Below the pieces are notes generated by a model. It saw nothing but the letters and a program-made list of their open reading frames with translations. It was not told where the DNA came from and searched no databases. A stretch of 64,000 nucleotides of DNA from Candidatus Staskawiczbacteria bacterium (GTDB taxonomy: Bacteria > Patescibacteriota > Minisyncoccia > Minisyncoccales > Staskawiczbacteraceae): positions 1,299 through 65,298 of the forward strand of contig JAPLYZ010000012.1 of the NCBI GenBank assembly GCA_026395295.1, in the 5' to 3' direction. This document shows positions 1 to 64,000 of this stretch, piece after piece. The position numbers and the translations under genes were made by a program. The stretch's first letter is position 1. Every line of letters begins with the position of its first letter.

Positions 1-84
1 TGCGATCAAAAACAAAATTGTGCTAAGCGCCACCAAGCTTATCAATATAGTCCAAACAATTTTGAATAATTTTTTCTTTTTCAT
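1..84 (-). CDS. partial CDS (5' end only) of an unidentified signal/TM-anchored protein running off the window
   Basis: Reverse complement starts with ATG (82-84) and reads MKKKKLFKIVWTILISLVALSTILFLIA with no stop before the window edge. Confidence 0.35.
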   Translation of the reverse strand, partial: MKKKKLFKIVWTILISLVALSTILFLIA

Positions 85-90
85 ATTTTG

Positions 91-507
91 ATGGTAACAA
101 ATTTTAACAAAAAAGCCAATAGGGAGTTTTTTAACAAAGAACTTTTGTTCAAAACAGTAGGGGTTTTATTTTTGATTATAATCGTTGCCTTAGCTTTTTC
201 TGATTGCAAAATTTATCAGCATAAAAAAAATCTCGTTTTACAAGTTAATGCTTATCAGAAAAAAATTGATGATTTAAAAAAAAGCAGTCAGACTTTGAAA
301 GACGAAATTGCCAATTCAGATAACACAGATTATTTAGAAAAACTTGCTTACGAGCAGTTGGGCCAGCAAAGACCGGGCGAAAGGCAAGTGATATTTATAT
401 CTCCTTCGCAGGAAAATCCAAAAGAAGCTCCGAAACCCAAAAATTTCTGGGAATTATGGACAGGTTGGTTGGGGCAGTCGTGGAGCTGGCTAAAAAGTAA
501 AATTTAA
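91..507 (+). CDS. septum formation initiator family protein (FtsB/DivIC-like)
   Basis: Single N-terminal TM helix, then a coiled coil (KKIDDLKKSSQTLKDEIAN) and a DYLEKLAYEQLG..PGE motif typical of FtsB/DivIC. ATG at 91; the ORF track starts at TTG 88. Confidence 0.6.
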   Translation: MVTNFNKKANREFFNKELLFKTVGVLFLIIIVALAFSDCKIYQHKKNLVLQVNAYQKKIDDLKKSSQTLKDEIANSDNTDYLEKLAYEQLGQQRPGERQVIFISPSQENPKEAPKPKNFWELWTGWLGQSWSWLKSKI

Positions 508-524
508 GGTAAGATATTTTTATT

Positions 525-595
525 GCGAGTGTGGTTCAGTGGTAGAATGGTTCCTTCCCAAGGAACAGATGGGGGTTCGATTCCCCTCACTCGCT
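525..595 (+). tRNA. tRNA-Gly (anticodon CCC)
   Basis: Hand-folded cloverleaf: acceptor gcgagtg/cactcgc, anticodon stem gttcc/ggaac, loop ttCCCaa, T-arm ggggg-ttcgatt-cccct. 71 nt, no encoded CCA. Confidence 0.9.
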
Positions 596-722
596 ATTGA
601 CATGGTAGTTAGTATGTGATAAAATTATTGCATAGAGTTCATTGACAATAATAGCCGTAGTTCCTTACGCCGAGGCGTTAGGACGGCTGTCTGCAATGAA
701 TTTTGTTTGAGAGGATTTTCTT

Positions 723-1196
723 ATGAAAAGGATCGTTAGTATTTTTATTGTAGCGGTTGTCTTCGTCGGATTGGCTGGTTGTGGAAACAAAAATAATGAA
801 TCCAAACCACCGATCATCGAAACGAAATCATTTGTGTATATCTCTACCACGGATAGCTACAAGGGCGTTGTGGACGACATCTATCTGCTGAATCAGTGGC
901 TTCAAAACAACCCCGGCAAGAAGGTAGTTTGCTTTTCGGGGGTCCTCGCTTATCGTGAGGGTGTCAGTGGCTATATCGTGTATTTTGTTTCGGGAGATAA
1001 CTCAAAGCAGAAGTTTGAACGAATCAGACGAAACGACAATCCATTGCAAAAACCTGCCGAGTTGGCTGTACACGGGATCCGTTCTCTCCAGGAATGGAAG
1101 AATATTCACATGGACGCTCGGATTATTGGTATCGCCTCCATCCCTGCTTATAGCGGAGGCGTCAGGGAGTTCACGATTTGCTACGAACAACCATGA
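723..1196 (+). CDS. hypothetical lipoprotein (higher-GC islet gene)
   Basis: Signal peptide with lipobox (VGLAGC), SD-like gagagga upstream, visibly higher GC than flanks, own terminator. No family recognised. Confidence 0.6.
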   Translation: MKRIVSIFIVAVVFVGLAGCGNKNNESKPPIIETKSFVYISTTDSYKGVVDDIYLLNQWLQNNPGKKVVCFSGVLAYREGVSGYIVYFVSGDNSKQKFERIRRNDNPLQKPAELAVHGIRSLQEWKNIHMDARIIGIASIPAYSGGVREFTICYEQP

Positions 1197-1211
1197 TACG
1201 TCGCAAGTCGT

Positions 1212-1253
1212 AGACCAGTTTATTGCCGAAAGGTGTGGCTGGTCTCTTTTTTT
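1212..1253 (+). terminator. intrinsic terminator after the lipoprotein gene
   Basis: Stem agaccag/ctggtct followed by a T-tract (ctttttttg). Confidence 0.55.
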
Positions 1254-1302
1254 GTTTTTTAAATCTGTTATAATAATTTAATAATTAAACTAACCTAAAA
1301 TT

Positions 1303-1692
1303 ATGGAAAAATTTAAAACCGCGAAAGAGGCAATTTTATACGAAGACGAAATTTTGTTCGCTTTTTTGGCGAAACATTCCATTGCAGAAGGGCACACTAT
1401 CGTCGCATTGAAAAAAGAAGTTTCTGATTTGAGCAAACTGCAAGACAGAGATTATGATTACCTGATGGATACAGTTTTTGCTGTGAGAAATGCCCTGATG
1501 CTGTCGTTGAAGGTTAAAAAAGTTTATTTAGTTTATATGGACGAGACAAAACAGGTGCACTGGCATTTGATTCCGAGGTACGAGGAAAAAGGTTTTGATG
1601 CTTTTAAGAAAGAACAACAAATTGTAGAAGATTTTTCTCTTGCGGAGAAAATAAAAAAGAACATCAAATTTATCAAAGACCCAAGATTTTAA
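1303..1692 (+). CDS. HIT (histidine triad) family protein
   Basis: About 129 aa with a histidine-triad-like motif VHWHLIPRY near the C-terminal third. Confidence 0.7.
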   Translation: MEKFKTAKEAILYEDEILFAFLAKHSIAEGHTIVALKKEVSDLSKLQDRDYDYLMDTVFAVRNALMLSLKVKKVYLVYMDETKQVHWHLIPRYEEKGFDAFKKEQQIVEDFSLAEKIKKNIKFIKDPRF

Positions 1693-1704
1693 TTTTTTCC
1701 TACT

Positions 1705-1775
1705 GCCGCTTTAGCTTAGTGGTAAAGCAACGGTTTCGTAAACCGTAGACGCAAGTCCGATTCTTGCAAGCGGCT
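1705..1775 (+). tRNA. tRNA-Thr (anticodon CGT)
   Basis: Acceptor gccgctt/aagcggc, D-stem gctt/aagc, anticodon stem acggt/accgt with loop ttCGTaa, T-stem gcaag/cttgc. Confidence 0.9.
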
Positions 1776-1840
1776 CAAGTAAAAGGGTTAAATAATTTTC
1801 GGCTCTTTTTTTTATTCAAAAAATGTGATAAATTTAGATA

Positions 1841-2918
1841 ATGGAAAAGGAATCTGAAAAAATAAAAGAATTGGAAAGCAGGCTCCATCATTTGGTGGAG
1901 TGTCTTTGACGTTGAGGAAAAAGAAAAAAAATTAAAAGAGCTGGAAAAAGAATCGTCAAAACCCGAATTTTGGGATGATTCGGAAAACGCGGGCAAGGTT
2001 CAGCAGGAAATTTCCGAAATAAAAAACGAAATAGAAAGCTTAGAAGAGATTAAAAAAGAACTGGAGGAGCTCAAAATTTTAGAGGATGAAAGTTTAATAA
2101 AATCAATTCAGGAAAAATTAGAGAAGCAGGAGTTCAAAACATTTTTGTCAGGCAAGTATGATAAAAGTAACGCCATAATGGAAATTTTTTCCGGAGCCGG
2201 CGGACAGGATTCGCAAGATTGGGCAACAATGCTTTTAAGAATGTATGAAAGATATTGCGCCAATAAAGGATTCAAAGCAGTAGTTTTGCATCAACAATTC
2301 GGACAAGGTGGCGGACCGGAAGGAAGAATTGGAATTAAATCAGTCACAATGGAAATAACCGGAAGTTATGCTTATGGTTTCTTGAAAAAAGAATCCGGGG
2401 TGCACAGACTTGTCAGGATTTCGCCGTTTAACGCGCAGAAACTTAGGCACACCTCTTTTGCCCTGGTAAATGTTTTACCGGAAGTCAAAGCTAACGAGGC
2501 AGAGTTGGAGATAAGTCCAAGCGATTTGAAAGTGGACACGTTTAAGTCTTCTGGGCCAGGCGGGCAGTATGTTAATAAAACAGAGTCGGCAGTAAGAATA
2601 ACTCATATTCCAACAGGCATTGTTGTAGCTTCGCAAACAGAAAGGTTGCAGGGCAGAAACAAGGAAAACGCGATGAAAATTTTAATTTCAAAATTATACC
2701 AATTGCGCGAGGAGCAACACGTCAAAGAAATAAAAGAAATAAAAGGAGAAAACATCTCAGCCCGGTTTGGAAATCAAATAAGATCTTATGTTTTGCATCC
2801 GTATAAAATGGTAAAAGATTTGCGAACTCAATATGAAACATCAGACGCCGAAGGAGTTCTAAACGGCGATTTAGAAAAATTTATCGAAGCCGAAATGAAA
2901 TTAAATGATAAAGTTTAA
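1841..2918 (+). CDS. prfB: peptide chain release factor 2, requires programmed +1 frameshift at 1904-1910
   Basis: Frame-2 ORF ATG 1841 reads MEKESEKIKELESRLHHLVECL and hits TGA at 1907. Frame 0 from 1908 continues DVEEKEKKLKELEKESSKPEFWDD and joins the tracked ORF 2145-2918, which carries the SPF (RISPFNA) and GGQ (SGPGGQ) motifs. Confidence 0.9.
1895..1910 (+). promoter_or_regulatory. RF2 autoregulatory +1 frameshift site (internal SD-like GGTGGAG, 3-nt spacer, CTT TGA C)
   Basis: Sequence gtggag tgt ctt tga c has the same architecture as E. coli prfB AGGGGG TAT CTT TGA C. Confidence 0.85.
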
Positions 2919-3585
2919 TAATGTAACAAAAATTTATTCGCCGGGGACAATTGTTTTGCAAAACATTTCTTTAGAAATAAAAGAAGGGGAGTTTGTTTCC
3001 TTTGTGGGAAAATCGGGCGCCGGCAAGACAACTTTGGTGCGTTTGATTATGGGTTTAGAGGCTCCCAATTATGGAGAAGTTTATTTTGAAGACATAAATT
3101 TGAACGACGCGAGTTTATCTAAAATTCAGAAAATAAGAAGAAGAATGGGGGCTGTTCATCAGGATTACAAATTGTTGCCCAAAAAAACTGTTTACGAAAA
3201 TGTTGCCTATATTATGCAGGTGGAAGGCAAAGACGACGAAGAAATAGCAAGAGAAGTGTCGAAAGTTTTAGAAGTTATTGGGCTGAAAAATAAAGTTGAT
3301 AATTTCCCGGATGAACTTTCCGGCGGAGAACAGCAAAGGCTGGCGATTGCCAGAGCCCTTGTGAATCAGCCCGATGTTATTATTGCCGACGAGCCGACGG
3401 GGAACCTTGATCCATATAACTCTTACGAAGTAATCTCGCTGTTGCAGAAAATGAATCAAGCGGGGAAAACAGTTATTTTAGCCACTCATGACAGGGAGAT
3501 AATAAATAAATTAGGAAAAAGAGTTATAACCATAGAAGACGGAAAAATAGTCCGCGACGAAGCAGAAGGGCGGTTCATAATATAG
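2905..3585 (+). CDS. ftsE: cell division ATP-binding protein FtsE
   Basis: ABC ATPase with Walker A GKSGAGKTT, signature LSGGEQQR and Walker B VIIADEPT. Directly followed by ftsX. Confidence 0.9.
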   Translation: MIKFNNVTKIYSPGTIVLQNISLEIKEGEFVSFVGKSGAGKTTLVRLIMGLEAPNYGEVYFEDINLNDASLSKIQKIRRRMGAVHQDYKLLPKKTVYENVAYIMQVEGKDDEEIAREVSKVLEVIGLKNKVDNFPDELSGGEQQRLAIARALVNQPDVIIADEPTGNLDPYNSYEVISLLQKMNQAGKTVILATHDREIINKLGKRVITIEDGKIVRDEAEGRFII

Positions 3586-3652
3586 TGTCATTCCCGCGAA
3601 AGCGTGAATCCAGAATTCAAAACCTGGATTCCCAATCAAGTTGGGAATGACA
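3586..3652. repeat. composite GC-rich palindromic element, family 1 (gtcattccc...gggaatcc / ggattccc...gggaatgac)
   Basis: tgtcattcccgcgaaagcgtgaatccag-aattcaaaac-ctggattcccaatcaagttgggaatgaca. Related copies at 15323, 17913, 20809 and 51791. Confidence 0.85.
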
Positions 3653-4573
3653 AATTACATGTTCACAAATTTCAAAAGAGTTTTCACTTTCGCGATGAAT
3701 GATTTCGGCAGAAACAAAGGCATATCAATTGCCGCGATTTTTGTTTTGACAATAACAATTATGCTTATGACAAGCCTATTTTTTTTCCAGGGAATGGCCG
3801 GTTATTTGACCTCTCAAATTCAGGACAAAATAGACGTGACGGCTTACTTTAAAGACGGAACGCAGGAAAAAGACATTCTAAGCGTTAAAGACCAAATTAT
3901 AAAAATGTCGCCAAGCATAAAAAATGTTGAGTATGTCTCTAAAGATCAGGCGCTGGCTATTTTTAACGAAAAACACAAGGACAACCCAATTTTAGCTAAG
4001 GCGTTGCAAGAGGTTGGGGAGAATCCGTTTCTGCCGTCTTTGAACATTACAACCAATGGAGATCTGGCTCAATATGCATCTGTTGCAAATATCCTTCAAA
4101 CGTCAGATTTCAGCAAACTGGTTGACAAGGTTGATTTTTCGCAAAAAAAAGATACCATTGAGAAAGTTTATTCAATTACTTCGAGCATAGATACATTCGG
4201 AATTTTGCTTGGAATTATTTTAATAATTGTTGCCATACTGGTTGTTTTTAACACCATAAAACTTGCCATAGAAAACTCAAAAGAGGAAATTGGAACAATG
4301 AGAACAGTTGGCGCTTCTGATTGGTTTATCCGCGGTCCATTTGTAATTCAGGGAATAATTTATGGAGTTGTTTCATTTTTAATTTGCATTTCAATTTCCG
4401 CAATTTCCGCTTATTTTTTGTCGTCTCGAGTGTCAGCTGTTTTGCCGGGCTTTGATATATTCAATTACTTCTTGACTAATTGGTTAATTTTTGTTTTAAT
4501 ACAACTATGTTTTGGAATTGGCGTGGGAGCAATTTCCGCCTTCCTTGTCGTTAAAAAGCATTTAGAATTGTAG
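3647..4573 (+). CDS. ftsX: cell division permease FtsX
   Basis: N-terminal TM, large extracytoplasmic domain and three C-terminal TMs, downstream of ftsE. ATG 3647 or 3659 is more likely than the tracked TTG 3641, which lies inside the repeat. Confidence 0.85.
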   Translation: MTNYMFTNFKRVFTFAMNDFGRNKGISIAAIFVLTITIMLMTSLFFFQGMAGYLTSQIQDKIDVTAYFKDGTQEKDILSVKDQIIKMSPSIKNVEYVSKDQALAIFNEKHKDNPILAKALQEVGENPFLPSLNITTNGDLAQYASVANILQTSDFSKLVDKVDFSQKKDTIEKVYSITSSIDTFGILLGIILIIVAILVVFNTIKLAIENSKEEIGTMRTVGASDWFIRGPFVIQGIIYGVVSFLICISISAISAYFLSSRVSAVLPGFDIFNYFLTNWLIFVLIQLCFGIGVGAISAFLVVKKHLEL

Positions 4574-4584
4574 ACAATAAATTT

Positions 4585-4655
4585 TGCGGGATCGTCTAAT
4601 GGTAGGACACATCCCTCTGGAGGATGGTATCTTGGTTCGAGTCCAAGTCCCGCAG
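4585..4655 (+). tRNA. tRNA-Gln (anticodon CTG)
   Basis: Acceptor tgcggga/tcccgca (U1-A72 as usual for Gln), anticodon stem catcc/ggatg with loop ctCTGga, T-stem cttgg/ccaag. Confidence 0.9.
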
Positions 4656-4854
4656 CACGAGGTCTAAAAGGTCGTGGGCAAAATTTAAAATTAAAAATTT
4701 ACACGAATATGGCAAGTTGGGCAGATAAAAAAAGGTTAGGCAGGAAAATAAAAAGAAGGAACAGGACCAAGCTTAACAAAAGAACGAAGTAGAATTTATA
4801 AGTGAAAAATCGCCACGCTTTTGTGTTGTAGGCGATTTTTTGTTAAAATAAGGT

Positions 4855-5574
4855 ATGGAATATGAAGAGATTATTAAGAAATTAGAATCGCTGAAAAACC
4901 CGAGAAATGTTGAGGGTATGGCGCATTTTGGCATACGGCCGAAAATAACAGCATTGGGGGCGCCAACTCCAGAATTAAGAAAACTGGCGAGGCAAATAAA
5001 AAAAGATCACGACATTGCGTTAAAATTATGGGATAAAAAAATTCACGAATCGAGAGTTTTGGCGAGCATGGTTGACGAACCGGACAAAGTAACCGAAAAA
5101 CAAATGGAGAAGTGGGCTGAAGATTTTGATTCGTGGGGCGTCTGCGACCAGGCGTGTATGAATCTTTTTTGCAGAACAAAATTTGCTCACAAGAAAGTTT
5201 TCGATTTTGCAAAAAGAGAAGAGGAATTTGTTAGAAGGACTGCTTTTGCTTTAATTGCCACTTTGGCAGTGCATGACAAAAAAGCGACCGACAAAGAATT
5301 TATAAAATTTTTCCCATTAATAAAGAAAGCATCAACCGATGAAAGGAATTTTGTAAAAAAAGCAGTAAACTGGGCTTTGCGCCAAATCGGAAAAAGAAAC
5401 AAGAAACTAAATAAAGAAGCCATAAAATTGGCGAAAGAAATTCACCCGGTCATCCGACCGGGTGCCCCGTTGGATAACGGGGCAAAATCAGCTAAATGGA
5501 TTGCCAGTGACGCTTTGCGAGAGCTTACAAGCGAAGCAGTGCAAAAAAGATTAAATGAAAAATATCTTCAATAA
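4855..5574 (+). CDS. DNA alkylation repair enzyme family protein (AlkD-like HEAT repeats)
   Basis: Resembles the PF08713-type pattern (ESRVLA...WGVCDQAC...FVRRTAFALIA...ERNFVKKAVNWALRQIGKRN). Carries an in-frame palindromic insert near the C-terminus. Confidence 0.7.
   Translation: MEYEEIIKKLESLKNPRNVEGMAHFGIRPKITALGAPTPELRKLARQIKKDHDIALKLWDKKIHESRVLASMVDEPDKVTEKQMEKWAEDFDSWGVCDQACMNLFCRTKFAHKKVFDFAKREEEFVRRTAFALIATLAVHDKKATDKEFIKFFPLIKKASTDERNFVKKAVNWALRQIGKRNKKLNKEAIKLAKEIHPVIRPGAPLDNGAKSAKWIASDALRELTSEAVQKRLNEKYLQ
5443..5482. repeat. two adjacent GC-rich hairpins inside the AlkD-like CDS (in frame)
   Basis: cacccggtc-atcc-gaccgggtg and ccccgtt-ggat-aacgggg, translated IHPVIRPGAPLDNGAKS. 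Confidence 0.75.
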
Positions 5575-6052
5575 AAAATTAATAGATAGGGCGTTTGAAC
5601 TCGGGATTTTAATAAAATCTTTTTTTGGGATATTTGAAATTTTGGCCGGGATCATTTTGGCAATTTCCGGCAGGTTGATGGTGAACAATTTTATTATTGC
5701 CCTAACTCAGCAGGAAATATCCGAGGACCCGAATGATTTTTTTGCCAACTATTTAATAAACGGCGTGAATAATTTTTCCGCCGGCAGTAATATTTTCGCC
5801 GTAGCTTATCTTGTTTTTCATGGATTGGTTAACATATCCCTGGCTATAGCTTTGTTGAAAAACAAAATTTGGGCTTATCCGTGGGCGCTTTTCGGATTTA
5901 GCGCCTTTTTAATTTATCAGACATACAGATATGTCCACAATCACTCTGTGTTGCTTTTGTTCTTAACCCTGGCAGATGCTCTTATTCTGTTTATTGTGTT
6001 GTTGGAGTATAAAAAAAAGAGGCGTAAGGCATTGTTCGGTTATAAAATATGA
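5555..6052 (+). CDS. DUF2127-like membrane protein
   Basis: Four predicted TM helices. Sequence pattern recalled as DUF2127; not verifiable here. Confidence 0.5.
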   Translation: MKNIFNKKLIDRAFELGILIKSFFGIFEILAGIILAISGRLMVNNFIIALTQQEISEDPNDFFANYLINGVNNFSAGSNIFAVAYLVFHGLVNISLAIALLKNKIWAYPWALFGFSAFLIYQTYRYVHNHSVLLLFLTLADALILFIVLLEYKKKRRKALFGYKI

Positions 6053-6525
6053 AGATGATATTAGAAATATTTTTAGTAATAATTGTTGTTATTTTATTGA
6101 TTTGTTCATTTTTTTATTATGCGGAGACCTTGATAGCACCGGCTCCCAATCAGAATCAATTGGGTTCTGTTTGTTTTAATGATAATTGTTTTCAGGTTGA
6201 GTTGGCAAAAACAAAAGCCGAGCGGGACAGGGGATTGATGTATAGAAAAGAGCTGGGCAAAGACAAAGGAATGCTTTTTGTTTTTGACAAAAGCGGAATT
6301 TATCCGTTTTGGATGAAAGACACCTTAATTCCCTTGGATATGATATGGATAGACAGCAATAGTAAGGTTGTTTTTATCGCTCATAATGTTCAGCCTTGCA
6401 AAAGTTTGATTTGTCCCTCTGTTTTTCCCGCTGCCAGAGCAAAGTATGTTTTAGAGGTAAACTCCGGCATTTGCCAAGACCTCGGACTGAAGTTGGGTGA
6501 TGTATTAAAAATTTCCCTTGACTAA
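6049..6525 (+). CDS. DUF192 domain protein
   Basis: N-terminal TM anchor plus RDRGLMYR...GMLFVF...FWMKDTLIPLDMIWID motif block typical of DUF192 (COG1430). Confidence 0.7.
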   Translation: MKMILEIFLVIIVVILLICSFFYYAETLIAPAPNQNQLGSVCFNDNCFQVELAKTKAERDRGLMYRKELGKDKGMLFVFDKSGIYPFWMKDTLIPLDMIWIDSNSKVVFIAHNVQPCKSLICPSVFPAARAKYVLEVNSGICQDLGLKLGDVLKISLD

Positions 6526-6570
6526 CTTTTTTGTGTTATAATTGAACAATATAATTAAAAAAGAAAAAAT

Positions 6571-7278
6571 ATGGATAATCAAATACAAAAGTATATTGAG
6601 CAGGCTAGAGCGTCGGGCCAAAAAGATGAGCAGATAAAACAAACTCTTTTGCAAAGCGGGTGGAATCAAGCTCAAATCAACGAAGCTTTTGGAATTCCCA
6701 ATCCTCCGAGTAATGTTGTGTCTCCTCCGCCACCGCCGCCCACTCGTGGTCAAAGTTTTAACCCGGAATCTTTAACTAAAGATCCAAAACTTATTACCAC
6801 GGTAAAGACTTTCGCAATTTACGCCCCCGTACTATCAGTTGTCAGTTTCGTTGTCGGAGTTGTTACTTCGGGATTTAGATACAGTTTTTATTTGGGAATG
6901 TTTTCTGTTCCGGCTCTGATAATGGCAATAATTTCAGGCGTTATCGGCGGCGCCATTGGTGGGATTATTTTCTTTTTCATTTACGACCCGGTTCATAGCT
7001 GGGTAAAACGCACGCCGTTTTTAGCCAAGTATATCCATAATATGTTTGAATTATTTTGGATTCCTTCGCTGGTTTTTTCAATTATCGGCGGAGCATTCGG
7101 CCTTCTTGGCTTGCTGTCTTTGGGCGCTGTAAGCGTTGGCATAATGGGCGGTTACGGAGCAGTTAGCGTTGGAGGAGCTTTTATAGGTGTAATTATAAGT
7201 TTAGCCGCAAACTTAGTGGTTTATTATTTCTACGCCAAAATGATTTCCGCAAAACTTGAATCAATGTATCCTTGGTAA
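6571..7278 (+). CDS. hypothetical membrane protein with Pro-rich linker
   Basis: Soluble N-terminal segment, PPSNVVSPPPPPP linker, then four or more Gly-rich TM helices. No family recognised. Confidence 0.5.
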   Translation: MDNQIQKYIEQARASGQKDEQIKQTLLQSGWNQAQINEAFGIPNPPSNVVSPPPPPPTRGQSFNPESLTKDPKLITTVKTFAIYAPVLSVVSFVVGVVTSGFRYSFYLGMFSVPALIMAIISGVIGGAIGGIIFFFIYDPVHSWVKRTPFLAKYIHNMFELFWIPSLVFSIIGGAFGLLGLLSLGAVSVGIMGGYGAVSVGGAFIGVIISLAANLVVYYFYAKMISAKLESMYPW

Positions 7279-7311
7279 TGATATAAACAATAGACAAACT
7301 TATAAAAGACT

Positions 7312-7944
7312 ATGCAAAACAAAAATTATACGAAAGGGTTTTCGGTCGTCGCTATAATCGCAATCATTGCCGGTGTTTTAGTTATCGGCGGAGGAGCGTA
7401 TTATTATTTTAGCAGTCATAATGCTCCTGTTGCCAATTCGGGTATTCCTAATCAAGAAACAAATTCTAATCCGCCGGCGGTAAATACAAATACAAATCCA
7501 GCTAACAAAACATTATCGGGAAATGCTTGTGATTATTTTACCTTGGATATTGCTCAAGCAAATTTTAATAATCCCGTTTTTGATCGCAAATTAAGCGCAA
7601 CAGGAGTTAATGGTATATGTGATTACTCGAATAACGGGCTAGGAAACTATTATCCAAAACCCGGAGCTTACAATGTCGCGTTTATCATTGTTACAAAAAA
7701 TTACTCGCCATCAGATTCTACATACGATTATGATGGTAGTAAAACAGACTCAACATGGCAGGATTTGCAAGGAATTGGGGATAAAGCTTACTGGTATTAC
7801 CATACTGAAAAAGGATCTTTCACGATAAATTTTGTTAAAGCAGGGATGCTTGCCTCAGTCATGTTAAATAATGATGGTACAATTCAAGAAAAGGAAATAA
7901 AGGCAGAAAACATCGCAAAAGCTATAATTAAAAAACTACCTTAA
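7312..7944 (+). CDS. hypothetical secreted/anchored protein
   Basis: N-terminal hydrophobic anchor (FSVVAIIAIIAGVLVIGGGAYYYF), Asn/Pro-rich linker and a globular domain. No family recognised. Confidence 0.5.
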   Translation: MQNKNYTKGFSVVAIIAIIAGVLVIGGGAYYYFSSHNAPVANSGIPNQETNSNPPAVNTNTNPANKTLSGNACDYFTLDIAQANFNNPVFDRKLSATGVNGICDYSNNGLGNYYPKPGAYNVAFIIVTKNYSPSDSTYDYDGSKTDSTWQDLQGIGDKAYWYYHTEKGSFTINFVKAGMLASVMLNNDGTIQEKEIKAENIAKAIIKKLP

Positions 7945-7956
7945 TTTTTATAAAAC

Positions 7957-7981
7957 AAAAAACCGCGTTAAGCGGTTTTTT
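7957..7981. terminator. bidirectional intrinsic terminator between convergent genes
   Basis: aaaaaccgc-gttaa-gcggttttt, with an A-tract on one side and a T-tract on the other. Confidence 0.6.
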
Positions 7982-7997
7982 GGTTGATTAGCAAAAA

Positions 7998-8177
7998 TTA
8001 TCTGCTGAATCTTGGAGGTCTCTTTTTTGACCAGCATTCTCTGCAATAGATTGGTCTGTCTGGAGCTGGCTCAAAAGGAAGCTCTGTAATTTCTACTCCG
8101 CACTCGGAGCATTTCCAGTTTCCTTTAACCGGCTCTCTGCGGACGAAACCTCCGCTGTTGTTGTTTCTTTCGAACAT
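7998..8177 (-). CDS. small CxxC-x18-CxxC zinc-ribbon protein (59 aa, below the ORF-track cutoff)
   Basis: Reverse-strand ORF hand-translated as MFERNNNSGGFVRREPVKGNWKCSECGVEITELPFEPAPDRPIYCRECWSKKRPPRFSR. Resembles the CxxC-x17-CxxC domain family. Own promoter and terminator. Confidence 0.7.
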   Translation of the reverse strand: MFERNNNSGGFVRREPVKGNWKCSECGVEITELPFEPAPDRPIYCRECWSKKRPPRFSR

Positions 8178-8254
8178 TTTTGTTTTCTTTTTTTATTTGT
8201 AAAACGACCTTTGCCTCAAAGTCGTTTTATTGATCGACTTATTAGCTTATTTTC

Positions 8255-8282
8255 ATTATACTCCTAATTTAGTATGTGTCAA
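8255..8282 (-). promoter_or_regulatory. candidate sigma-70-type promoter for the CxxC gene
   Basis: On the minus strand: TTGACA c-atactaaattaggag TATAAT (16-nt spacer). The resulting ~75-nt leader contains the hairpin aaaacgac/gtcgtttt. Confidence 0.45.
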
Positions 8283-8345
8283 GGGTTTAACTATTTTAGC
8301 TTAGGATGTATGATTGACTTATAATAATATTAAAAATATAAAATT

Positions 8346-8795
8346 ATGATAAACACAAAACAAGGGGCTTGGCTTTTAGCAATTTTAGGATTAATAATGG
8401 TTATTTTATTGGGAATTTTATTTTTTGTACCAGCAAAATTTCCTGAAGAAAAATCCGTAACCGGTGTGCAAGGTTTAACTATTTTTTCTCTTAGACCGAA
8501 TCAGGAAATATCTTCACCTCTAAAAATTACTGGCGCAGTTAATGGAAACGGCTGGGCAGGGTTTGAAGGTCAGGTTGGGACGGTCGCGCTTTTGGATAAT
8601 AGCGGAAAGTCTATAGCGTCGGCGCCGTTAACGGCTACTACTGATTGGATGAAGTTTCCCGCAAGCTTTGAGGCAAATTTAGATTTTAAATCTGATGTAC
8701 CGCAATCAGGGACATTGGTTTTTCATAACGAAAACCCCAGCGATATGAGAGACAAAGATAGAACATTTGTTTTACCTGTGATTTTACAACCATAG
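8346..8795 (+). CDS. secreted Ig-like (Gmad2-like) domain protein
   Basis: N-terminal TM/signal, then ISSPLKITGAVNGNGWAGFEGQVGTVALLDNSGK...TDWMKF, recalled as a Gmad2/GerMN-type fold. Confidence 0.5.
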   Translation: MINTKQGAWLLAILGLIMVILLGILFFVPAKFPEEKSVTGVQGLTIFSLRPNQEISSPLKITGAVNGNGWAGFEGQVGTVALLDNSGKSIASAPLTATTDWMKFPASFEANLDFKSDVPQSGTLVFHNENPSDMRDKDRTFVLPVILQP

Positions 8796-8798
8796 TCA

Positions 8799-10001
8799 AT
8801 GAATTTTAAGATATTAAAAAAATCAAAAATCAGCAGGGCCAGGTTGGGTTTTTTGGAAACAGAGCACGGAGTTGTTGAAACCCCGTGTTTAGTTCCTGTG
8901 GCGACTCAGGCAGTTGTAAAAACATTAGACAGCAAAGAGGTTGAGGAAACTAAATCCCAAATTTTAATTTCCAACACTTTTTGGTTGCATTTGAGGCCAG
9001 GGGAGAAAGTCGTGGAGAAGGCAGGCAAGTTGCATAAGTTTATGAATTGGAAGAAACCGCTGATGACTGACTCGGGCGGTTACCAGGTTTTTTCTTTGGG
9101 CTTTGGCAGAGATTTTGGCTTAGGAAGTAAATTGGCGCTCGGCAACGAAATTTTTTCTCGCCTCGACCCGTCTGCTGACGGTGCCCACTCGTCTCGAAAA
9201 AACTTGTTGCCTCGCGCCATGGAGATAAAAGCGGGAGCGCAGCCGCAAAATTTAATAATTAATAGCGATGGCGTGGTCTTTCGTTCGCCCATAAATGGCG
9301 ATGAATTATTCTTGGGCCCCAAGGAATCAATAAAAATACAGGAAAAACTGGGAGCAGATATTATTTTTGCTTTTGATGAATGTACGCCCCCTATGGCTGA
9401 TTTTGATTATGTTAAAAAATCGTTAGAAAAAACTCATAATTGGGCAAAAATTTGTTTGAAAGCAAAAAAAACGAAGCAAGCGCTTTATGGAATTGTTCAA
9501 GGTTCAAGGTTTAAGGATTTAAGGGTTGAAAGCGCAAAATTTATCGGTGGATTAAATTTTGATGGTTTTGGGATTGGTGGAGAGTTTGGCAACAGTAAGA
9601 AAGAAATGAGCCAAATGTTGCAATGGGTTGCAGACGAACTGCCGGAAAAGAAGCCTCGACACCTCTTAGGGGTCGGTTATTTAGAAGACATGGAAGCAAT
9701 AATAAAATCCGGCGTTGACACTTTTGACTGCACCGTTCCAACTCACTATGCAAGGCGCGGGATTGCTTTTACCTCTGAGGGGAAACTGAATTTAAAACAG
9801 ACAAAATTTTTGAAAAAAATAGAGCCATTAGATAAAAATTGCGTTTGCAATGTGTGTTTAAATTACAAAAAAGATTATATATGCCATTTGCTGAAAGCGG
9901 GGGAGATAACCGGCATGAAACTTTTAACTTTTCATAATCTTTGGTATTTTAATACATTTGTTGAAGAGATAAGAAATAAAATAAAAAAAGGGGAGATATA
10001 A
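8799..10001 (+). CDS. tgt: queuine tRNA-ribosyltransferase (tRNA-guanine transglycosylase)
   Basis: TDSGGYQVFSL active-site block, FDECTPP, GIGGEFG, and a zinc site CVCNVC...H. Contains an in-frame repeat insertion at 9136-9216. Confidence 0.9.
   Translation: MNFKILKKSKISRARLGFLETEHGVVETPCLVPVATQAVVKTLDSKEVEETKSQILISNTFWLHLRPGEKVVEKAGKLHKFMNWKKPLMTDSGGYQVFSLGFGRDFGLGSKLALGNEIFSRLDPSADGAHSSRKNLLPRAMEIKAGAQPQNLIINSDGVVFRSPINGDELFLGPKESIKIQEKLGADIIFAFDECTPPMADFDYVKKSLEKTHNWAKICLKAKKTKQALYGIVQGSRFKDLRVESAKFIGGLNFDGFGIGGEFGNSKKEMSQMLQWVADELPEKKPRHLLGVGYLEDMEAIIKSGVDTFDCTVPTHYARRGIAFTSEGKLNLKQTKFLKKIEPLDKNCVCNVCLNYKKDYICHLLKAGEITGMKLLTFHNLWYFNTFVEEIRNKIKKGEI
9136..9216. repeat. CGCTCGG...CCTCGC palindromic element (family 2) inserted in frame in tgt
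   Basis: cgctcggcaacgaaattttttctcgc...aaaaaacttgttgcctcgcg is colinear with the intergenic element at 60289-60373. It is 81 nt (27 codons) and encodes ALGNEIFSRLDPSADGAHSSRKNLLPR. Confidence 0.75.
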
Positions 10002-10034
10002 ACCCCGTCATCCCGTCATTCGACGGGGCAAGAG

Positions 10035-10081
10035 TTATCCACAAGCGTGCTATTGACACGCTTTTTTATTAGTAATAAAAT
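10035..10081 (+). promoter_or_regulatory. candidate promoter of the fur-family gene with upstream TTATCCACA (DnaA-box consensus) motif
   Basis: TTATCCACA at 10035-10043, TTGACA at 10053-10058, 17-nt spacer, TAAAAT at 10076-10081. The near-palindrome aataattatcatt (10091-10103) just downstream resembles a Fur/PerR box. Confidence 0.45.
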
Positions 10082-10110
10082 GTATTAAGGAATAATTATC
10101 ATTAAGAAAC

Positions 10111-10158
10111 GCGCTGGCAGACGAAAGTTTTAGGGACAAACAAATCGTCTGCCAGCGC
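10111..10158. repeat. 14-bp perfect GC-rich hairpin in the fur leader
   Basis: gcgctggcagacga (10111-10124) pairs with tcgtctgccagcgc (10145-10158) around a 20-nt loop, 8 nt upstream of the start codon. Confidence 0.8.
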
Positions 10159-10166
10159 GTAAAAAA

Positions 10167-10571
10167 ATGTCTAAAGCAATTAAAGAAAGAATGACGGCGC
10201 AAAAGAGTTTTATATTTGGCTATTTAAAAAGCGTTAAAACCCACCCGTCAGCGGAAACTGTTTATAATGAGGTCAAGAAAAGACTACCCAACATCAGCCA
10301 GGGCACAGTTTATAGAGTTCTGAATAATTTTAAAGAAAAGGGGAGTATCCAGGCAATTGATACAAAAGATACAGTTCACTTTGACGCTGACATATCAGAC
10401 CACGCGCATTTTATATGTGAAACCTGCGGGAGTGTTTTTGACGTAATAGAAGAATGCTCCAAATGCGGAGTTCTAAAAAACAAAAAAACAAAGGTCGGCT
10501 CAATTAATAAGTATCAAATAAAATTTTATGGAATTTGCAAAAAATGCAGAAAACAAGTTTGTTCACACTGA
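10167..10571 (+). CDS. Fur family transcriptional regulator (Fur/PerR/Zur-like)
   Basis: wHTH (PSAETVYNEVKKRLPNISQGTVYRVLN), HFICETCG and a C-terminal CxxC pair. Confidence 0.85.
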   Translation: MSKAIKERMTAQKSFIFGYLKSVKTHPSAETVYNEVKKRLPNISQGTVYRVLNNFKEKGSIQAIDTKDTVHFDADISDHAHFICETCGSVFDVIEECSKCGVLKNKKTKVGSINKYQIKFYGICKKCRKQVCSH

Positions 10572-10848
10572 GCAGGAGTCGAAGTGCTACGATTGCAAGA
10601 AAGAAATTTTGATTAATGGAGAATCTATTGAAAATGGGGTATATCTTAGCTATGACAATGCGGGCAAGAAAATAAACATTTTTAAGTGTAATGATTGCTA
10701 TGAGAAGAATCCGGCGCTTACAAATTTTCAGGAGTGCGAAGTTTATTCCAGAGTTGTAGGCTACATAAGGCCGGTGCAACAATGGCATAAAGGGAAAAAA
10801 CAAGAATATGGAGAGCGAGAAGAGTTTAAAATAAAATTAGAAAGTTAA
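10528..10848 (+). CDS. stand-alone NrdD C-terminal-like protein (Zn ribbon plus glycyl-radical motif)
   Basis: CYDC...x28...CNDC followed by SRVVGYIRPVQQWHKGKKQEYGEREEF. This matches the class III RNR C-terminus (RxxGY...WNxGKxxE). It is the only in-frame start and overlaps the fur-family stop by 44 nt. Confidence 0.55.
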   Translation: MEFAKNAENKFVHTEQESKCYDCKKEILINGESIENGVYLSYDNAGKKINIFKCNDCYEKNPALTNFQECEVYSRVVGYIRPVQQWHKGKKQEYGEREEFKIKLES

Positions 10849-10869
10849 AATTAATGTCCCTAATAAAAA

Positions 10870-11040
10870 ATGAAATACGCAACACAAAAAATTAAAACAG
10901 AAAGCGGGCAGTGCAGTATTTGCTCAGCCAAATTTGAAGTCTGGTTGGACAATTCAAAGCTGGACGATGAAAGGAAAGAAAAAATAGGAGAGAAATTATT
11001 GAGTTATTGTCCTGTTTGTTCAAGATCCAGCGAGAAATAA
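10870..11040 (+). CDS. small zinc-ribbon protein (56 aa, below the ORF-track cutoff)
   Basis: Hand-translated MKYATQKIKTESGQCSICSAKFEVWLDNSKLDDERKEKIGEKLLSYCPVCSRSSEK, with CxxC...CxxC. Fills the gap between the NrdD-like gene and sod. Confidence 0.45.
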   Translation: MKYATQKIKTESGQCSICSAKFEVWLDNSKLDDERKEKIGEKLLSYCPVCSRSSEK

Positions 11041-11053
11041 TAAATAAAAATTT

Positions 11054-11659
11054 ATGGAAAAATACAAATTACCAAGTTTGCCATACGGGTATAAAGACTT
11101 AGAGCCCTATATGTCGGAAGAAGTTTTGACTCTGCACCACGACAAGCACCATGCAGCCTATGTTAATGCTGCTAACGCTTTGCTGGAAAAAATTCAGGAC
11201 GCCAGGCAAAATGACACAGGGTTAGATTACAAGTCGGTTTTGAAATCACTGTCTTTTAATGTGGCAGGTCATATCTTGCATGAAACATTTTGGCAGGTAA
11301 TGGCCCCGTCATCCGACGGGGCTGGCGCCCCCGAGAAAAAGGGAAAATTGTTGAAAGAAATAGAAAAAGAGTTTGGCAGTTTTGAGAGGTTTAAGACAGA
11401 ATTTTCCGAAACAGCAAAATCAGTTGAGGGTTCAGGCTGGGCGATTTTAGCGCATCACAAAGAGCACGGTGCTCTGGCAATAATGCAAGTGGAGAAACAC
11501 AATGTAAATTTTTATCCCGAGCAGAAAATTTTGTTATGTTTAGACGTTTGGGAACACGCATATTATTTAGATTACAAAAACGACCGGGCAAAATTCATAG
11601 AAAATTGGTGGAACATCGTCAACTGGAAAGAAGTGGAGAAGCGATTTATGGGCGAGTAA
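11054..11659 (+). CDS. Fe/Mn superoxide dismutase
   Basis: LPYGYKDLEPYMS, HHDKHH, and the DVWEHAYYLDYKN metal-ligand block. Carries an in-frame hairpin insert at 11303-11322. Confidence 0.9.
   Translation: MEKYKLPSLPYGYKDLEPYMSEEVLTLHHDKHHAAYVNAANALLEKIQDARQNDTGLDYKSVLKSLSFNVAGHILHETFWQVMAPSSDGAGAPEKKGKLLKEIEKEFGSFERFKTEFSETAKSVEGSGWAILAHHKEHGALAIMQVEKHNVNFYPEQKILLCLDVWEHAYYLDYKNDRAKFIENWWNIVNWKEVEKRFMGE
11303..11322. repeat. GC-rich hairpin (ccccgtc...gacgggg type) in frame in sod
   Basis: gccccgtc-atcc-gacggggc, encoding APSSDGAG. The same stem occurs at 10003-10028. Confidence 0.75.
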
Positions 11660-11764
11660 TCGGTAATTGGCAAAAGCGGTCCCCTGGACCGCTTTTAAGT
11701 TTGCTTTTTGGGGCGGTAAAGTGTTAAAATAATTTAATAGCTTAAAATTAAAAATTTGTAGTTT

Positions 11765-12427
11765 ATGATAACGCTAAACGATGTTAAAAATAGTCCGCAG
11801 GTTGTAAATTTTATAAATCAGACCGAGCGAGCCATGACTGCTTTGCATTATACCAACCATGGACTTCGGCACACTAATTTGGTTGCCGAGAGAGCAAGCC
11901 AAATTGCAAAGGGGATTGGCTTGTCCCAAAGAGAAGCCGAACTGGCTTCAATCGCCGGATTTTGTCATGACATGGGAAATTTTATGACAAGAACATTTCA
12001 CCATTATTATGCCGCTCTGCTTTTTCACCAGATATTTCAACACGAGTTTGAGCCGGAAGAAATTTCTACAGTGATGCAAGCAATTGCTAACCATGACAAA
12101 GAGGAGATGAATTTTTCCCACTCGGTTTCATCTGTGCTTGTTTTAGCTGACAAATCGGACGTGAACAGGACAAGAGTAACTGAAAAAGATATAAACAAAA
12201 TAAAATTAGACATCCATGACAAAGTAAATTACGCTACAACAGAAAGCAATTTGAAAATTGATAAAACTAAAAAAAGAATAACGTTGACTTTAAAAATTGA
12301 TACGAATTTCTGTCCCATAATGGAGTATTTCGAAATTTTTACAGAAAGAATGGTTTTTTGCAGAAAAGCGGCTGAATTTTTGGGATATGAGTTTGGTTTA
12401 GTAATTAACAAATTTAGGTTGTTATGA
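11765..12427 (+). CDS. HD domain phosphohydrolase
   Basis: HGLRHT...AGFCHDMGN (H...HD signature). Confidence 0.7.
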   Translation: MITLNDVKNSPQVVNFINQTERAMTALHYTNHGLRHTNLVAERASQIAKGIGLSQREAELASIAGFCHDMGNFMTRTFHHYYAALLFHQIFQHEFEPEEISTVMQAIANHDKEEMNFSHSVSSVLVLADKSDVNRTRVTEKDINKIKLDIHDKVNYATTESNLKIDKTKKRITLTLKIDTNFCPIMEYFEIFTERMVFCRKAAEFLGYEFGLVINKFRLL

Positions 12428-12894
12428 TAGGCAGAGAGTTTTATGTTATTTGCGATAATATAAGAAGCCTAGAGAATATAGGGTCAATTTTCAGGACATC
12501 GGACGCGCTTGGGGTTGATAAAATATATCTGTGCGGAATATCAGGGCGTCCACCACATCACAAAATTTCTAAAACCGCGCTAGGAGCAGAAGAAACAGTC
12601 CAATTTGAATATCACAGACAAATAGGGCGGTTGATTGATAAATTAAAAAAAGATAAAATTATAATTGTGGCATTGGAGCAGGGCAAAAGAGCGATTGATT
12701 ACAGAGAATTTAAACCAAAGTTTCCACTGGCCTTAATAATTGGCAACGAGGTTAAAGGAATTTCTAAAAAAATTCTACAAAAATGCGACAAAATAATTTT
12801 TTTGCCTATGTCTGGCGCAAAAGAATCATTAAACGTATCTGTGGCCTTCGGCATCGCAGGCTACCACATAATTAATATCGCTCGCCCCGCTTAG
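12424..12894 (+). CDS. SpoU/TrmH family RNA 2'-O-methyltransferase
   Basis: NIGSIFRTSDALG, LIIGNEVKGIS and SLNVSVAFGIA motif blocks. The last codons and stop lie in a palindrome. Confidence 0.85.
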   Translation: MIGREFYVICDNIRSLENIGSIFRTSDALGVDKIYLCGISGRPPHHKISKTALGAEETVQFEYHRQIGRLIDKLKKDKIIIVALEQGKRAIDYREFKPKFPLALIIGNEVKGISKKILQKCDKIIFLPMSGAKESLNVSVAFGIAGYHIINIARPA

Positions 12895-12911
12895 CGGGGC
12901 TCGCAAAAAAA

Positions 12912-13145
12912 ATGACACAAAAAGAAATAGAGCTTGTACAATTCGCGCATTTATTCAATAATCCTTGGTTTGCTGTTTTGTTCGCGGTTTTAGCGGTGTG
13001 GGTGCTTGTCTGGAAGGGGATTGCCCTTTGGAAAGCGGCCAGAAACAATCACACTGCCTGGTTTGTTATTCTTCTGATTGCGAATACATTCGGAATTTTA
13101 GAGATCGTTTATATTTTCTTTTTCAGCAAAAAAGAGAAGAAATAA
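12912..13145 (+). CDS. small two-TM membrane protein (DUF5652-like)
   Basis: 77 aa with two hydrophobic helices (WKGIALWKAARNNHTAWFV). Family name is from memory only. Confidence 0.5.
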   Translation: MTQKEIELVQFAHLFNNPWFAVLFAVLAVWVLVWKGIALWKAARNNHTAWFVILLIANTFGILEIVYIFFFSKKEKK

Positions 13146-13167
13146 ATAATTATAAAAACAAGGCAAT

Positions 13168-14103
13168 ATGGATATATTCCAAATTTTGGTTGTAGTATTT
13201 GGCTTGTGTCTTTTTGAGGTTATTTCCAGCGTTGATAACGCAATTATAAATGCGCATGTTTTGAAAACCTTGCCGGAAAAATACAGGAAGATTTTTCTGA
13301 CTTTCGGACTTTTAGTGGCAGTTGTTTTTGTCAGGGGGTTGTTGCCGTTTTTGATTGTTTGGCTGGCTAATCCAAGTTTTTCCCTTTCTCAGGTGGTAGG
13401 TTTTGTTTTTCATCCAACAGCCGAAATTAACGCCTACATAGAAAAGTCTCAGGCACTCTTGCTTCTGGCCGGCGGAGTTTATTTGTTTTTTGTTTTTTTA
13501 AGCTGGCTTTTTATGGAAGAGAAAAAATATGCTTTTTTGGTGGAAGAGTTCATACACAGGCAATCTGTCTGGTTCTATGCTTTTGCCTCTTTGTTTTTTA
13601 CAGCTGTAATTTATTTTTCCATAAAAGTAAATCCAATTTTAGCATTGTCAGCTGCCATTGGTTCTATGGCTTTTTTTATTACTGACGGTTTTAAAAGAAA
13701 TGCGGAGGAAAAAGAAAAAGAAATTTTGGGCAGCCATATATCGGCGTGGAGCAAAATTTTATATTTAGAAGTCTTAGATGCTACCTTTTCAATAGACGGA
13801 GTTATCGGAGCATTTGCTTTTACAATGTCAGTTCCTCTGATATTTTTGGGAAATGGCTTGGGAGCCTACATAGTCAGGGAATTCACGGTTAAAGGAACAA
13901 ATGTAATCGCAAAATTTGCTTATTTAAAAAACGGAGCAATGTATTCCATTGGATTTTTGGGGGCTATTATGGTTTTGGAAGCTTTCGGCAAAAATTTCCC
14001 GTTTTGGTTAGCCCCCCTAAACACAACCTTGCTTTTGGTTATCTTTATGGGGCTTTCTCTCAGAGAACTGCGCGACGCAAATCGGAAAAGGGAAGTTCGT
14101 TGA
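13168..14103 (+). CDS. DUF475/TerC-related integral membrane protein
   Basis: Multi-TM protein with the N-terminal EVISSVDNAIINA motif typical of the DUF475 (TerC superfamily). Confidence 0.65.
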   Translation: MDIFQILVVVFGLCLFEVISSVDNAIINAHVLKTLPEKYRKIFLTFGLLVAVVFVRGLLPFLIVWLANPSFSLSQVVGFVFHPTAEINAYIEKSQALLLLAGGVYLFFVFLSWLFMEEKKYAFLVEEFIHRQSVWFYAFASLFFTAVIYFSIKVNPILALSAAIGSMAFFITDGFKRNAEEKEKEILGSHISAWSKILYLEVLDATFSIDGVIGAFAFTMSVPLIFLGNGLGAYIVREFTVKGTNVIAKFAYLKNGAMYSIGFLGAIMVLEAFGKNFPFWLAPLNTTLLLVIFMGLSLRELRDANRKREVR

Positions 14104-14207
14104 CAGATTATGCTTCACTGTGGTAATATCTAATTATAAAATCGGCACCTTAAAAAATAAGTTAAGGAATTCTACCGAGCGAGAGAACAGTCAAAGAAAA
14201 TAAACTT

Positions 14208-14471
14208 ATGGGAGCTTTATCAGTCGCGCGTCTGGGTGATGGTTATGTCGCCAGAGGAATCATCACGGATCCATCTGAATTAAGTAAGGTAGTACAACTG
14301 CTTCAGGAGGTTCCTCCTGGCAGTTTCGAAATTGATTTGACGATAACCAAGCAGGGTGCGCCAGCTTTTCCGGATATCCGAGAGGAACCAAAGGCTAGCG
14401 TTCTGCACGATTTTGGCTGCCAGCCAAGGCGAACTTCTTTCGATCTGCGGGGTGTTGACGAGGGCATCTGA
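14208..14471 (+). CDS. hypothetical protein (higher-GC islet gene)
   Basis: 87-aa ORF in a short GC-elevated patch, followed by a good terminator. An antisense ORF (14303-14500) is the alternative reading. No family recognised. Confidence 0.4.
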   Translation: MGALSVARLGDGYVARGIITDPSELSKVVQLLQEVPPGSFEIDLTITKQGAPAFPDIREEPKASVLHDFGCQPRRTSFDLRGVDEGI

Positions 14472-14489
14472 TGTGAATGCGAGTAGTTA

Positions 14490-14519
14490 AGGGTTACCAC
14501 AAGGTAGCCTTCTTTTTTT
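14490..14519 (+). terminator. intrinsic terminator
   Basis: agggttacc-acaa-ggtagcctt stem followed by ctttttttg. Confidence 0.65.
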
Positions 14520-14531
14520 GTATTACGCCTC

Positions 14532-14563
14532 GGTAAAAACTACGCCATGGCGTAGTTTTTACC
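14532..14563. repeat. perfect 32-nt palindrome upstream of the isc promoter
   Basis: ggtaaaaactacgcc|atggcgtagtttttacc, perfectly self-complementary around a central ccatgg. Confidence 0.85.
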
Positions 14564-14570
14564 ACGGGTG

Positions 14571-14599
14571 TTGACAACGGTTGTTATTTTTAATATACT
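14571..14599 (+). promoter_or_regulatory. candidate promoter of the Rrf2-iscS-iscU operon
   Basis: TTGACA (14571-14576), 17-nt spacer, TATACT (14594-14599). Confidence 0.45.
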
Positions 14600-14675
14600 G
14601 GAGGAACACAGACTAAATTTGTCGGTTATGCGATACAGGAACTTGAAAAAATAAGATTATAAGGATTTAAAAAAT

Positions 14676-15062
14676 ATGAAAATTTCAAAGAAAGCTGAAT
14701 ATGGTTTGACCGCAATGATTCATTTGGCAAAGAATAAAAATAAAAAAGCAGTTTCAATAAGAGAAATCTCCAACATTGAAGCTGTGCCTTTTGAATTTTT
14801 GAGCAAGATTTTCTCAGTGTTGGAAAAAGCAAAATTGGTCACAGCAAAACACGGCGCGAATGGCGGTTATATTTTGGCAAAAGCTCCACAAAGAATTAGC
14901 GCCAACGATGTTGTTTCTGTTTTGGAAACAAATAAGCAGGGGGCTGACTGCGCTTTGTGCAGCAGAAAAAGAAAATGTCTAACCAAAACTGTCTGGGCAA
15001 AAGTGGAAAAAGCTTTACATAAAACTTTAAGCGAAATAACATTAGCAAATTTGATAAAATGA
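14676..15062 (+). CDS. Rrf2 family transcriptional regulator (IscR-like)
   Basis: MKISKKAEYGLTAMIHLA... wHTH of the Rrf2 family, with Cys residues (CALCSRKRKC). First gene of the Fe-S cluster operon. Confidence 0.85.
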   Translation: MKISKKAEYGLTAMIHLAKNKNKKAVSIREISNIEAVPFEFLSKIFSVLEKAKLVTAKHGANGGYILAKAPQRISANDVVSVLETNKQGADCALCSRKRKCLTKTVWAKVEKALHKTLSEITLANLIK

Positions 15063-16237
15063 AAAGAATATATTTTGATTATGCCGCCACAACACCTGTT
15101 GATAAAAGAGTTTTAAAAGAGATGGAGCCATATTTTTCAGAGAAATTTGGCAATACCATGTCTTTGCACTCTTTTGGACAGGAAGCAAAATTAGCCCTAG
15201 ACCAATCAAGGCAGGTTTTGGCTGATTTAATTAATGCCAAACCAAACGAAATAATTTTTACAAGTTCTGCCACAGAAAGCAATAATCTTGCCTTGAAGGG
15301 CGTGGCATTGGCTACCAGGAAACTGGATTCCCGTTTTCACGGGAATGACAATGCGCACATTGTAATTTCTTCCATAGAACATCCATGTATTATGGAGTCG
15401 GCAAAGTGGCTGGCTAAGAATGGATTTGAAATTACGAAATTACCGGTTGATAAATATGGGCGGGTGAATCCAAAGGATGTTGAGAGGGCAATTACAGAAA
15501 AAACCATTCTGGTTTCTGTTATGCACGCCTCTAACGAAATAGGCACAATTGAGCCAATTGAAGAAATTGGGAAAATTTGCCGGCAGAAAGGGGTTTATTT
15601 TCACACAGACGCCTCGCAATCATTTGGGAAAATTCCAATTGACGTTGAGGAGATGAATATAGATTTGCTGACTGCCAGCTCTCACAAAATGTACGGGCCC
15701 AAAGGAGCAGGTCTTTTGTATGTCCGTAACGGAGTGAAAATTGAGCCGATTTTGCATGGAGGAGGGCAAGAAAATGGAATGAGGAGTTCAACAGTAAATG
15801 TTCCGGCAATTGTCGGTTTTGCCAAAGCCACTGAAATTTGTAAGGCAGAAATGAAGAGGGAAGGGGTGAGATTGGCAAAACTAAGAGACAAATTAATTAA
15901 AGGAGTTTTAAAAATAAAAGGCGCAAAATTAAACGGAGACCCCAGAAATAGATTGCCAAACAATATCAACGTTTCTTTTCCTTCAATAGAAGGGGAGTCG
16001 TTGATTATTCATTTGGACTTATATGGAATTGCCTGTTCAACGGGATCAGCTTGCTCATCGGCAAAATTAGAGCCAAGCTATGTGCTTTTGGCTATTGGGC
16101 TTAAACCAGAGGAGGCTCATGGGTCTTTGCGGATTTCTTTAGGCAGACAAACAACCGAGAAGGAAATAGGGTATTTTTTAAAAGTTTTGCCAAAAATTGT
16201 TGAAAAATTAAAAAAAATGTCCCCGTTTAAATTATGA
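15059..16237 (+). CDS. iscS: cysteine desulfurase (NifS/IscS type)
   Basis: PLP-lysine block SSHKMYGPKG and catalytic-loop GSACSS. Adjacent to the IscU scaffold. In-frame repeat at 15323-15350. Confidence 0.9.
   Translation: MKRIYFDYAATTPVDKRVLKEMEPYFSEKFGNTMSLHSFGQEAKLALDQSRQVLADLINAKPNEIIFTSSATESNNLALKGVALATRKLDSRFHGNDNAHIVISSIEHPCIMESAKWLAKNGFEITKLPVDKYGRVNPKDVERAITEKTILVSVMHASNEIGTIEPIEEIGKICRQKGVYFHTDASQSFGKIPIDVEEMNIDLLTASSHKMYGPKGAGLLYVRNGVKIEPILHGGGQENGMRSSTVNVPAIVGFAKATEICKAEMKREGVRLAKLRDKLIKGVLKIKGAKLNGDPRNRLPNNINVSFPSIEGESLIIHLDLYGIACSTGSACSSAKLEPSYVLLAIGLKPEEAHGSLRISLGRQTTEKEIGYFLKVLPKIVEKLKKMSPFKL
15323..15350. repeat. family-1 half element in frame in iscS
   Basis: ctggattcccgttttcacgggaatgaca, encoding LDSRFHGNDN. 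Confidence 0.8.
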
Positions 16238-16737
16238 AAAAAATAAATAACACTTGTTCAACTTTATATACGCCGAAAGTTATGGCGACTTTTAAGAATC
16301 CTCATAACTACGGAAAAATAAAAAATGCCTCGGGAATAGGCAAGGTGGGCAACATCGTCTGCGGAGACGTAATGTGGCTTTATATTAAAGTTGCTAAAAA
16401 TAAAAAAGGCCAGGATGTGATAAAAGATATAAAATTTGAAACTTTTGGATGTGTGGCGGCAATTTCAACCAGTTCTATTATTACAGACTTGGTGAAGGGA
16501 AAGACAATCAATGAGGCTTTGAAAGTTACAAAAGATAATGTAATTGAATCTTTGGGTGGTTTACCAAAAATAAAATATCACTGTTCTGTTTTGGCAGTGG
16601 ATGCTTTGATTGAAGCAGTTTATGATTACTTTTTGAAGACCGGACAAAAAATTCCCGCTGATTTAGAGAAAAAACATAAAATAATAAAAAAATCAAAAGA
16701 TATAATTGAGGAAAGATATAAAGGTTGGGATAAGTAA
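16234..16737 (+). CDS. iscU: Fe-S cluster assembly scaffold (IscU/NifU N-terminal type)
   Basis: CGDVMWLY, FGCVAAISTSS and LPKIKYHCSVLA three-Cys scaffold motifs. Confidence 0.85.
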   Translation: MKKINNTCSTLYTPKVMATFKNPHNYGKIKNASGIGKVGNIVCGDVMWLYIKVAKNKKGQDVIKDIKFETFGCVAAISTSSIITDLVKGKTINEALKVTKDNVIESLGGLPKIKYHCSVLAVDALIEAVYDYFLKTGQKIPADLEKKHKIIKKSKDIIEERYKGWDK

Positions 16738-16833
16738 AGGCTGGACAAAATAGGAAAATGAACTATGATTAAACGGAGATGCACGTTTTACGTGTAATTT
16801 CTCCGCTCTTTCAAAATTTTAAATTGGAGGCTT

Positions 16834-17406
16834 ATGATAGAAAGATTTAGGCAAGCGAGGGCTATGAGGGAAATGTGGGGGTCCATTACGATTAACACCC
16901 GCCACGACAGATCCTTTGAAGAATTGGTTGCAGCTGGTAACTATGCTCATGTCGACAAAGATATAAGTCCAGAGCATTTTCCTTTCCCAAAAAGCGATAA
17001 CGATGCCGAAGAACAAATCGTCTTTTTCCGGTTTGACCATCGGCGTTTCAGCCAAATTTTTAAGAGGGTTGTAACGTTCAAGGAGATTATTGGAAGAATA
17101 CATAGGGACAAGGCGAGAGGTTACTTGCCAATAGGCATAGAGGAGCTTCTTACTATCGGGGAGAAATTCACAAATCTTAGCCCACTGGTTGCGTTGGCCG
17201 CCGTGTGGAAGTATTCTATCCCCAATGTTATTGTCACCTCCTCGGGAAAGCGAATTAATGCTTTAATAATGGTGGATGCTTTCCCATGCATTTTTGAGGC
17301 CGATGGCGGTCGTTATCTTGGTTTGAGGCGTTTCTTCGCCCCTCCTGAGGCACAGAAATGGGAGACTGATTGGAGGTTTGGCGCGATCGATAATTTAGGT
17401 CGGTGA
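16834..17406 (+). CDS. hypothetical protein (higher-GC islet gene)
   Basis: 190-aa ORF with a strong SD (ttggaggcttATG), elevated GC and its own terminator. No family recognised. Confidence 0.5.
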   Translation: MIERFRQARAMREMWGSITINTRHDRSFEELVAAGNYAHVDKDISPEHFPFPKSDNDAEEQIVFFRFDHRRFSQIFKRVVTFKEIIGRIHRDKARGYLPIGIEELLTIGEKFTNLSPLVALAAVWKYSIPNVIVTSSGKRINALIMVDAFPCIFEADGGRYLGLRRFFAPPEAQKWETDWRFGAIDNLGR

Positions 17407-17427
17407 GATTCTCGCCGGCTTTTTTTT
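17401..17427 (+). terminator. intrinsic terminator overlapping the stop codon of 16834-17406
   Basis: cggtgag-att-ctcgccg (one G-U pair) followed by gcttttttttt. Confidence 0.6.
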
Positions 17428-17454
17428 ATTAAAAAAATATGATAAGATGTCAAC

Positions 17455-18669
17455 ATGCGAAAATTAGATAGAAAAAATATAAGAGTTGTGGTTGCAATGT
17501 CAGGAGGGGTTGATTCAAGCGTGGCGGCTGCCTTATTAAAAAGGCAGGGTTCTTGTGCTGAGCCGGGTCGAAGCATTGACGTGGTTGGAATTTTTATGAA
17601 ATTTTGGTCCGACCAAAGCGCTTCGCGCATTGTGACGGATAAAAAAGATAACACTAATCGATGTTGCAGTTTAGAAAGCGAGAAATTGGCAAGGTTGGTT
17701 GCCAAAAAAATTGGCATTCCATTTTATGTTTTAAACGTGGAGAAAGAATTCAAGAAAAAAGTTGTTGATTATTTTTTGGAAGAATACAAAAAAGGGAATA
17801 CTCCCAACCCCTGTGTAGTTTGCAACAAAGAAATTAAATTTGGATTTTTAATAAAAAAAGCGCTGGAGCTTGGCGCTGATTTTGTTGCCACCGGCCATTA
17901 CACCCGCATTTCTGTCATTCCCAGCTTGACTGGGAATCCAGGAAAAGTAGAAAACACTCTGGATTCCCGCTTTCGCGGGAATGACAAGAGACAATTCAAA
18001 TTATTAAAGGGAAAAGACAAAAATAAAGACCAAAGCTATTTTTTGTGGCAATTAAGTCAGGAACAGTTAAGCCATGTATTGTTTCCGGTTGGAGGATATA
18101 TAAAACCGGAAGTAAGAAAGTTGGCTAGAAAATTTAATTTGCCCACAGCAGAAACTCCGGAATCGCAGGAGGTTTGTTTTGTTTCTGACAGTGTAAACAA
18201 TTTTTTAAAAAAGTATCTCAAACCAAGCCCGGGCGAGATAAAAAACGCGGATGGGGAAATTTTGGGACAGCACAATGGTTTGTGGTTTTATACAATTGGT
18301 CAGAGGAGGGGATTGGAAATTGCTCAAGGGCCGTGGTATGTTGTTGGAAAGGATTTTAAAAAAAATGCGCTGATTATTTCTAAAAATAAAAAAAATTTGC
18401 TAAAAAAAGAACTAATTGTTAAAAACGTAAATTGGGTTTCTGATGAATACGCTGAATTCTGCGGTCGCAGAAAAAAAAGTATCCTTGATGTTGAGGTTAA
18501 AATAAGATACAAAAGCAATTTTGCCAAAGCTAAAATTTTTAGTGTCGGAAAAAATAAAGTAAAAGTTGTTTTTCAAAAACCTCAGCAAGCAATTACCCCA
18601 GGCCAGTCTGCTGTGTTCTATAAAGGCAAAGAATTACTTGGTGGAGGCGTAATTATAGCTGACGATTAA
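17455..18669 (+). CDS. mnmA: tRNA-specific 2-thiouridylase MnmA
   Basis: PP-loop AMSGGVDSS, catalytic CC...NPCVVCN, ATGHY and KDQSYFLW. A 74-nt repeat is inserted in frame between ATGHY and KDQSYFL. Confidence 0.9.
   Translation: MRKLDRKNIRVVVAMSGGVDSSVAAALLKRQGSCAEPGRSIDVVGIFMKFWSDQSASRIVTDKKDNTNRCCSLESEKLARLVAKKIGIPFYVLNVEKEFKKKVVDYFLEEYKKGNTPNPCVVCNKEIKFGFLIKKALELGADFVATGHYTRISVIPSLTGNPGKVENTLDSRFRGNDKRQFKLLKGKDKNKDQSYFLWQLSQEQLSHVLFPVGGYIKPEVRKLARKFNLPTAETPESQEVCFVSDSVNNFLKKYLKPSPGEIKNADGEILGQHNGLWFYTIGQRRGLEIAQGPWYVVGKDFKKNALIISKNKKNLLKKELIVKNVNWVSDEYAEFCGRRKKSILDVEVKIRYKSNFAKAKIFSVGKNKVKVVFQKPQQAITPGQSAVFYKGKELLGGGVIIADD
17913..17986. repeat. composite family-1 element in frame in mnmA
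   Basis: tgtcattcccagcttgactgggaatccagg-aaaagtagaaaacact-ctggattcccgctttcgcgggaatgaca, encoding SVIPSLTGNPGKVENTLDSRFRGNDK. Confidence 0.85.
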
Positions 18670-18684
18670 TATACCCTGTCACTC

Positions 18685-18713
18685 TTGACAGAGTTCAGCA
18701 TAAATGCTAAGAT
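18685..18713 (+). promoter_or_regulatory. candidate promoter of the GC-rich two-gene island
   Basis: TTGACA (18685-18690), 17-nt spacer, TAAGAT (18708-18713). The same -10 hexamer occurs in the csoR and tuf candidate promoters. Confidence 0.45.
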
Positions 18714-18775
18714 TGGAGGATATGAGGCTATGGCTTCATTTGTCCTTTGACAATTGCATATTGTAGCTTTCCGCT

Positions 18776-19051
18776 TTGCGGGAGGCGTATGTTTTTGCGA
18801 TGGGACAAAACCTACACATAGATTGTATGAAAAAATTGATTGCATTGACGGTGGCGGCAGTGTTGCTCGGCGGTATTGCCATTTGGCGTTCGAACAACGC
18901 AGTGAGCCCAGTGGTTCAACCGGCGCCTGTGAAAAACACGGCGGCGACGACCCAGCCGAAACAACTGAAGCCGGGCGTTGACCCGCGGACAGTGGCGGAG
19001 CTCAAAAAAGCCGGATTTTCCGGCGAGTTTCACAGCATTTCGGTGAAGTAA
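18776..19051 (+). CDS. small signal-anchored hypothetical protein (GC-rich island)
   Basis: ATG 18776 has the SD gggagg. The alternative start at 18827 gives MKKLIALTVAAVLLGGIAIW, a signal/anchor. No family recognised. Confidence 0.45.
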   Translation: MREAYVFAMGQNLHIDCMKKLIALTVAAVLLGGIAIWRSNNAVSPVVQPAPVKNTAATTQPKQLKPGVDPRTVAELKKAGFSGEFHSISVK

Positions 19052-19093
19052 ACAACAAAACAAACAAAACAAAAACAACAGGAAGATAGAACT

Positions 19094-20245
19094 ATGAAGT
19101 CAATCAAAAACATCGGCGCCATCACATTGATGGCGATAACCCTCACATTGAACCTTAACGCGGACGTGGCTGCCAAGGCAGGTGGTCCCGTAATCCCACC
19201 AACGGTGACGGACGTCACCCAACTGGTGACGAACTCCGCGGCTTGGAGTGCCGCCTTGCTGGACGCCAAAGCGGATCGCTACGATGGTGTCTTCTACATG
19301 TACAACATGCAAGGAGCCTCTATCGGCTACGGACTGTTTACAATGAAGCCCTTTAACGGGATCTTCATGATTAGCCGATTCAATGTCGGCGAGACCAACG
19401 AGGTCTACATCGATCCGACGAAGCCACTACCTGGCTTCCCAAGCATCGGTGAAGCTTGCCAGCTTCAGATGTATGTCAACGGTTACGCCAAGATGTCCAA
19501 TGGGCAAGATCGCAACACTCGTTATGGTTCGTTCTGGTCTGGAAATTTCCAGCCAGGCGATGCGATTGACATCAGCATTAACCCAAATCAAGTTCAGATG
19601 GTGCTAGCTGTGAATGGGTTGGTGGGAGACCACAACAACATGACACTTCAGGCCAACGGAGGATATGGCTACTACGACCAGTACCTATCAGGCCTCCTCG
19701 GGCAAACAGTGTTCACCGTTTACGTGGATCCAATTCAGGATCCTATCGGCAGTACTGTCAATTGGATAATTACTGACCGCAGTAATGGATCTACGTGGAG
19801 TGGCCAAACCACGGTTAGCCGCGGTTTGGGAGTTACCACTGTGGATGCTAGCACGTCGGGGATGAAATTCTCGAACGCCGGTGGCGTTGAGGAGGTCATT
19901 CTAAAACCCGGCGAGTCTCGCTACTCGTCCGGGACGTACCGTTCGGCTTCTCCATGGCTCGCTTGGACTAATGCGGTTACATACCTTATTGTTCCCGCCG
20001 ACGCCGGAGAGATGGTGAACGTGGAAACCGGCGGATTCGCCGTGTTCACGGTAGAAGGGTTTAACAACGGTGTTTTCACAAACGCCGCTCCTTCCACCGG
20101 TTTCAGGAACGAGGCTTACGGGCTTTCCGGCTATGCTGGTTATAGGATTATCGTGACGTCATTGCTGGTCCCGAGCGAGAAAACCTTCGGCATCTATGTC
20201 TGGAAGAGCGGAACCACAAGCAGCAGCGGCGGCATGGGCAAGTAG
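19094..20245 (+). CDS. secreted hypothetical protein (GC-rich island)
   Basis: Signal peptide MKSIKNIGAITLMAITLTLNLNA, 383 aa, Gly/Thr/Asn-rich and probably all-beta. About 60% GC in the sampled line 19141-19200. No family recognised. Confidence 0.6.
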   Translation: MKSIKNIGAITLMAITLTLNLNADVAAKAGGPVIPPTVTDVTQLVTNSAAWSAALLDAKADRYDGVFYMYNMQGASIGYGLFTMKPFNGIFMISRFNVGETNEVYIDPTKPLPGFPSIGEACQLQMYVNGYAKMSNGQDRNTRYGSFWSGNFQPGDAIDISINPNQVQMVLAVNGLVGDHNNMTLQANGGYGYYDQYLSGLLGQTVFTVYVDPIQDPIGSTVNWIITDRSNGSTWSGQTTVSRGLGVTTVDASTSGMKFSNAGGVEEVILKPGESRYSSGTYRSASPWLAWTNAVTYLIVPADAGEMVNVETGGFAVFTVEGFNNGVFTNAAPSTGFRNEAYGLSGYAGYRIIVTSLLVPSEKTFGIYVWKSGTTSSSGGMGK

Positions 20246-20277
20246 GGATCGATTTCCTCACGGAATTTGATTCGCAA

Positions 20278-20311
20278 GCGCTAACTAGAAATAGTTGGCG
20301 CCCTTTTTTTG
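20278..20311 (+). terminator. intrinsic terminator of the GC-rich island
   Basis: gcgctaacta-gaaa-tagttggcgc followed by cctttttttg. Confidence 0.7.
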
Positions 20312-20346
20312 TTTCGTCTCTAATATGATTTTATCGCTAAAATAAT

Positions 20347-20390
20347 CATCGTTGTAATAACTGTGCGACCGCACAATCATTACAACGATG
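20347..20390. repeat. nested hairpin of unknown function
   Basis: The 12-bp stem catcgttgtaat/attacaacgatg encloses a second stem tgtgcg/cgcaca. There is no T-tract. Confidence 0.6.
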
Positions 20391-20413
20391 TATGGAGAAT
20401 ATAAAAGTATAGG

Positions 20414-20461
20414 TTATTCACAGTGTTTGCTATTGACACAGGATTTTGGTTTTGCTAAGAT
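20414..20461 (+). promoter_or_regulatory. candidate csoR promoter with upstream TTATTCACA (DnaA-box consensus TTATNCACA) motif
   Basis: TTATTCACA at 20414-20422, TTGACA at 20433-20438, 17-nt spacer, TAAGAT at 20456-20461. Confidence 0.45.
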
Positions 20462-20470
20462 GATAATATA

Positions 20471-20487
20471 TACCTATACCATAGGTA
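20471..20487. promoter_or_regulatory. candidate CsoR operator palindrome
   Basis: tacctat-acc-ataggta inverted repeat, immediately downstream of the -10 and upstream of csoR. Confidence 0.4.
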
Positions 20488-20515
20488 GAGGTAGTAAATT
20501 AAATAAAAAAATATT

Positions 20516-20788
20516 ATGATGATTAACAAAAAGAAAACCTTGGTGGGTTTTAAAAAGGCGCATAGTTTGCTGGCTAGAATAATTGATATGACAGAAAAAG
20601 ATGAATATTGCATTGATATTATGCAGCAAAATTTGGCTGTTGTGGGACTTTTGAGGTCGGCTCACGAAATGCTGATGGAAAACCATTTGAACTCTTGTTT
20701 TAAAAATGCTATGGCGTCAAAAAATGAAAGAAAGAAAAAACAAATGACAGAAGAAATTTTGAAAGTGACAAAACTATTCAATAAGTAA
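20516..20788 (+). CDS. csoR: CsoR/RcnR/FrmR family metal-sensing repressor
   Basis: 90-aa all-helical protein with a DUF156 pattern (KKAHSLLARI...DEYCIDIMQQ...H...C). Heads a copper gene cluster. Confidence 0.75.
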   Translation: MMINKKKTLVGFKKAHSLLARIIDMTEKDEYCIDIMQQNLAVVGLLRSAHEMLMENHLNSCFKNAMASKNERKKKQMTEEILKVTKLFNK

Positions 20789-20808
20789 AAAGCTAAATAA
20801 AGAAGTTT

Positions 20809-20876
20809 TGTCATTCCCAACTTGATTGGGAATCCAGAAAAATTTGACCCTGGATTCCCGCTTTCGCGGGAATGAC
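20809..20876. repeat. composite family-1 palindromic element
   Basis: tgtcattcccaacttgattgggaatccag-aaaaatttgacc-ctggattcccgctttcgcgggaatgac. Confidence 0.85.
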
Positions 20877-20886
20877 GATAATTATA

Positions 20887-22278
20887 ATGACCAAAGAACA
20901 CATTTATAAAGTTGAGGGAATGCACTGCGCTTCGTGCGAAATTTTGATTGAGAAAAAACTTTTGGATTTGCCAAACATCAAATCAGTTGATGCCTCAAAC
21001 GGAAGAGGGGAGGTGGTTGTGGAATATGAAGGTGACAGGCCTAATCCGGAAAGATTAAGCATAATTTTCGAAAAAGAAAACTATAAGTTTGCCGACTTCG
21101 CCACGCCGAAGTCCCGCCAAAGCGGGGCGGAGGCGGGCCTGCCTGAAAAGAAGACCAGTCCAACCTTAGTGGCTTTCAATATAGCAATTTTCATAATTAT
21201 TGCTTTCTTGGTTTTAGATAAAATTGGAGTTGCTAATTTTCTTAGCTTGAGTTCAACGTCTTCTTTGTTCACGTTTTTCGGCTTTGGTTTGCTGGCAGGG
21301 GTTTCTTCTTGCGCCGCATTGGTTGGAGGGATTGTTTTATCAATGTCAAAACAATGGGATAGTCTTTACGCCGACGGGCAATCAAATTTAAAGAAGCTAC
21401 AACCGCACATTATGTTTAATGTTGGCAGGGTTATCTCTTACATCGTTCTGGGCGGAGTTTTGGGAATGATAGGAAGCAGGTTGCAAATTTCTCCTCAATT
21501 TACCGGATACTTAGTTGTTGCAATTTCTTTATTAATGATTGCTTTGGGTTTGCAGATGCTTGGAGTAAAAGCATTCAGAAAATTTCAGATTACAGCACCG
21601 AAAACAGCGACCAGATATGTTGCAAACGAGAGTAACTTCCAAGGGAAGTATGCGCCGTTTATTATGGGAGCTTTGACTTTTTTCTTGCCTTGCGGATTCA
21701 CGATTACTGCGCAAAGCTTGGCGCTTTTATCGGGCAATGCATTTGGAGGGGCAATGATTATGGGAGCATTTGCTTTGGGAACAGTTCCGACATTGTTATT
21801 TATCGGGCTTTCCAGTGTTAAGTTTTCTGGCAAACCGCATTTAGCAGAACGGTTTTCCAAAGTTGCCGGATTTCTGGTTTTGTTTTTTGCTTTATTTAAC
21901 ATTTCAAATCAGTTCACGGTTTTAGGAATTAGTTTTAATCAGCCACCCGCTTCTGCGCAGAACTCCGGCGTGGCAAATCAAGACGGATTGGCTCAAGTTG
22001 TTGATGGCAAGCAGGTCATACAAATGACAGCCTCTGGCTCAAACGACTCTCCAAATTATTTTAAGGTGAAAGCCGGGGTTCCTGTAAGATGGGAAATTAC
22101 AGGAACTAACTCGCTTGGATGCAATGGCGCGATTATTTCTAACAATTTATTTGATGGCGCAGTTGACTTAACTCCGGGCCAGCTTTCGGTAAAAGAATTT
22201 ACTCCGCAAACCGCGGGTAAATATGGATTTAGTTGCACCATGGGAATGATTAGGGGAACAATAGAAGTCATCAACTGA
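20887..22278 (+). CDS. HMA domain / TauE-SafE-like permease / C-terminal cupredoxin-like fusion protein
   Basis: N-terminal YKVEGMHCASCE heavy-metal-associated domain, a multi-TM core and a C-terminal beta domain (YFKVKAGVPVRWEITG...GFSCTMGMIRGTIEV). The tracked start 20872 lies inside the repeat; ATG 20887 is preferred. Confidence 0.7.
   Translation: MTKEHIYKVEGMHCASCEILIEKKLLDLPNIKSVDASNGRGEVVVEYEGDRPNPERLSIIFEKENYKFADFATPKSRQSGAEAGLPEKKTSPTLVAFNIAIFIIIAFLVLDKIGVANFLSLSSTSSLFTFFGFGLLAGVSSCAALVGGIVLSMSKQWDSLYADGQSNLKKLQPHIMFNVGRVISYIVLGGVLGMIGSRLQISPQFTGYLVVAISLLMIALGLQMLGVKAFRKFQITAPKTATRYVANESNFQGKYAPFIMGALTFFLPCGFTITAQSLALLSGNAFGGAMIMGAFALGTVPTLLFIGLSSVKFSGKPHLAERFSKVAGFLVLFFALFNISNQFTVLGISFNQPPASAQNSGVANQDGLAQVVDGKQVIQMTASGSNDSPNYFKVKAGVPVRWEITGTNSLGCNGAIISNNLFDGAVDLTPGQLSVKEFTPQTAGKYGFSCTMGMIRGTIEVIN
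21091..21145. repeat. GC-rich hairpin cluster in frame in the HMA-permease CDS
   Basis: gacttcg-ccacgc-cgaagtc and cccgc-caaa-gcggg, encoding FADFATPKSRQSGAEAGLP. It shares gccgaagtcccgcc(a/g)aagc with the intergenic copy at 28074-28113. Confidence 0.75.
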
Positions 22279-22287
22279 GAAACCCTA

Positions 22288-22384
22288 AATCCAAAGTTCA
22301 AATATCAAATCAAATCCAAAGCTCAAATGCGTTTTGAAATTGGGATTTTGAACTTGATTTGAAATTAGAATTTTGAAATTTTAA
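22288..22384. repeat. AT-rich 'tcaaat / atttga' word hairpin
   Basis: The left arm is rich in tcaaat words (22288-22330) and the right arm in their complement atttga/tttgaa (22331-22380). The inverted repeat is imperfect. Confidence 0.65.
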
Positions 22385-22387
22385 ATT

Positions 22388-22594
22388 ATGGTAAAAGCTA
22401 CATCTAAAACAACACTAAACAAAATTATTGGAATGAAAAATGGGGAAAAAATTCTATTGAAGCACAGTGTGCCGTGTTTGTCGTGCCCCATGGCTTCGTT
22501 TGAAATTGATAAATTAAAAATTGGCGAAGTCTGCAAAATGTACGGGTTGAATCTTAAAAAAATATTAAAAGAGTTGAACGAAATAAAAAAATGA
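22388..22594 (+). CDS. DUF1858 domain protein (redox-disulfide-type small protein)
   Basis: 68 aa with VPCLSCPMA...IGEVCKMYG. Family recalled as DUF1858. Stop overlaps the copA start (ATGA). Confidence 0.6.
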   Translation: MVKATSKTTLNKIIGMKNGEKILLKHSVPCLSCPMASFEIDKLKIGEVCKMYGLNLKKILKELNEIKK

Positions 22595-24762
22595 AAAAGA
22601 TAGTTTTAAAAATTGGAGGTATGACCTGCGCTTCTTGCGCTTCGGTTATTGAATATGGATTGAGAAAAGAGAAAGGAATCACTTCTGCCAGCGTTAACAT
22701 TGCTTCGGAAAAAGCCTACCTTGATTTTGACGACCAAAAAATTACAGAAAAAGATATAGAAAAAACAATAAAAGATTTGGGATACAGGGTTGTTAAAGAC
22801 GAGATGGAAAATGGGGCGAGAGGTTTGAGGAATAGATTTTGGTTATCTTTGGTTTTAGGTTTGCCAATTATTTTTACAATGATTCCGGGGTTAATGGGTC
22901 TGCCGAAATATATTCAGGCGATTTTATCTGCTTTGGTTATTTTAGTTTGTTTTGATATTTGGAAATCCGGATTTAAAAAGTTGGTTAAATTGGCGCCGAA
23001 CATGGATTCATTGATCTTTATCGGAACGGCTGTGGCATTTTTTTATAGTTTATCGCAATTGTTTTTGGGACGGGCCAAAGGATACCCCGTTTATTTTGAA
23101 AGCGCAGTTTTCATTTTGATTTTTATCTCGTTGGGAAAGTATTTAGAGGCTGTGACGAAAGGCAAAACATCGGCGGCGATTAAAAGTTTGATGGGGCTTC
23201 AACCGAAAGTGGCAACGATAATAAAAAATGGCAGGGAATTGGAAGTTCTAATATCAGAAGTACAAGTTGGAGATGTTATTTTGGTAAAACCCGGTCAGAA
23301 AATTCCGGTTGACGGAATTGTTGTTGATGGGTATTCTGGCGTTGACGAAAAAGCAATTACAGGAGAATCAATTCCGGTTGAAAAGAAAAAAGGCGATGAG
23401 ATTATTGGAGCCACAATAAATAAAACAGGTGTTTTGAAATTCAAAGCGACAAGAATCGGAAAAGATACAATGCTTTCGCAAATTATCAAAATTGTGGAAG
23501 ATGCCATGGGAAGCAAAGCTCCAATTCAGCTTTTAGCCGATAAAGTTTCTTTTTATTTTGTGCCTGCTGTAATCGTTATAGCCTTAGCGTCGGGACTAGT
23601 TTGGTTTTTAGCAGTTCATCAGCTTGCAATGGCTCTTACTGTCTTTGTCGCTGTATTAATAATTGCTTGTCCATGCGCATTGGGATTGGCGACCCCAACA
23701 GCGGTGATGATGGGAGCCGGTTTAGCGGCAAAAAGCGGAATTTTAATAAAGTCTTCTAAAGCTTTAGAAGTGGCAAAAGATGTGAATATGGTTGTTTTTG
23801 ATAAAACAGGCACGCTGACCAAAGGCGAGCCGATTGTAACAGATGTAATGCCGATAAATTCAAATTTCAAATTTCAAATTTCAAATTTAATTCAGATTGC
23901 GGCGTCGGTGGAGAAAAATTCAGAGCATCCTTTGGCGCAGGCAATTGTGAATAAAGCGAAGGAAAAAAATCTTGCCCCGAGCGAAGTCGAAGGGTTTCAG
24001 GCAATTCCGGGCAAAGGGGTTATTGGAAAAATCCAAATTTCAAATTTCAAATTTCAAAACATTTTACTGGGGACAAGGAAACTTATGAAAGACAATAAAA
24101 TTTCTGTTGACGCTATAGAAGAAAAGATGGCGGCGCTTGAAAACCAGGGGAAAACAGCAATGGTTTTAGCTATCTCGGGAAAAGTTGTGGGAATTATCGC
24201 AGTGGCTGATGTTTTGAAGGAAAATTCCAAACAAGCAGTTGATATGTTGCACAAAATGGGTAAGTCTGTGGCGATTATTACAGGAGATAACAAAAGAGTG
24301 GGTGAGGCAATTGCTAAACAGCTTGGGGTAGACCGGGTGCTGGCGGAAGTCCTTCCACAAGGAAAATCTGATGAAATTAAAAAATTGCAGGCCGAGGGGA
24401 AAATTGTGGCAATGGTGGGTGATGGAATTAATGATGCGCCGGCCTTGGCTCAGGCAAATCTGGGAATTGCTTTGGGATCTGGTACAGATGTGGCAATGGA
24501 AACAGGGGAAATTGTTTTGATAAAAGATGATTTAAGAGATGTTGTAAAAGCAATCGATCTGAGCAGGTATACTTTGAATAAGATAAAACAAAATTTATTT
24601 TGGGCGTTTTTTTACAACATAATTGGAATACCAATCGCTGCAGGAGTTTTCTTTCCACTGACAGGTTGGCTGTTAAGTCCTTCTATTGCCGCCGGGGCTA
24701 TGGCGTTTTCTTCTGTTAGTGTTGTATTGAATTCTTTGAGTATGAAGTTTCACGGTGTTTGA
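22591..24762 (+). CDS. copA: copper-translocating P1B-type ATPase
   Basis: N-terminal GMTCASC HMA domain, TGES, CPC (ACPCALGLATP), DKTGTLT and GDGINDAP. Two in-frame caaattt repeats in the N-domain. Confidence 0.9.
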   Translation: MKKIVLKIGGMTCASCASVIEYGLRKEKGITSASVNIASEKAYLDFDDQKITEKDIEKTIKDLGYRVVKDEMENGARGLRNRFWLSLVLGLPIIFTMIPGLMGLPKYIQAILSALVILVCFDIWKSGFKKLVKLAPNMDSLIFIGTAVAFFYSLSQLFLGRAKGYPVYFESAVFILIFISLGKYLEAVTKGKTSAAIKSLMGLQPKVATIIKNGRELEVLISEVQVGDVILVKPGQKIPVDGIVVDGYSGVDEKAITGESIPVEKKKGDEIIGATINKTGVLKFKATRIGKDTMLSQIIKIVEDAMGSKAPIQLLADKVSFYFVPAVIVIALASGLVWFLAVHQLAMALTVFVAVLIIACPCALGLATPTAVMMGAGLAAKSGILIKSSKALEVAKDVNMVVFDKTGTLTKGEPIVTDVMPINSNFKFQISNLIQIAASVEKNSEHPLAQAIVNKAKEKNLAPSEVEGFQAIPGKGVIGKIQISNFKFQNILLGTRKLMKDNKISVDAIEEKMAALENQGKTAMVLAISGKVVGIIAVADVLKENSKQAVDMLHKMGKSVAIITGDNKRVGEAIAKQLGVDRVLAEVLPQGKSDEIKKLQAEGKIVAMVGDGINDAPALAQANLGIALGSGTDVAMETGEIVLIKDDLRDVVKAIDLSRYTLNKIKQNLFWAFFYNIIGIPIAAGVFFPLTGWLLSPSIAAGAMAFSSVSVVLNSLSMKFHGV
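23857..23890. repeat. heptamer tandem repeat (caaattt x4) inside copA, in frame
   Basis: aatt caaattt caaattt caaattt caaattt aa, encoding NSNFKFQISNL. Confidence 0.85.
24033..24060. repeat. heptamer tandem repeat (caaattt x3) inside copA, in frame
   Basis: c caaattt caaattt caaattt caaaac, encoding QISNFKFQN. Confidence 0.85.
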
Positions 24763-24801
24763 TTATTAAATAAAAATATGATTAAATAGATTTATACAAA
24801 C

Positions 24802-25212
24802 ATGGATAAAGCTGTAATAATTATAATAATCATAATAGTTTTGGTCGGCGTTGGTTTTTGGGCGTGGCAATCGGGAATTTTTAGCAAGGTAACTGTGCAA
24901 CCCACTCCCTTGCCTCCGGGAATAGTTTTGTTTTATGGTGATGGATGTCCTCATTGCAAAGATGTGGAAGATTTTATCAGTCAAAATAAAATTGAAGACA
25001 AAGTAAAAATAACACGTTTAGAAGTTTGGTATAATAAAAGCAACGTGCTATTGCTGGGACAGATTGCGCAAAAGTGCGGGGTAGCAGGAGACTCGGTCGG
25101 CGTTCCATTTTTATACGACCCGCCTAGCGTCGAGGCTGGCGGTAATGGGGCGTGTTATATTGGAGAAATTGACGTGCCAAATTTTTTAAAAAATGCAGCT
25201 GGTATCAAATAA
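24802..25212 (+). CDS. membrane-anchored thioredoxin-fold protein (CPHC)
   Basis: N-terminal TM helix, then LFYGDGCPHCKDVEDFI, a thioredoxin/glutaredoxin-like CxxC. Confidence 0.6.
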   Translation: MDKAVIIIIIIIVLVGVGFWAWQSGIFSKVTVQPTPLPPGIVLFYGDGCPHCKDVEDFISQNKIEDKVKITRLEVWYNKSNVLLLGQIAQKCGVAGDSVGVPFLYDPPSVEAGGNGACYIGEIDVPNFLKNAAGIK

Positions 25213-25723
25213 AAAAATAATTTTCTCGGTACTGATTTTTTCCGGATTTTTTTGGGCGAATATGGCCAAGGCTATTTGCCCGCTTTGCGTTGTGGCGGTT
25301 GGCGCGGGACTTGGGCTTTCAAGATGGCTGGGAGTTGATGACGTTGTTTCATCAATATGGATAGGAGCCTTGCTGGTTTCTTTAAGTGTTTGGACCATAA
25401 TTTGGCTTAAAAAGAAAAATTGGGTTTTCCCTTTTAGCGGGGTGGTTATTTTTTTGGCGTATTATTTGTTAACGCTTGTTCCGCTTTATTACAGCGACAT
25501 AGTGGGGCATCCGTTAAATAAAATTTGGGGAATTGATAAAATAATTTTTGGATCAGCCGTAGGTACCGCGGTTTTCTTGCTGGCTATGTTGCTTCACAAA
25601 TTTTTGAAAAACAAAAACAACGGGAAATCATTTTTCCCATATCAAAAAGTCGTTTTTCCAGTGGCAGCTTTATTATTAACAAGCATAATTTTTTATTTGC
25701 TAATTACATGGAGGATAATTTAA
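25193..25723 (+). CDS. hypothetical integral membrane protein with CPLC motif
   Basis: Five or more TM helices with CPLC at the start of TM2. No family recognised. Confidence 0.5.
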   Translation: MQLVSNKKIIFSVLIFSGFFWANMAKAICPLCVVAVGAGLGLSRWLGVDDVVSSIWIGALLVSLSVWTIIWLKKKNWVFPFSGVVIFLAYYLLTLVPLYYSDIVGHPLNKIWGIDKIIFGSAVGTAVFLLAMLLHKFLKNKNNGKSFFPYQKVVFPVAALLLTSIIFYLLITWRII

Positions 25724-26232
25724 AAATAAATGATTTTATAAAAAAAGTTCAGTCAAGCAAAAAGAGCGAACTGGACTTGTCTTCTGATGAAGATTTATCA
25801 ATTGCCATAATGAATTTAATTTCCATTGAGGAGCATTTTTTCTTTACCGGAGCTAAAACCGGCAAACCCGAGTATTACGATTTGTTGAGCACTGCCAGAG
25901 AGATGAGAAAAGATTTGCTGAAAAGAATTATTAAAGATTACGAAGGCGAGGTTTGGTGCATTTCAAAACATTTGTTGTCGGCTTCAATGAGATTAATGGA
26001 AGTTGGCACAAAAGCTCAAGGCCAAGGTAGAAAACAAGACGCAGAAGAAATGTTTAAAAAAGCTTACGAATTATACTCTTTGTTTTGGGGAATAAACTTA
26101 AAGCTTGTCAACTTAGGCGACGTAAAAAAAATTGATAACAACCAAATAGACAGGAAAGATACAGATAAAAAGGGGATTATGGGAAAGCTTGGTCAGGTGG
26201 TCCAGTATGTGATTAACTGCTGTAAAGAATAA
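25708..26232 (+). CDS. hypothetical protein
   Basis: 174-aa helical ORF ending in CC-K-E. No family recognised. Confidence 0.45.
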   Translation: MEDNLKINDFIKKVQSSKKSELDLSSDEDLSIAIMNLISIEEHFFFTGAKTGKPEYYDLLSTAREMRKDLLKRIIKDYEGEVWCISKHLLSASMRLMEVGTKAQGQGRKQDAEEMFKKAYELYSLFWGINLKLVNLGDVKKIDNNQIDRKDTDKKGIMGKLGQVVQYVINCCKE

Positions 26233-26240
26233 AAATAATG

Positions 26241-26271
26241 AAAAGCCACCTTTTAATTTAGGTGGTTTTTT
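26241..26271 (+). terminator. intrinsic terminator
   Basis: aaaagccacc-ttttaattta-ggtggtttttt. Confidence 0.7.
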
Positions 26272-26303
26272 GTTAAAGTATAATAATAGATAGAGTTTAT
26301 TAG

Positions 26304-26380
26304 TAAAAACCAGTGGGTTCATATTTCACGCGATAGCGTAGTTTCTGAACCGGCTAAGAAAGTTTAATTTTCAAAAATAT
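26304..26380 (+). promoter_or_regulatory. conserved 77-nt leader, copy 1 (candidate cis-regulatory RNA)
   Basis: taaaaaccagtgggttcatatttcacgcgatagcgtagtttctgaaccggctaagaaagtttaattttcaaaaatat. Outer stem ggttca/tgaacc and inner stem acgc/gcgt. Near-identical to 28143-28220. Confidence 0.55.
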
Positions 26381-28042
26381 ATGAATCAAGAAACTAGAAT
26401 TTGTCAGAATTGCAAAAAGGACTTTGTAATTGAGCCCGAAGATTTTGATTTCTACGAAAAGATAAAGGTCCCTGCGCCTAAATCGTGTGCGTGGTGCAGA
26501 CAGCAGCATAGAATGCTTTTCCGTAATTTTAAAACGCTTTACAAGCGCAACTCCGATCTTTCAGGGCAATCTGTAATTTCTATGTATTCTCCCGAGTCTC
26601 CCTATAAAGTATGGACACACGATGAATGGTGGTCTGACAATTGGGATCCAAAGTCATATGCCAAAAAGTTCGATTTTCAAAAACCATTTTTTGAACAATT
26701 TCATGAGTTGCTTCTTGCTGTCCCGCGGTTTGCAATTATGAATACAAAAAGCGAGAACTGTGAATATTCTAACTTCACAAATGGATCAAAAAATTGCTAT
26801 CTTGTTTTTGGTTGCATTGATGACGAAGAGTGCGCTTATGGTCATATTGTTTGGGAGTCTGAAGACTCTTTTGATAATCTTTATCTACATAAGTCAGAAC
26901 TTTGCTATGAGTCAGTTGATTGCCTGGGTTCTTACCGTTTGTTTTATTGCCAGGAATGCGAAAGTTGTTCAGACAGCATTGGGCTTTTTGACTGTAAGAG
27001 CTGCCAAAATTGCATAGGTTGCGTTGGTTTACGACAAAAATTATATCACATTTTTAATGAGCCAGTTGGAAAGGAAGAGTATGAAAAGTTCGTTAAAGAG
27101 CACCCGTTTACCAACCCTGAAACTGTGTCTTTTATTTTGAAGAAGCAGCGCGAGTTAAGGCAAGCACTGCCGCAACGAAGTTTTTTTGGCTCGCACAATA
27201 ACAATGTTTCCGGCAACCACGTTTACAACGGTAAAAATATGCGCGATTGTTTTGATGTGAAAGGTGGGGAAAACTCCAGGTTTATTTTTACTTCCCGACA
27301 AACTGTCGATTCTTATGATGTCAGTTTTTCGCCGAATATTGAGCTTGTTTATAACTCACTGGCTACATTAAAATCCAATCGCGTTTTTTTCTCGCACCTG
27401 GTTAATGAGTCAAGCGATGTGTATTATTCCGATTGTTGCTTTACATCTCACAATCTTTTCGGTTGCGCCGGTTTGCGAAACGCAGAATATTGTATTTTTA
27501 ACCAGCAATACTCTAAAGAAGAATATGAAGAGCTGGTTCCTCAAATTATTGATCACATGAAAAAAACAAGAGAATATGGAGAATTTTTCCCAATTCGTCT
27601 TTCGCCCTTTGCATATAATGAATCGATTGCCCAAGAATACGCGCCGCTTTCAAAAGAAGAGGCAATAGCAGGGGGCTTTAAATGGGTTGATGATTTGCCA
27701 AGCACCGTGGGCAAGGAAACAATTGAACAGGAAAAACTTCCCAAAAACCCGGATGAGTTTGGCGAAGCGCTTCTTTCGCATATTTTAAAATGCGTAAAAT
27801 GCGGAAGAAACTATCGTCTTATACAAAAAGAAATAAACTTTTATAAACGTATGCGGTTTCCCTTGCCACAAGAATGTTTTAATTGCCGGCACGCAAGAAG
27901 AATGGCCATGCGAAACCCAAGGAATCTTTGGTCAGGAATTTGCGCCAACTGCGGAAAACAAATAGAAACTTCGTATCCGCCGGAAAGTCAAAAAGAGTTT
28001 AAAATTTACTGCGAGGCCTGCTATAACAGCGAGGTCGCATAG
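26381..28042 (+). CDS. cysteine-rich repeat protein, paralog A (zinc-ribbon ends, 12-residue repeat core)
   Basis: 553 aa with no signal peptide. N- and C-terminal CxxC...FY.K...P.P..C..CR...R...RN modules and two repeat blocks, each ending GC.GLR...Y.IFN..(Y)..EEYE. Confidence 0.75.
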   Translation: MNQETRICQNCKKDFVIEPEDFDFYEKIKVPAPKSCAWCRQQHRMLFRNFKTLYKRNSDLSGQSVISMYSPESPYKVWTHDEWWSDNWDPKSYAKKFDFQKPFFEQFHELLLAVPRFAIMNTKSENCEYSNFTNGSKNCYLVFGCIDDEECAYGHIVWESEDSFDNLYLHKSELCYESVDCLGSYRLFYCQECESCSDSIGLFDCKSCQNCIGCVGLRQKLYHIFNEPVGKEEYEKFVKEHPFTNPETVSFILKKQRELRQALPQRSFFGSHNNNVSGNHVYNGKNMRDCFDVKGGENSRFIFTSRQTVDSYDVSFSPNIELVYNSLATLKSNRVFFSHLVNESSDVYYSDCCFTSHNLFGCAGLRNAEYCIFNQQYSKEEYEELVPQIIDHMKKTREYGEFFPIRLSPFAYNESIAQEYAPLSKEEAIAGGFKWVDDLPSTVGKETIEQEKLPKNPDEFGEALLSHILKCVKCGRNYRLIQKEINFYKRMRFPLPQECFNCRHARRMAMRNPRNLWSGICANCGKQIETSYPPESQKEFKIYCEACYNSEVA

Positions 28043-28142
28043 CGTAGCGATATAATCAAGAAGTTGCATAAAAGGCCGAAGTCCCGCCGAAGCTTTAGCG
28101 AAGGCGGACGAAAGTTGCTACAACGCAGAAGTCGCATAAAGA

Positions 28143-28220
28143 TAAAAACCAGTAGGTTCATATTTTACGCGATAGCGTAGTTTCTGAACCCACTAAGAAA
28201 GTTTAATTTTCAAAAATATC
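28143..28220 (+). promoter_or_regulatory. conserved 78-nt leader, copy 2
   Basis: taaaaaccagtaggttcatattttacgcgatagcgtagtttctgaacccactaagaaagtttaattttcaaaaatatc. About 6 differences from copy 1. Confidence 0.55.
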
Positions 28221-29939
28221 ATGAACGCCGAAACTAAAGTTTGCCAAAATTGCAAAAAGGACTTTGTAATAGAGCCCGAGGATTTTGATTTCTACGAAAA
28301 GATAAAGGTTCCCGCGCCAACTTTTTGTTTTCAATGCAGAACAGTACGACGCCTGTCTTTCAGAAACGAACTTTCCCTTTATAAAAGAAAATGTTCTGCT
28401 CCCGGACACAACGAAGAGATGATTTCTGCATTTTCTCCAGAAAAAAATATGGTTGTCTATGATAACAAATATTGGTGGAGCGACCAGTGGGACCCCATGG
28501 ATTTTGGCAGGGATTATGATTTTTCAAAAACATTTTTTGAGCAATGGCGAGATTTCCGCAACAAATTCCCTTTTCAAAGCGTTTCTAACTCGCATAACGT
28601 GAACAGCGACTATTGTAATGTAGCCGATTACAGCAAAGATTGCTACTTGGTATCTGGTGGTTTTAAGAATGAGAAAGTCCTTTATTCAAACAGAGCAGAG
28701 GGTGACAAAGATTCCGCAGACTTATATGTGGCCCATGACAGCGAGCTTTGCTACGATAATGTCCTTTGTTCCGATTCTTATCACGTGTTTTACAGCCTCC
28801 GTTGCACCAATTGTACAGATTCTTATTTTCTTTATGATTGCCGAAACTGCTCTAATTGTTTTGGTTGCAGCAATCTAAGAAGTAAAAATTGTTATATCTT
28901 TAATCAGCCTTATACAAAAGAAGAATACTCCCAAAAAATAAAAGAGTTTAATCTTTCCAGCTTCTCGTCAGTCCAAAATTTGAAAAAGGAATTTGAAAAA
29001 ATTTACAAAAAGTCTGTTCACAGATATGCCAATATCTTAAAATCCGACAGGTCAACGGGAGATAATTTAGAAAATACTAAAAATTGCAAGTCGTGTTTTG
29101 ATATAAAAGAGGCTGAAGAAGGAAAATATAACCACTGGGGCGGTTTGCAAACAAAAGATTTCTACGATAGTGGACCGGGCACTGGTGTTGGGGCTGAATT
29201 ACTGTACGAAACTTTTGATACCGGAGTTCAGTGCTCAAGAAATTTTTTCACCAGCGTTGTTTACAGCTCGCGAGACGTCTATTATTCTTTCAATTGCTAT
29301 GATTGCTCTGATCTTTTTGGTTGTATTGGTCTGCGCAGTAAGCAATCTTGTATTTTTAACAAACAATATTCTAAAGAAGAATACAAAGCTCTGAAAGATA
29401 AGATAATTGAACATATGAACAGCATGCCATATGTGGATAAAAAAGGTCTGGTATATAAATTCGGAGAATTTTTTCCCGCAGAACTCTCGCCTTTTGCTTA
29501 CAACGAAACCGTGGCGCAGGATTATTTCCCGCTAAACAGAGACCAGGCTATTAAAGAAGGATATAATTGGCGTGATGCTGAAAATAAGAATTACAAAATT
29601 ACCATAAATGCAGAAGATCTGCCAGACGACATAAAGGATGTTGACGACTCCATCTCAAACGAGATAATTGGATGCGCGCACCATGGTAAATGCAATGATG
29701 TCTGTTCAGCGGCTTTCAGAATAATTTCACAGGAATTTCAGTTTTACAAGAAGTTGGGCATCCCTTTGCCCAGATATTGTTTTGGTTGCCGGCATGCTGC
29801 GCGATTACGTTTGCGCAATCCTATGAAATTATGGGACCGCCAGTGCGCAAAATGCGGGAGGGAAATTAAAACATCGTATGCTCCTGACCGCCCGGAAATT
29901 GTTTACTGCGAAAGCTGCTATAATCAAGAAGTGGCGTAA
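28221..29939 (+). CDS. cysteine-rich repeat protein, paralog B
   Basis: 572 aa with the same architecture as 26381-28042. The first ~33 codons are nearly identical at the DNA level; the rest has diverged. Confidence 0.75.
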   Translation: MNAETKVCQNCKKDFVIEPEDFDFYEKIKVPAPTFCFQCRTVRRLSFRNELSLYKRKCSAPGHNEEMISAFSPEKNMVVYDNKYWWSDQWDPMDFGRDYDFSKTFFEQWRDFRNKFPFQSVSNSHNVNSDYCNVADYSKDCYLVSGGFKNEKVLYSNRAEGDKDSADLYVAHDSELCYDNVLCSDSYHVFYSLRCTNCTDSYFLYDCRNCSNCFGCSNLRSKNCYIFNQPYTKEEYSQKIKEFNLSSFSSVQNLKKEFEKIYKKSVHRYANILKSDRSTGDNLENTKNCKSCFDIKEAEEGKYNHWGGLQTKDFYDSGPGTGVGAELLYETFDTGVQCSRNFFTSVVYSSRDVYYSFNCYDCSDLFGCIGLRSKQSCIFNKQYSKEEYKALKDKIIEHMNSMPYVDKKGLVYKFGEFFPAELSPFAYNETVAQDYFPLNRDQAIKEGYNWRDAENKNYKITINAEDLPDDIKDVDDSISNEIIGCAHHGKCNDVCSAAFRIISQEFQFYKKLGIPLPRYCFGCRHAARLRLRNPMKLWDRQCAKCGREIKTSYAPDRPEIVYCESCYNQEVA

Positions 29940-29940
29940 A

Positions 29941-29981
29941 CCCCGTTAGAAATAGCTCGCACAGTGTGATTTCTAACGGGG
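29941..29981 (+). terminator. 13-bp GC-rich hairpin after paralog B (terminator or palindromic element)
   Basis: ccccgttagaaat...atttctaacgggg with a 15-nt loop and a weak T-tract. Confidence 0.5.
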
Positions 29982-30039
29982 TAAATTTTGGTTGTAAAGA
30001 AAAAATAGGGTATAATGGAATATAAGCTAAATTATTTTA

Positions 30040-30165
30040 ATTATTCTAATTGCTCTAATTATTCTAAATAATATCTAATTTCCAATTTTTAAATTATTTT
30101 AAGCATTAGGCATTTTGGAATTAGCATTTGATTAGGTTAATTAGACTAATTAGGTTAATTAGAAA
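30040..30165. repeat. AT-rich 'ctaatt / aattag' word hairpin upstream of the SDR gene
   Basis: The left arm has ctaatt-type words (30044-30086) and the right arm aattag-type words (30103-30162). Includes the 18-mer taattaggttaattagaa (30147-30164). Confidence 0.65.
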
Positions 30166-30173
30166 TTTCAATT

Positions 30174-30965
30174 ATGTTTGGATTAAATAAAACAACGTCG
30201 AAGTTTTGCGACTTAAAAGGAAAAGTCGCCATTGTAACCGGAGCCGGAAAGGGAATGGGCAGGGCTGACTCGCTAAAGTTAGCCGGCGCCGGAGCTAAAG
30301 TTGTTTTAGCCGATATTTCTTTGCAAGATTGCCAATCGGCTGTTGAAGAAATTAAAAAAGGCAGGGGAGAGGCAATTGCAATAAAGTGCGACGTCAGTAA
30401 AAAATCGGAAATTGATAATGTTGTCGCCGAAACTCTTAAAAAATTCGGCAAGATAGACATTTTGGTAAACAACGCCGGCATTTATCCGTTTGAACCGTTT
30501 TTAACAATGCCCGAGCAAAATTTTGAAAAAGTGATTGATATAAATTTAAAAGGATATTTTTTAATGGCTCAGGCTTGCGCCAAGGAAATGGTAAAACAGA
30601 AGTCGGGCGCCATTGTAAACATTTCTTCAATTGCAATGGGGCAGGTGGGCGTTGGGTTTGCAGGGTTGACTCATTACTGCGCTTCAAAAGGCGGAATTAC
30701 AGCAATGTCGCAGGCAATGGCTTTGGAGCTGGCGCCATTTGGAATTAGGGTAAACTGCATTGCTCCGGGCTCAATTGATACTCCGGGCACACACACTTCA
30801 ACAATGGAACCAAAAGTGCAAGAAGCAATGAATGCCGCCATTCCCATGAAAAGAAGTGGCAAGTCAGAGGAAATTGCCAACGCGGTTTTGTTTTTGGCAT
30901 CTGATGAGTCTTCTTATATGACCGGTTCAACCATGGTTGTTGACGGGGGATGGGTGGCGGGATAG
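30174..30965 (+). CDS. SDR family oxidoreductase (FabG / glucose dehydrogenase-like)
   Basis: TGAGKGMG Rossmann motif, NNAG, the catalytic S...YxxxK (YCASK) and a PG motif. Confidence 0.85.
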   Translation: MFGLNKTTSKFCDLKGKVAIVTGAGKGMGRADSLKLAGAGAKVVLADISLQDCQSAVEEIKKGRGEAIAIKCDVSKKSEIDNVVAETLKKFGKIDILVNNAGIYPFEPFLTMPEQNFEKVIDINLKGYFLMAQACAKEMVKQKSGAIVNISSIAMGQVGVGFAGLTHYCASKGGITAMSQAMALELAPFGIRVNCIAPGSIDTPGTHTSTMEPKVQEAMNAAIPMKRSGKSEEIANAVLFLASDESSYMTGSTMVVDGGWVAG

Positions 30966-30986
30966 AATTAAGTAAAAATAATTTAA

Positions 30987-31101
30987 TCGCTCGGAAAATA
31001 ATTTTCTGCTAACGCTCGTGTCCTTCGGGCTTCGCCCTCAGGAAACTCGCTTCGACAGGCGCTTTGCGTCCTGTAATACGCTGAAAATCATTTTCCTCGC
31101 T
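30987..31101. repeat. family-2 palindromic element (~115 nt, CGCTCGG...CCTCGCT termini)
   Basis: tcgctcggaaaataattttctgctaacgctcgtgtcc...gtaatacgctgaaaatcattttcctcgct. Close copy at 62905-63012. Confidence 0.85.
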
Positions 31102-31108
31102 ACAAAAT

Positions 31109-31270
31109 ATGACAGAAGCTTATTGCGTAAAATGTAAAGCAAAAGGTGAGATGAAAGACCCAAAAGAAGTTGAAATGAACGGCAAGGGCGGAACAAAACG
31201 CTCGGCCATGACCGGCACCTGCGTAAAGTGCGGAACAAAAATGTTCAAGATAATGGGCATGAAAAAATAG
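31109..31270 (+). CDS. small zinc-ribbon protein (53 aa; DUF5679-like)
   Basis: Hand-translated MTEAYCVKCKAKGEMKDPKEVEMNGKGGTKRSAMTGTCVKCGTKMFKIMGMKK. Followed by a strong terminator. Confidence 0.6.
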   Translation: MTEAYCVKCKAKGEMKDPKEVEMNGKGGTKRSAMTGTCVKCGTKMFKIMGMKK

Positions 31271-31277
31271 AGACATC

Positions 31278-31311
31278 AAGAACACCGGCGATGGTCGGTG
31301 TTCTTTTTTTG
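31278..31311 (+). terminator. intrinsic terminator
   Basis: aagaacaccg-gcgatggt-cggtgttctt followed by a T-tract. Confidence 0.75.
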
Positions 31312-31352
31312 TTTGTTTGTTGTATAATAGAACAACATGTATAAAAAGTATA

Positions 31353-31390
31353 ATCTTACAAAACCTCAAACGTTTTAGGTTTTGTAAGAT
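31353..31390. promoter_or_regulatory. 38-nt palindrome (candidate operator) overlapping a TATAAT upstream of 31426
   Basis: atcttacaaaacct-caaacgtttt-aggttttgtaagat, a 14-bp perfect stem. TATAAT at 31349-31354. Confidence 0.5.
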
Positions 31391-31425
31391 GGGTGATATA
31401 ATAGAATAAAAAATAGAATAAAAGC

Positions 31426-31953
31426 ATGAAAATATCTGTTACTGATAAATTTCTCTGGGATGTTTATAGTTTTCTTGAGAGTGCAAATAGCGCGGCAAAT
31501 TTTATGTTTAAGGCGCCGACGATGAGGAATTGGCTGCCTGGAGAAAAAAATCCGGTTTTTGAAAAATATAGGAAGGAGAAAGGTAGGAGAGAATTTAGTA
31601 ACCTTATTTATTATTTGAAAAGGAAAGGATATATAAAAGCAAAAAATTTAGAGGGTAAACAGGGTATGTTGTTAACAAAGCAAGGGATAGACAAAGCATT
31701 CACCACCAGCTTTAAACTGGGGAAGGGGAAAAAGAGAAAAGACGGTAAGTGGGCAATGCTGATTTTTGATATGCCAAAAAGACGAAGAAAAGAGAGGGAC
31801 TTATTAAGAAGCGTTCTATGCAATTTGGGATATAAGATGTTTCAACAAAGCGTTTGGATGACTCCATATGATGTTTCTGACAAAACAGAAAAGTTACTTC
31901 AAAGATATTCATTGGATAAATATGTTAGGATATTTATTATAGAAGAATTATAA
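31426..31953 (+). CDS. putative wHTH regulator (PaaX-like, with a Cas2-like ferredoxin-fold segment)
   Basis: LIYYLKRKGYIKAKNLEGKQGMLLTKQG (wHTH-like), then WAMLIFDMPKRRRKERDLLRSVLCNLGYKMFQQSVWMTP. Assignment from memory, low certainty. Confidence 0.4.
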   Translation: MKISVTDKFLWDVYSFLESANSAANFMFKAPTMRNWLPGEKNPVFEKYRKEKGRREFSNLIYYLKRKGYIKAKNLEGKQGMLLTKQGIDKAFTTSFKLGKGKKRKDGKWAMLIFDMPKRRRKERDLLRSVLCNLGYKMFQQSVWMTPYDVSDKTEKLLQRYSLDKYVRIFIIEEL

Positions 31954-31955
31954 CT

Positions 31956-31993
31956 ATCTTACAAAACCTCAAACGTTTGGTAATTTGTAAGAT
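31956..31993. promoter_or_regulatory. second, degenerate copy of the 38-nt palindrome
   Basis: atcttacaaaacct-caaacgtttg-gtaatttgtaagat, 3 nt after the stop of 31426-31953. Confidence 0.5.
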
Positions 31994-32084
31994 ATGTATA
32001 TAGGTATAAAAGGAGAAAATGGAGGGAAGGGAGAAAGCGGAGGAGATTTGGTTTAGGATATAGAGACGTTTAACTAAAGTACAA

Positions 32085-32987
32085 ATGCAGAAGAAATATA
32101 TTGTCGGGTTTGCATTATTTTTGTTTTTCCTTAACATTCTCTGCTGGCAGGAAGTTTTTGTTTTATCAGGGCCGCGATATTTGCAGGTTGATTTTTTTGA
32201 TGTTGGGCAAGGAGATTCGGCTTTTATTCGAACTCCCGAGGGTCATAACATTCTAATTGATGGCGGTCCGGATCAATCGGTTTTGGCAAGGTTGAACACA
32301 GTCTTGCCTTTTTGGGACAAATCTTTGGACTTGGTAATTCTAACTCATCCGGAAAAAGACCACATGCAAGGACTGTTGGATGTTTTGCAAAGATATCAGG
32401 TGGATTATTTTTTGTGGACCGGCGTTATAAAAAACGACGCGGAAAATAAAAAATTGGCTGACATTTTAAAAAGGCTTGAAAGTTCAACGCAGAATTCTAT
32501 GCTGGCCGCGTTATCTCCGGAAAAAATAAAAGTAATAACAGCAGTTGCAGGACAAGAGATAAAAGCCGGCAATGTGTTGATTGATACATTGTATCCCTTG
32601 GAAGATGTGTCGGGTAAAGAGCTAAAAAATACCTCCAACGACACTTGTGTTGTCTCAAGGTTAATTTACGGCAAAATTTCTTTTCTTTTTACCGGAGACA
32701 TAAGTTCTACGGCGGAAAAAGATCTTGTAAGCGATGGGTTTAACTTGCAGTCAGATGTTTTAAAAGTGGCGCACCACGGTTCGAAGTATTCAACTTCTGA
32801 TATTTTTTTAGCGGCAGTTGAGCCCAAAATGGCTGTTATTTCAGTTGGCGCCAAGAACACATATGGGCATCCTACCCCGGAAACTTTGCAAAGACTGGAA
32901 AAATTTGGTATAAAGATATTCAGAACAGATAAAGACGGAGATGTAAATTTTATCTCCGACGGAAAAAATATAAAAGTAATAAAATAA
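32085..32987 (+). CDS. ComEC/Rec2-related metallo-beta-lactamase domain protein
   Basis: N-terminal TM, DVGQGDS, LTHPEKDHMQG (HxHxDH-like) and VAHHGS. This is the typical ComEC C-terminal MBL module. Confidence 0.75.
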   Translation: MQKKYIVGFALFLFFLNILCWQEVFVLSGPRYLQVDFFDVGQGDSAFIRTPEGHNILIDGGPDQSVLARLNTVLPFWDKSLDLVILTHPEKDHMQGLLDVLQRYQVDYFLWTGVIKNDAENKKLADILKRLESSTQNSMLAALSPEKIKVITAVAGQEIKAGNVLIDTLYPLEDVSGKELKNTSNDTCVVSRLIYGKISFLFTGDISSTAEKDLVSDGFNLQSDVLKVAHHGSKYSTSDIFLAAVEPKMAVISVGAKNTYGHPTPETLQRLEKFGIKIFRTDKDGDVNFISDGKNIKVIK

Positions 32988-32991
32988 ATTT

Positions 32992-34098
32992 ATGAAAAAC
33001 CTTGATTTTCCAGTTTTCAAAACTAAGTCAGATGAGTATAAGAAGTTCGATTTAACTGACGCCAAAAGCAGGCAGGATTATTTTGAATACAAAGCCGGTC
33101 CGGAAATAAAAAAAATGCGCGAGTATTTAAAAAAAAATACTTTTATAGCCTACTTTATGGGCAAAAAGTCTTCGGGTAAGGGCACGTACGCTAAAATGTT
33201 TGCCGAAGTAATAGATAAAGACAGAATTGCTCATTTTTCTATTGGAGACATGATAAGGTCTTTTGACGAAGTTATACAAGATCCGGCAAGAAGAGGAGAA
33301 ATGGTAAAATTTTTGGAAAAAAATTACCGAGGCAGAATGCCCCTAGAAGACATAATGAAGTCATGGGACAACAGGTCAACAAAAACATTGTTGCCAACAG
33401 AATTGATTCTGGCTTTGGCAAAAAGGGAAATTTCAAAGCTTGGCAAAAAGGCAATTTTTTTGGATGGATTCCCAAGAGACATAGACCAGGTTTCTTATTC
33501 TTTATTTTTCCGCGACCTAATTGATTACCGAGATGACCCCGACGTTTTTATTCTAATAGACGTGCCAACAAATGTAATTGACGAAAGGGTGAAATTTAGG
33601 GTTATTTGTCCGCTTTGCCAAACATCAAGAAACGTGAAACTTTTGGCGACAAAAAAAGTGGAGTATGACCCTTCGGCGGGCTCAGGGCAAGCAAAATTCC
33701 ATTTGATTTGCGACAACGCCAACTGCCCCGCCTCCGCCAAGGCTTCGGCGGGCAAGCCCGGAGCAAGGATGACCACAAAAGAGGGCGACGAGCAGGGGAT
33801 TGAGCCAATTAGGGCAAGGTTGGAAAAAGACGAGATGCTTATTAAAGAGGCTTATAATTTAAAAGGAATCCCAAAAGTGCTTTTAAGAAACTCAATTCCG
33901 TCTAAACAGACAAAAGATTTTACAGATGATTACGAAATTACTCCCGAATATGTTTACGAGGTAAAAGACGGCAAAGTTATTACAACTGAAAGACCGTGGG
34001 AGGTTAAAGACGACGAAGGAACTTTATCTAACAGCTTGATGCCGCCTCCGGTTGTGGTTTCTCTTATAAAACAGTTAGTTAAAGTTTTGGGCATTTAG
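32992..34098 (+). CDS. adenylate/nucleoside-monophosphate kinase family protein with zinc LID and N- and C-terminal extensions
   Basis: P-loop GKKSSGKGT, GFPRD, and a LID CPLC...CDNANC. Two GC-rich repeats in frame in the LID. Confidence 0.6.
   Translation: MKNLDFPVFKTKSDEYKKFDLTDAKSRQDYFEYKAGPEIKKMREYLKKNTFIAYFMGKKSSGKGTYAKMFAEVIDKDRIAHFSIGDMIRSFDEVIQDPARRGEMVKFLEKNYRGRMPLEDIMKSWDNRSTKTLLPTELILALAKREISKLGKKAIFLDGFPRDIDQVSYSLFFRDLIDYRDDPDVFILIDVPTNVIDERVKFRVICPLCQTSRNVKLLATKKVEYDPSAGSGQAKFHLICDNANCPASAKASAGKPGARMTTKEGDEQGIEPIRARLEKDEMLIKEAYNLKGIPKVLLRNSIPSKQTKDFTDDYEITPEYVYEVKDGKVITTERPWEVKDDEGTLSNSLMPPPVVVSLIKQLVKVLGI
33667..33761. repeat. two GC-rich repeat units (cttcggcgggc...aagc type) in frame in the kinase LID
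   Basis: gacccttcggcgggctcagggcaagc (DPSAGSGQA) and ccccgcctccgccaaggcttcggcgggcaagcccgg (PASAKASAGKPG). Confidence 0.7.
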
Positions 34099-34101
34099 TG
34101 A

Positions 34102-34141
34102 GCATCAAAAAACGACAACCTTGGTTGTTGTTTTTTGATGC
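34102..34141 (+). terminator. long hairpin (19-bp arms, one mismatch) after the kinase gene
   Basis: gcatcaaaaaacgacaacc-tt-ggttgttgttttttgatgc. Confidence 0.55.
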
Positions 34142-34224
34142 ATGTTAGACTCGCTGTGGATTAGTGCTATTGTTTTCTTTTTTTACTTATTATAAAATTA
34201 AGTAAAATTATTAAAAATAATAAT

Positions 34225-36372
34225 ATGCAAAAAGAACCTCTTGTTCTCAGAATTTGTGATTTTGTCACAAAATATAGCGTTTACGCGTTAGTTTTTTTAA
34301 CACCGCTTTTTTTCCTGCCCCAAACTGCGGAGGTTTTAGATTTTAATAAGCAAGCGTTGCTGGTTTTGCTTGTTTTTATTTCTGTTTTCGCTTTGCTGTT
34401 AAAAACTCTAATCTCGGGAAAATTTGAAATAAATAAAAGTTTTTTCCACGTAATTGCCGGAGTTTTGTTTTTAGCATATCTTCTATCAACAATTTTCTCT
34501 GTATACAGATATGGAAGTTTTTGGGGTCAGCCTCAGCAAATTTCCGAGAGCGCGCTTACAGTAATTTGCCTGTTATTGTTCTATTTTGTGTTCAGCAACT
34601 TTTTTTCCAAAAAAGATATTTTAATATCGGCGATAGTCCTTTCTTTATCGGCTGTAATAGCGGAATTAGTAGGTGTCTTTCAGATTTTTGGCTTGTTTAT
34701 TCTGCCATTTGATTTTGCTAAGTCCTCGGCTTTTAACACGCTGGGTTCTTTCGGCGGTTTGGGGTTCTTTGTCGCCATACTTTTTCCGCTGGCAATGATG
34801 CTTTTGATTATTGTCAAAAAATGGTGGAGGTTTTTCTTTGCCCTGCAAATAGTTCTTTCCGCCTTGCTTTTAATTTTAATAAACTATCCAATAATTTGGT
34901 GGGTTGCTATAATTGGTTCGGCCCTAATTTTGCTGCTGGGTATAATAAAAAACGATCTCTTCGACGGAAGATGGCAGGCGCTTCCGATGTTTTTTTTGGT
35001 GGTGTCTTTGTTTTTTGTGATTTTCAACCCGCAAATAAATTGGCTTCCTCATCCGCAATCAGAAATTCTTCTTTCACAAAAATCTGGTTTAGACATAGCA
35101 ACCCGGGCGCTTAAAGCCAATCCCATTTTGGGCTCGGGCCCCGGGACTTTCGCCTACGACTTCTCAAAATTCAAAAATCCAGACTTTAGTAAGACTTCTT
35201 TATGGAATACGGCTTTTGGCAAATCTTCTTCAAAAGTTTTGAATAGCGCGGCAACAACCGGAGCGCTTGGATTTTTGGCTCTGCTGGCGTTTATGATTTT
35301 CCCAATTTTTTACGGAATTAAATTTTTCATAAGACGGGAAGAAAATAACAACGGTCCCGAGGCTGAAAAATCGCCGAGCCAAATTTATTCTATTTTGTTG
35401 ATTGGTTTGTCGGTTGCGCTGATTCAACAAATTATTGCTTGCTTTGTCTACAATTCAAACATTGTTTTGGATTTTGTTTTCTTTTTTATAATTGCCGCGT
35501 CAATGGGGCTTGTTTCCGAGCGCAAGCAAAAATATGTTTTAAAACAGTCTTCGGCAATTACACTGGGGGTTACTTTTGTTTTTACATTATTTTTTATCTT
35601 TGGAATTGGGCTTTTATTTTTAGGCGGGCAAAGATATGTTGCTGAAGCAAGTTATTACAAGGGGCTGGTTGCTTATCAGGCAGGTAAAAATGCCGACGGT
35701 TTGAAAAAATTAGAAACCGCTGTAAGTTTAAACTCAAAATCGGACTTATATTTTAGGCAGTTGTCGCAGGCGTATCTTATAAACTTACAGCAAGAATTGC
35801 AAAATGCAGGGTCTGCTTCAATCAGCGACCAGCAAAAAACAAAAATTCAAACTCTTGTGTCAAACTCCATTAATGCCGCTAAAATTGCAACAGACATAAA
35901 TCCAAACGACGTTAATAACTGGTCTTCGCGAGGATATGTTTACCAAAGTTTGTCTAATTTGCTAAGCGATGCCGAAACATGGGCAATAAGTTCTTACGAC
36001 TCGGCGTTAAAATTAGACCCAAGCAATCCTTATTTATTTTTCCAGGAGGGGAGCGTTTACCTGGCAGGCGTAAGCGCGCAAGGAATTTCGGCTGACCAAA
36101 AAAGTCAACTGCTGTTGAAGGCTCAAAAACAACTGGAAAAAGCTGTTGCGTTAACCCCAAGCTATTCCAATGCCCTGTATTCTCTGGGCATTGTTTACGA
36201 TTTGCTGGGGCAGAACGGCAAGGCCATAGATGCTTTTACAAAATTACAACAGTTAAATCCTGCAAACACAGACATTCCTAAAATTTTGGCTAATTTGAAA
36301 GCCGGCAAGTCAATTTTTCAAACCGCCACTCCTCCGGCGGAAACTCCCAGCGGCGCAGTCAATAAAAAGTAA
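34225..36372 (+). CDS. O-antigen ligase-like polytopic membrane protein with C-terminal TPR repeats
   Basis: More than 10 TM helices with a Wzy_C-like loop, then TPR-like repeats (YYKGLVAYQAGK..., ALKLDPSNPY..., AVALTPSYSNALYSLGIVY). Confidence 0.65.
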   Translation: MQKEPLVLRICDFVTKYSVYALVFLTPLFFLPQTAEVLDFNKQALLVLLVFISVFALLLKTLISGKFEINKSFFHVIAGVLFLAYLLSTIFSVYRYGSFWGQPQQISESALTVICLLLFYFVFSNFFSKKDILISAIVLSLSAVIAELVGVFQIFGLFILPFDFAKSSAFNTLGSFGGLGFFVAILFPLAMMLLIIVKKWWRFFFALQIVLSALLLILINYPIIWWVAIIGSALILLLGIIKNDLFDGRWQALPMFFLVVSLFFVIFNPQINWLPHPQSEILLSQKSGLDIATRALKANPILGSGPGTFAYDFSKFKNPDFSKTSLWNTAFGKSSSKVLNSAATTGALGFLALLAFMIFPIFYGIKFFIRREENNNGPEAEKSPSQIYSILLIGLSVALIQQIIACFVYNSNIVLDFVFFFIIAASMGLVSERKQKYVLKQSSAITLGVTFVFTLFFIFGIGLLFLGGQRYVAEASYYKGLVAYQAGKNADGLKKLETAVSLNSKSDLYFRQLSQAYLINLQQELQNAGSASISDQQKTKIQTLVSNSINAAKIATDINPNDVNNWSSRGYVYQSLSNLLSDAETWAISSYDSALKLDPSNPYLFFQEGSVYLAGVSAQGISADQKSQLLLKAQKQLEKAVALTPSYSNALYSLGIVYDLLGQNGKAIDAFTKLQQLNPANTDIPKILANLKAGKSIFQTATPPAETPSGAVNKK

Positions 36373-36553
36373 GCGAGCTACTTTATAATTCCCAATATCT
36401 AATATCCAATTACTAATAAAATGCCTAATTCTCAAATTCCAAAAAGCGTGGAGAGAAGCCAACGAACTACTCCAAAACGCACAATAACAAAGAAAAAGAT
36501 TTAGACATCATCTATATTCCTTTACAATCCTTTATATTCCTCTAACGTTACCC

Positions 36554-37393
36554 ATGGATACCAAAACTTTTTTACAGAACTTTGCTTTTGAAAATCCAAA
36601 TTGGCAAAACCTGCCTGACGACTGGCCAAATCCAAACACAACAAAATTGAGCTCTTCAGAAATCGGAAAACTACAAGCCGTTAAAACTTTATGGGAAAAT
36701 TTGAAACCGGAAAAAACAGAGCAAGTATCAAGGGTTTGGACAGACCCGGAAGGTTATAAATTTTTGGTCCAGTGGAGCAATGCAGTTTTGTTGAGATATT
36801 TGATAAGAAAAATTACCGATACTTTGCCAATTTTAAGTTATAGAGGAAATTACAGGAATATAAAGGACGCTAATAAATGTCCTCTAAATTCCTCTAATCC
36901 TCCTTTATCGCCATCCTCCAGTCGTCCGTCTGAACATCGGCGCAAGGCTCAGCTAGACGACGCGGCAAGAAGCGTTGTCAGAAATATTGAAGAAGGATAC
37001 AAAAGAGCAACCACAAAACAATATCTTGATTTTTTAAGCTATACCCAGGCTAGCTTGGAAGAAGTGAAGGGCGATGTTGTGGAATTGGCGCAAGATGGTT
37101 TTTTGAAATCGCGAGCAGGTTCTTTATTGTGCGACATAGAGATTGATTTGGCAGATTTTCACAACAGTCTAAAACAAATCAAAGGATTTTACAGGAATTT
37201 AGAGGATGTTTATCCTGTTTTAGCAAAAATTAAAGGCAGTGATTTAACGGTTGAGCAATTTATAGAGTTGATAAATAAAACAGATTTCCTTTTAAGAAAG
37301 TTAGTTGAGTCGTTAGAGAAAAAACAAGGTCAAAATTTAAAATTTTATCAGGTTGAACGGGCCAGGATTCAAGACGCAATCAAAAAACGATAA
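36554..37393 (+). CDS. four-helix-bundle (23S rRNA IVS-type) protein with N-terminal extension
   Basis: The core RKAQLDDAARSVVRNIEEGYKR.TTKQYLDFLSYTQASLEEV matches the TIGR02436-type pattern (RRA..S...NIaEG....s..e...fl..a.gSl.E). tccttta-word repeats lie inside and around the gene. Confidence 0.6.
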   Translation: MDTKTFLQNFAFENPNWQNLPDDWPNPNTTKLSSSEIGKLQAVKTLWENLKPEKTEQVSRVWTDPEGYKFLVQWSNAVLLRYLIRKITDTLPILSYRGNYRNIKDANKCPLNSSNPPLSPSSSRPSEHRRKAQLDDAARSVVRNIEEGYKRATTKQYLDFLSYTQASLEEVKGDVVELAQDGFLKSRAGSLLCDIEIDLADFHNSLKQIKGFYRNLEDVYPVLAKIKGSDLTVEQFIELINKTDFLLRKLVESLEKKQGQNLKFYQVERARIQDAIKKR

Positions 37394-37480
37394 AGGAACG
37401 TAAAGGATTTTAAAGGACAATAAAGGAAGAAAATTTAAATTCCTTTAACTTCCCTCTAGATTCCTTTATAATCCTTTAGC
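37394..37480. repeat. AT-rich 'taaagga / tccttta' word hairpin
   Basis: taaaggaacgtaaaggattttaaaggacaataaaggaag...ttcctttaacttccctctagattcctttataatccttta. Four words per arm in inverted orientation. Confidence 0.7.
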
Positions 37481-37526
37481 CAAACCAAGTAGATGAGTTT
37501 TTTGGACGTTGATACGCCCAAGAAAC

Positions 37527-37568
37527 TTATCCACAGTGTTGACACGTATTTTTCATGCTATAATAAAT
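37527..37568 (+). promoter_or_regulatory. candidate promoter of the surface locus with TTATCCACA motif
   Basis: TTATCCACA at 37527-37535 and TTGACA at 37539-37544. The -10 is either TATAAT at 37559 (14-nt spacer, short) or ATAAAT at 37563 (18-nt spacer). Confidence 0.35.
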
Positions 37569-37576
37569 AAAAATAT

Positions 37577-37759
37577 ATGTTTGTGATAAAATGCGATTTT
37601 TGCAAAAAGGAAGTTAAAGGAGATACTGTAATTGCAGGCAGGGGAGTTTTCGCGGCGCTAAAAGTAGAATTATGCGAGGAGTGTGGCGAGCCAATTTTGA
37701 AATTTTTACAGAGGAATAAAATTATTGATAAGAACAATAAAGAAATAAAAAAATTATAA
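37577..37759 (+). CDS. small zinc-ribbon protein
   Basis: 60 aa with CDFC...x26...CEEC. Confidence 0.5.
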   Translation: MFVIKCDFCKKEVKGDTVIAGRGVFAALKVELCEECGEPILKFLQRNKIIDKNNKEIKKL

Positions 37760-37764
37760 AAAGC

Positions 37765-37977
37765 ATGGAAAACAATAAAAAAATTACAATTGAAGAACTA
37801 GCGAAAATGATAAAAGCAGGTTTTGACGGCGTTGATAAAAAACTTGAGCAAGTTGCAACAAAAGATCAGTTTGATAATTTAGAGAGGAGGATGATTGTGG
37901 TTGAAGGAAAATTAACCTCAATCGATGAAAGATTAGAGAGAGTCGAAACAGTCTTAACTGACGCGCACGTTTTGTAA
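37765..37977 (+). CDS. small coiled-coil protein
   Basis: 70 aa with heptad-like LERRMIVVEGKLTSIDERLERVETVL. Confidence 0.45.
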   Translation: MENNKKITIEELAKMIKAGFDGVDKKLEQVATKDQFDNLERRMIVVEGKLTSIDERLERVETVLTDAHVL

Positions 37978-38018
37978 AAATTAGAATAATTAGGTTAATT
38001 AGAAAAATTTAATTTATA

Positions 38019-39860
38019 ATGGCAGAGAGAATCCCAATTAGAATTATTAAACAAAACCCAAAACGCAGAAGGCCTGCGATAAGTTTGTTTGCATCAATTT
38101 TGTCAGGCTTGGTTGTTGGCGGATTGTTTTCTGCCACCCTTTACGCTTTTGCCACTTATGGAGTTGACGCGCCATACCCGCTTGGAAACACTTTGAATCC
38201 TGACTGTGTGCCAGGAACAGCCAACTGCACCGTGGTTTCGCCGGCATATTTTTCTTATGGCTCAAATAATTTCTCGGGAGCAGGAGATTTCACCACCACA
38301 GGAACAGTCATGGCTGGAGGATTGACGATAACTGGCGCTGTTTCTCTACCGAACAACTCCATCACCAACGCGATGACTAACGCCACGAACGCCAACACCG
38401 CTTCCGCCATTGTCGCCCGAGACGCTTCCGGCAATTTCTCGGCTGGAACAATCACCGCCTCGCTCACCGGACATTCTTCGTTAGATTTGCCGCTTACCGG
38501 TGGAACTCTCACCGGCGTCTTGACCGCCACAAGTCCGGTTTTCACCACTCCAGCTCTTGGCACTCCGTCTGCTCTGGTCTTAACCAACGCTACGGGTCTT
38601 CCAGCTGCAAGTATTTTGGCCGGCAGTTTTGGCACTGGAGCTTATGTGATGGATACGTCGCTTTTAGTGCCTGCAATAAATGGCAGTTCATCGGCGAATG
38701 GTGTCTTGACTTTGCAAGGAACAACAAATGCGACGCGAACCACGAGTTATCTTAACTTGCAACCAAACGGAGGCAATGTAGGGATTGGGACGGCGACGCC
38801 AAGTGAGAAATTGCATATAGATTCTAATACCGCAAATACTGCTGTGGTAGAATATATACGTAATCTAAGCAATACTTCGGGAAGTAATGCTGCTTTATGG
38901 CTTCAAACGGCTGGTACGAGTGGAGGCGACCCGCGTATTGTTTATACGGTTGTAAATGCGACAGATTGGTGGTCGGGAGTGAATAATGCAAGCAGTCAGA
39001 AATATCAGATTTCTAACGGAAATTGGGCAACCGCTTCAAATGTGAAGTTGTCAATTTCGACAGACGGCTCTGTCGGCATTGGAATCACCGCGCCGACTTC
39101 TCTCTTGCACACAGTAAGTTCAGCCGCAAAGACCACTGCTTACACAGGCATACTTCACAGCGTGACAGATACTTCAAGCACCGCTTCCATCAACAAGATA
39201 GGCATGGACATTGAAAGCACAGGAACATGGAATGGAACTTCCGCCGTAAACACCGGACTGGTAGTCAACGCCACAGGTGGCACAACCAACTACGCGGCGA
39301 CATTCAGCGGAGGGAATGTGGGGATTGGGACGGCGACGCCAGGACAGAAACTTGATGTACAAGGAGCAATCGCGACTACACCAACATTGAGAGTTATGGG
39401 GAACGACACTGCTTCTTATGGATTATTCCAAGCTGGAACTAGTGTTGGTGATGCTGGGAGCGTAGGGGCAAGAATGGTTTTAGGTGATGTTGGAACAGGG
39501 GGAAAACGATGGGATATTGGAAGCGGTGAACGAGTCGCAGGAGCATTAAGTTTTTACAACGCTACTGATAATAGGGATGTGGTCACAATGCTAAGCAATG
39601 GCGCCGTCGGTATCGGCACCACAGCCCCTCTCAAGACTCTCGATGTCGCAGGAGGCGGAAGGTTCACAGGAAAAACTTCTTCCACTTTGACAGGCACAGC
39701 CGACCCTACAGCCAGCGTAACGCTTGTGGGCTCGGGAACATTGTTTACAACAGAATTAGTAGTTGGAGACAGAATCACTATCAACGCTGAAACAAGAACT
39801 GTTACCGCTATCGCTTCCGACACAAGCTTAACCGTGGATACCGCTTTCACGTCGGTATGA
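38019..39860 (+). CDS. membrane-anchored tail-fibre-like surface protein, part 1
   Basis: N-terminal basic stretch plus TM (RRRPAISLFASILSGLVVGGLFSATLYAF), a fibre-type segment SAIVARDASGNFSAGTITASLTG, and four G(N/S/A)VGIG(T/I)xxP modules. About 53% GC in a sampled line. Confidence 0.7.
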   Translation: MAERIPIRIIKQNPKRRRPAISLFASILSGLVVGGLFSATLYAFATYGVDAPYPLGNTLNPDCVPGTANCTVVSPAYFSYGSNNFSGAGDFTTTGTVMAGGLTITGAVSLPNNSITNAMTNATNANTASAIVARDASGNFSAGTITASLTGHSSLDLPLTGGTLTGVLTATSPVFTTPALGTPSALVLTNATGLPAASILAGSFGTGAYVMDTSLLVPAINGSSSANGVLTLQGTTNATRTTSYLNLQPNGGNVGIGTATPSEKLHIDSNTANTAVVEYIRNLSNTSGSNAALWLQTAGTSGGDPRIVYTVVNATDWWSGVNNASSQKYQISNGNWATASNVKLSISTDGSVGIGITAPTSLLHTVSSAAKTTAYTGILHSVTDTSSTASINKIGMDIESTGTWNGTSAVNTGLVVNATGGTTNYAATFSGGNVGIGTATPGQKLDVQGAIATTPTLRVMGNDTASYGLFQAGTSVGDAGSVGARMVLGDVGTGGKRWDIGSGERVAGALSFYNATDNRDVVTMLSNGAVGIGTTAPLKTLDVAGGGRFTGKTSSTLTGTADPTASVTLVGSGTLFTTELVVGDRITINAETRTVTAIASDTSLTVDTAFTSV

Positions 39861-41821
39861 CTGTGAATGATTTGGGGAATGTGGGGATTGGGACAGCGGC
39901 GCCGACAGGAAAATTCAACATTGTTTCTGATGACGCTATAGATTCTGATCCTATAAGTTATATTGATAGGTATGCGGGAGCTAATGTGGCAGCTATTTCG
40001 TCAATGGTCTACCGTAAAGCGAGAGGAACGAAGTCGACACCAACAGCTTTACAATCAGGTGATAGTATTGGAGGTCTAGCCTTTAGAGGTTATGGGGCGA
40101 CTGGTTTTCCAAGTGCTTCCACTGCCTTAATTAGCAGTGTAGCTGAACAGACTTTTACAGACTCAGCGATGGGCACAGCGTTAGCTTTCAAAACCACTCC
40201 TCTAAATTCAATCACATCGACAGAGGTAATGAGAATAAATAACGCTGGCTTTGTCGGCATCGGGACAGCTTCGCCGACAAATATCCTTTCTCTCGGCGGG
40301 CAGTCGGCTCAGACTTTCTGGATGGAACGGGAAACAACCGCCGCCACTGCCGGAAACAATCTGACCATCACAGCTGGCGGAGCGAAATCTGGCGGGACTG
40401 ATCTAGCGGGAGGTAATCTGATTTTAACTTCGGGCGTGGCGACTGGAGCGGGAACTTCGCAAATCACTTTCAACACATATCCCGCCGGTTCCACAGGAAC
40501 AGCCGACGCGACAGTCACAACAGCTTTGCAGATCATGGGTGATGGCACGGTGAAGGCAAGCAATTCAAAATGGTTCGCTTCGGTGGACAATGCCGGCACA
40601 GGCGTTATAAATATGTTCCGCGATAACGCTTCCGACCAGATAGAGCTGGGAGCTACGCTCGTAAGCGGGCCAATCGAAGCTGTCGCGGACGCCGGAAATG
40701 TTTCCATATTTGATGAACCATTAACCTTGGCTACAGGGAATGGAACTGCTGTATCAGCATCTCTGCGTTTGGCAGAAACAAACATCTTATCTATTTCTGG
40801 CATCTCTGATGGCAATGGAGGAATCACAAGCCCTTATGTCGGCATCGGCACGACTACTCCAGGAGCAATGTTGGATATTGGTTTGGCAGGAACAACTTTG
40901 GGCACAATGCGACTTGAAGGAAACACTTCCGGCTATGTTCAACTGCAATCAGCCGCCGCGGCCGGAAGCTGGACAATGACTTTGCCTGCGGCTGTCGGAG
41001 GCGGAGCCGGATATTTACTTACTGACGTTGCAGGCAATGGCATAACTTCTTGGACTGCTCCCGCATCTTCGCGCGACTTAAAAGATATTGCGGGAACCGT
41101 AACCGACCCGACCGAAGCCTTGACTCAAATTTTAGGAACGCCAATTTATCGCTTCCACTACAAACCGGGCATGGGCACAGGCGACACAGCAACAGAATAC
41201 GTGGGCGTAATGGCCGACGAAGCTCCATGGGCAATGCACTACAATGGCGCAATAATCAACCCGGTCAACACCTTGGGCTATATGGTTTTGGGAGTGCAAG
41301 CTTTGTCAAAGGAAATCGCCGACTTGAAAACCCAAATTAACTCCGGCGCAGGAACAGTTGGAGATGGCACAATTAACGGGTTAGACCTTAGCAGTCCGTT
41401 TGTTAAAGAAATTAAGAATATCTTAGCTTTGTTGGGAATAAAGACCAACAAAGGCTCGGTGGAAAAAATACAAATGGTTGACCAGGCAACCGGAGATATT
41501 TACTGCACGTGGATTGCCAATGGCGACTGGCAGAAACAAAAAGGAGCCTGTGACGAAATTTCAAATTCCCAATTACCAATTTCCAATGAAAGCGGGGGGA
41601 CGTCCGACATCCCCCCAACTGAGAGCGCCCCAACGCCTGACGTTGTAGAAACTCCGCCAATTACAGTAATCGAAACACCAGCTGAAACAACACCAGCTCC
41701 GGAAATAGTTCCGCCATCGCCCGAAATTACCGTTCCTCCTGCCGATGTTGTTGCGCCTCCACCTGCTGAAACACCAGTGCCTGCGTCCGACGCAACGCCT
41801 CCTGGCGCAGATTCCCAGTAG
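39857..41821 (+). CDS. tail-fibre-like surface protein, part 2, with S74-type intramolecular chaperone domain and Pro-rich tail
   Basis: ATGA overlap with part 1. Three more GxVGIGTxxP modules, then SSRDLKDI...IYRFHYK...YVGVMADEAP...LSKEIADLKTQI (Peptidase_S74 pattern), then ~160 aa including a PT/PE/PV-rich tail. Confidence 0.7.
   Translation: MTVNDLGNVGIGTAAPTGKFNIVSDDAIDSDPISYIDRYAGANVAAISSMVYRKARGTKSTPTALQSGDSIGGLAFRGYGATGFPSASTALISSVAEQTFTDSAMGTALAFKTTPLNSITSTEVMRINNAGFVGIGTASPTNILSLGGQSAQTFWMERETTAATAGNNLTITAGGAKSGGTDLAGGNLILTSGVATGAGTSQITFNTYPAGSTGTADATVTTALQIMGDGTVKASNSKWFASVDNAGTGVINMFRDNASDQIELGATLVSGPIEAVADAGNVSIFDEPLTLATGNGTAVSASLRLAETNILSISGISDGNGGITSPYVGIGTTTPGAMLDIGLAGTTLGTMRLEGNTSGYVQLQSAAAAGSWTMTLPAAVGGGAGYLLTDVAGNGITSWTAPASSRDLKDIAGTVTDPTEALTQILGTPIYRFHYKPGMGTGDTATEYVGVMADEAPWAMHYNGAIINPVNTLGYMVLGVQALSKEIADLKTQINSGAGTVGDGTINGLDLSSPFVKEIKNILALLGIKTNKGSVEKIQMVDQATGDIYCTWIANGDWQKQKGACDEISNSQLPISNESGGTSDIPPTESAPTPDVVETPPITVIETPAETTPAPEIVPPSPEITVPPADVVAPPPAETPVPASDATPPGADSQ
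41066..41340 (+). other. Peptidase_S74-like intramolecular chaperone / autoproteolysis domain (internal)
   Basis: The Ser-x-x-x-Lys start SSRDLK (codons 404-409 of the ORF) through LKTQI. Motif order as in endosialidase and tail-spike C-terminal chaperone domains. Confidence 0.6.
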
Positions 41822-41831
41822 TAGGCATTAT

Positions 41832-42476
41832 ATGAAAAACAAAAATATGAACAAACGTTTTGCTTTTATAGATGTTCAAAATACAGAAACAACCACTCGT
41901 CGTATGCTTGGTTTTTCAGTTGACTGGATGAAGCTTTTTCAATTTTTAAAAAATGATTGGAAATGTGAAAAAGTTTTTTTCTATTCAGGCATAGATGCAG
42001 GGGATTCGGAAATGGAAAAAGAATTCAAAATTCTCTCGGACGAGGGATGCATCGTCAGGTCAAAACTTGTTTTTGCGTATAAAAACAAGAATAAAACCGT
42101 GGATGTCAAATGTCACAAGTGTGGAAGCGAGTTTGAGGAGGTTGTGGATATGGGATACAACCGAAAATCAAATTGTGATGTCGACCTGACGGTTGACGCT
42201 ATGGAGTGCGCCGGACTAAGCACAGAATTTTATTTATTCACTGGCGATGGTGATTTCGAGTATCTAATTAAAAAAGTCGTTGAGAAGGGAACATTTGTTC
42301 ATATTGTATCGAGCGCAAAAAAGGCGCAAAGCGGTCCCAGATATTCTGTGTCGAGGTTCTCCACAAAATTAAGAAAATTAATTAAAGAAAAAGGAAAGTC
42401 AATAAATTTTTTAAACATTGACAATCTAAAGTTCCGTATAAAAAAGGAAAAGGCCGCGAAGCGCGACCTTTTCTAA
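41832..42476 (+). CDS. NYN domain (LabA/limkain-type) putative ribonuclease with inserted zinc ribbon
   Basis: FAFIDVQN, CDVDLTVDAM and LFTGDGDFEYLIKK acidic motifs, with a CHKCG insertion. ATG 41832 is preferred over the tracked 41745, which reads through the fibre gene's 3' end. Confidence 0.65.
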   Translation: MKNKNMNKRFAFIDVQNTETTTRRMLGFSVDWMKLFQFLKNDWKCEKVFFYSGIDAGDSEMEKEFKILSDEGCIVRSKLVFAYKNKNKTVDVKCHKCGSEFEEVVDMGYNRKSNCDVDLTVDAMECAGLSTEFYLFTGDGDFEYLIKKVVEKGTFVHIVSSAKKAQSGPRYSVSRFSTKLRKLIKEKGKSINFLNIDNLKFRIKKEKAAKRDLF

Positions 42477-42543
42477 GGATATTGTAATGTTATCAAATAT
42501 AAAACGAATGTCAAGTCTAATTATTCACAGCTCTGTTTCTCAA

Positions 42544-44418
42544 ATGAAAAAAATTTTATTTATCACAATTCTAACTTTGCTTTTAGCCCCTTCTGTCTTT
42601 TGCCATGCCGCGCAGATAGGGAACTTGGAAAAGGGTTTGGTGGGGCATTGGGCATTGGACAATATCACCAAGGCGAGAGACCTGTCGCCGTACGGCAATA
42701 ACGGCACAGGCGCGGGTGGCATAACCATAGGCGGAGCCACCGACCAGCACGGGCAAGCCAATAAGGCGACGACATTCACAGCGGCGAGTAGTCAGTATGT
42801 GGATGTTGGAGCTGGTTCAAAGTTTAATTTTGAAAGAACTAATCCATTTAGTATCGGTTTTTGGGCGAAAACAAGCACAGCTGCTATCCAGCGTCCTGTA
42901 AGCAAATTTGATACTTCGGGAAATTATTTCAGAGGATATGGAATCCAACTTGCTAGCACAATTACACAATTTCAGATTGTTAACACTTGGAGTACCAATG
43001 TTCTTGATGTCTATACATCGGATTCTATTACGAATGGGAATTGGCATTATGTTGCGGTAACTTATGACGGTAGTTCAACTGCGGCAGGAGCAAAAATATA
43101 TATTGACGGAACTTCTCGTTCATTGGCCACAGCGCATGATACTTTATCTGCAACTATACAAAATAGTATTTCATTACAAATGGGAGGTTCTTCTCCTACC
43201 AACAGGCAATACTTCAATGGCTCCCTCTCCGACGTCCGCATCTACAACCGCGCTTTGTCATCGGCGGAAGTTACCCAGCTCTATAATTCCTACCGTCCAC
43301 AAGTCCAAGTATCAAAAAATCTTGTGACTAATGGGAGTTTTACAAGTAGCACAACCGGCTGGACGGCGAGCAGTGCGAGTTTAGCGAGTGTGGCTGGTGG
43401 ACAATCAGGAAACGCTTTACAGATTACAAATACAACAGCTAATTCAGGATATGCTTATCAAACATTTTCAGGAGTAGCAGGGCAGATTTATCAAATAAGT
43501 TTTGGTGAGAAAAAGGGCACAGGAGCTTCTGGATGGATTTCTGTTGGAACTCTTCCAGGAGCTTATGATATTGTCGGGAATCAAGGATCTTTTGGTAATA
43601 CTAATTGGAATTTAAGAACTTTTACTTTTAAAGCGCCTACAACAAGAAGTTATTATCTTAATTTGTGGGTCAATACCATTGTTCAAAATGATACTTATCT
43701 CTTTGACGAAATCACCGTTACCGCTCCGAAAATCTCCACTGGCTCTCTACAGAAAGGTTTGGTCGGCTGGTGGAAATTGGACAATATCACAGGAGCGAGA
43801 GACAAGTCGGCGTATGGCAACAATGGCACAGGCGCAGGAGGCATAACCATAGGTGGAGCGACCGACCAGCACGGGCAAGCAGGCAAAGCGACGACATTTA
43901 ATGGGACGAGCCAGTATATTACTACCGCATCATCACCCGTTACTTCTACTAATTCCGCCTTTTCAGTATCAACTTGGGTAAATGCAACAACATTTTTGTC
44001 AATTAGTGGCGCTAATCGTAGGATATTGTCTGATGACATTAATGCAAATACGGCATTTCAATTAACTTTGAATACTGCTACTCTTGGTTATCAAAATGTA
44101 TTTACTTTTGTTGTTTATAAAAATGGAACGGAATATACAAAATTTACCACACCAGTTTGGAATACAAATACTTGGTATCATGTTGTCGCAGTATGGGACG
44201 GCAATGCTCATGTAATTTATGTCAATGGAGTTTCTCAAGCATTGACTTCTGATTCAGGTCTTTCAAAAGGAACCGCTGATAGTAAATTGCATATAGGAAG
44301 TCGCAATGGTAGTCCTAATACAGGATTTTTCTCCGGCTCCCTCGCCGACGTTCGCATCTACAACCGCGCTTTGTCAGCGGCGGAAGTCCTCTTGCTTTAT
44401 CAGGGGTATGGGAACTGA
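42544..44418 (+). CDS. secreted protein with two LamG (Laminin_G_3 / concanavalin-like lectin) domains flanking a CBM-like middle domain
   Basis: Signal peptide MKKILFITILTLLLAPSVFCHA. Two copies of GLVG.W.LDNIT.ARD.S.YGNNGTGAGGITIGGATDQHGQ...KATTF, each domain ending GSL(S/A)DVRIYNRALS(S/A)AEV. Confidence 0.75.
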   Translation: MKKILFITILTLLLAPSVFCHAAQIGNLEKGLVGHWALDNITKARDLSPYGNNGTGAGGITIGGATDQHGQANKATTFTAASSQYVDVGAGSKFNFERTNPFSIGFWAKTSTAAIQRPVSKFDTSGNYFRGYGIQLASTITQFQIVNTWSTNVLDVYTSDSITNGNWHYVAVTYDGSSTAAGAKIYIDGTSRSLATAHDTLSATIQNSISLQMGGSSPTNRQYFNGSLSDVRIYNRALSSAEVTQLYNSYRPQVQVSKNLVTNGSFTSSTTGWTASSASLASVAGGQSGNALQITNTTANSGYAYQTFSGVAGQIYQISFGEKKGTGASGWISVGTLPGAYDIVGNQGSFGNTNWNLRTFTFKAPTTRSYYLNLWVNTIVQNDTYLFDEITVTAPKISTGSLQKGLVGWWKLDNITGARDKSAYGNNGTGAGGITIGGATDQHGQAGKATTFNGTSQYITTASSPVTSTNSAFSVSTWVNATTFLSISGANRRILSDDINANTAFQLTLNTATLGYQNVFTFVVYKNGTEYTKFTTPVWNTNTWYHVVAVWDGNAHVIYVNGVSQALTSDSGLSKGTADSKLHIGSRNGSPNTGFFSGSLADVRIYNRALSAAEVLLLYQGYGN

Positions 44419-44467
44419 GTGCGCGTATGTTTGTATATTGTATTTAGTATATTGTATATTGGGTTAA

Positions 44468-44842
44468 ATGATTGAGGAAAATAAACAAAAAATTAAATCT
44501 TTTACAGATCTAAACGCGTGGAAAGAAGGACACTGTTTAGTTTTATTGATTTATAAGTTAATTAGCAGTTTTCCCCAAGAGGAAAAATTTGCTCTTGCAG
44601 ATCAAATGAGACGATGTGTGACTTCTGTAACTTCAAATATAGCAGAGGGATTTTCAAGACAGTCCAAAAAAGAGAAATTACAATTTTATTCGATATCAAA
44701 AGGGTCTCTAACCGAACTTCAAAATCAGTTAATAATTGCAAGAGATGTAAGATATATTTCAGAGGTAACTTTCGGAGAGACAATAGAAAAAATAACGGCA
44801 GTCGGTCGCCTTTTAACGGGACTTATTCAATACTTGCGTTAA
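44468..44842 (+). CDS. four-helix-bundle protein (23S rRNA intervening-sequence-type)
   Basis: SFTDLNAWKEGHCLVLLIYKL...FPQEEKFALADQMRRCVTSVTSNIAEGFSRQSKKEKLQFYSISKGSLTELQNQL, the canonical TIGR02436-type pattern. Confidence 0.8.
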   Translation: MIEENKQKIKSFTDLNAWKEGHCLVLLIYKLISSFPQEEKFALADQMRRCVTSVTSNIAEGFSRQSKKEKLQFYSISKGSLTELQNQLIIARDVRYISEVTFGETIEKITAVGRLLTGLIQYLR

Positions 44843-44905
44843 TCTATGCAAACATACAAAATACAACATACAAAATACGATATACGACATACGATATACA
44901 TAGTA

Positions 44906-47215
44906 ATGTTGTTTTTGCTAACAATGCCGGTTTTTGCGTTTGCTTCGGCAACACATGGAACAATTGATGACGTTTATAAATATGCATGGGCTGATAAAGC
45001 AGGCTGGATTAATTTTGGCGCAACGCACGGTGGAGTTGCTGTAACCGACGACGGTTTGTTGGGTTATGCATGGAGTGAAAATTTTGGATGGATAAATTTA
45101 AGCCTAGCAGGCAATGGCGTAAAAAATAATGGAGAGGGCGTTCTTTCAGGCTACGCCTGGGGAGACAACACCGGCTGGATAAATTTTTCCGGAGTTGTAA
45201 TTGATGATTTAGGAAAGTTTTCCGGAACAGCTTCGGGAGACATTACCGGAACTGTTAATTTTAATTCTGCCGAATGTCCAAATTGCCATGTTGCCACTGA
45301 CTGGAGGCCAAAACGGGTTAGGGGAGGAGCGTTACCTCCAAGCGTCTTATCTTTGCCCAGCACTCCAGCTTCCGGTTTTAGTATTTTAATAAACAACGGA
45401 CAAACATACACAAACAATCCTCTGGTAATGCTTCAGTTAAATGCCGGCGCTGACGTAAAAACAATGGTAATATCCGAGTCGCCAAATTTTGAAAACGCGG
45501 GGCAGGAAAATTATCAAGTGGCAAAAAATTACACTTTGAGCCAGGGAGACGGACAAAAAACTATTTACGTTAAATTTTACACGCAATATGGACAGCCGTC
45601 GCAGGTTGTGCAAAGCAGTATTATTTTAAAAACCCAGCCTCCGGAAATAAAAATAACCTCTGTTAAAAATTTATACAACGCCGACGAAGAGGTTGTTTTA
45701 AGCGGAATAACCAGCGCTAATGCCGAGGTTTCTTTCTATTTAGACCAAAGATATGGTTCTTTCCAGGCTGATGCCAGCGGAAGTTGGCTGATAACTTTGG
45801 GAAAAATGAGCTCGGGCGCGCACAAACTGGAAATGACTGCCCACGACCTTGCCGGAAACAACAGCCAGCCATTGGCAGTTGAATTTTCCGTGGGGGCAAC
45901 AACCGTGGCACAAACTCCATTGCCTTTGCTGGGTCGGGCGTTAGAACCAATTTTAAGGCAATTAGAAAATGGCGTGGCTCCTTTTGTGGCGCAGTTTTTT
46001 CCTCGTAAACAAGTTCCGGTTGCAGTAGTAACAGTTCCTAAAATTCCGCCAATGGCTTTAAGTTCAAAGTGGAATATTTTTCCAACAAAACCGGTTCAGT
46101 TGTTTGTTTTGGCTCCTTTGCCGGCGGAAATAAATGTTTTAGCGGAAAAATTTCCGAGCGTTCAGAAGACTTTCAGCGAAGTGGGAATTTCAAAAATTAC
46201 TGACATTGAAAAATTAAAAAATACAAAATTAAATTTACCGGGGCTAAGTCAGTTTATTGGATTGGAACCAACAGAAGTTGCGCCGGGAAAATTCGCTCCT
46301 TTGGCAGGTATTAAAATTGCCGATTTGCCCGCTGAGTTAAAACAGCAAATTCCTTCCGACATTGCTTTTACGCGAGTTGGCGGGGGCCTGATTGATGTCA
46401 GTACAGGGTTGTCTGTAAACAACCAGGGAAGTCCCAGCCAAACAATTGAGACCACCTCGGGAGCCTCGCTTGAGTTTATAGTGAAGGTGGACGCGCCGGC
46501 AAATAAGGTCACAGGATATATTGTTTTTACTTCAAGGAAGCCACAAACGTTGTCCAAAAATATTCCCATGAATTATTTGACGGCTTCTTTATCTTTTGCC
46601 CCGCCAAATTTTGCTAAGGCTCAAACTAAGCCGGTTGAGGTTGAAGAAAAAATGGTCTTATCTAAATTTGAATATCACAATACCGGCAACGGAGTTTACA
46701 CTGCCATGGTTCAGGCGCCAACAGTTTCAGGGCAGTACGAAATAATTACAGTGGTTGATTATAAAGACATAAAGGTGGGGTCAAAAGAATTAAGGCTGGT
46801 CACTGTTGTTGACCCGGAAGGCTATGTTTATGAAAAAAAAGGCGACAAAGAAACAAGAATTGGCGGAGCGGTAGCGTCGCTTTATTGGTTAAATCCAAGC
46901 ACTAAAAAATATGAACTTTGGCCTGCAAAAACTTTTCAGCAAGATAATCCGCAGGTTACCGATGTAAGCGGGACATATTCGTTTTTAGTGCCCGAGGGCT
47001 ACTATTATCTAAAGGTCGATGCCCCGGGCTATTTGAGTTATGAGGGAGAGCCAATTCAGGTAAAATCGGGAAGCGGCGTGCACGTTAATGTTGAATTGAA
47101 AACCAAGTATTGGTTTTTACAACTGATAGATTGGAAAACCATTCTGTTGATAGCAGTTGTGCTTTTACTATTATACAATTTTTATCAGGATAAAAGACGC
47201 CAGATAGCTCAATAA
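44906..47215 (+). CDS. large surface protein (GWINF repeats, Ig-like region, carboxypeptidase-regulatory-like domain, C-terminal TM anchor)
   Basis: Signal MLFLLTMPVFAFASA. Three YAW...GWIN(F/L) repeats and DPEGYVYE...TDVSGTYSFLVPEGYYYLKVDAPGY (CarboxypepD_reg-like). C-terminal TM WKTILLIAVVLLLLYNF. The tracked start 44846 lies in the atac-word repeat. Confidence 0.7.
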   Translation: MLFLLTMPVFAFASATHGTIDDVYKYAWADKAGWINFGATHGGVAVTDDGLLGYAWSENFGWINLSLAGNGVKNNGEGVLSGYAWGDNTGWINFSGVVIDDLGKFSGTASGDITGTVNFNSAECPNCHVATDWRPKRVRGGALPPSVLSLPSTPASGFSILINNGQTYTNNPLVMLQLNAGADVKTMVISESPNFENAGQENYQVAKNYTLSQGDGQKTIYVKFYTQYGQPSQVVQSSIILKTQPPEIKITSVKNLYNADEEVVLSGITSANAEVSFYLDQRYGSFQADASGSWLITLGKMSSGAHKLEMTAHDLAGNNSQPLAVEFSVGATTVAQTPLPLLGRALEPILRQLENGVAPFVAQFFPRKQVPVAVVTVPKIPPMALSSKWNIFPTKPVQLFVLAPLPAEINVLAEKFPSVQKTFSEVGISKITDIEKLKNTKLNLPGLSQFIGLEPTEVAPGKFAPLAGIKIADLPAELKQQIPSDIAFTRVGGGLIDVSTGLSVNNQGSPSQTIETTSGASLEFIVKVDAPANKVTGYIVFTSRKPQTLSKNIPMNYLTASLSFAPPNFAKAQTKPVEVEEKMVLSKFEYHNTGNGVYTAMVQAPTVSGQYEIITVVDYKDIKVGSKELRLVTVVDPEGYVYEKKGDKETRIGGAVASLYWLNPSTKKYELWPAKTFQQDNPQVTDVSGTYSFLVPEGYYYLKVDAPGYLSYEGEPIQVKSGSGVHVNVELKTKYWFLQLIDWKTILLIAVVLLLLYNFYQDKRRQIAQ

Positions 47216-47235
47216 TAACGTAACACAATAAAAAA

Positions 47236-47598
47236 ATGATAACCAAAAAGACAATTTTAACAGCAGTGATAGGAATTTTAGTCGCCGGTAATATATTGCT
47301 TGGCGTGGAGTTTTTTATTTCTCAGCAAGAATTAAAAATAGCTGAAAAAAGTGTTAGCGCCCAGCAAAATAGCGCCAAGGTTCTGCAATTTACAAACCTT
47401 TTTATAGAAAAAGTTTTGAAAGCGCAGGCAGAAATTTCTTTTGAGGATAGGTTGAAGTTAGAGAATTCCGTCAGAGATTTGAAAGATCCGGAAATTCTCG
47501 CCCAGTGGCAGAAATTTACCGCAAGCCAAACACAACAAGATGCTCAGCAGGAAGTTAAGAATTTGCTTGAACTTTTAGTCAAAAAAATTCCATTATAA
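47236..47598 (+). CDS. small membrane-anchored hypothetical protein
   Basis: N-terminal TM helix plus a helical ectodomain. No family recognised. Confidence 0.45.
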   Translation: MITKKTILTAVIGILVAGNILLGVEFFISQQELKIAEKSVSAQQNSAKVLQFTNLFIEKVLKAQAEISFEDRLKLENSVRDLKDPEILAQWQKFTASQTQQDAQQEVKNLLELLVKKIPL

Positions 47599-47660
47599 AA
47601 AAACTCCGCAGATTTTAGTTGCTTTTAGCTGGCAATTAAAACCCGCGGAGTTTTTTTAAT

Positions 47661-47731
47661 TCGGGGAAGGGAGAATCGAACTCCCACCGCACGCACCCCA
47701 TGCGTGAATCCTGCCGTTGGACCATTCCCCG
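47661..47731 (-). tRNA. tRNA-Pro (anticodon GGG)
   Basis: The reverse complement folds with acceptor cggggaa/ttccccg, anticodon stem cacgc/gcgtg with loop atGGGgt (G37), and T-arm gggag-ttcgatt-ctccc. Confidence 0.9.
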
Positions 47732-47744
47732 AGGCAGGGAAGAG

Positions 47745-47930
47745 TTATATTTTAGCGGTGCGTTTAATACACTTAGCGCATGCGAGCACTCTTTTGCCGG
47801 AAGGTAATTTAACCCATTGAAGATTTGGGTATTTTCTTACTCTTGAGGTTGGGTTATATTTTCCTCTTAGTTTTACGAGGGTTACGCCCATTGCTGAATG
47901 TTTCCCGCAAATTGTACAAATTTTTTCCAT
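47745..47930 (-). CDS. rpmB: 50S ribosomal protein L28 (zinc-binding form)
   Basis: MEKICTICGKHSAMGVTLVKLRGKYNPTSRVRKYPNLQWVKL...CAKC. Internal ATG at 47930 is preferred over the tracked start at 48023. Confidence 0.85.
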   Translation of the reverse strand: MEKICTICGKHSAMGVTLVKLRGKYNPTSRVRKYPNLQWVKLPSGKRVLACAKCIKRTAKI

Positions 47931-48025
47931 GTTTAGAATAATTAGGTTAATTAGAATAATTTTTATAATGTATCTTACCACCTTCTTTTCTTTTTTGCAA
48001 TATGTGATAATATAGAGAAACAAAT

Positions 48026-48664
48026 ATGTTTGATATTATTTTAATTTTTCAGTTAATTGTTTTAGTGTTCTCGGTTATGATACACGAAATTGCTCATGGA
48101 AGCGTTGCTTTTTCTTTGGGCGACCCCACAGCAAAAAATGAAGGCAGGTTAACTTTAAATCCCTTAAAGCACATTGATATATTTGGTTCTATTATTTTGC
48201 CGTTGCTGTTACTTTTAAGTTCTGTTTTTTCCGGAGGTCCGGGAATTATTTTTGGCTGGGCAAAACCTGTGCCAATAAACCCCTATAATTTTAAAGACCA
48301 AAAGTGGGGAAGTCTTAAAGTTGCAGTTGCCGGGCCTGCGACAAATTTCGCAGTAGCAATTTTTTTCGGTTTGTTGATAAGATTTTTAAACATTCCTGTA
48401 CAGGATAATTTTTTTCAATTTTTAAGCATAATAGTAATTTACAATTTTTCTCTTGCTTTATTTAATTTGGTTCCAATACCCCCACTTGACGGCTCGCACA
48501 TACTTTTAGGAATCTTCCCAATTTTTTCCAGAAAGGCTATGATTTTTTTGCAACAGTATGGGCTTATTATTTTAGTGTTTGTTCTTTTTTCCGGAGGATT
48601 TTATTTTCTAAATGGCATTATTGTATGGTTATTTCAGCTGACAACAGGCGTAAACCTGTTTTAA
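48026..48664 (+). CDS. site-2 protease family (peptidase M50) membrane metalloprotease
   Basis: HEIAHG (HExxH) in TM1 and NLVPIPPLDGSH (NxxPxxxLDG). Confidence 0.8.
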   Translation: MFDIILIFQLIVLVFSVMIHEIAHGSVAFSLGDPTAKNEGRLTLNPLKHIDIFGSIILPLLLLLSSVFSGGPGIIFGWAKPVPINPYNFKDQKWGSLKVAVAGPATNFAVAIFFGLLIRFLNIPVQDNFFQFLSIIVIYNFSLALFNLVPIPPLDGSHILLGIFPIFSRKAMIFLQQYGLIILVFVLFSGGFYFLNGIIVWLFQLTTGVNLF

Positions 48665-48703
48665 TATTGACTTTATTTTTTAATTTTGCTAACATATCTA
48701 ATT

Positions 48704-49117
48704 ATGCCAACAATACATCAACTAATTAAGAAAAACAGAAAACCTGTAAAAGCGCGCAGAAAAACAGTCGCCTTAGATTTTGGTTTTAATGTTTTAAGAA
48801 ACAGGCCGTCAAACTATCATTCTCCTTTTAAAAGAGGAGTTTGCATAAAAGTTTTTACCCAAACGCCCAAAAAACCAAACTCAGCTTTGAGAAAAGTTGC
48901 CAGAGTCAAATTATCAAACGGAATGGAAGTTACAGCCTATATTCCTGGCGAAGGGCACAATTTACAAGAGCACTCAATTGTTTTGATAAGAGGCGGAAGA
49001 GTTAAAGACTTGCCGGGAGTAAGATATCACATTGTTAGAGGAGTTTTGGACACAGCCGGAGTTGAGAACAGAAAACAAGAGAGATCAAAATATGGAACTA
49101 AAAAAGTAAAAGCATAA
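48704..49117 (+). CDS. rpsL: 30S ribosomal protein S12
   Basis: [14 protein letters not shown]...[14 protein letters not shown]...[15 protein letters not shown]. Confidence 0.95.
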
Positions 49118-49121
49118 ACCC

Positions 49122-49586
49122 ATGAGAAGAGCTTACAAAAAACATAAAGTGGCGCCAGACGGAACCTACAACGACGTGTCTGTGGCGCAATTCATAAACA
49201 AGGTAATGAAAGGAGGCAAAAAAACAATTGCTCAAAAAATTGTTTATGGAGCTTTTAATATAATAAAAGAAAAAACCAAAAAAGAACCTTTGGAGATTTT
49301 TAGATTGGCAATTGAAAACGCTTCGCCCCTTTTAGAAGTAAAACCAAAAAGAATTGGAGGAGCAACTTATCAGGTTCCTATGGAAGTGCGAGGTGAGAGG
49401 AAATTAGCTTTGGCAACAAAATGGATTTTAGATGGAGCCAGAAGCAAGAAAGGAAAACCAATGGCAGAAAAATTAGCTCAAGAATTGATTGACGCTTCAA
49501 CCAACCAGGGCGGCGCAATAAAAAAGAAAGCAGACACTCACCGTATGGCCGAAGCCAACAAAGCCTTTGCCCACTTCGCCCGCTAA
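49122..49586 (+). CDS. rpsG: 30S ribosomal protein S7
   Basis: [14 protein letters not shown]...[12 protein letters not shown]...NKAFAHF. str operon position. Confidence 0.95.
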
Positions 49587-49704
49587 TTTATGCTCGTAAC
49601 AAAAAGATGTCACTTGTTATCGCTATCGCGAATACAACTGCATTCTAGTTTATATCAATCATTTCAAATTGATTTTAATTTTCAAATTTTAAATTCTAAA
49701 TTTT

Positions 49705-51780
49705 ATGTCTAGAGTTCATCCTTTAGAAACTTTAAGAAACATTGGTATTATTGCTCACATTGACGCAGGAAAAACTACTTTTTCCGAGCGACTTTTATTT
49801 TATACGGGGACTAGCCACAAAATTGGAGAGGTTCACGAGGGCGACACTGTTATGGATTGGATGGTGCAGGAAAGAGAGCGCGGAATTACAATTACTGCAG
49901 CCGCTACCACAATGTATTGGAAAAATCATCAGATAAACCTAATTGACACCCCTGGGCATATAGACTTTACTGCCGAGGTTCAAAGAAGCTTGCGCGTGCT
50001 TGACGGCGCAGTTGTTGTTTTTGACGGAGTTGCCGGAGTTGAGCCACAGTCGGAAACAGTTTGGAGGCAGGCAGACAAATATAATGTGCCGAGGGTTTGC
50101 TTTGTAAATAAATTAGACAGAATGGGAGCAAGCTTTGAAAAAAGTTTTCAGTCAATTTTGAATAAATTGACTCCCAACGCCATTGCCGTAAGCTTGCCCA
50201 TGGGTTTAGAAGAAAAATTGTCTGGAGTTATTGATTTGATAAAAATGAAGGCCTTGTATTTTGAAGGAGACAAAGGAATTCAGATTATTGAAAAAGAAAT
50301 CCCCGAAGAGTGGAAAGCAGAAGCCGAAGCCTGGCACAAGAAAATGGTAGAGAAAATCGCCGGAGAAGATAACACCTTAACAGAAAAGTTTTTGGAAGGA
50401 AAAGAAATCTCAGTTCAAGAGTTAAAAAATGTTTTGAGAAAATCAGTTTTGAATTATAAAATAGTGCCGGTTTTTTGCGGAAGCGCTTTGAAAAACAAGG
50501 GAGTGCAGACAATTTTAGACGCAGTTGTTGATTATTTGCCCTCGCCCTTGGATTTGCCCGCGCAAAAAGGAATTGACCCTAAAACCGGAGCCACCATTGA
50601 GAAAAAAGCATCAGACGACGAGCCGTTTGCAGCTTTGGTTTTTAAAATTGCCACAGACCCGTTTGTGGGAACTTTGACTTATTTTAGAATTTATTCGGGA
50701 GTTTTGAAAAAAGGCTCTTATGTGTTGAATGCCAACAACGGAGAACAGGAAAGAATTTCCCGAATTTTAAGAATGCACGCTGATGAAAGGCAGGAGTTGG
50801 ATTTATTGTGCGCCGGAGAAATTGGAGCTACAGTTGGATTGAAAGCCACCAGCACGGGAAACACATTGTGCGACAAAGACCACCCGGTTATTTTAGAAAA
50901 AATTGTCTTTCCGGAACCGGTTATTGGAATTAGGGTGGAGCCAAAAACAAAAGTTGATCAGGAAAAACTTATTATGTCTATCCGCAAGCTTACTGAAGAA
51001 GACCCAACTTTTAGAATTAAAGAAGATATTGAAACCGGAGAAACAATTATTTCCGGCATGGGAGAATTGCACTTAGATATTATTGCCGACAGGTTGAAGA
51101 GAGAGTTTCACGTTGAGGCAAACTATGGCAGACCTCAGGTAGCTTACAAAGAAACAATAACAGCCGAAGCCGAGGGCGAGGAAAAATATGTCAGGCAGTC
51201 CGGAGGAAAAGGACAATATGGACACGTTTTACTGAGAGTTAAGCCAAAGGAAAGGGGCGCCGGATTTGAATTTGTTGATGAAATCAAAGGAGGGTCAATT
51301 CCAAAAGAGTTTATTAAGCCGGTTGAAAAAGGAATTGTGGAAGCAATGGACAAAGGAGTTGTTGCCGGCTACCCAATGGTTGATGTTGAGGTTACTTTGT
51401 ACGACGGAAGCTTCCACGAAGTTGACTCTTCGGAATTTGCTTTCAAGATTGCCGGCTCTATGGCCTTCCAGCAGGCGGCTAAAAAAGCAAGGCCGGTTAT
51501 TTTGGAGCCGGTTATGAAAATGGAAGTTGTTACTCCGGAAGATTTTTTTGGACAAGTTATTTCTGACTTAAGTTCAAGAAGAGGGCAGATTAAAGAAACA
51601 TCGGAAAGAGTTGGAATGAAAGTTATTGATGCCGTGGTTCCGCTGTCGGAAACATTTGGATATGCCACGTCAATCCGTTCGTTAACAGAAGGAAGAGCAA
51701 GTTTTACAATGGAATTTAACAGTTATGAAAACGTACCTTCAAATATAGCCCAGGAAATTGTGGAAGGAAAAAGAAAGTAA
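49705..51780 (+). CDS. fusA: elongation factor G
   Basis: [23 protein letters not shown] and NKLDR GTPase motifs. 691 aa. Confidence 0.95.
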
Positions 51781-51790
51781 CAATAGCAAT

Positions 51791-51856
51791 TGTTATCCCC
51801 GCGGAGGCGGGGATCCAGGTTTTAAATCTGGATTCCCAATCAAGTTGGGAATGACA
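51791..51856. repeat. composite family-1 palindromic element
   Basis: tgttatccccgcggaggcggggatccagg-ttttaaat-ctggattcccaatcaagttgggaatgaca. Confidence 0.85.
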
Positions 51857-51908
51857 AGTTTAATAATTTTATAAAAAAAGAGCCCGGCGAAAATCGCAAG
51901 GCTATAGG

Positions 51909-52100
51909 TTAATCTGGACGCTTTTCAATGTGTGGCGCGGGTTCCTGTTCGGTAATTTCTTTCTTGAATATGAAATAGGTGTTGTGCTCTGTATCTTTCA
52001 ATGCCACACAAAGTTCCCATCCCTCGTCTCCGAATCCATTAAGTCTGTTTTCGGTTATCACTCCCTCCTGCATGAGTATCTGGTATTTCCATTTTTTCAT
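51909..52100 (-). CDS. DUF4177-like small protein, antisense between fusA and tuf
   Basis: MKKWKYQILMQEGVITENRLNGFGDEGWELCVALKDTEHNTYFIFKKE fits the DUF4177 pattern. Start taken at the internal Met (52100). Confidence 0.5.
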   Translation of the reverse strand: MKKWKYQILMQEGVITENRLNGFGDEGWELCVALKDTEHNTYFIFKKEITEQEPAPHIEKRPD

Positions 52101-52186
52101 AACATTCCATTGGTTAAAGTTGTAAACGAACTGCAATTATAGTATAATCAAAATGTTGGCATAGTCAAGTTTTTCACGGGAAGCAC

Positions 52187-52215
52187 TTGACTTAGACAAA
52201 ATAATATAATAAGAT
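52187..52215 (+). promoter_or_regulatory. candidate tuf promoter
   Basis: TTGACT (52187-52192), 17-nt spacer, TAAGAT (52210-52215). The leader is then made of atttcaaat-type repeats. Confidence 0.45.
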
Positions 52216-52230
52216 AAGCAAACATTAAAA

Positions 52231-52303
52231 ATTTCAAATTTCTAATTTCAAATTTCTAATCAATTTCAAATTGATTTCAAATTTCAAATTTCTAATTTCA
52301 AAT
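52231..52303. repeat. AT-rich caaattt-type repeat leader of tuf (23-mer direct repeat)
   Basis: atttcaaatttctaatttcaaat occurs exactly at 52231-52253 and 52281-52303, flanking tcaatttcaaattga. Confidence 0.8.
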
Positions 52304-52310
52304 TATCGCT

Positions 52311-53507
52311 ATGGCTACAGAAAAATTTGAGAGGTCAAAACCTCACGTTAACGTTGGTACTATCGGCCACGTTGACCACGGAAAAACAACATTGTCAGCC
52401 GCAATTATGAAAGTTTCAAAATTGCGCGGTTTTAGGTCTTCTGACAAAGACGTTGACCAAATTGATGCTTCGCCTGAAGAAAAAGCCAGAGGCGTGACAA
52501 TTTCCATTACTCACTTGGAATTTGAGACAGCAAAAAGGCATTATGCTTTAATTGACTGCCCCGGACACGCTGACTACATTAAGAACATGATTACGGGAGC
52601 CGCTCAAATGGACGGCGGAATACTTTTGGTTTCTGCTCCAGACGGCCCAATGCCTCAAACTAAAGAGCACATTCTTTTGGCTCGCCAGGTAGGCTTGCCA
52701 TCTTTGGTTGTGTTTATGAATAAATGCGATATGGTTGACGACCCTGAAATTTTGGATTTGGTTGAATCGGAAGTTCGAGAGCTGTTGAAGAAAAATGGCT
52801 TCCCGGGAGACGAAACACCGGTTATCAGAGGTTCTGCCACAAAAGCATTGGAAGCAACTTCAGTTGAAGATGCGGCAGTGAAACCAATTATTGAATTATT
52901 AGACGCAGTTGACAACTATATTCCCGAGCCAAAAAGAGAATTAGATAAACCATTTGCTATGGCTGTTGAAGACGTATTTTCAATTGAAGGAAGGGGAACA
53001 GTGGCAACAGGAAGAATTGAAAGAGGAGTTGTTCATCCAAACGATGAAGTTGAAATAATTGGTATCAGACCAACCCAAAAAACAGTCGTTGTTTCGGTTG
53101 AAATGTTCCAAAAGTCTTTGGACGAAGGAAGAGCAGGAGACAACGTCGGAATTTTGTTAAGAGGTTTGAAAAAAGAAGACATAGAGAGAGGACAAGTTAT
53201 CTGCAAACCGGGTTCCATTACTCCTCACACTGAATTCGTTGGCGAAGTCTATGTTTTGTCAAAAGATGAAGGAGGAAGACACACTCCGTTTTTCTCAGGA
53301 TACAAACCTCAGCTCTACATTCGAACATCTGATATTACAGGCGACGTAACCTTGCCCGAAGGCACAGAAATGGTAATGCCAGGAGACACAGCCAACTTAA
53401 ATGTTAAACTGATCGTACCGGTTGCTTTGGAAGAAAAAGGCAGATTTGCAATTAGAGAAGGCGGAAAAACAGTCGGAGCAGGAGTTGTAACAAAAATTAC
53501 CAAGTAA
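52311..53507 (+). CDS. tuf: elongation factor Tu
   Basis: [17 protein letters not shown] and NKCD motifs. 398 aa. Confidence 0.95.
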
Positions 53508-53516
53508 TTTCCAATC

Positions 53517-53897
53517 ATGCCAGCATTAAAAGAAAAGAAAGTTGTAACTAAAAAGAAAGCGGCAAAAAAGGATGAGGTTAAAGTTCCGGAAGCGGGGCTG
53601 AAGCTTCGCATAAAGCTGAAAGCATACGACCACAAAATAATTGATAATTCCGCTAAGCAGATAATTGATATTGCCAGCAGATATGGAGCCGAAGTTTTGG
53701 GTCCTGTGCCACTGCCAACAGAAATTTTGAAATATACTGTAAACCGATCAAGCTTTGTGCACAAGAACGCCAGAGAGCAATTTGAGATGAGGGTTCACAA
53801 AAGAATTATTGATATTATAAACCCTAATCAGGAAATTATAGAATCGCTAAGAGACCTGAATTTGCCTTCCGGTGTTGACATTACCATCAAGATATAA
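53517..53897 (+). CDS. rpsJ: 30S ribosomal protein S10 (with Lys-rich N-terminal extension)
   Basis: [22 protein letters not shown]...GPVPLPT...HKRIIDI. Confidence 0.9.
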
Positions 53898-54017
53898 TAA
53901 GATACTTAATTAGATAAAATCTAATCAAAAGCGCGATAGTTAAATTACCTCGCAAGGGCGGGGGTAACAACATTGCTATATGCGCTGGGCAATCCGCCCA
54001 GCTTTTAGTTAAAAAAT

Positions 54018-54626
54018 ATGAAGTATATACTCGGTAAAAAACTTGGAATGTCGCAGATGTTTGATAAAAAAGGCAAATTGACGCCGGTGACTTTGATTGT
54101 AGCGGGACCTTGTTATGTTTTGCAGAAAAAAAATAAAGAAAAAGAAGGATACGATGCGTTGCAGATTGGTTTTAAAAAAATAGAGAAAAAAAGCAAGATA
54201 GGGAAGTCAATGAAAGGCAAGGAGTATAAAAATATAAAAGAGTACAGAGAAAAATTAGTGAAGTCCGACTTAACCAAATCTAATGTGGGAGATGAGATAA
54301 ATGTTTCTGCCTTTCAGGAAGGAGATATTGTAAAAGTTTCCGGTTTATCAAAGGGAAAAGGATTTCAGGGCGGAGTAAAGAGACACGGCATGCATGGAAG
54401 AAACGCCACTCATGGAGTGAAGCACGAGCATAGAACAATAGGTTCAACCGGAACCAGGTTTCCTCAACACGTTATGAAAGGAAGAAGAATGCCGGGCCGC
54501 ATGGGGTTTGAGAATGTTACAGTCAAAAATTTGAAAATAATGAAAGTTGATAAAGAAAATAATTTATTGGTTATTAAAGGAGCAGTGCCCGGAAACGAAA
54601 GCACATTATTGGAAATCCGCGGATAA
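54018..54626 (+). CDS. rplC: 50S ribosomal protein L3
   Basis: ILGKKLGMSQMFD...GKGFQGGVKRHG..., S10 operon order. Confidence 0.9.
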   Translation: MKYILGKKLGMSQMFDKKGKLTPVTLIVAGPCYVLQKKNKEKEGYDALQIGFKKIEKKSKIGKSMKGKEYKNIKEYREKLVKSDLTKSNVGDEINVSAFQEGDIVKVSGLSKGKGFQGGVKRHGMHGRNATHGVKHEHRTIGSTGTRFPQHVMKGRRMPGRMGFENVTVKNLKIMKVDKENNLLVIKGAVPGNESTLLEIRG

Positions 54627-54644
54627 TTTAAAGTCAAAATTAAT

Positions 54645-55274
54645 ATGAAATATGCAGTTTACAATCAAGAAGGAGCAGAACTGGAAAAGATAACCTTGCC
54701 CAAGGAAATTTTTGATGTAAAGTTCAATGCTGATTTAGTCCACCAGATTTCAGTCTCTTTGTCGGCCAACAAACGCCAAATTTCAGCCCACACCAAAAAC
54801 CGGGGCGAGGTTGCCGGCGGAGGCAAAAAACCGTGGAGGCAGAAAGGAACAGGCAGATCGAGGCATGGGTCAATTCGCTCTCCATTATGGAAGGGCGGGG
54901 GAATTACTCACGGTCCAAGAGCGGAAAGAATTTTTGAAAAAGAGGTTCCTAAAAAAATGAGAAGAAAAGCCTTGTTTATGGTGTTGAGCCAGAAAGCAAA
55001 GGATAACCAATTGGTGGTTCTGGATAAAATACAGCTTGAAAAAGGAAAAACAAAAGAAATGGCAGGTTCCCTTGCCAAATTACCATGCAAACAGAACAGC
55101 ACATTAATTGCATTGCCAAATTACGATAAGAAGATATTTTTAGCTTCAAGAAATATAAAAAAGACATTCATTGAAGATGCAAGAAATTTAAATGTTTTAG
55201 ATTTATTGAATACAAAATATTTATTACTGACAAAAGAGAGCATTATGACTTTAAAAAATACTTTTTTAAAGTAA
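54645..55274 (+). CDS. rplD: 50S ribosomal protein L4
   Basis: GGGKKPWRQKGTGRSRHGSIRSPLWKGGG. Confidence 0.9.
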   Translation: MKYAVYNQEGAELEKITLPKEIFDVKFNADLVHQISVSLSANKRQISAHTKNRGEVAGGGKKPWRQKGTGRSRHGSIRSPLWKGGGITHGPRAERIFEKEVPKKMRRKALFMVLSQKAKDNQLVVLDKIQLEKGKTKEMAGSLAKLPCKQNSTLIALPNYDKKIFLASRNIKKTFIEDARNLNVLDLLNTKYLLLTKESIMTLKNTFLK

Positions 55275-55310
55275 TTTCAAATTAAAAATTTCAAATTTCA
55301 AATTTATAGT

Positions 55311-55778
55311 ATGGCATTATTAGATTTTTTAAAAAATAAAAAACAGGCTGAGAAAGCAAAAAAACCCGCCTCCGCAAAAAGCTATGGAGAGGCAAAGCCG
55401 GCTAAAAAAGCTGAGAAGGTTTCAAATGTAAAGAAACCCGCCCAAAAGGCAAAACCTATTGAGGCGGGCCCGCAACAATCTCGCCAGAAGGCGAGTTTGG
55501 GCAGGTTTTCATACGAGGCCATAAAACAGCCGCATATATCGGAAAAGGCCAGTTATCTAGCAGAAAAAGATCAATACATATTTGACGTTCTGCCAAATTA
55601 TAACAAAAACGAAATTAAAAATTCAGTAGAAGGAATTTACGGAGTAGATGTTTTGTCAGTTAACATAATAAAAATTCCGGCAAAAAAGAGAAGATTAGGC
55701 AGGACAGAAGGATTTAGAAAAGCTTACAAAAAGGCAATTGTTAAAATTAAAAATGGTCAAAAAATAGAAATACTTTAA
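55311..55778 (+). CDS. rplW: 50S ribosomal protein L23 (with ~60-aa Lys/Ala-rich N-terminal extension)
   Basis: The C-terminal half IKQPHISEKA...YIFDV...NKNEIKNSVEGIYGVDVLSVN is L23-like. Confidence 0.85.
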   Translation: MALLDFLKNKKQAEKAKKPASAKSYGEAKPAKKAEKVSNVKKPAQKAKPIEAGPQQSRQKASLGRFSYEAIKQPHISEKASYLAEKDQYIFDVLPNYNKNEIKNSVEGIYGVDVLSVNIIKIPAKKRRLGRTEGFRKAYKKAIVKIKNGQKIEIL

Positions 55779-56602
55779 TGAAAACGTATAAGCCAACAAC
55801 ACCAGCGAGAAGGGGCATGACGGGAATAGATTTCTCACAACTCACAAAAAAGGGTCCGGAGAAAAGTCTTTTGAAATATGTGAGAAGAAGTGTTGGCAGG
55901 GGGAGTTCGGGCAGAATAACAGTAAGGCACAGAGGAGGAGGAGTTAAAAGACTGTACAGGGTTATTGAATTTTCGCAAACAAAGATGAACGCTCCGGCAA
56001 AAATTATTGCTTTAGAATATGACCCAAATAGAACAGCCTTTATTGCTTTGGCGGAATATGCAGATAAAACAAAACAGTACATAATAGCTCCGCAAGATTT
56101 GAAGGTTGGGCAAGAAATTATTTTTTCAGAAACAGCCCCGTTAATTTCCGGAAACAGAACAAAGTTAAAGAATGTACCGGTTGGTACAGCAGTTTATAAT
56201 ATTGAATTAGAGCCCGGGAAAGGCGGTAAAACCGTAAGGTCAGCAGGATCTTCGGCTCAAATATTGGCGCACGATGGAGATCACGTAAACCTGAAAATGC
56301 CATCTACAGAAATTAGAAGATTTTTAGGCGAATGCTTTGCTTCAATTGGAATGGTCTCAAATCCGGAAAACAGGTTTTACAGAATAGGTAAGGCTGGAAA
56401 ATCAAGACATAAGGGCAGAAGACCGCATGTTAGAGGCTCGGCCATGAACCCGGTAGATCATCCACACGGAGGAGGCGAGGGCAGACAGCCAATTGGTTTG
56501 AAGCATCCGAAAACTCCATGGGGCAGACCGGCCCTGGGAGTGAAGACAAGAAATAAAAAGAAATGGTCAAGCAAATTAATTATTAGCAGGCGTAAAAAAT
56601 AG
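55778..56602 (+). CDS. rplB: 50S ribosomal protein L2
   Basis: [11 protein letters not shown]...[17 protein letters not shown]. Confidence 0.95.
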
Positions 56603-56604
56603 AC

Positions 56605-56946
56605 ATGTCAAGAAGCTTAAAAAAGGGACCATATATTGACGAAAGATTATTAGAGAAGGTTTTGAGTTTGAGAAAAGACGAAAAGAAAATTATCAAAACC
56701 TGGGCAAGACATTCTACGATTTCTCCGGAAATGGTTGGACACACGTTTGGCGTGCATAATGGGAAAGAGTTTGTGGCCGTATATGTTTCGGAGGATATGG
56801 TGGGGCACAAATTAGGAGAATTTTCACCAACAACAAAATTTTCAAGACATGGAGGCAGAATGCAAAGAGAAATAGAAGCCGGGGCAGATCAGAAAGAAGC
56901 GGCAAAAGCAGCGGCAGAAGTTAAAGCGCCAGCTGCTAAAAAATAA
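56605..56946 (+). CDS. rpsS: 30S ribosomal protein S19 (with Ala/Lys-rich C-terminal extension)
   Basis: [11 protein letters not shown]...[10 protein letters not shown]...[10 protein letters not shown]. Confidence 0.9.
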
Positions 56947-56948
56947 AC

Positions 56949-57323
56949 ATGGAAATCAAAGCAAAATTAAGCAATTTAAGAACATCGCCAAGAAAAGTGA
57001 GACAGGTGATTGACTTGGTGAGAGGAAAGAAGGTGCCCCAGGCTCAGTCCATACTTTTGTTTACGGTGAATAAATCAGCCAGAAACATTTTGAAGCTTTT
57101 GAATTCGGCAGTGGCTTCAGCAAAACACGATTTTCAATTAGATGAACAAAATTTATTTATTTCTAAAATTACCGTTGACGAAGGTCCAAAATTGAAAAGG
57201 TGGCATCCAATGTCAAGAGGAAGAGCATATCCTATTATAAAAAGGAGTTCGCATATTGCCTTGATATTATCAGAAAATAAACCAGTTGTTAAAGATAAAA
57301 AAAATAAATCAGATAAAAAATAG
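56949..57323 (+). CDS. rplV: 50S ribosomal protein L22
   Basis: LRTSPRKVRQVIDLVRGK...VDEGP.LKRW.P.SRGRA. Confidence 0.9.
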   Translation: MEIKAKLSNLRTSPRKVRQVIDLVRGKKVPQAQSILLFTVNKSARNILKLLNSAVASAKHDFQLDEQNLFISKITVDEGPKLKRWHPMSRGRAYPIIKRSSHIALILSENKPVVKDKKNKSDKK

Positions 57324-57325
57324 CC

Positions 57326-57994
57326 ATGGCACACAAGGTTCACCCAAAATCATTCAGAATAAAAGGAACAGAAGATTGGAATATCCGCGGTTTTTATGGT
57401 AGAAAAATGCCTCAATTCTTAGAGGAGGACTTTTTGGTGAAAGATTTTTTAAGGAAGAAATTTGTGGAAGCATCGGTGGCCAACATACAAATAGAACACT
57501 CTGCTAATAAATTTAATATTATAATTGAAACAGCAAGACCTGGTTTGATTATCGGCAGGGGCGGAGGCGGAATAGACACTTTGAAAAAAGAAATAGAAGA
57601 TAAAATTAGGAGAAAAATAAAGAATAGGCCCGTTGTCAAAGGGTCCCCGCGAGAGATAAAGATAGAAATTAGAGAGGTAAAAAATCCATGGATTTCAGCT
57701 GCGCTGGTCGCCCAGATGGCTGCTCAACAGATTGAAAAACGTATGCCTTTTAGGCAAGTTTTGAAAAAAACAATTGAAAGAGTTATGACAAACAGAGAAG
57801 CAAAAGGTATAAGAATGGAGGTGGCGGGGCGTCTTAATGGGATAGAAATCGCCAGACGCGAGTGGCTGGGTCAAGGCAGGTTGCCAAGGAATACAATAAG
57901 GGCAGACATTGATTACGCGCAAGATGAGGCCCAATGCACATACGGTAAAATAGGAATAAAGGTTTGGATATATAAAGGAGATAAATTTGAATAA
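57326..57994 (+). CDS. rpsC: 30S ribosomal protein S3
   Basis: MAHKVHPKSFRI...KH domain...GRLNGIEIAR.EW...G.LP..T..A.IDY. Confidence 0.9.
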   Translation: MAHKVHPKSFRIKGTEDWNIRGFYGRKMPQFLEEDFLVKDFLRKKFVEASVANIQIEHSANKFNIIIETARPGLIIGRGGGGIDTLKKEIEDKIRRKIKNRPVVKGSPREIKIEIREVKNPWISAALVAQMAAQQIEKRMPFRQVLKKTIERVMTNREAKGIRMEVAGRLNGIEIARREWLGQGRLPRNTIRADIDYAQDEAQCTYGKIGIKVWIYKGDKFE

Positions 57995-58000
57995 AAAAAC

Positions 58001-58420
58001 ATGAGCATACTAATGCCGAAAAAAGTTAAACACAGGAAATGGCACAAAGGCGTTTCCAAGGGAGTTGAAAACAGAGCAACTGAAATTAATTTCGGCAGTT
58101 TTGCATTGAAATCGTTAGACACAAAATGGATTACAGCAAGGCAGCTAGAAGCAGCCAGGCGTTATATAATAAGATATTTGAAAAAAGGCGGAAAGCTCTG
58201 GGTAAGAGTTTTTCCTGACAAGCCGGTTACTTTCAAGGGGGCTGAAGTTGGAATGGGGGGTGGAAAAGGAGGAGTTGACCATTATGTTTACGCTGTGAGA
58301 CCGGGAAGAATAATCTTTGAATTGGATGGGTTGAAAGAAGACGTATCTAAAGAAGCCCTGGAAGGAGCAGGGAATAAGTTGCCAATTAAGACAAAATTTG
58401 TTAAAAAAGACAATATATAG
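58001..58420 (+). CDS. rplP: 50S ribosomal protein L16
   Basis: MPKKVKHRKWHKG...ITARQLEAARR...KLWVRVFPDKP.T.K..E..MG.GKG. Confidence 0.9.
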   Translation: MSILMPKKVKHRKWHKGVSKGVENRATEINFGSFALKSLDTKWITARQLEAARRYIIRYLKKGGKLWVRVFPDKPVTFKGAEVGMGGGKGGVDHYVYAVRPGRIIFELDGLKEDVSKEALEGAGNKLPIKTKFVKKDNI

Positions 58421-58423
58421 ACC

Positions 58424-58609
58424 ATGAAAACCGTAGAGCTTCGAAAAAAAGACAAAAAGGAATTGGAAAAACTGGCGCATGAGTTAAGAAAAAAACTAAG
58501 CGATCTTAGGTTTAAATTTTCGTCCGGTAAATTGAAGAATGTTAAAGAGATTAACAGTTCAAAAAAAGAGTTGGCAAGAATATTAACTATCATCAAAGAG
58601 CATGTCTAA
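58424..58609 (+). CDS. rpmC: 50S ribosomal protein L29
   Basis: 61-aa helical protein LRKKDKKELEKLAHELRKKLSDLRF, in the correct operon position. Confidence 0.85.
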   Translation: MKTVELRKKDKKELEKLAHELRKKLSDLRFKFSSGKLKNVKEINSSKKELARILTIIKEHV

Positions 58610-58835
58610 AAAAACATTACAAGGAATTGTAGTTTCAGATAAGATGCAGAAAACTGTTGTTGTTGAGGTTGAAAGAATGAAAGAACATCCGAAATATAAA
58701 AGAAGATACAAAGTCCACAAAAGATATAAAGCCCATGATCAAAACCAAGAATATCACACGGGCGACAAAGTTGTGATAGAAGAACACTCCCCGATAAGCA
58801 AGGATAAGAATTGGGTGGTATTGCGAAAAATATAA
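58602..58835 (+). CDS. rpsQ: 30S ribosomal protein S17
   Basis: LQGIVVSDKMQKTVVVEVER...HPKYKR...K..AHD..N....GD.V.I.E..P.SK.K.W. Confidence 0.9.
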   Translation: MSKKTLQGIVVSDKMQKTVVVEVERMKEHPKYKRRYKVHKRYKAHDQNQEYHTGDKVVIEEHSPISKDKNWVVLRKI

Positions 58836-58853
58836 AAATTTAAATATTTAAAA

Positions 58854-59222
58854 ATGATTCAACCAAGATCAATGTTAAAAGTCGCAGATAATACCGGAGC
58901 CAAAATTATCCAGGTTATCAATGTGCCGGGCGGAACGAGAAAGCATTATGCTCAATTGGGAGAGATTGTTGTTTGCGCTGTAAAAAAAGCAGAGCCAAGG
59001 AAAATCGTTAAAAAACACGAAAAAGTAAAAGCTGTAATTATAAGACAAAGAAAAGAATTTAAGAGAGCAGACGGCTCCTATATAAGATTTGATGATAACG
59101 CGGCTGTGATTTTGGGAGACGGCAAAGAACCCAAAGGAAGCAGAATTTTAGGACCAACAGCCAAAGAATTAAAAGAAAAAGGTTTTGGAACAATAGCCAT
59201 GATGGCGTCAGAACTTTTGTAA
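58854..59222 (+). CDS. rplN: 50S ribosomal protein L14
   Basis: MIQPRSMLKVADNTGAK...IRFDDNA. Confidence 0.95.
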   Translation: MIQPRSMLKVADNTGAKIIQVINVPGGTRKHYAQLGEIVVCAVKKAEPRKIVKKHEKVKAVIIRQRKEFKRADGSYIRFDDNAAVILGDGKEPKGSRILGPTAKELKEKGFGTIAMMASELL

Positions 59223-59226
59223 AATT

Positions 59227-59532
59227 ATGAAAGTAAAAAAAGGCGACAATATATTGATAATTGCAGGAAAGGATAAGGGCAGGACAGGAAAAATAATAAA
59301 AGCTATGCCGAAAGAGCTGAAGGTTTTAGTTGAGGGAATCAATTTGAAGAAAAAACACGTAAGACCGAAAAGAGAAGGGGAAAAGGGTCAAGTTGTTGAA
59401 ATCCCGGCGGCAATGGATGTTTCCAATATAAAAATAGTCTGTCCTAAATGCGGAAAGGCAACAAGAGTGGGATACTCAGTTGAAAACAAAGAAAAATATA
59501 GGATTTGTAAAAAGTGCAAGCAAAAAATTTAA
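59227..59532 (+). CDS. rplX: 50S ribosomal protein L24 (KOW domain plus C-terminal CxxC-x16-CxxC)
   Basis: VKKGDNILIIAGKDKGRTGKI (KOW), then CPKCGKATRVGYSVENKEKYRICKKC. Confidence 0.85.
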   Translation: MKVKKGDNILIIAGKDKGRTGKIIKAMPKELKVLVEGINLKKKHVRPKREGEKGQVVEIPAAMDVSNIKIVCPKCGKATRVGYSVENKEKYRICKKCKQKI

Positions 59533-59537
59533 GGTTT

Positions 59538-60095
59538 ATGGAAAAATTAAAAGTAAAATATAATAAAGAAGTAATACCTGCAATGATGGCAAAGTTTGGA
59601 TATAAGAACCCTATGGCAGTTCCTTCAATAAGGAAAGTGGTTTTGAACAGTTCTTTTGGCAAAGAGGTTGTGGGCAAGTCCGCTTCGGAAAGAGAAAAAA
59701 TACAAAAACTTATAATGCAAGATTTATCTTTGATTGCCGGACAGAAAACAAATTTGGTAAAAGCTAAAAAGTCAATCGCCGGATTCAAATTAAGGGAAGG
59801 ACTGGAAATCGCTACGTTTGTTACCCTGAGAAAAGATAAAATGTGGGATTTCTTGGAAAGATTAATTTATCTTTCTTTGCCCAGGTCCAGAGATTTTAAA
59901 GGCATTGAACCAAAGTCAATTGACAAAAATGGGAATCTTTCAATAGGGTTTAAAGAGCACATTTTCTTTCCTGAAATTTTTACAGAAAAAGAGAAAACAA
60001 TTTTTGGGTTTCAGGTAACAGTTGCAACAAACGCAAAAAGCAAAGAAGAAGGGTTGGAACTGTTAAAATTATTAGGATTTCCGATGAAAGATTAA
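59538..60095 (+). CDS. rplE: 50S ribosomal protein L5
   Basis: [29 protein letters not shown]...DFKG. Internal ATG 59538 is preferred over the tracked 59514. Confidence 0.9.
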
Positions 60096-60100
60096 AAAAT

Positions 60101-60286
60101 ATGGCAAAAACATCACAAGAAGCAAAAGCAAAAGAAAAACCGAAATTTCCTAGCAGAAAGCAAAGACGCTGTTTTAAGTGCGGAAGAAGGCACGGCTTTA
60201 TGCGGGCTTTCGGACTTTGCAGGATATGCTTTAGAGAACTGGCAAATAAAGGAGAAATTCCGGGAATAAAGAAATCATCGTGGTAA
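60101..60286 (+). CDS. rpsN: 30S ribosomal protein S14 type Z (zinc)
   Basis: 61 aa with [23 protein letters not shown]. Confidence 0.9.
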
Positions 60287-60288
60287 TT

Positions 60289-60373
60289 TCGCTCGGCAAC
60301 TAAGTTTTTCTCGCGGGACATCCTCTCTTACAGGGGAGCCAACGTCCCGCTCCAAAAACTTAATTGCCTCGCT
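60289..60373. repeat. family-2 palindromic element between rpsN and rpsH
   Basis: tcgctcggcaactaagtttttctcgcgggac...gtcccgctccaaaaacttaattgcctcgct. The arms caactaagttttt/aaaaacttaattg and gcgggac/gtcccgc pair. Confidence 0.8.
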
Positions 60374-60389
60374 TCAAACTAAAAAAAGT

Positions 60390-60779
60390 ATGACAGATCC
60401 AATTACAGACATGTTAAATCAAATAAAGAATGCAGAAGCTGTTGGAAAAACAGAGGTTTTGGTTCCTCTGTCAAAAATAAAAAACGAGATTGCTATGATT
60501 TTATCACAGCAAGGCTTTGTGGGGGAGGTGAAGAAAGCCGCTAAAGGAAAGGAAAAGCTTTTAAAAATTTCCCTGAAATATGATAACGAAGTGCCGGCAA
60601 TTGCAGGATTCAAAAGAGTTTCAAAACCCGGGCAAAGAATTTATGAGCCTGTTTCCGGAATCAAAAAAGTGCGCGGAGGGTATGGAATATCAATAATTTC
60701 AACATCGAAAGGCTTAATGACCAATAAAGACGCCAGATACAAAAAAATGGGAGGAGAAATTATATGTCAGGTTTGGTAA
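60390..60779 (+). CDS. rpsH: 30S ribosomal protein S8
   Basis: MTDPITDMLNQIKNA...GGEIICQVW. Confidence 0.9.
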   Translation: MTDPITDMLNQIKNAEAVGKTEVLVPLSKIKNEIAMILSQQGFVGEVKKAAKGKEKLLKISLKYDNEVPAIAGFKRVSKPGQRIYEPVSGIKKVRGGYGISIISTSKGLMTNKDARYKKMGGEIICQVW

Positions 60780-60805
60780 TATTTAATATTTAGAAATTTA
60801 ATTTT

Positions 60806-61354
60806 ATGTCACGCATAGGAAAAAAATTAATTGAAGTGCCACAAGGGGTAAAAATAGAAATCTCGGAAAAAGAGATAAAAGTTTCAGGTCCCAAAGGAGA
60901 ACTGAAGCAAGTCATACACCCGGAAATAAAAGTTGAATTAAAAGACAGCAAGATTTTTGTTTCTCCAAAGACAGAGCTTTCAAAAAGGGGCAGAGGATTG
61001 TGGGGTTTGTATAGAGCTTTGATTTCAAACATGGTTACAGGTGTCTCTAAGGGCTTCGAGAAAAAATTAGAAATTGAGGGAGTTGGTTTTAAAGCAAATG
61101 TTGACGGAGATAATTTGGTTTTGAACCTTGGGTTTACAAATCCTGTCAAAATTGTGAAAATACCCGGAGTTAATTTTTTGGTGGAAAAAAACGTTATTAC
61201 AGTTTCCGGACCCGATAAAGAAAGAGTCGGTCATATTGCGGCGTTGATCAGGAAACAGAAGAAAGCAGAACCATATAAGGGTAAAGGAATTAAATATCAA
61301 GGAGAAAAAATTAGAAGGAAAGAAGGTAAAAAAGTTGTAGCATCTTCTAAATAA
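60806..61354 (+). CDS. rplF: 50S ribosomal protein L6
   Basis: MSRIGKKLIEVPQGVK...GPKGEL...GVGFKA. Confidence 0.9.
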   Translation: MSRIGKKLIEVPQGVKIEISEKEIKVSGPKGELKQVIHPEIKVELKDSKIFVSPKTELSKRGRGLWGLYRALISNMVTGVSKGFEKKLEIEGVGFKANVDGDNLVLNLGFTNPVKIVKIPGVNFLVEKNVITVSGPDKERVGHIAALIRKQKKAEPYKGKGIKYQGEKIRRKEGKKVVASSK

Positions 61355-61362
61355 AAATATAT

Positions 61363-61713
61363 ATGAGCATAAAAAACGACAAAAGAATAAGAAGGCATAA
61401 AAAAATAAGGATGAATATGCATGGCACCAAGGATAGGCCAAGGCTTTTCGTTTTTAGATCAAATCAGCATATTTATGCTCAGTTGATTGACGACGATAAA
61501 GACAAAGTCTTAATGAGTTTTTCCGACAAGAGTTTAAAACTAAAAAAAGGAGAAAAAAAATCTGAAGCCGCAAAACAGGTAGGAAAACTGATGGCCGAAA
61601 AAGCTATGGGCAGTAAGATAGAGAAAGTCATTTTTGACAGAGGTGGAGTTCTTTTTCATGGTCGCATAAAAGCATTGGCTGACGGAGCAAGAGAAGGAGG
61701 ACTGAAGTTTTAA
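61363..61713 (+). CDS. rplR: 50S ribosomal protein L18
   Basis: RRHKKIR....G...RPRL.VFRSN.HIYAQLIDD...FDRGG..FHGR.KALAD.ARE.GL.F. Confidence 0.9.
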   Translation: MSIKNDKRIRRHKKIRMNMHGTKDRPRLFVFRSNQHIYAQLIDDDKDKVLMSFSDKSLKLKKGEKKSEAAKQVGKLMAEKAMGSKIEKVIFDRGGVLFHGRIKALADGAREGGLKF

Positions 61714-61764
61714 TTAAAATTAAAACTTCAATATTTCAACATTTAAATATTTAAATATCAAAAA

Positions 61765-62412
61765 ATGGCAGACGAAATAAAAAAAGAAGAACCAAAAACA
61801 GAAGTGGCAAAAGCTGTAAATGATGGCTTCAAGCCAATTTCTACCGGTGATCAGCCGGCTCCGCAAAGAGCAGGCGGGCAAAGAGGTGGAGGCTTTGGGC
61901 CTGCCTCGCGTCAAGGCGGGCAAAATAGAAGGCCTGGTTTTGGTAGAGCCGGATTTGGAAAAGATAGGCCAAAAGACGACTTTCAGACAAAACTTTTGGA
62001 TTTAGCCAGAGTTACAAGAGTTACGGGCGGAGGCAAAAGAATGAGTTTCCGAGCTGTTGTGGTTGCCGGAGATAAGAAGGGTAAGGTTGGAATTGGAATT
62101 GATAAAGGAAAAGACGTTTCTCAGGCAATCGAAAAAGCCACCAGGCGCGCCAAAAGAGATTTAGTAAATGTTATTATAGTAGAAGGAACAATTCCTCACG
62201 AAGTTGAGGCAAAGTCCGGACCGGCGGTGATTTTGTTAAAGCCTCAGAAAAAAGGAAGAGGGTTGGTGGCGGGAGGGGCTGTCAGGATGATTTGCGATTT
62301 AGCTGGAATTAAAAATATTTCTTCGAAAATTCTTTCAGGTTCAAAAAATAAATTGAACAACGCCAGAGCCACAATGGAAGCTCTGAAAAAATTAAAAGCG
62401 AAAAGTTCATAA
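61765..62412 (+). CDS. rpsE: 30S ribosomal protein S5 (with ~70-aa Gly/Arg-rich N-terminal extension)
   Basis: The core LLDLARVTRVTGGGKRMSFRAVVVAGD.KG.VG.G..K is preceded by QRAGGQRGGGFGPASRQGGQNRRPGFGRAGFGKDRP. Confidence 0.9.
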   Translation: MADEIKKEEPKTEVAKAVNDGFKPISTGDQPAPQRAGGQRGGGFGPASRQGGQNRRPGFGRAGFGKDRPKDDFQTKLLDLARVTRVTGGGKRMSFRAVVVAGDKKGKVGIGIDKGKDVSQAIEKATRRAKRDLVNVIIVEGTIPHEVEAKSGPAVILLKPQKKGRGLVAGGAVRMICDLAGIKNISSKILSGSKNKLNNARATMEALKKLKAKSS

Positions 62413-62470
62413 AGTTCGTCAAGTCGGACTTTAAAACTCGATAAACTTTAAAATTTGATAAACTACAGCT

Positions 62471-62902
62471 ATGCAAATTCACGAACTAAAACCAAAACAT
62501 AAGAATAGGGGTAAAAAAAGAGTTGGCAGGGGAGGAAAGCACGGAACTTACTCCGGTAAAGGAATAAAGGGTCAGAAATCCAGAGCCGGCAGGAAGATGG
62601 TGCCAATAATCAGGGAATTAATTAAAAGATATCCGAAATTGAAAGGATATAGAAGTTTTGCTATAGAAAATTATTTTGCCCTAGTTAGTCTTGAATCTTT
62701 AGAAAAAAATACAAAAGACGGAGAAATTATAAATCCGGAAAATTTGATTAAAAAAGGACTTGTGAGTAAAGTAAAAGGAAAGGTGCCGAAAGTGAAGATA
62801 TTGGGTGATGGTAAGCTGACAAAAAAACTGGTTATAGAAAATTGTAAGTTTTCTAAAACCGCTAAAACAGCCATTGAGAAGGCAGGAGGAACAATCAAGT
62901 AA
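62471..62902 (+). CDS. rplO: 50S ribosomal protein L15
   Basis: LKPKHKNRGKKRVGRGGKHGTYSGKGIKGQKSR. It follows rpsE directly, with no L30 gene between them. Confidence 0.9.
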   Translation: MQIHELKPKHKNRGKKRVGRGGKHGTYSGKGIKGQKSRAGRKMVPIIRELIKRYPKLKGYRSFAIENYFALVSLESLEKNTKDGEIINPENLIKKGLVSKVKGKVPKVKILGDGKLTKKLVIENCKFSKTAKTAIEKAGGTIK

Positions 62903-62904
62903 TA

Positions 62905-63012
62905 TCGCTCGGAAAATGATTTTCTGCTAACGCTCGTGTCCCGCTTCGCGGGAAACTCGCTTCGACAGGCACTACGTGTCCCGTAATACGCTGAAAATCA
63001 TTTTTCCTCGCT
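62905..63012. repeat. family-2 palindromic element between rplO and secY
   Basis: tcgctcggaaaatgattttctgctaacgctcgtgtcccgcttcgcgggaaactcgcttcgacagg...gtaatacgctgaaaatcatttttcctcgct. Close copy of 30987-31101. Confidence 0.85.
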
Positions 63013-63018
63013 TAAACT

Positions 63019-64000
63019 ATGTGGGCAGACAAGATATTATTTTTATTTAAAAATAAAGAACTCAGAAACAAATTTTTATTTGTTCTTTTTCTTTTTGTTG
63101 TTTTCAGGTTGGCTGCCAACATTCCAATACCGGGGATTGGGGCTGAAAGTTTAAAAAAATTATTTGACCAAAACCAGGTTTTTGGTCTTTTGAATTTGTT
63201 TACAGGAGGAGCTTTGAGTAATTTTTCAATTGTTTTGCTGGGATTAGGACCCTATATTACAGCCACGATTATTTTACAGCTTTTGACGATGATTTTTCCT
63301 GCTCTAGAGAAGCTTTATAAAGAAGAGGGGCAAGCAGGCAGGCAAAAATTCAATCAATATTCCAGGTTGTTGACAATTCCACTGGCCGCTTTTGAAGGTT
63401 ATGGAATGCTTATGTATTTTGCTAAAGCTGGGACTATTTCCGGATTTTCTTTACCGATTATGCTTTCGGCTATTCTTACAATAGTAGCCGGAGCAATGTT
63501 TTTAATGTGGATTGGTGAAATAATTTCTGAGCAAGGAATGGGTAACGGTATTTCTTTATTAATTTTTGCCGGAATAGTAGCAAGGGTCCCAATGAACATT
63601 TTTCAGACAATTATTACGCCCGGCGCTCCAGGCGAATCAAAAATTATTTCTTACTTGGCCTTTGCGGTAATTTCCGTAATTATAATTGCCGGAACAGTTT
63701 TAGTTACTGAAGCCCGCAGAAATATCCCGGTTTCTTATGCAAAAAGAGTTAGGGGTATGAAAATGTATGGAGGCACTTCAACTTATCTGCCATTAAGCGT
63801 TAATCCGGCCGGAGTTATGCCGATTATCTTTGCCATATCTATAATGATGATTCCGGGGATGATAGCCGGTTATTTTTCAACTCACTCCGGCATTATTGGA
63901 AATGTGGCTACTTCTGTGGGGTTGTTTTTTGCTCCTAATACCTGGAGCTATGGCGCTTTCTACTTTGTTTTAGTTATTCTTTTCACTTATTTTTACACCG
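63019..64000 (+). CDS. secY: preprotein translocase subunit SecY (partial, 3' end beyond window)
   Basis: Hand-translated MWADKILFLFKNKELRNKFLFVLFLFVVFRLAANIPIPGI...LGLGPYITATIILQLL...GEIISEQGMGNGISLLIFAGI. Open to the window edge, so absent from the ORF track. Confidence 0.9.
   Translation, partial: MWADKILFLFKNKELRNKFLFVLFLFVVFRLAANIPIPGIGAESLKKLFDQNQVFGLLNLFTGGALSNFSIVLLGLGPYITATIILQLLTMIFPALEKLYKEEGQAGRQKFNQYSRLLTIPLAAFEGYGMLMYFAKAGTISGFSLPIMLSAILTIVAGAMFLMWIGEIISEQGMGNGISLLIFAGIVARVPMNIFQTIITPGAPGESKIISYLAFAVISVIIIAGTVLVTEARRNIPVSYAKRVRGMKMYGGTSTYLPLSVNPAGVMPIIFAISIMMIPGMIAGYFSTHSGIIGNVATSVGLFFAPNTWSYGAFYFVLVILFTYFYT

Follow-up and report, generated by a model that had tools for sequence, protein, structure and literature searches.

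The 64-kb stretch of DNA analysed here (the window) comes from Candidatus Staskawiczbacteria (CPR/Patescibacteria), a groundwater bacterium with a tiny genome. Ortholog comparison reveals at least 11 GC-rich hairpin inserts, in frame and without stop codons, across seven intact genes: alkD, tgt, iscS, mnmA (four sites), an HMA-permease gene, ORF 24802-25212 and an ADK-like kinase gene (two sites). The translation of palindromic repeats within intact genes is an already known phenomenon; what is new is its occurrence in the Staskawiczbacteria lineage, where in-frame repeats of this kind are unusually dense. The inserts are likely to represent dispersed repeats (REP/MITE-like) of several families, short, GC-rich and hairpin-forming, that have inserted widely, have been filtered by selection and are translated as loop peptides.

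Perfect GC-rich hairpins with a stem of at least 7 bp occupy 14 loci, compared with 1.7 +/- 1.4 in block shuffles. Outside ~26,300-33,700, the most stable sliding-window folds among those listed are the alkD, HMA-permease and sod hairpins. Insertion status was judged from PDB alignments, from codon alignments with four syntenic relatives and, for alkD, from 119 homologs. The inserts are missing from orthologs, except that some homologs share those of HMA-permease, alkD and mnmA site B, and their positions correspond to short loops in solved homologs. Pfam domains are fully covered in the host genes, which keep their invariant columns. All 11 intragenic inserts preserve the frame and are free of stops, and from this frame conservation only we infer that they are translated. 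Identical 25-28-mers and 80-95-nt palindromes are found at unrelated loci, both coding and intergenic; copies in the two settings belong to common families, and the intergenic ones mostly lie directly 3' of stop codons. CAEPGRS, PASAKASAGK and PPSVEAG are single-copy in the window, so their status as repeats rests on recurrence of the peptides in relatives. No transposition event or target-site duplication was observed, and no near-identical strains were seen to differ in the presence or absence of an insert.

A preliminary description of this DNA had proposed in-frame palindromes in 'at least nine' housekeeping genes, although its list names eight. Pfam confirms the identity of all eight hosts, and ortholog alignments bear out the inserts in alkD, tgt, iscS, mnmA, HMA-permease and the kinase, but not those in sod and SpoU. 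Three further inserts in mnmA and the one in ORF 24802-25212 had escaped that list. Its core reading, mobile-type palindromes in intact essential genes, holds on the combined evidence of same-family DNA at unrelated loci and the ortholog alignments. Such inserts are not peculiar to this genome: at the same sites, relatives hold different ones.

The alkD insert (5443..5484; all genic features described here are on the plus strand, and intergenic ones carry no strand) consists of two abutting inverted hairpins of family F3 with loops TCATCCGA and TTGGATAA. It encodes PVIRPGAPLDNGA, adds 9 aa, folds at -30.3 kcal/mol and is common to only 2 of the 119 other aligned homologs. Its DNA is 93% identical to that of the relative L365, whereas the gene as a whole shows 71% identity, and a single stem change keeps G-T/G-U pairing. 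F3 has three loci in the window, the other two being a similar intergenic hairpin directly 3' of the tgt stop (10003..10028) and the sod hairpin GCCCCGTCATCCGACGGGGC (11303..11322), which has the F3 loop and lies within a variable loop of the protein. APSSDGAG, taken earlier for an internal insertion in sod, aligns residue for residue with homologs, and the window sequence is 2-4 aa longer only nearby; as the hairpin brings no clear gain in length, insertion is not established at this site. The GC-rich patches at sod and at an ATPase (23974-23994) leave length unchanged relative to homologs and may have arisen in place.

Family F2 is a palindrome of ~80-95 nt with the ends CGCTCGGCAAC...TTGCCTCGC, and it has coding and intergenic copies both in the window and in relatives (L002). 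The copy in tgt (9136..9216, ends GCGCTCGGCAAC...GTTGCCTCGCGC) is in frame, with a net gain of 60 nt over the orthologs of L001 and L123, and other genomes have its peptide in their mnmA loop. An intergenic copy lies between the S14 gene and the one next to it (60287..60372). At the 3' end of the SpoU gene, a hairpin with F2-like ends TCGCTCG...CTCGC (12877..12906) carries the stop codon TAG in its loop and encodes the C-terminal ~IARPA; in L002, this end of the gene bears a complete F2 copy. The SpoU hairpin, previously placed at 12884-12900 as an internal insertion, thus spans the stop codon and adds only the last few codons. A further 33 copies of F2 occur in low-GC metagenome contigs, mostly outside long ORFs or at their ends. 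No target-site duplication was found for F2: the conserved CGCTCG...CTCGC ends belong to the element itself in all copies and are missing at the empty site of L124. Nor was a parent or autonomous IS seen.

Shorter hairpins account for further inserts. The HMA-permease linker (21091..21145) comprises two GC-rich hairpins with a fold of -28.2 kcal/mol and is 27 nt longer than in L124; L001 also has the insert, which therefore marks an older event. In the conserved ORF 24802-25212, a GC-rich hairpin encoding PPSVEAG (25120..25140, +21 nt) is in frame and missing from four relatives. The kinase LID holds two inserts: DPSAGSGQA of family F4 (33667..33693, +12 nt) and the PASAKASAGK hairpin (33727..33756, +30 nt). 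The peptide family of the first recurs in relatives at site B of mnmA. In L001, an F4-like copy (15530-15555) overlaps a lineage-specific +6-aa insert in the P-type ATPase ortholog of that relative.

The clearest case of recurrence is mnmA. Site A encodes SCAEPGRS (17551..17574, +24 nt). Site B encodes DQSASRIVTDKKD (17611..17649, +27 nt compared with L123 and L124); L002 has this insert too, while L001 has a different one. Site C is a 72-nt doublet of family F1 (17914..17985) encoding VIPSLTGNPGKVENTLDSRFRGND, and site D is a small hairpin encoding YAEFCGRRK (18448..18474, +27 nt). The position of site C between GHY and KDQSY had been recognised earlier; alignment with PDB MnmA confirms that the E. 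coli loop is short and gives the window protein ~21 extra aa, and in L124 the site is empty. Among 118 scorable homologs, this loop contains inserts of several families in 65 and is empty in 53; 29 mnmA homologs show recognisable peptide signatures of F2, which occur in three reading frames. Judged from these alignments, the GHY...KDQSY loop appears to be a hot spot of insertion. AF2 models inserts B and C of MnmA as low-confidence coil, with pLDDT <50 for B; confidence is higher for A and D (block means 77-78), and D is partly helical.

To which known family does F1 belong? The motif GTCATTCCC-N-GGGAATCC occurs seven times in the window, with 0 expected. The copies are arranged as four doublets and one singleton, the latter encoding LDSRFHGND in frame in iscS (15323..15350), where it adds 15-24 nt relative to three relatives and corresponds to an 8-aa gap in PDB IscS. 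Besides the mnmA copy, one doublet (3586..3651) follows an ftsE-like stop directly and extends over the TTG predicted as the start of the ftsX ORF; its heads (TGTCATT) point outward and its tails (AATCCAG) inward. Another (20810..20877) lies in the csoR/HMA-permease spacer, and the last, F1-like, is 3' of the EF-G stop (51791..51855), with the divergent left unit ATCCCCGCGGAGGCGGGGATCCAG. This distribution, intergenic copies plus coding copies in iscS and mnmA, is as first described. Window units match the 28-nt NTS/SRM consensus CGTCATTCCCGCGMAVGCGGGAATCYRG at 28/28 (the right unit in the csoR spacer), 27/28, 26/28 and 25/28, where 0 such matches are expected by chance. They have the forms ATTCCCGC-GAAA-GCGGGAAT-CCAG and ATTCCCAA-CTTGA-TTGGGAAT-CCAG; the 5' tag is TGTC in 6/7 units and CGTC in one, hence mostly one base off CGTC. 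The 8-9-bp stem starting with AT, the loop of 4-5 nt, the short CCA tail and the frequent inverted dimers are features of CGTC-1. On sequence grounds, Family 1 is thus assigned to the pan-bacterial CGTC-1/dRS3/NTS (SRM) family. The CGTC-1 REP family is equivalent to Neisseria dRS3 and to R. conorii RPE-6 (PMC3733652); the identification of F1 with RPE-6 takes this equivalence from that paper, by description rather than by alignment with Rickettsia sequence. The Rickettsia parallel drawn in the preliminary description is therefore closer than it claimed, F1 fitting CGTC-1, i.e. RPE-6 (PMC3733652), and matching NTS/SRM (PMC11893778).

Could these repeats have a dedicated enzyme? NTS repeats are associated with SsnA, which cleaves single-stranded DNA and has been published as a nuclease modulating transformation, not as a transposase (PMC11893778). 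In L365, as at two loci ascribed to a named genome of Staskawiczbacteria, small GIY-YIG genes of the Ssn type lie between TGTCATT...AATCCAG hairpins in inverted orientation; the flanking hairpins are a stem variant, TGTCATTGCGAGC...GTGGCAATCCAG, that differs from the exact F1 stem. Of eight other loci, chosen solely for containing F1, seven have GIY-YIG homologs no more than 115 nt from F1 hairpins. The putative cognate protein of the CGTC-1/dRS3/NTS family is Ssn, a small GIY-YIG single-stranded-DNA nuclease. The 64-kb window contains no GIY-YIG gene or other candidate mobiliser. Its F1 doublets have the same arrangement of ends as the hairpin-GIY-YIG-hairpin loci of relatives; head-out and tail-in, they resemble gene-less miniatures of this cassette and, more speculatively, might move in trans by way of single-stranded hairpin intermediates. 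The hairpin-ssn-hairpin cassette is present at no fewer than two loci in related Staskawiczbacteria. It is possible, if doubtful, that the doublets, with spacers of 12-21 nt, are internally deleted cassettes, that Ssn is the mobiliser so far lacking for CGTC REPs (dRS3, RPE-4/6), and that hot-spot loops in CPR, such as that of mnmA, record repeated hairpin-mediated insertions. If Ssn were the mobiliser, these elements would be a major generator of protein-length variation in CPR housekeeping enzymes.

If the inserts are dispersed repeats, how did they come to lie in frame in essential genes? The elements would insert more or less anywhere possible, and many insertions would fall in genes because the genome is gene-dense. 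Purifying selection would retain only those that are stop-free, have a net length that is a multiple of three and lie in permissive loops, and the survivors would be translated as additional loop peptides. Some loops may become hot spots through recurrent independent insertions of different families in different frames. The earlier suggestion that the genome exploits the elements is unsupported; tolerance in permissive loops is more economical. A rival, functional reading would have the inserts kept as useful nucleic-acid elements in operons (Ssn cleavage sites limiting recombination, mRNA stabilisers or attenuators, protein-binding sites), with the peptide as a by-product. The alkD insert is conserved above its host gene with stem pairing maintained, intergenic copies sit directly 3' of stops in the manner of REPs, and NTS repeats modulate transformation in Neisseria (PMC11893778). 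However, most homologs have no insert, the same loop holds different families, and conservation could equally reflect recent acquisition; such a role is improbable.

Origin without dispersal, in which lineage-specific variable loops turned GC-rich and self-complementary in place (by composition, slippage or quasi-palindrome correction), is distinctly improbable. It would suit the sod and ATPase patches, which equal their homologs in length, the HMA-permease linker common to L001 and the short inserts that are single-copy in the window. It does not account for 25-28-mers and 80-95-nt palindromes repeated at unrelated coding and intergenic loci, for the tgt peptide recurring in the mnmA loop elsewhere, or for an alkD insert more similar between genomes than the gene around it. 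Could the hairpins instead be removed before or after translation, by RNA excision or intein-like processing, leaving mature enzymes without inserts? Intervening sequences in rRNA genes are a known trait of CPR genomes, and the hairpins are strong RNA structures. Were the frame irrelevant, however, the chance by length alone of 11 frame-keeping inserts would be ~(1/3)^11; about 25 syntenic orthologs include no split host gene, intein or intron motifs are absent, and Rfam matches only tRNAs, so that removal is very remote. Artefacts of metagenome assembly or binning, conceivable for a MAG, are scarcely credible given that the same inserts and families recur in assemblies made independently by different centres from different samples, and that the reading frames are intact.

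Among known systems, CGTC REPs, including intragenic copies and RPE-4/6, have been described before (Di Nocera et al. 2013, PMC3733652). F1 resembles CGTC-1 REPs in its 8-bp stem from AT, GAAA or 5-nt loop, CCA(G) tail and inverted dimers, as well as in its sites directly 3' of ORFs with occasional in-frame intragenic singles or dimers; it differs in its mostly TGTC tag, its very short dimer spacers and its host, which lies outside the five phyla of PMC3733652. The likeness to NTS-ssnA-NTS lies in the hairpin-flanked genes of relatives and the consensus matches of window units; unlike that system, the window has no ssn gene, and a role in CPR in nuclease action, transformation or mobility is putative. 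Intragenic in-frame REPs or MITEs are reported from Opitutus terrae and Thauera (PMC3733652). F2 resembles MITEs in being small and dispersed in multiple copies, with imperfect terminal inverted repeats of ~20 nt and no ORF of its own, mostly intergenic and in frame in a minority of cases; its centre, by contrast, is a variable GC-rich hairpin, and it lacks target-site duplications and a parent IS.

REPINs are non-autonomous inverted doublets of REP hairpins that mirror the repeats around a single-copy RAYT gene, which encodes an IS200/IS605-type Y1 transposase. The F1 doublets likewise mirror repeats around a single-copy gene, but they lack the GTAG tag and the gene flanked in relatives encodes a GIY-YIG nuclease. 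Membership of REPIN/RAYT was rejected, the tag being (C/T)GTC.

Rickettsia RPEs offer the broadest comparison. RPE-1 is longer, at more than 100 bp (Ogata et al. 2000/2002, as cited in PMC3733652), and families F2-F8 are unrelated to it in sequence. Expression of RPE-decorated proteins is documented in Rickettsia (as cited in PMC3733652), whereas the decorated proteins described here are predictions from genes. Several short families coexist here, and the same loop has been hit repeatedly across relatives. As with RPEs, all 11 inserts in the seven genes are palindromes within an open ORF that orthologs lack, and the likeness extends to intact essential genes as hosts, probable loop positions and a reduced genome.

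Identical repeat DNA lies dispersed over coding and intergenic positions of the window, is missing from orthologs of the host genes, and keeps the frame open and stop-free in hosts that are themselves intact, which supports the claim of the preliminary description that palindromic repeats have been inserted in frame into intact genes. The window has a GC content of about 38%, and almost all genes lie on its plus strand. NCBI lists proteins 100% identical to the window's MnmA and AlkD under a Candidatus Staskawiczbacteria MAG (CPR/Patescibacteria). Pfam confirmed eight host identities: DNA_alkylation (alkD), TGT, Fe/Mn-SOD, SpoU methylase, class-V aminotransferase (IscS/NifS), MnmA, an HMA-DsbD_2-cupredoxin permease and an ADK-like kinase. 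Each host was set against solved structures, up to 119 homologs and four contigs that are syntenic with the window and come from related genomes of the Candidate Phyla Radiation (CPR): L001, L002, L123 and L124, whose orthologs mostly show 55-90% protein identity. Seven genes within a span of about 30 kb contain at least 11 inserts that stay in frame and lack stop codons; the filter for indels unique to one genome is strict and under-counts inserts at hot spots.

Alignment with orthologs shows the inserts to be missing from relatives at the alkD, tgt, iscS, mnmA and kinase sites. The nine additional residues of alkD, for which no usable PDB homolog was found, are shared with only 2 of 119 other aligned homologs; tgt is 60 nt longer than in L001 and L123, and the kinase has gained 12 nt at one LID site and 30 nt at another. 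Against IscS in the PDB, an eight-residue gap falls exactly at KLDSRFHG, and the gene is 15-24 nt longer than in three relatives. Residues 154-181 of MnmA stand opposite just seven residues of the B. subtilis/S. pneumoniae protein; the corresponding site C, in the GHY...KDQSY loop, is unoccupied in L124, where the sequence is TGHYASIKQGKLLKG. Three additional mnmA inserts (SCAEPGRS, DQSASRIVTDKKD and YAEFCGRRK) and one in the ORF at 24802-25212 (PPSVEAG) extend the preliminary description. The HMA-permease insert was confirmed against L124, relative to which the gene is 27 nt longer; it is also present in L001, so it is older and not private to the window.

Two proposed internal insertions did not hold. 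Each residue of APSSDGAG in sod has a homologous counterpart, and nearby the protein is longer by just 2-4 aa; in the SpoU methylase gene, the stop codon lies inside the hairpin loop, and the element supplies only the last few codons. A candidate in a P-type ATPase gene, where the GC-rich GCCCCGAGCGAAGTCGAAGGG (APSEVEG, 23974-23994) faces an AT-rich SLSEVKN in relatives, was rejected as an insertion because the length is unchanged.

Could the hosts be pseudogenes? Their domain coverage is full and every invariant column is retained, so they are not; among about 25 syntenic genes there is no split one. It had been proposed that this genome tolerates or exploits the elements; that interpretation is supported except for exploitation. 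The high repeat load is a trait of the lineage and not just of the genome at hand. The elements would insert widely, with selection retaining just the in-frame, stop-free copies in tolerant loops. The retained copies would then be translated, in which case the peptides ISVIPSLTGNPGK, VENTLDSR and LDSRFHGNDNAHIVISSIEHPCIMESAK are expected.

The window has 14 loci with a perfect GC-rich hairpin whose stem is 7 bp or longer, where block shuffles give 1.7 +/- 1.4. The hairpins of alkD (-30.3 kcal/mol), the HMA-permease (-28.2 kcal/mol) and sod (-23.5 kcal/mol) lie beyond the 0.1 percentile of a sliding-window fold and are the three most stable among the folds listed, which leave out roughly 26,300-33,700. 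A GC-spike scan was uninformative for inserts, its 189 segments being chiefly ordinary Gly/Ala/Pro-rich motifs, and Rfam at the gathering threshold found only tRNAs in the window. Another strong GC-rich hairpin, at 61843-61923 (-22 kcal/mol at 61870-61909), falls in the Arg/Gly-rich N-terminal extension of the CDS at 61765-62412, which, judged by its sequence, is a putative ribosomal protein S5.

The motif of Family 1, GTCATTCCC-N(4-20)-GGGAATCC, occurs seven times in the window and never in 100 shuffles. Its copies are placed as previously claimed: three intergenic doublets (3586-3651, 20810-20877 and an F1-like one with a divergent left unit at 51791-51855), a single unit in iscS and a 72-nt doublet in mnmA. 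The family has four matches to the 28-nt Neisseria Transformation Sequence (NTS)/SRM consensus, with 0, 1, 2 and 3 mismatches. The hairpin is pan-bacterial, with at least 120 loci from many phyla, CPR among them, in a genome scan and likewise at least 120 in a viral/prophage scan.

Family 2 is an element distinct from Family 1, a palindrome of 80-95 nt whose ends (CGCTCGGCAAC...TTGCCTCGC) are conserved and whose central GC-rich hairpin varies. The window has a coding copy in tgt and an intergenic copy at 60287-60372; L002 has one intergenic copy and one within mnmA, and in L001 and L123 similar variants occupy the loop in mnmA. Among 33 copies in metagenome contigs, a count confined to low-GC contigs as the search pattern is too loose for high-GC matches, the majority are outside any long ORF or at the end of one, and about six look internal. 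High-GC matches are mostly a conserved protein motif (TLGNRQAT...AAQLASL) and not the element. In many high-GC soil contigs (among L125-L244), the match is a conserved, curiously palindromic 87-nt coding segment near residue 332 of an ORF some 700 aa long, a false positive for Family 2.

Family 3, defined by the loop TCATCCGA, comprises the alkD doublet, the sod hairpin and a copy after tgt; the loop of the sod hairpin is common to the alkD copy and an intergenic one. The peptides of Family 4 (DPSAGSGQA) and of other short inserts turn up again at different sites in relatives. L001 has a short in-frame family of its own, ending in ...GGGTACCCC, at 159-173, at 10967-10978 and in the kinase at about 20393-21155; its peptides GPADGYP, GPKGYP and GSEGYP lie in tgt, mnmA and the kinase. 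It seems that every genome has some families private to it, which occupy loops common to several genomes.

The mnmA loop is a recurrent target. The GHY...KDQSY spacer is minimal (15 residues) in 53 of 118 scorable homologs and carries 5-46 extra residues in the other 65. Family 2 peptide signatures in three reading frames (SLGN..F...LLPR, RSATNFF and ARQQ/ARQS) were recognised in 29 of these 65, and the remaining inserts are CGTC-type doublets, the AT-rich IPNPKSQIP family or unclassified; the differing frames and families therefore point to independent events. The peptide of the window's tgt insert is found in mnmA of two relatives; P0081 is a homolog with such a tgt-type insert in mnmA. Serial insertion into, or beside, earlier copies is suggested because a left-end fragment is duplicated at the start of several inserts (TSLG/TSLS, then a second element start); in L002, TCGCTCGG is duplicated and the left-end duplication reads ACTTCGCTCGGTAATATCGCTCGGCAAC. 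Intergenic AT-rich quasi-palindromic repeats of the CAAAT/TTTCAAAT type occur in the window at 22287-22380 and 52230-52304, and their translated equivalent, REIPNPKSQIP..., fills the same loop in the homologs P0020, P0034, P0039 and P0074.

AlphaFold models MnmA of the window at a mean pLDDT of 79. Confidence is low for inserts B and C, which come out as coil: the average is 43-44 over blocks 51-70 and 51-68 over blocks 151-180. It is better for inserts A and D (block means 78 and 77), of which D is partly helical. The model agrees with the gaps against solved homologs, which fits placement in permissive loops.

A block of about 13 kb (34225-47600), with GC up to 0.49 and very large encoded proteins of repeats (VGIGTAxP) and 'IYNRALS' motifs, separates the ADK-like kinase from an M50 peptidase; the two genes adjoin in L002 and L124, and a tRNA-Pro (47660-47732, minus strand) borders the block, which is probably an acquired island. 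Two GC-rich ORFs without a Pfam match (91 and 383 aa, 18776-20245) lie between mnmA and csoR and are missing in syntenic relatives, where these genes adjoin or nearly so. An ORF at 36554-37393 encodes the domain of 23S rRNA intervening-sequence proteins (PF05635) and is surrounded by abundant AT-rich inverted repeats (36841-37478); the window contains no rRNA gene.

That palindromic repeats can sit in frame is already established, among Rickettsia RPEs and GTAG/CGTC REPs of several phyla (PMC3733652). In the open-access literature we found no description of such elements in CPR/Patescibacteria, and a search of full texts turned up nothing relevant on peptide signatures such as RFRGND. The setting, density, coexisting families and recurrent hot spots may be new, and Family 2 is possibly undescribed so far. 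The range of repeat 'decoration' of essential proteins widens from Rickettsia and a few bacteria to the CPR, where inserts are dense and hot spots recur. RFRGND, SLGN..F...LLPR and RSATNFF in metagenome proteins can be annotated as translated repeats, and inserts in CPR marker genes are relevant to alignment-based phylogeny.

What mobilises CGTC-type REPs? The presence, in one lineage, of gene-less doublets and of cassettes of Ssn, a small GIY-YIG single-stranded-DNA nuclease, yields a concrete, testable model. Between the window and L365, a contig bearing an alkD relative, the DNA of the alkD insert is 93% identical, against 71% for the genes overall; either the hairpin is constrained or it was acquired after the genes split. 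On L365, a single-domain GIY-YIG gene (86 aa) lies between atpD and atpC, flanked by inverted hairpins TGTCATTGCGAGC...GTGGCAATCCAG. Ssn-type genes with these flanks occur on L365 (944-1204), L366, and L369 and L371 (1501-1791), in relatives within the atpD/atpC interval or between two MacB/FtsX genes. The L365 protein family has 7,491 matches at E <= 1e-10, and no usable PDB homolog was found for the CPR protein. NCBI names two paralogs under Candidatus Staskawiczbacteria RIFOXYD2_FULL_37, one between MacB/FtsX genes on a contig of assembly GCA_001820435.1 and one between atpD and atpC, seen on ENA metagenome contigs only; both loci have the flanks of the L365 gene. Gene and hairpins together look like a multi-copy cassette.

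By tblastn, homologs 40-54% identical to the L365 protein are found no more than 115 nt from Family 1 hairpins at seven of eight other loci, all fetched solely for containing Family 1, and in three of the seven the hairpins stand on both sides. The 64-kb window contains no ssn gene. The window's doublets, with heads outward, tails inward and a spacer of merely 12-21 nt, look like gene-less miniatures of hairpin-ssn-hairpin cassettes because they share the end arrangement around only a short spacer. Our hypothesis is that Ssn mobilises the doublets. SsnA is published as a nuclease that cuts ssDNA at specific sites and modulates transformation, and the link between Family 1 and Ssn has itself been published (PMC11893778). 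The GIY-YIG loci next to Family 1 reproduce the NTS-ssnA-NTS arrangement (PMC11893778). Family 1, whose tag is TGTC in six units and CGTC in one, has the anatomy of CGTC-1 REPs: it forms inverted dimers, and its units have a CCAG tail, a loop of 4-5 nt and an 8-bp stem that opens with AT. According to PMC3733652, CGTC-1 is the dRS3 of Neisseria and the RPE-6 of R. conorii, and intragenic REPs occur in several bacteria, either singly or as dimers that code for 20-30 aa.

Follow-up and report, generated by a model that had tools for sequence, protein, structure and literature searches.

A clamp-defined family of small palindromic repeats in Candidatus Staskawiczbacteria and neighbouring Patescibacteria

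This study identified a family of palindromic repeats in a 64,000-nucleotide stretch of a Candidatus Staskawiczbacteria genome (contig JAPLYZ010000012.1; hereafter the window), in which membership is set by a terminal clamp and not by the interior. The family has not been described before; it is of the well-known "selfish" kind of bacterial repeat (REP, RPE, MITE-like) and is specific to Candidatus Staskawiczbacteria and neighbouring Patescibacteria (CPR). We conclude with fairly high confidence that these are non-coding elements that have multiplied within genomes and are placed almost exclusively in the sense orientation; their copying in trans is an inference.

The terminal clamp and the copies in the window

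Five copies of 26-113 nt, all on the same strand, share the termini CGCTCG...CTCGC around a stem (Table 1). The motif GCTCG-[stem of at least 5 bp]-CTCGC occurs five times on the + strand of the window and never on the - strand; in shuffled sequence the mean count was 0.115 and the maximum 2. The four copies listed in an earlier note on this DNA were confirmed in place, and the "miniature relative" that it had suspected at the SpoU stop is a true member. Its account of their kinship also held, since the two long copies are 87% identical and the two short-type copies share their arms around different cores (75% identity). The self-complementary arms that it described form a long hairpin in every window copy (z = -3.2 to -7.0 relative to dinucleotide shuffles), and Pfam agreed with its gene contexts (the S14/S8, L15/SecY and SDR/DUF5679 spacers, the inside of TGT and the SpoU stop).

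Table 1. Clamp-ended elements in the window and the modules nested within them
Feature	Positions	Strand	Basis or context
Short-type copy inside tgt	9136-9215	+	Motif limits; ORF 8799-10001
Mini copy CGCTCG-CCCCGC-TTA-GCGGGG-CTCGC	12879-12904	+	Motif, fold
Long (composite) copy, SDR/DUF5679 spacer	30988-31100	+	Motif, fold, Pfam
Nested mini-module CGCTCG...CTCGC, hairpin P3 of long copy	31013-31050	+	Termini, fold
Short-type copy, rpsN (S14)-rpsH (S8) spacer	60290-60372	+	Motif, fold, Pfam
Long (composite) copy, rplO (L15)-secY spacer	62906-63011	+	Motif, fold, Pfam
Nested mini-module CGCTCG-TGTCCCGC-TTC-GCGGGAAA-CTCGC	62931-62960	+	Inside long rplO-secY copy

The fit to the neighbouring genes is close. 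The long copy that follows the SDR gene (30174-30965) and precedes the gene of the DUF5679 zinc ribbon (31109-31270) ends 7 nt before the ATG of the latter (31109) when its trailing T is counted as copy, and the copy before secY ends 6 nt from the ATG (63019) by the same count, or 7 nt from the motif end; both distances are as noted earlier. The tgt copy measures 81 nt with one flanking base and 80 nt by motif, and its outer helix is lengthened to 5 bp (9134-9218). The SpoU methylase gene (12424-12894) owes its last five codons and its TAG stop to the mini copy, whose loop contains the TAG (12892-12894); the mini copy ends 7 nt before the ATG (12912) of a DUF5652 gene. Comparable minis were found in relatives, whose loci are labelled here by L and a number (L151:4225, L160:5071/8457 and L173:539). 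Each long copy contains one nested mini-module with the family termini, and the place of the module within the SDR/DUF5679 copy is taken by a complete short-type element in L234 and by an unrelated stem in L138.

In every copy, the clamp consists of a 2-bp outer GC/GC helix and an invariant 2x2 TC/TC internal loop, followed by the stem, with the consensus 5'-(T)CGCTCG...CTCGC(T)-3'. The stem inside the clamp can be of any sequence and may hold further hairpins or whole nested copies; the family ranges from 26 to ~195 nt, and its subfamilies have only 6-7 terminal bases in common. The arms are complementary over 12-20 nt, with the invariant non-match of TC versus GA among the outermost bases. 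Across 33 distinct termini, T4C5/T22C23 show no variation and the adjoining pair is variable (CG 22, UA 5, GC 4). Cells at the termini are paired in 90% of cases, compared with 66% in shuffles, and covariation was also observed in the core hairpins. The clamp, its mismatch, the nested mini-modules and the sense-strand bias are additions to the earlier description.

Dispersal among relatives

The comparison with related loci demonstrated multiplication within genomes, different sites in different genomes and nesting. Three copies at three loci of L150 are 93-95% identical, and the L138 composite is present at two loci with 88% identity. The rpsN-rpsH copy of the window is 88% identical to the L123 copy, which fills the rplO-secY spacer of another species, and the window copy in that latter spacer is 90% identical to the one in the same spacer of L124. 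Nested or stacked arms were observed in L132, L138, L150, L234, L244 and L277. In addition, ~48 further true copies lie in low-GC CPR metagenome contigs, beside dozens of different housekeeping genes and in many unrelated contexts. Both ribosomal spacers fall into two length classes in the relatives (<20 nt or 60-160 nt), being empty in many of them, with 4-28 nt for rpsN-rpsH and 2-18 nt for rplO-secY, and filled in others. The copies are therefore neither restricted to the loci first noticed nor fixed there across distant relatives, which is the pattern that the earlier note had named as contrary to its reading. That reading, of a dispersed, mobile or once-mobile MITE/REP-like element, is supported by the empty and filled orthologous sites, the nesting and the near-identical intragenomic copies.

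Two further marks of mobility, for which a search had been proposed, did not appear. The flanks showed no significant excess of direct duplications at any offset or k (best 16 observed vs 10 expected). No transposase or autonomous partner recurred near any copy in the 20-kb neighbourhoods read, neither a cognate transposase near copies nor an autonomous IS with the same ends was found in 1.5 Mb of related loci, and the element had no phage or plasmid match. Since neither target-site duplication nor cognate transposase was found, the element is at most a candidate for a strict-sense MITE, even though it shares with MITEs its terminal inverted repeats and its dispersed non-coding copies of <300 bp that are polymorphic between genomes.

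A classical cut-and-paste MITE, namely a deletion derivative of an IS with a DDE transposase (IS630/Tc1-like or IS5-like), recognised through duplex terminal inverted repeats (TIRs) and inserted at TA/TAA with a short duplication, is quite improbable on these data. It would account for the arms as long imperfect TIRs and for the A/T-rich flanks with their recurrent ..TAA(T)AT-element-TTAA.. pattern; a TAA-element-TAA reading is possible at all five of the filled rplO-secY sites, and insertion may duplicate a fixed A/T target of 2-3 bp (TA or TAA). However, besides the non-significant flank duplication and the 1.5 Mb of related sequence devoid of such an IS, the central bases (TC versus GA) are different at the two ends in every case, a feature for which a protein binding duplex TIRs should have no need, the subfamilies agree in nothing beyond their terminal bases, and an orientation bias of 62 to 2 is unexpected for a TIR transposon.

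Sense orientation and copies inside genes

Almost all sites are sense-oriented and lie either in the gap of a few nucleotides between a stop and the next start or in frame in enzyme surface loops (TGT, MnmA). When both strands were searched, the nearest gene was co-oriented with 44 of 48 copies (p = 1.5e-9), and copies with exact termini in the window and 80 secY-oriented loci numbered 18 on the + strand and none on the - strand. Clear antisense copies were found twice (L300 and L260). About half of the copies are 0-8 nt from a stop codon and 1-20 nt from a start codon. The sense-strand bias and the invariant terminal mismatch point to a strand-specific and structure-specific mechanism, and the bias could also be due to selection rather than mechanism.

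In an alternative, the element acts above all in cis as a functional RNA module. The clamp-ended hairpin would serve as operon "punctuation", that is, an RNase III-type processing site, mRNA stabiliser or device that tunes or preserves translational coupling, bound by a host protein and selected, with incidental spread. The earlier note had also suggested processing, stabilising or translation-modulating roles, which the RNA may have. The near-exclusive sense orientation, the tight spacing to stop and start codons, the resemblance of the invariant TC/TC loop with covarying flanks to a protein-binding motif, and conservation inside tgt at the nucleotide and not the codon level argue for it, and RNase III processing of Correia elements provides a precedent (PMC10969869). 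The rplO-secY spacer retains an element in six genomes (the window, L123, L124, L132, L138 and L232), which could reflect retention for a function, and in other relatives the same spacers are filled by unrelated hairpin repeats. Nevertheless, we regard this alternative as unlikely, since the same junctions occur without the element in many close relatives, the element is also present in coding loops and decays there, and two copies are antisense. Nor does the fold single out an active strand or a type of nucleic acid, given that G-U is not preferred over A-C, G-U counts are the same on both strands, and the antisense strand, with its GA/AG clamp, has the stabler fold in 59 of 61 copies. Moreover, the Rfam 15 covariance models (including self-cleaving ribozymes, introns and r-protein leaders) gave no family match over the elements at E up to 10.

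The copies do not fit an intrinsic terminator (GC-rich hairpin and U tract) either. The sequences 3' of the window copies are TACAAAATATG, TTAAACTATG, TTCAAACTAAAAAAAG, GCCATGG and AAAAAAAATG, and the location of three window copies inside operons or genes counts against a terminator role.

In coding positions, the data demonstrated that the elements are read through and erode slowly. All five intragenic copies (two in tgt, three in mnmA) are in frame and stop-free, despite differing motif lengths of 80/81, 78, 103, 94 and 86 nt. In the window, the tgt copy, which the earlier note had correctly described as translated, contributes 27 codons (residues ~113-139, ALGNEIFSRLDPSADGAHSSRKNLLPR), and the tgt gene of L223 has an orthologous in-frame copy with another core. 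Among 116 close TGT homologs, ~85 have a short empty loop and ~16 carry full or decayed LGN...LLPR inserts. Stop codons number 94 on the sense strand of the copies and 183 on the antisense strand, and shuffles gave 212 +/- 12; the copies are not fully independent samples of this depletion, having inherited common arms.

An intron-like or bypassed element, in which TGT and MnmA would lack the extra residues because the intragenic copies are excised from the transcript, or jumped by the ribosome, at the clamp, is very improbable. The hairpin does bring its two ends side by side, and codon-position conservation inside the tgt element is flat (0.65/0.73/0.65), unlike that of the flanks (0.82/0.87/0.49). 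Yet the preserved frame speaks against removal, as do the decayed TGT remnants, which are in-frame deletions such as translated sequence would give; in addition, no group I/II or ribozyme match was obtained, and the clamp is not a bulge-helix-bulge motif.

A resemblance to integron attC sites, or to other sites of site-specific recombination by which gene cassettes are marked, was also considered. The size is like the 57-141 nt of attC, copies lie just 3' of ORFs in the same orientation, the fold is similar (outer helix, unpaired spacer, inner helix and variable terminal structure), and some copies contain ..CAAC...GTTG... This identity is extremely improbable and effectively refuted by gene context, as the copies adjoin core genes for the ribosome and tRNA modification, whose order is conserved, and not cassettes. 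Furthermore, some copies are inside ORFs, the R''/R' consensus (RYYYAAC/GTTRRRY) is missing from the termini and most subfamilies, no Rfam attC match was obtained, and no integrase was seen nearby.

Possible mechanism and relation to known repeats

Concerning the mechanism, the elements would be non-autonomous and copied by a trans-acting enzyme, whose target would be the clamp in a single strand that has folded, as opposed to inverted repeats in duplex form. Single-strand recognition would account for a mismatch that never varies amid compensatory changes, for the strand bias and for the lack of target duplications, and a single-strand (HUH/REP-RAYT-like) route is our best guess. By closing, the hairpin would place the upstream stop and the downstream start side by side again, which may be why operons with tight coupling tolerate the elements; the scarcity of stop codons on the sense strand may likewise explain why genes can accommodate them. 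If the elements also signal RNA processing or stability, that function would come second. More speculatively, and at a rather low probability, the clamp may be the recognition site of a CPR-specific, strand-specific enzyme system, which would either copy the hairpins, by way of a single-stranded intermediate, into transcribed genes on their sense strand or employ them as a genome-wide mRNA punctuation/processing signal. If true, this would represent a mobile-element or RNA-processing mechanism outside the REP-RAYT, IS200/IS605 and DDE-MITE models.

Several known systems are comparable with the clamp family. The Rickettsia palindromic elements (RPE) are likewise small palindromic repeats of a bacterium with a reduced genome. 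They lie between genes and, with unusual frequency, in frame within housekeeping genes, those of tRNA-modification enzymes among them, are translated as extra loop peptides and lack a transposase of their own (PMC10969869, PMC3733652). The two are set apart by description: RPE have a conserved 100-150 bp consensus, whereas the present family has a 6-7 nt terminal clamp with a TC/TC mismatch, reaches 26-195 nt through nesting, shows a strong sense bias and resides in a CPR host (Candidatus Staskawiczbacteria) instead of Rickettsia.

REP/REPIN sequences are also short imperfect palindromes <20 nt from upstream ORF ends, some of them donating stop codons or being intragenic, with no target duplication, and they are thought to be recognised as folded single strands, as proposed here (PMC3116915, PMC3733652). 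A REP is by definition a palindrome of 20-40 bp that carries GTAG or CGTC as an unpaired tag at one of its ends (PMC3733652). By contrast, the clamp-ended repeats lack this tag and have a symmetric signature (CGCTCG/CTCGC) at both ends, occur as single or same-orientation nested units rather than head-to-head inverted dimers, and strongly prefer one orientation. No RAYT (TnpA-REP, Y1 HUH) gene was found among the recurrent neighbours in the 20-kb neighbourhoods.

The Correia elements (CREE) of Neisseria and the MITEs ERIC, RUP and BOX resemble the family in size (75-150 nt), inverted-repeat arms and hairpin formation and, by analogy, probably in co-transcription with neighbouring genes; Correia hairpins are cut by RNase III, and pneumococcal repeats insert into one another (PMC10969869). 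They differ in that no TA duplication, IHF site or promoter motif was detected in the clamp family, its termini are mismatched by design, and no parent IS was identified.

The tiny dispersed repeats of cyanobacteria (Elhai et al. 2008, Genome Research) reportedly nest in each other and in hairpins and sit in genes without breaking them, as do the clamp-ended repeats. They reportedly have short terminal inverted repeats and a target duplication, and their sequences and hosts differ from those of the present family.

Few bacterial genomes are as small and as densely packed as those of CPR/Patescibacteria. Despite its compact genome, this lineage tolerates a proliferating hairpin repeat in ribosomal-protein operons and tRNA-modification enzymes, which provides a natural experiment on how insertions are absorbed by translational coupling and protein loops. 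The family is a ready marker for strain typing and a source of mis-annotation through spurious small ORFs, lengthened protein termini and repeat-donated stop codons. The mismatched clamp and the near-absolute sense orientation offer concrete ways to track down the enzyme by which the repeat is moved or read, and finding it could show how small repeats spread in genomes with very few conventional transposons.

A CGTC-1-type REP family is co-resident in the window and occurs in both orientations, unlike the clamp-ended repeats.

Distribution of the palindromic repeat

The window, with 39% GC and nearly all of its genes on the + strand, contained all four CGCTCG...CTCGC palindromes listed in the earlier note. 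A mechanical scan of both strands for GCTCG, a stem of at least 5 bp and CTCGC gave five matches on the + strand and none on the - strand, against a mean of 0.115 in shuffled sequence. The long copies are 87% identical, in line with their description as close copies in the same note, and the short ones have common arms with different cores (75% identity). A generic scan of the window for the clamp, namely a 2-bp outer helix and a TC/TC internal loop closing a variable stem, was dominated by noise, and since a relaxed termini-plus-stem scan gave 164 matches versus 166 in the reversed-sequence control, stricter subsets alone were used. The window derives from a Candidatus Staskawiczbacteria bacterium (Patescibacteria/CPR). 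Its SecY shares no more than 82% identity with any species representative, and these representatives are without exception Staskawiczbacteria or Parcubacteria MAGs; a TGT protein identical to that of the window is recorded from a Staskawiczbacteria MAG.

Coordinates of repeats and neighboring features in the window (context of family copies from Pfam)
Feature	Position	Strand	Context
Family copy	9137-9215	+	inside TGT
Family copy	12880-12904	+	at stop of SpoU methylase
Family copy	30989-31100	+	between SDR gene and DUF5679 zinc-ribbon gene
Family copy	60291-60372	+	between S14 and S8
Family copy	62907-63011	+	between L15 and SecY
Mini-module	31013-31050		in long copy
Mini-module	62931-62960		in long copy
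CGTC-type REP	3587-3613	+	
CGTC-type REP	3623-3654		
CGTC-type REP	15323-15349	-	
CGTC-type REP	17913-17942	+	
CGTC-type REP	17959-17985	-	
CGTC-type REP	20808-20838		
CGTC-type REP	20850-20876	-	
CGTC-type REP	51792-51818	+	
CGTC-type REP	51827-51857		
REPIN-like dimer	17913-17986		within mnmA (17455-18669)
TTTCAAATTTC-type repeat	22347-22398		
TTTCAAATTTC-type repeat	23847-23898		
TTTCAAATTTC-type repeat	24020-24071		
TTTCAAATTTC-type repeat	49662-49713		
TTTCAAATTTC-type repeat	52214-52315		
TTTCAAATTTC-type repeat	55264-55315		
TTAGAATAATTAGGTTAATTAGAA repeat	30023-30068		intergenic
TTAGAATAATTAGGTTAATTAGAA repeat	30141-30170		intergenic
TTAGAATAATTAGGTTAATTAGAA repeat	37981-38010		intergenic
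TTAGAATAATTAGGTTAATTAGAA repeat	47933-47962		intergenic
Isolated hairpin	14528-14567		upstream of Rrf2/IscS genes
Tandem paralog	26304-28042		553 aa
Tandem paralog	28143-29939		572 aa
PaaX_M ORF	31426-31953		175 aa
ATCTTACAAAACCTCAAACGTTTNGGTNNTTTGTAAGAT palindrome	31353-31395		brackets PaaX_M ORF
ATCTTACAAAACCTCAAACGTTTNGGTNNTTTGTAAGAT palindrome	31947-31993		brackets PaaX_M ORF
PF05635 ORF	36554-37393		
AGGAnnTnnAAGGA tandem repeats	36844-37434		adjoin PF05635 ORF

Relatives were examined as neighborhoods of about 20 kb and metagenomes as short contigs. The S14-S8 and L15-SecY spacers are polymorphic sites: in 80 secY neighborhoods from related species their length was bimodal, 1–28 nt in many genomes and 60–160 nt in others, and the filled spacers were occupied by the CGCTCG...CTCGC family or by unrelated hairpin repeats. 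The S14-S8 copy of the window has an 88% identical counterpart in a different spacer, L15-SecY, of L123 (L-numbers denote loci of relatives or metagenome contigs), and the L15-SecY copy has a 90% identical counterpart in L124. Multiplication within a genome is seen in L150, where 10 kb of ribosomal operon holds five copies, three of them 93–95% identical, and in L138, where a single composite stands at two loci with 88% identity. Filled and empty spacers, the same element at different sites and intragenomic copies support the earlier proposal of a dispersed repeat that is mobile or formerly mobile; fixation of the copies at these loci in distant relatives, named in that proposal as evidence against it, was not found.

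Hairpins of 60–130 nt made of unrelated short repeats were observed in the S14-S8 or L15-SecY spacers of L123, L129, L130, L134, L147, L149, L157, L171 and L192; examples of such repeats from Staskawiczbacteria and relatives are GTTATAAAGTT, TACGAATTACGAA, CCTAAATCC and AGTAGTTTGTAG. These two junctions seem to attract, or to need, hairpins whatever their sequence.

Scanning the metagenomes with the short-type ends gave at least 120 matches; the outer 10 nt per side were fixed, so the conservation of these ends is judged solely from copies found independently at genome loci. About half of the matches listed were dropped by GC content and fold, since they either arose by chance or belonged to a conserved 88-nt coding segment, unrelated to the family, in GC-rich soil bacteria. 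At least about 48 true elements in low-GC contigs were obtained among the matches listed, and these have conserved arms (CGCTCGGCAAYAAACTTTTTT / AAAAAGTTTATTGCCTCGCT), at least five core classes and varied housekeeping genes as neighbors, including trmD, rnc, rpsP, rpsG/fusA, frr, nusA and tig, with some junctions repeated. In L242, L250, L291 and L322, the element before trmD is directly preceded by a strong, conserved hairpin with a T-run after it (AGACAAAAACCGTGCTAAYATTAGTGCGGTTTTTGTTT). This hairpin probably terminates the KH-domain/S16 unit upstream, leaving the element wedged between terminator and trmD. No family copy was found in the phage, plasmid and viral-contig collections: in viral contigs, the loose terminal pattern gave GC-rich chance matches alone, and all eight matches of the specific pattern were of the same kind.

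Fold, nesting and covariation of the clamp

One common fold was found in all window copies (z = -3.2 to -7.0), consisting of a 2-bp GC/GC outer helix, a symmetric 2x2 internal loop (TC opposite TC) and a long stem opening with G-C pairs. The interiors are variable: the 26-nt miniature has a 3-nt loop, the short type one or two hairpins and the long type a three-way arrangement. The latter is a composite, with a mini-module bearing the family termini as its first inner hairpin; its second (CAGGCACTNCGTGTCCYG) also forms the core of the short-type class that is commonest among the metagenome matches listed. Of the relatives, L234 carries a whole short-type element at the mini-module position and L138 a stem that is unrelated, and 5' or 3' arms are often found stacked (L132, L138, L150, L244, L277). 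Based on these nested copies and stacked arms, the elements undergo insertion into each other or modular recombination.

The clamp comparison covered 33 distinct termini, drawn from six or more stem subfamilies, including CAAYAAACTTTTTT, AAAATGATTTTC, TCGAAATGAAAAT, GGAACATAG, CCCCGC and others. The loop bases T4, C5, T22 and C23 were invariant, the outer pair adjoining the loop changed compensatorily (CG 22, UA 5, GC 4, one unpaired), and the inner pairs varied freely. Paired cells amounted to 90% in the termini versus 66% in shuffles, and the covariation score was 0.61, reached by 0 of 500 shuffles, versus 0.16; compensation was not selected for, because the terminus variants had been gathered with a filter permitting any two terminal mismatches. 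The core hairpins covary too, as in a class A pair (GC 8, UA 4, CG 4). Judging from these sequences, invariant mismatched ends flanked by covarying pairs would fit recognition as a folded single strand better than recognition as duplex inverted repeats. Wobbles of the two kinds are equally frequent (G-T 90 versus A-C 86), and in 59 of 61 copies greater stability is predicted for the antisense strand, on which the clamp turns into tandem G-A/A-G.

Sense bias, insertion sites and copies inside genes

With both strands searched, 44 of the 48 metagenome copies among the matches listed lay in the same orientation as the nearest gene (p = 1.5e-9), and exact-termini copies in the window and the 80 secY-oriented loci numbered 18 on the + strand and 0 on the - strand. 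Two clear exceptions to this sense bias are L300, which is antisense amid six '-' genes, and L260. Selection of a generic kind, requiring any hairpin to face this way, is unlikely because the second repeat family of the window faces both ways. The bias could be linked to transcription, to replication (single-stranded DNA) or to selection, gene strand and replication direction being inseparable here.

Among the same listed matches, a co-oriented stop codon lay within 8 nt upstream of 23 of the 48 copies, a start codon within 20 nt downstream of 23, and both together in 13. The target-site duplication that the earlier note had suggested looking for was not detected in the flanks, which are A/T-rich, roughly ..AAT(A/T)T|CGCTCGG ... 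CCTCGC|TTAA...; TAA-element-TAA is a possible reading of every one of the five filled L15-SecY sites, so a short A/T duplication of constant sequence may be present.

The copy in tgt lengthens a variable loop, which falls between positions ~93 and 94 of the Pfam TGT profile, by 27 codons in frame, and a 78-nt copy with a different core occupies the same site in a metagenomic TGT (73% identity). The MnmA genes of L210, L279 and L297 carry, at a single loop following ATGHYA, copies with motif lengths of 103, 94 and 86 nt, and these are all in frame and stop-free in three different 5' reading frames, demonstrating in-frame tolerance. Of the closest TGT homologs in which the loop was readable (116, at 75–86% identity), most (~85) have a short loop (GLGSKILKKEQERGE...), ~10 the full LGN...LLPR insert and ~6 in-frame remnants such as SLGNQTKDKNLLPR, SLAPEKSLLPR and SLGNKISEG. 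The codon-position identity of the two tgt copies is flat (0.65/0.73/0.65), whereas their flanks show the usual pattern (0.82/0.87/0.49); therefore, the constraint, or recency, concerns the nucleotides of the arms and not the peptide. Stop codons numbered 94 in the three sense frames, versus 212 +/- 12 in composition-matched shuffles and 183 in the antisense frames, a depletion inflated by the shared ancestry of the copies. These patterns argue for read-through translation of the intragenic copies, as reported for Rickettsia RPEs inside genes (PMC10969869; PMC3733652), and against both splicing and bypass by the ribosome. A protein-database search with an artificial three-module alignment of the element-encoded peptides gave one match, which was non-significant.

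The second repeat family is a 27–31 nt hairpin, TGTC-ATTCCCGC-GAAA-GCGGGAAT-CCAG, present in both orientations. By its TGTC tag variant, 8-bp stem starting AT, 4-nt loop and CCA tail, it fits the CGTC-1 REP superfamily, which has been equated with Neisseria dRS3 and Rickettsia RPE-6 (PMC3733652) and appears unreported for CPR. Two inverted REPs of this type form the dimer in the window mnmA, in frame and encoding ~VIPSLTGNPGKVENTLDSRFRGNDK, in the same loop (after ATGHY.R) as the CGCTCG...CTCGC element of the metagenomic orthologs. This MnmA loop is a permissive or hot site common to two unrelated repeat families.

Possible mobilization, classification and other repeats

No transposase-like gene recurs beside the metagenome copies among the matches listed, the cognate transposase suggested in the earlier note was not recovered, and a search for an autonomous element with paired ends 0.3–4 kb apart yielded nothing convincing. 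A PaaX_M (Cas2-like domain) gene, bracketed by two palindromes of ~40 nt, lies 325 nt downstream of the long copy that follows the SDR gene. As a partner it was rejected, since homologs within 0.7–1.3 kb of elements (metagenome loci L227, L240, L285) number three against ~0.9 expected, which is not significant.

A trans-acting enzyme may recognize the clamp on the folded single strand and copy the element without target duplication. For this copying, a HUH/REP-RAYT-like route is our best guess, a tentative one, and a DDE-type MITE route is improbable. The family fails as a strict MITE on target duplication, with no parent IS found so far in the neighborhoods covered, and as REP-RAYT on the GTAG/CGTC tag and the dimer organization, with no RAYT gene found so far in those neighborhoods. 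Afterwards, the element would be carried passively in mRNAs, and in tight junctions the closed hairpin would return stop and start codons to within ~5–25 nt, which may be why it is tolerated there. This distance is similar to that of empty spacers, and no Shine-Dalgarno sequence is evident in either. Secondary use as an RNase target or stabilizer is possible by analogy with Correia elements and RNase III (PMC10969869).

The nearest known families functionally are RPEs, REP/REPINs and Correia/ERIC-type MITEs. The defining features of attC, terminators, ribozymes and bulge-helix-bulge introns were not matched. Of the 7 positions of CUGCUAA at the long-type junction, 5 agree with hammerhead CUGAUGA; the three-way junction was nevertheless rejected as hammerhead-like, with no GAAA or UH correctly placed and no Rfam match, and no Rfam family matches the elements in general. 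As the literature search returned no description of such repeats in CPR, we class them as a new family within the known kind of small palindromic dispersed repeats, unusual in its symmetric mismatched clamp, nesting-generated size range and near-absolute sense orientation.

Several other repeats were observed in the window. AT-rich periodic repeats of the TTTCAAATTTC type occur just 5' of several genes or operons (fusA, tuf, S10 operon) and also within the gene of the P-type ATPase; they could represent promoter or UP-like tracts, or else a further family of simple repeats. The TTAGAATAATTAGGTTAATTAGAA repeats, direct and inverted, are another small AT-rich family. The isolated near-perfect hairpin, with a 14-bp stem (CCTCGGTAAAAACTACGCC-ATGG-CGTAGTTTTTACCACGG), was rejected as a member of the CGCTCG...CTCGC family because its termini do not match. 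The two tandem paralogs have no Pfam match, and each is preceded by a 77-nt leader, 95% identical between the two, with the inverted repeat GGTTCATATTTYACGCGATAGCGTAGTTTCTGAACC. The ORF adjoining the AGGAnnTnnAAGGA tandem repeats encodes a 23S rRNA-intervening-sequence protein domain.

Follow-up and report, generated by a model that had tools for sequence, protein, structure and literature searches.

Palindromes upstream of two Cys-rich paralogs of a Patescibacteria genome: more likely a regulator binding site with promoter than a riboswitch-like RNA

Several described systems offer close comparisons for the element treated here. The operator of Escherichia coli PaaX is TGATTC-N27-GAATCA (PMC9493321). 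Palindromes are also found in autoregulated ArsR/SmtB systems (12-2-12) and in REP/RAYT (TnpA-REP) units, and further points of reference are the cis-regulatory leader RNAs and the gene conversion of tandem paralogs, e.g. tufA/tufB. To our knowledge, almost nothing has been described of transcriptional regulation in the Patescibacteria (CPR), the group to which the present locus belongs.

The DNA is from Candidatus Staskawiczbacteria bacterium (Patescibacteriota; GCA_026395295.1, contig JAPLYZ010000012.1, positions 1,299-65,298, forward strand); the window is this whole 64,000-nt stretch, and coordinates are counted from its first letter. Gene A (26381-28042, + strand) encodes 553 aa with 30 Cys and zinc ribbons at both termini, and gene B (28221-29939, +) 572 aa with 32 Cys. 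To judge from the sequences, the two are ancient paralogs (44% identity; orthologs of A are 57-86% identical to A). They belong to a wholly uncharacterised Cys-rich family that is very large in Patescibacteria (>6000 homologs) and often forms tandem arrays.

The neighbouring genes have in common a 5' cassette of ~175 bases, which consists of a leader and codons 1-33. Leader copy A (26304-26380, +, 77 nt) comprises a 7-nt 5' flank, a 46-nt dyad and a 24-nt A/T-rich tail up to the ATG; copy B (28143-28220, +, 78 nt) begins 3 nt past a relic stop codon. Codons 1-33 of A (26381-26479, +; counterpart in B, 28221-28319, +) encode an N-terminal treble-clef zinc ribbon, CQNCKKDFVIEPEDFDFYEKIKVPAP. An earlier note on this DNA had put the leader differences at about six positions; the near-identity stands, but the count was slightly high, as alignment gives four substitutions (26315 G/A, 26327 C/T, 26352 G/C and 26353 G/A) and a single 1-nt indel immediately 5' of the ATG. 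All four substitutions lie outside paired arms, loop and tail (tail of copy B, 28196-28220). The first 99 coding nucleotides, rightly described as nearly alike, have 13 differences, six in codons 2-7 and seven in codons 8-33, the latter all synonymous third positions. Beyond this stretch the genes have diverged, as was also noted, to ~50% identity in DNA and 44% (242/550) in protein. The leader thus differs at 4/77 nt, against 7/26 third positions and 6/18 nt in codons 2-7 (Fisher p ~0.01 for leader versus coding divergence, even with five leader differences counted). Since it is several-fold less diverged than the adjacent synonymous sites, the leader is probably under selection; the note had raised selection, on an RNA structure, as one of two possibilities.

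How did two otherwise diverged genes come by the same 5' end? In the N-terminal core A and B are identical at 26/27 residues and have minority residues in common, whereas 75 orthologs of A match B at 11-24/27 and the closest orthologs match A itself at only 16-22/27. At identical N-terminal residues the codon is also the same in 21/29 cases, where per-residue rates of the saturated gene body predict 13.5 +/- 2.3 (P ~0.0007). These protein and codon identities point to an old exchange of 5' ends between A and B, and so support the localised gene conversion that had been the note's other possibility. The exchanged tract is old, its synonymous sites being about half saturated, and conservation is higher in its non-coding part than in the coding one. 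Past recombination at the locus is also evident from the A-B spacer, as this holds two relics of a paralog C-terminus (..YNQEVA*, 28049-28071, +; ESCYNAEVA*, 28110-28139, +, ending 3 nt 5' of leader B); an ortholog of A at locus L052 is 5'-truncated. The leader was sought at seven A-ortholog loci (63-86% identity; L001, L004, L009, L011, L012, L014 and L052) and is absent from all, and is therefore not an ancestral feature of the family.

Dyad A (26311-26356) and dyad B (28150-28195), each of 46 nt, are the proposed operators. The outer arms, GGTTCA/TGAACC (26316-26351 in A), are spaced 24 bp apart (GGTTCA-N24-TGAACC) and enclose a core that reads CACGC-GATA-GCGTA in A and TACGC-GATA-GCGTA in B. 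In the window there are exactly two occurrences of the 36-nt core GGTTCA...ACGC-GATA-GCGT...TGAACC, with 0 expected. The leaders fold as the nested stems described earlier (-19.6 kcal/mol; z = -3.4 and -4.8 versus shuffles). Partial pairing of the flanks is also as described (AGT/GCT versus AGT/ACT), but the change from T.G to T-A is one-sided and not compensatory. Is the fold that of a sensor RNA? At the gathering threshold Rfam detected only tRNAs in the window and left the leaders unmatched, and in E-value mode it gave nothing relevant for 26200-28400. The stem is followed by GGCTAAGAAAG, with no U-tract, and is not picked up by a terminator scan; the hairpin is therefore not an attenuator. 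The attenuator, riboswitch or sensor RNA that had been proposed is not supported, in view of these results, of the lack of a leader at orthologs of A, which the earlier note itself had named as telling against its proposal, and of the company the dyad keeps in other genomes.

A pattern scan of metagenomes found the 36-nt dyad of the leaders in other low-GC contigs as well, and in three of these it adjoins genes for PaaX_M proteins of 177-179 aa. These mini-PaaX proteins (~179 aa, range 175-182) consist of a winged helix-turn-helix (wHTH) and a Cas2-like PaaX_M domain (Pfam PaaX_M, E = 1e-20 to 1e-23); there is no match to PaaX_C, the chains ending after the Cas2-like domain. In an AlphaFold model (pLDDT 78) a ferredoxin-like domain comes after the wHTH, and the best match of the model in the PDB is E. 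coli PaaX (8a39, E = 3e-4), with Rv0674 also matched. From this model the partner protein is predicted to be a DNA binder. Four loci fetched by protein homology alone (L040, L041, L045 and L047) carry TACGC-core dyads both 5' of mini-PaaX and within 25 nt past its stop, and such dyads likewise bracket the gene at L027, L029 and L033; at L049 a dyad is present with a different centre. Between the upstream dyads and the ATG is a -10 box, TG-extended or TATAAT, 3-14 nt past the end of the dyad and 5-12 nt from the ATG; these dyads therefore lie outside (5' of) the transcript. This position, next to genes of PaaX-like regulators and immediately ahead of -10 boxes, is more in keeping with an operator in DNA than with a structured RNA.

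Within the family 84% of cells are paired, versus 68% in shuffles and ~35% with partners slid, and 15/20 pairs have changed on both sides. Conserved pairing of this kind might be taken for compensatory RNA pairing, but the same is expected of a palindrome in DNA.

The leader dyads are members of this family. Model R2, a profile made from homology-derived mini-PaaX-flanking sites only, has as its top four matches in the window leader B (the best, E = 2.8e-6), 14525-14570, 20346-20391 and leader A (E = 7e-4), the next match being at E = 0.25. The third dyad (GGTAAAAACTACGCCATGGCGTAGTTTTTACC, 14532-14563; E = 1.8e-5) is 7 nt 5' of a TTGACA-17-TATACT promoter of an Rrf2-IscS-IscU operon. The fourth, a weaker member with a nested palindrome (20347-20390; E = 4.7e-4), is upstream of a csoR/copper operon.

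The tail of leader A, AAGAAAGTTTAATTTTCAAAAATAT (26357-26380, +), would provide a weak -10 (TTTAAT/TAATTT, ~26365-26372) and a very short 5' UTR; it is matched without substitution in copy B, and its geometry resembles that of the mini-PaaX promoters. It counts against an operator that a consensus promoter scan did not pick up the proposed -10, and that a TATAAT at 26279, 5' of leader A, could place dyad A inside a transcript. An apparent intrinsic terminator of the upstream gene (26241-26271, +) is just 5' of leader A and a terminator-like hairpin follows gene B (29941-29981, +), both as read from sequence. Neither inspection nor a terminator scan found one between A and B; the two genes may thus be co-transcribed, and dyad B with them, a further point against an operator. 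The A and B starts have no SD, as previously remarked; this is not special to them, since nearly all genes of the window likewise lack one. Also against an operator, no 179-aa mini-PaaX was found in the 64-kb window; there is only a paralog with wHTH and Cas2-like PaaX_M domain (31426-31953, +), which has different palindromes of its own at 31355-31388 and 31958-31991.

What might the leader do? The reading to which we give a somewhat better than even chance is that of a DNA operator and near-leaderless promoter co-regulating A and B. An old recombination would have swapped the 5' ends of the paralogs, i.e. the promoter-operator cassette and the first 33 codons, and selection since then would have held the non-coding part almost constant. 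The dyad, with its TACGC-N4-GCGTA core and GGTTCA/TGAACC arms, would be a DNA site of the kind that flanks small PaaX-like regulators of Parcubacteria, where it presumably serves autoregulation. A mini-PaaX-type regulator encoded beyond the window would bind it, with ~42-46 bp from the dyad centre down to the predicted transcription start and the tail supplying the -10 and the almost leaderless start, and would control A and B jointly; its control might extend to the isc and copper operons. The duplication, the conserved leader, the membership of the dyad in the family and its association with mini-PaaX genes are shown; that the regulator binds, where transcription starts and in which direction regulation works is what we infer from this arrangement. 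Co-regulation through the cassette, as the earlier note proposed, is plausible, because both the exchange of 5' ends and selection on the leader are supported.

The dyad could, however, act at the RNA level: lying in the 5' UTR of A and between the A and B cistrons, its hairpin would serve in processing or stability or as a protein-binding element, and at the 3' ends of mini-PaaX mRNAs the same hairpin may be a target of the Cas2/VapD-like domain. The stable and significant fold, the double-sided changes across lineages and the terminator-free spacer agree with this. In sense orientation G.T mismatches exceed A.C (18 versus 6-7, p ~0.02-0.04), which hints at pairing in the sense RNA, and the downstream copies, 0-25 nt past mini-PaaX stops and hence transcribed, track the stop of the regulator gene and not the promoter of the next gene; both findings count against an operator. 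So does the perfect symmetry of several family dyads, palindromes over 36-46 nt with arms that differ among lineages yet stay complementary; this goes beyond the typical need of an operator and fits intrastrand pairing. Yet the core stays constant while the arms vary, 49/360 pair cells are non-wobble mismatches, and the best fold match of the partner is a DNA-binding repressor. With the upstream copies lying outside the mini-PaaX mRNAs, with no Rfam match or U-tract, and with the element missing 5' of every A ortholog examined, a role as RNA is considered unlikely.

Could the palindromes be selfish instead? They might be the ends or dispersed copies of a REP/RAYT-like cassette (palindrome, mini-PaaX, palindrome), the leaders being copies that chanced to carry a promoter. 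All mini-PaaX genes examined are bracketed by one palindrome that co-varies with lineage, their neighbourhoods change from genome to genome, and the FDIP aspartate of the Cas2-like domain is invariant. There are also solitary intergenic copies, some between convergent genes (L024 and L028 in the pattern scan), a location that counts against an operator as well. Copy number, however, is low: four family matches in 64 kb, 1-2 per type, and, at each 20-kb locus, the flanking pair alone. Neither a transposase nor an integrase fold is seen, the best fold match being a repressor. In relatives, moreover, Cys-rich family genes lie directly behind other small transcription factors bracketed by palindromes of their own, an ArsR gene directly 5' of an A ortholog (L009) and an HTH_17 regulator directly 5' of a family gene (L001); this same layout points to an operator design of general use. 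Both copies in the window have the same tail at the same distance from the ATG, more readily explained by a single duplication than by two separate insertions, and a selfish origin is rated very improbable. Equally little credence is given to a leader of no function of its own, i.e. a recent neutral conversion or duplication tract too young to have diverged. Recombination between paralogs is clearly active, as the spacer relics, the 5'-truncated ortholog and the excess codon identity at the N-terminus attest, but such a tract would have to end exactly at the ATG, next to the most diverged codons (2-7), and there is no homology on its 5' side. Also against it, all four substitutions avoid the arms, loop and tail, and the dyad has been kept independently in other genomes and is matched by R2.

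A wider proposal, possible but rather doubtful, is that of an undescribed Parcubacteria module in which a half-size PaaX relative is always bracketed by two palindromes of 36-46 nt and further copies wire distant genes into one regulon. The targets here, two Cys-rich zinc-ribbon genes and the isc and csoR operons, suggest a metal/thiol-homeostasis circuit. In a stronger form of this proposal, the protein may recognise an extruded hairpin (DNA cruciform or RNA) and not the duplex, via its Cas2/VapD-like domain. The mini-PaaX family and its palindrome, found together at every mini-PaaX locus examined and in several lineages, form a concrete, testable pairing, and they suggest a first candidate regulon that includes the uncharacterised Cys-rich family. 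The locus would also exemplify how recombination at a conserved coding motif of the N-terminus can carry a promoter-operator cassette from one ancient paralog to another and place both under common control. It carries a caution too: a significant, covarying leader 'RNA hairpin' may equally be a DNA operator.

Among the described systems, tandem-paralog conversion (tufA/tufB, 5' conversion in multigene arrays) resembles the locus in its short homogenised tract with diverged bodies and in the recombination relics at conserved termini; it differs in that the A/B tract is old and better kept in its non-coding part. Leader RNAs share the position immediately 5' of the start codon, the stable nested stem-loop and the conserved complementarity, but the leaders here have no Rfam family, conservation at orthologs or terminator/anti-terminator logic, and the dyad occurs also 5' of -10 boxes and after the stops of unrelated genes. 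Like REP/RAYT, mini-PaaX is bracketed by its own palindromic repeat, which co-varies with protein lineage and has extra solitary copies; unlike REP/RAYT, the unit has no HUH transposase, its copy number is very low and copies are at promoters. As in ArsR/SmtB systems, a palindrome marks the promoters of the regulator gene and of the gene that follows, exactly the layout of the ArsR gene that precedes the A ortholog at L009, but the protein family is another one, the dyad is much longer (36-46 bp) and the cassette in the window is apart from its presumed regulator. With the PaaX operator the leader site has in common a wide dyad, 6-bp arms about three helical turns apart (N24 versus N27) and overlap with a promoter, a putative one for the leader dyads, and mini-PaaX has the wHTH and Cas2-like fold of PaaX. 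Mini-PaaX is, however, half the size and without the C-terminal domain, its genes are bracketed by sites, its targets are other than paa genes, the binding here is a predicted one, and the leader dyad has an additional conserved centre, TACGC-N4-GCGTA.

Near-identity between the adjacent cysteine-rich paralogs A (26381-28042, + strand, 553 aa) and B (28221-29939, + strand, 572 aa) is confined to one block at their 5' ends, 26304-26479 versus 28143-28319; the rest of the genes is about 50% identical in the DNA alignment, and the proteins are 44% identical over their full length. The block begins with the leaders, 26304-26380 (77 nt) for A and 28143-28220 (78 nt) for B, which differ by four substitutions (at 26315, 26327, 26352 and 26353) and by one additional C before the ATG of B. 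Six differences follow in codons 2-7 and seven in codons 8-33, all seven of them synonymous. A 36-nt core is present at exactly two places in the window, both of them leaders, where none is expected. The earlier note's picture of a shared leader and first codons in front of diverged bodies is borne out, as is the hairpin it drew: both leaders fold at -19.6 kcal/mol (z = -3.4 and -4.8). Its remark that the two starts have no Shine-Dalgarno sequence is true but uninformative, as the absence is genome-wide; almost no gene in the window has one. A/T-rich repeats of the AATTTCAAATTT type stand before many window genes (e.g. 52230-52304, 49660-49700, 55270-55305 and 22287-22380), and the 24-nt leader tail before the ATG, TTTAATTTTCAAAAATAT, is similar to them.

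Each protein has some 30 cysteines and, at its N and C ends, weak matches to treble-clef zinc fingers in Pfam. By BLASTP, the C-terminal zinc-ribbon region (~60 aa) of each can be aligned to the N-terminal region in family members at 30-45% identity, so that the terminal zinc-ribbon module is duplicated within the proteins. The family of A has more than 6000 matches, in Patescibacteria only and every one annotated as hypothetical; no related solved structures were found. Its members stand in tandem in the closest relatives, in arrays of at least six paralogs with spacers of just 5 nt. A has clear orthologs (57-86% identity) and B finds only a 51% match in the same relative, so that the split between the two is ancient and the common 5' block cannot be a remnant of a recent whole-gene duplication.

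How did two old paralogs come to share a 5' end? In the coding part, protein constraint accounts for a good deal of the DNA similarity, as the motif CQNCKKDFVIEPEDFDFYEKIKVPAP is kept in all paralogs. In the N-terminal core, A and B are alike at 26 of 27 residues, compared with only 11-24 for 75 A orthologs set against B; the closest orthologs of A match A itself at only 16-22, and A and B have several minority residues in common. Where the two proteins have identical residues, 21 of 29 codons in the block are identical, against 13.5 +/- 2.3 expected from per-residue-type rates in the gene body (P about 0.0007). This measure replaced a Nei-Gojobori dS for the 33-codon block (pS 0.5), discarded as misleading because nearly all block codons are two-fold degenerate. 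The A-B spacer carries two relics of paralog C-termini, 28049-28071 (..YNQEVA*) and 28110-28139 (ESCYNAEVA*), the latter stopping 3 nt short of leader B; they imply that a formerly longer tandem array has collapsed via recombination at conserved termini. We conclude from these patterns that recombination between array members put the leader and first 33 codons of one gene onto the other, in agreement with the gene conversion proposed earlier. Synonymous sites have since become roughly half saturated, so the exchange must be old.

Is the leader then simply a copy, or has it been maintained? Beside it, changes are seen at 7 of 26 third positions and, across the unconstrained codons 2-7, at 6 of 18 nt, so neutral divergence since the exchange must be high if the block moved as a single event; the leader has 4 substitutions in 77 nt. 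All four lie outside the paired arms and the loop, and the 5' flank and 24-nt tail are free of substitutions. This contrast is better explained by purifying selection on the leader; selection, there on an RNA structure, was one of the two alternatives in the earlier note. A neutral, recent copy is improbable: a later conversion of the leader alone would need to end precisely at the ATG, beside the most diverged codons, and to proceed with no homology on its 5' side, and is considered unlikely. Co-regulation of A and B through the selected leader is plausible.

The leader is not ancestral to the family. It was not found upstream of A orthologs at seven of seven loci (L001, L004, L009, L011, L012, L014 and L052), where the upstream regions are unrelated and consist, among others, of a 5-nt spacer, an ArsR gene or a PBP gene. 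A covariance model of the dyad, the 46-nt inverted repeat within each leader, has no match at the six of these loci it was run on (L001, L004, L009, L011, L012 and L014), and a scan of genome contigs with protein A as query returned five loci only, none with the leader. The earlier note had named such an absence as grounds for refuting its proposal, and it speaks against a leader RNA specific to the family. The closest A ortholog (86% identity; L052, 2995-4266) lacks the first ~135 residues, and its start is preceded by a short palindrome (GATAGACGTCGGACGTCTATC) together with a TATAAT box. Such a 5'-truncation is another sign of fast turnover of 5' ends among the cysteine-rich genes.

The dyad (26311-26356 and 28150-28195) also occurs elsewhere. 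A metagenome scan with the pattern GGTTCA-N5-7-ACGC-N4-GCGT-N5-7-TGAACC found it in further contigs of low GC (L025, L027 twice, L030 and L033), whereas contigs of ~50% GC (L018/L028, L021/L024 and L029) have it as a perfect 36-nt palindrome. No cysteine-rich family genes adjoin the dyads in any of these contigs. High-GC matches (L015-L017, L019, L020, L022, L026, L031, L032 and L034-L036) were put aside as probably coding or chance, and two matches in viral contigs are chance, both being non-palindromic and in coding DNA of GC-rich phages. In L027, L033 and L029 the gene beside the dyad encodes a 177-179-aa PaaX_M (Cas2-like) protein, here termed mini-PaaX, homologous to the window gene at 31426-31953. 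The subfamily has 611 homologs, mostly in Parcubacteria. At four loci obtained through protein identity alone (L040, L041, L045 and L047) the mini-PaaX gene is bracketed by palindromes centred on TACGC-TATN-GCGTA, one placed 40-75 nt ahead of the ATG and the other 0-25 nt past the stop; in L047 the upstream centre has diverged and only the downstream copy retains the TACGC core. In L049, obtained in the same way, the layout is shared but the centre differs; it was the only locus matched by an overly strict palindrome-pair script. L033 also has a downstream copy. The window paralog (+ strand, 175 aa), which has the PaaX_M domain too, lies between two copies of a palindrome of its own, CTTACAAAACC..GGTTTTGTAAG, one at 31355-31388, immediately before a TGATATAAT -10 box, and one at 31958-31991.

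The outer arms vary by lineage (GGTTCAT, AGTTCAT, GTCGTGAAAAG, CTCAGTAAAAAG and ATATCATAATT), yet remain complementary: of the pair cells in an alignment of 18 sequences, 84% are paired, versus 68% when shuffled and ~35% with slid partners, and 15 of 20 pairs show both-sided changes. A covariance model built from only seven sites, all found via protein homology, gave as its top four window matches leader B (E = 3e-6), 14525-14570 (2e-5), 20346-20391 (5e-4) and leader A (7e-4), the fifth having E = 0.25. As both leaders rank among these four, the leader hairpin is a member of the palindrome family that flanks mini-PaaX genes, and not private to the cysteine-rich genes.

The four window sites precede the two cysteine-rich zinc-ribbon genes, an Rrf2-IscS-IscU operon and a csoR/copper cluster. 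The second is a perfect 32-nt palindrome, GGTAAAAACTACGCCATGGCGTAGTTTTTACC, at 14532-14563 with core TACGC-N4-GCGTA, 7 nt upstream of the canonical TTGACA-17-TATACT promoter of this Fe-S assembly operon; the third is a nested 44-nt palindrome at 20347-20390 upstream of csoR (20516-20788). The cluster (20516-24762) comprises csoR, an HMA-DsbD-cupredoxin protein, a DUF1858-like protein and a P-type ATPase, and in L030 the dyad likewise lies upstream of a csoR-HMA operon. The few sites are suggestive of a metal or thiol theme. The TACGC core as a CsoR operator was ruled out, as the window csoR has its own canonical TACC..GGTA box, ATACCTATACCATAGGTA, between promoter and ATG (20470-20487).

Does the dyad act as DNA or as RNA? 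We lean, by a little, towards a DNA operator for a mini-PaaX-type regulator, with a weak -10 in the tail and a near-leaderless start; both the binding and the -10 are predicted. The upstream dyads of mini-PaaX genes are followed, after 3-14 nt, by TG-extended or TATAAT -10 boxes. Such boxes lie only 5-12 nt from the ATG of regulator or paralog genes in L040, L045, L047, L049, L009 and L052, so the mRNAs of the mini-PaaX genes are probably leaderless, with the upstream dyads probably lying outside the transcript. This suggests that leaderless or near-leaderless mRNAs may be common in these Parcubacteria; no literature on them in Patescibacteria was found. Should TTTAAT/TAATTT in the tail be the -10, the dyad centre would lie ~42-46 bp upstream of the predicted start, the same for both leaders. 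An RNA hairpin is doubtful, although several observations fit intrastrand pairing: perfect palindromes of 36-46 nt in several family members, an excess in the sense orientation of G.T over A.C mismatches (18 vs 6-7, p about 0.02-0.04, uncorrected for composition and for non-independence of the sequences), downstream copies after the mini-PaaX stop codon, an A-B interval without a terminator, and a weak tail -10, missed by a consensus scan. The riboswitch-like RNA of the earlier note finds no support, given the orthologs' lack of the leader and no Rfam match for it at gathering or E-value thresholds. An attenuator or terminator was ruled out, the stem having no U-tract after it. There is little likelihood of a REP or cassette-like element; an integron attC site was set aside, the GTT../..AAC motifs being wrongly ordered relative to the attC layout and no integrase having been noticed among the neighbouring genes.

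Further points for DNA are the bracketing of the window paralog by its own palindrome and the palindrome-gene-palindrome layout at other regulator families, ArsR in L009 (2387-2420 and 2700-2726) and HTH_17 in L001 (~168-185 and ~413-430). In both of these the next gene is directly a cysteine-rich family member, which suggests that control of this family falls to different small transcription factors from one genome to another.

Mini-PaaX and its palindrome are the most interesting outcome; no published description was found, nor any literature on PaaX in Patescibacteria or on a Cas2-like PaaX. In the Cas2-like domain the FDIP aspartate (D106) is invariant, as are D97, R115, R119, Q131 and S133 (alignments A2/A3; P0207 residues 97-133), and the motif resembles the Cas2 beta-1 catalytic motif. 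The domain may retain residual nuclease or metal-binding activity. The AlphaFold model of mini-PaaX (pLDDT 78) has a winged helix, a linker helix and a ferredoxin-like domain, and the PDB entries it matches best, the E. coli PaaX repressor (8a39) and Rv0674, favour the DNA reading. The E. coli PaaX operator is TGATTC-N27-GAATCA (PMC9493321), and the dyad, GGTTCA-N24-TGAACC, is alike in its wide-dyad layout, which also speaks for DNA.
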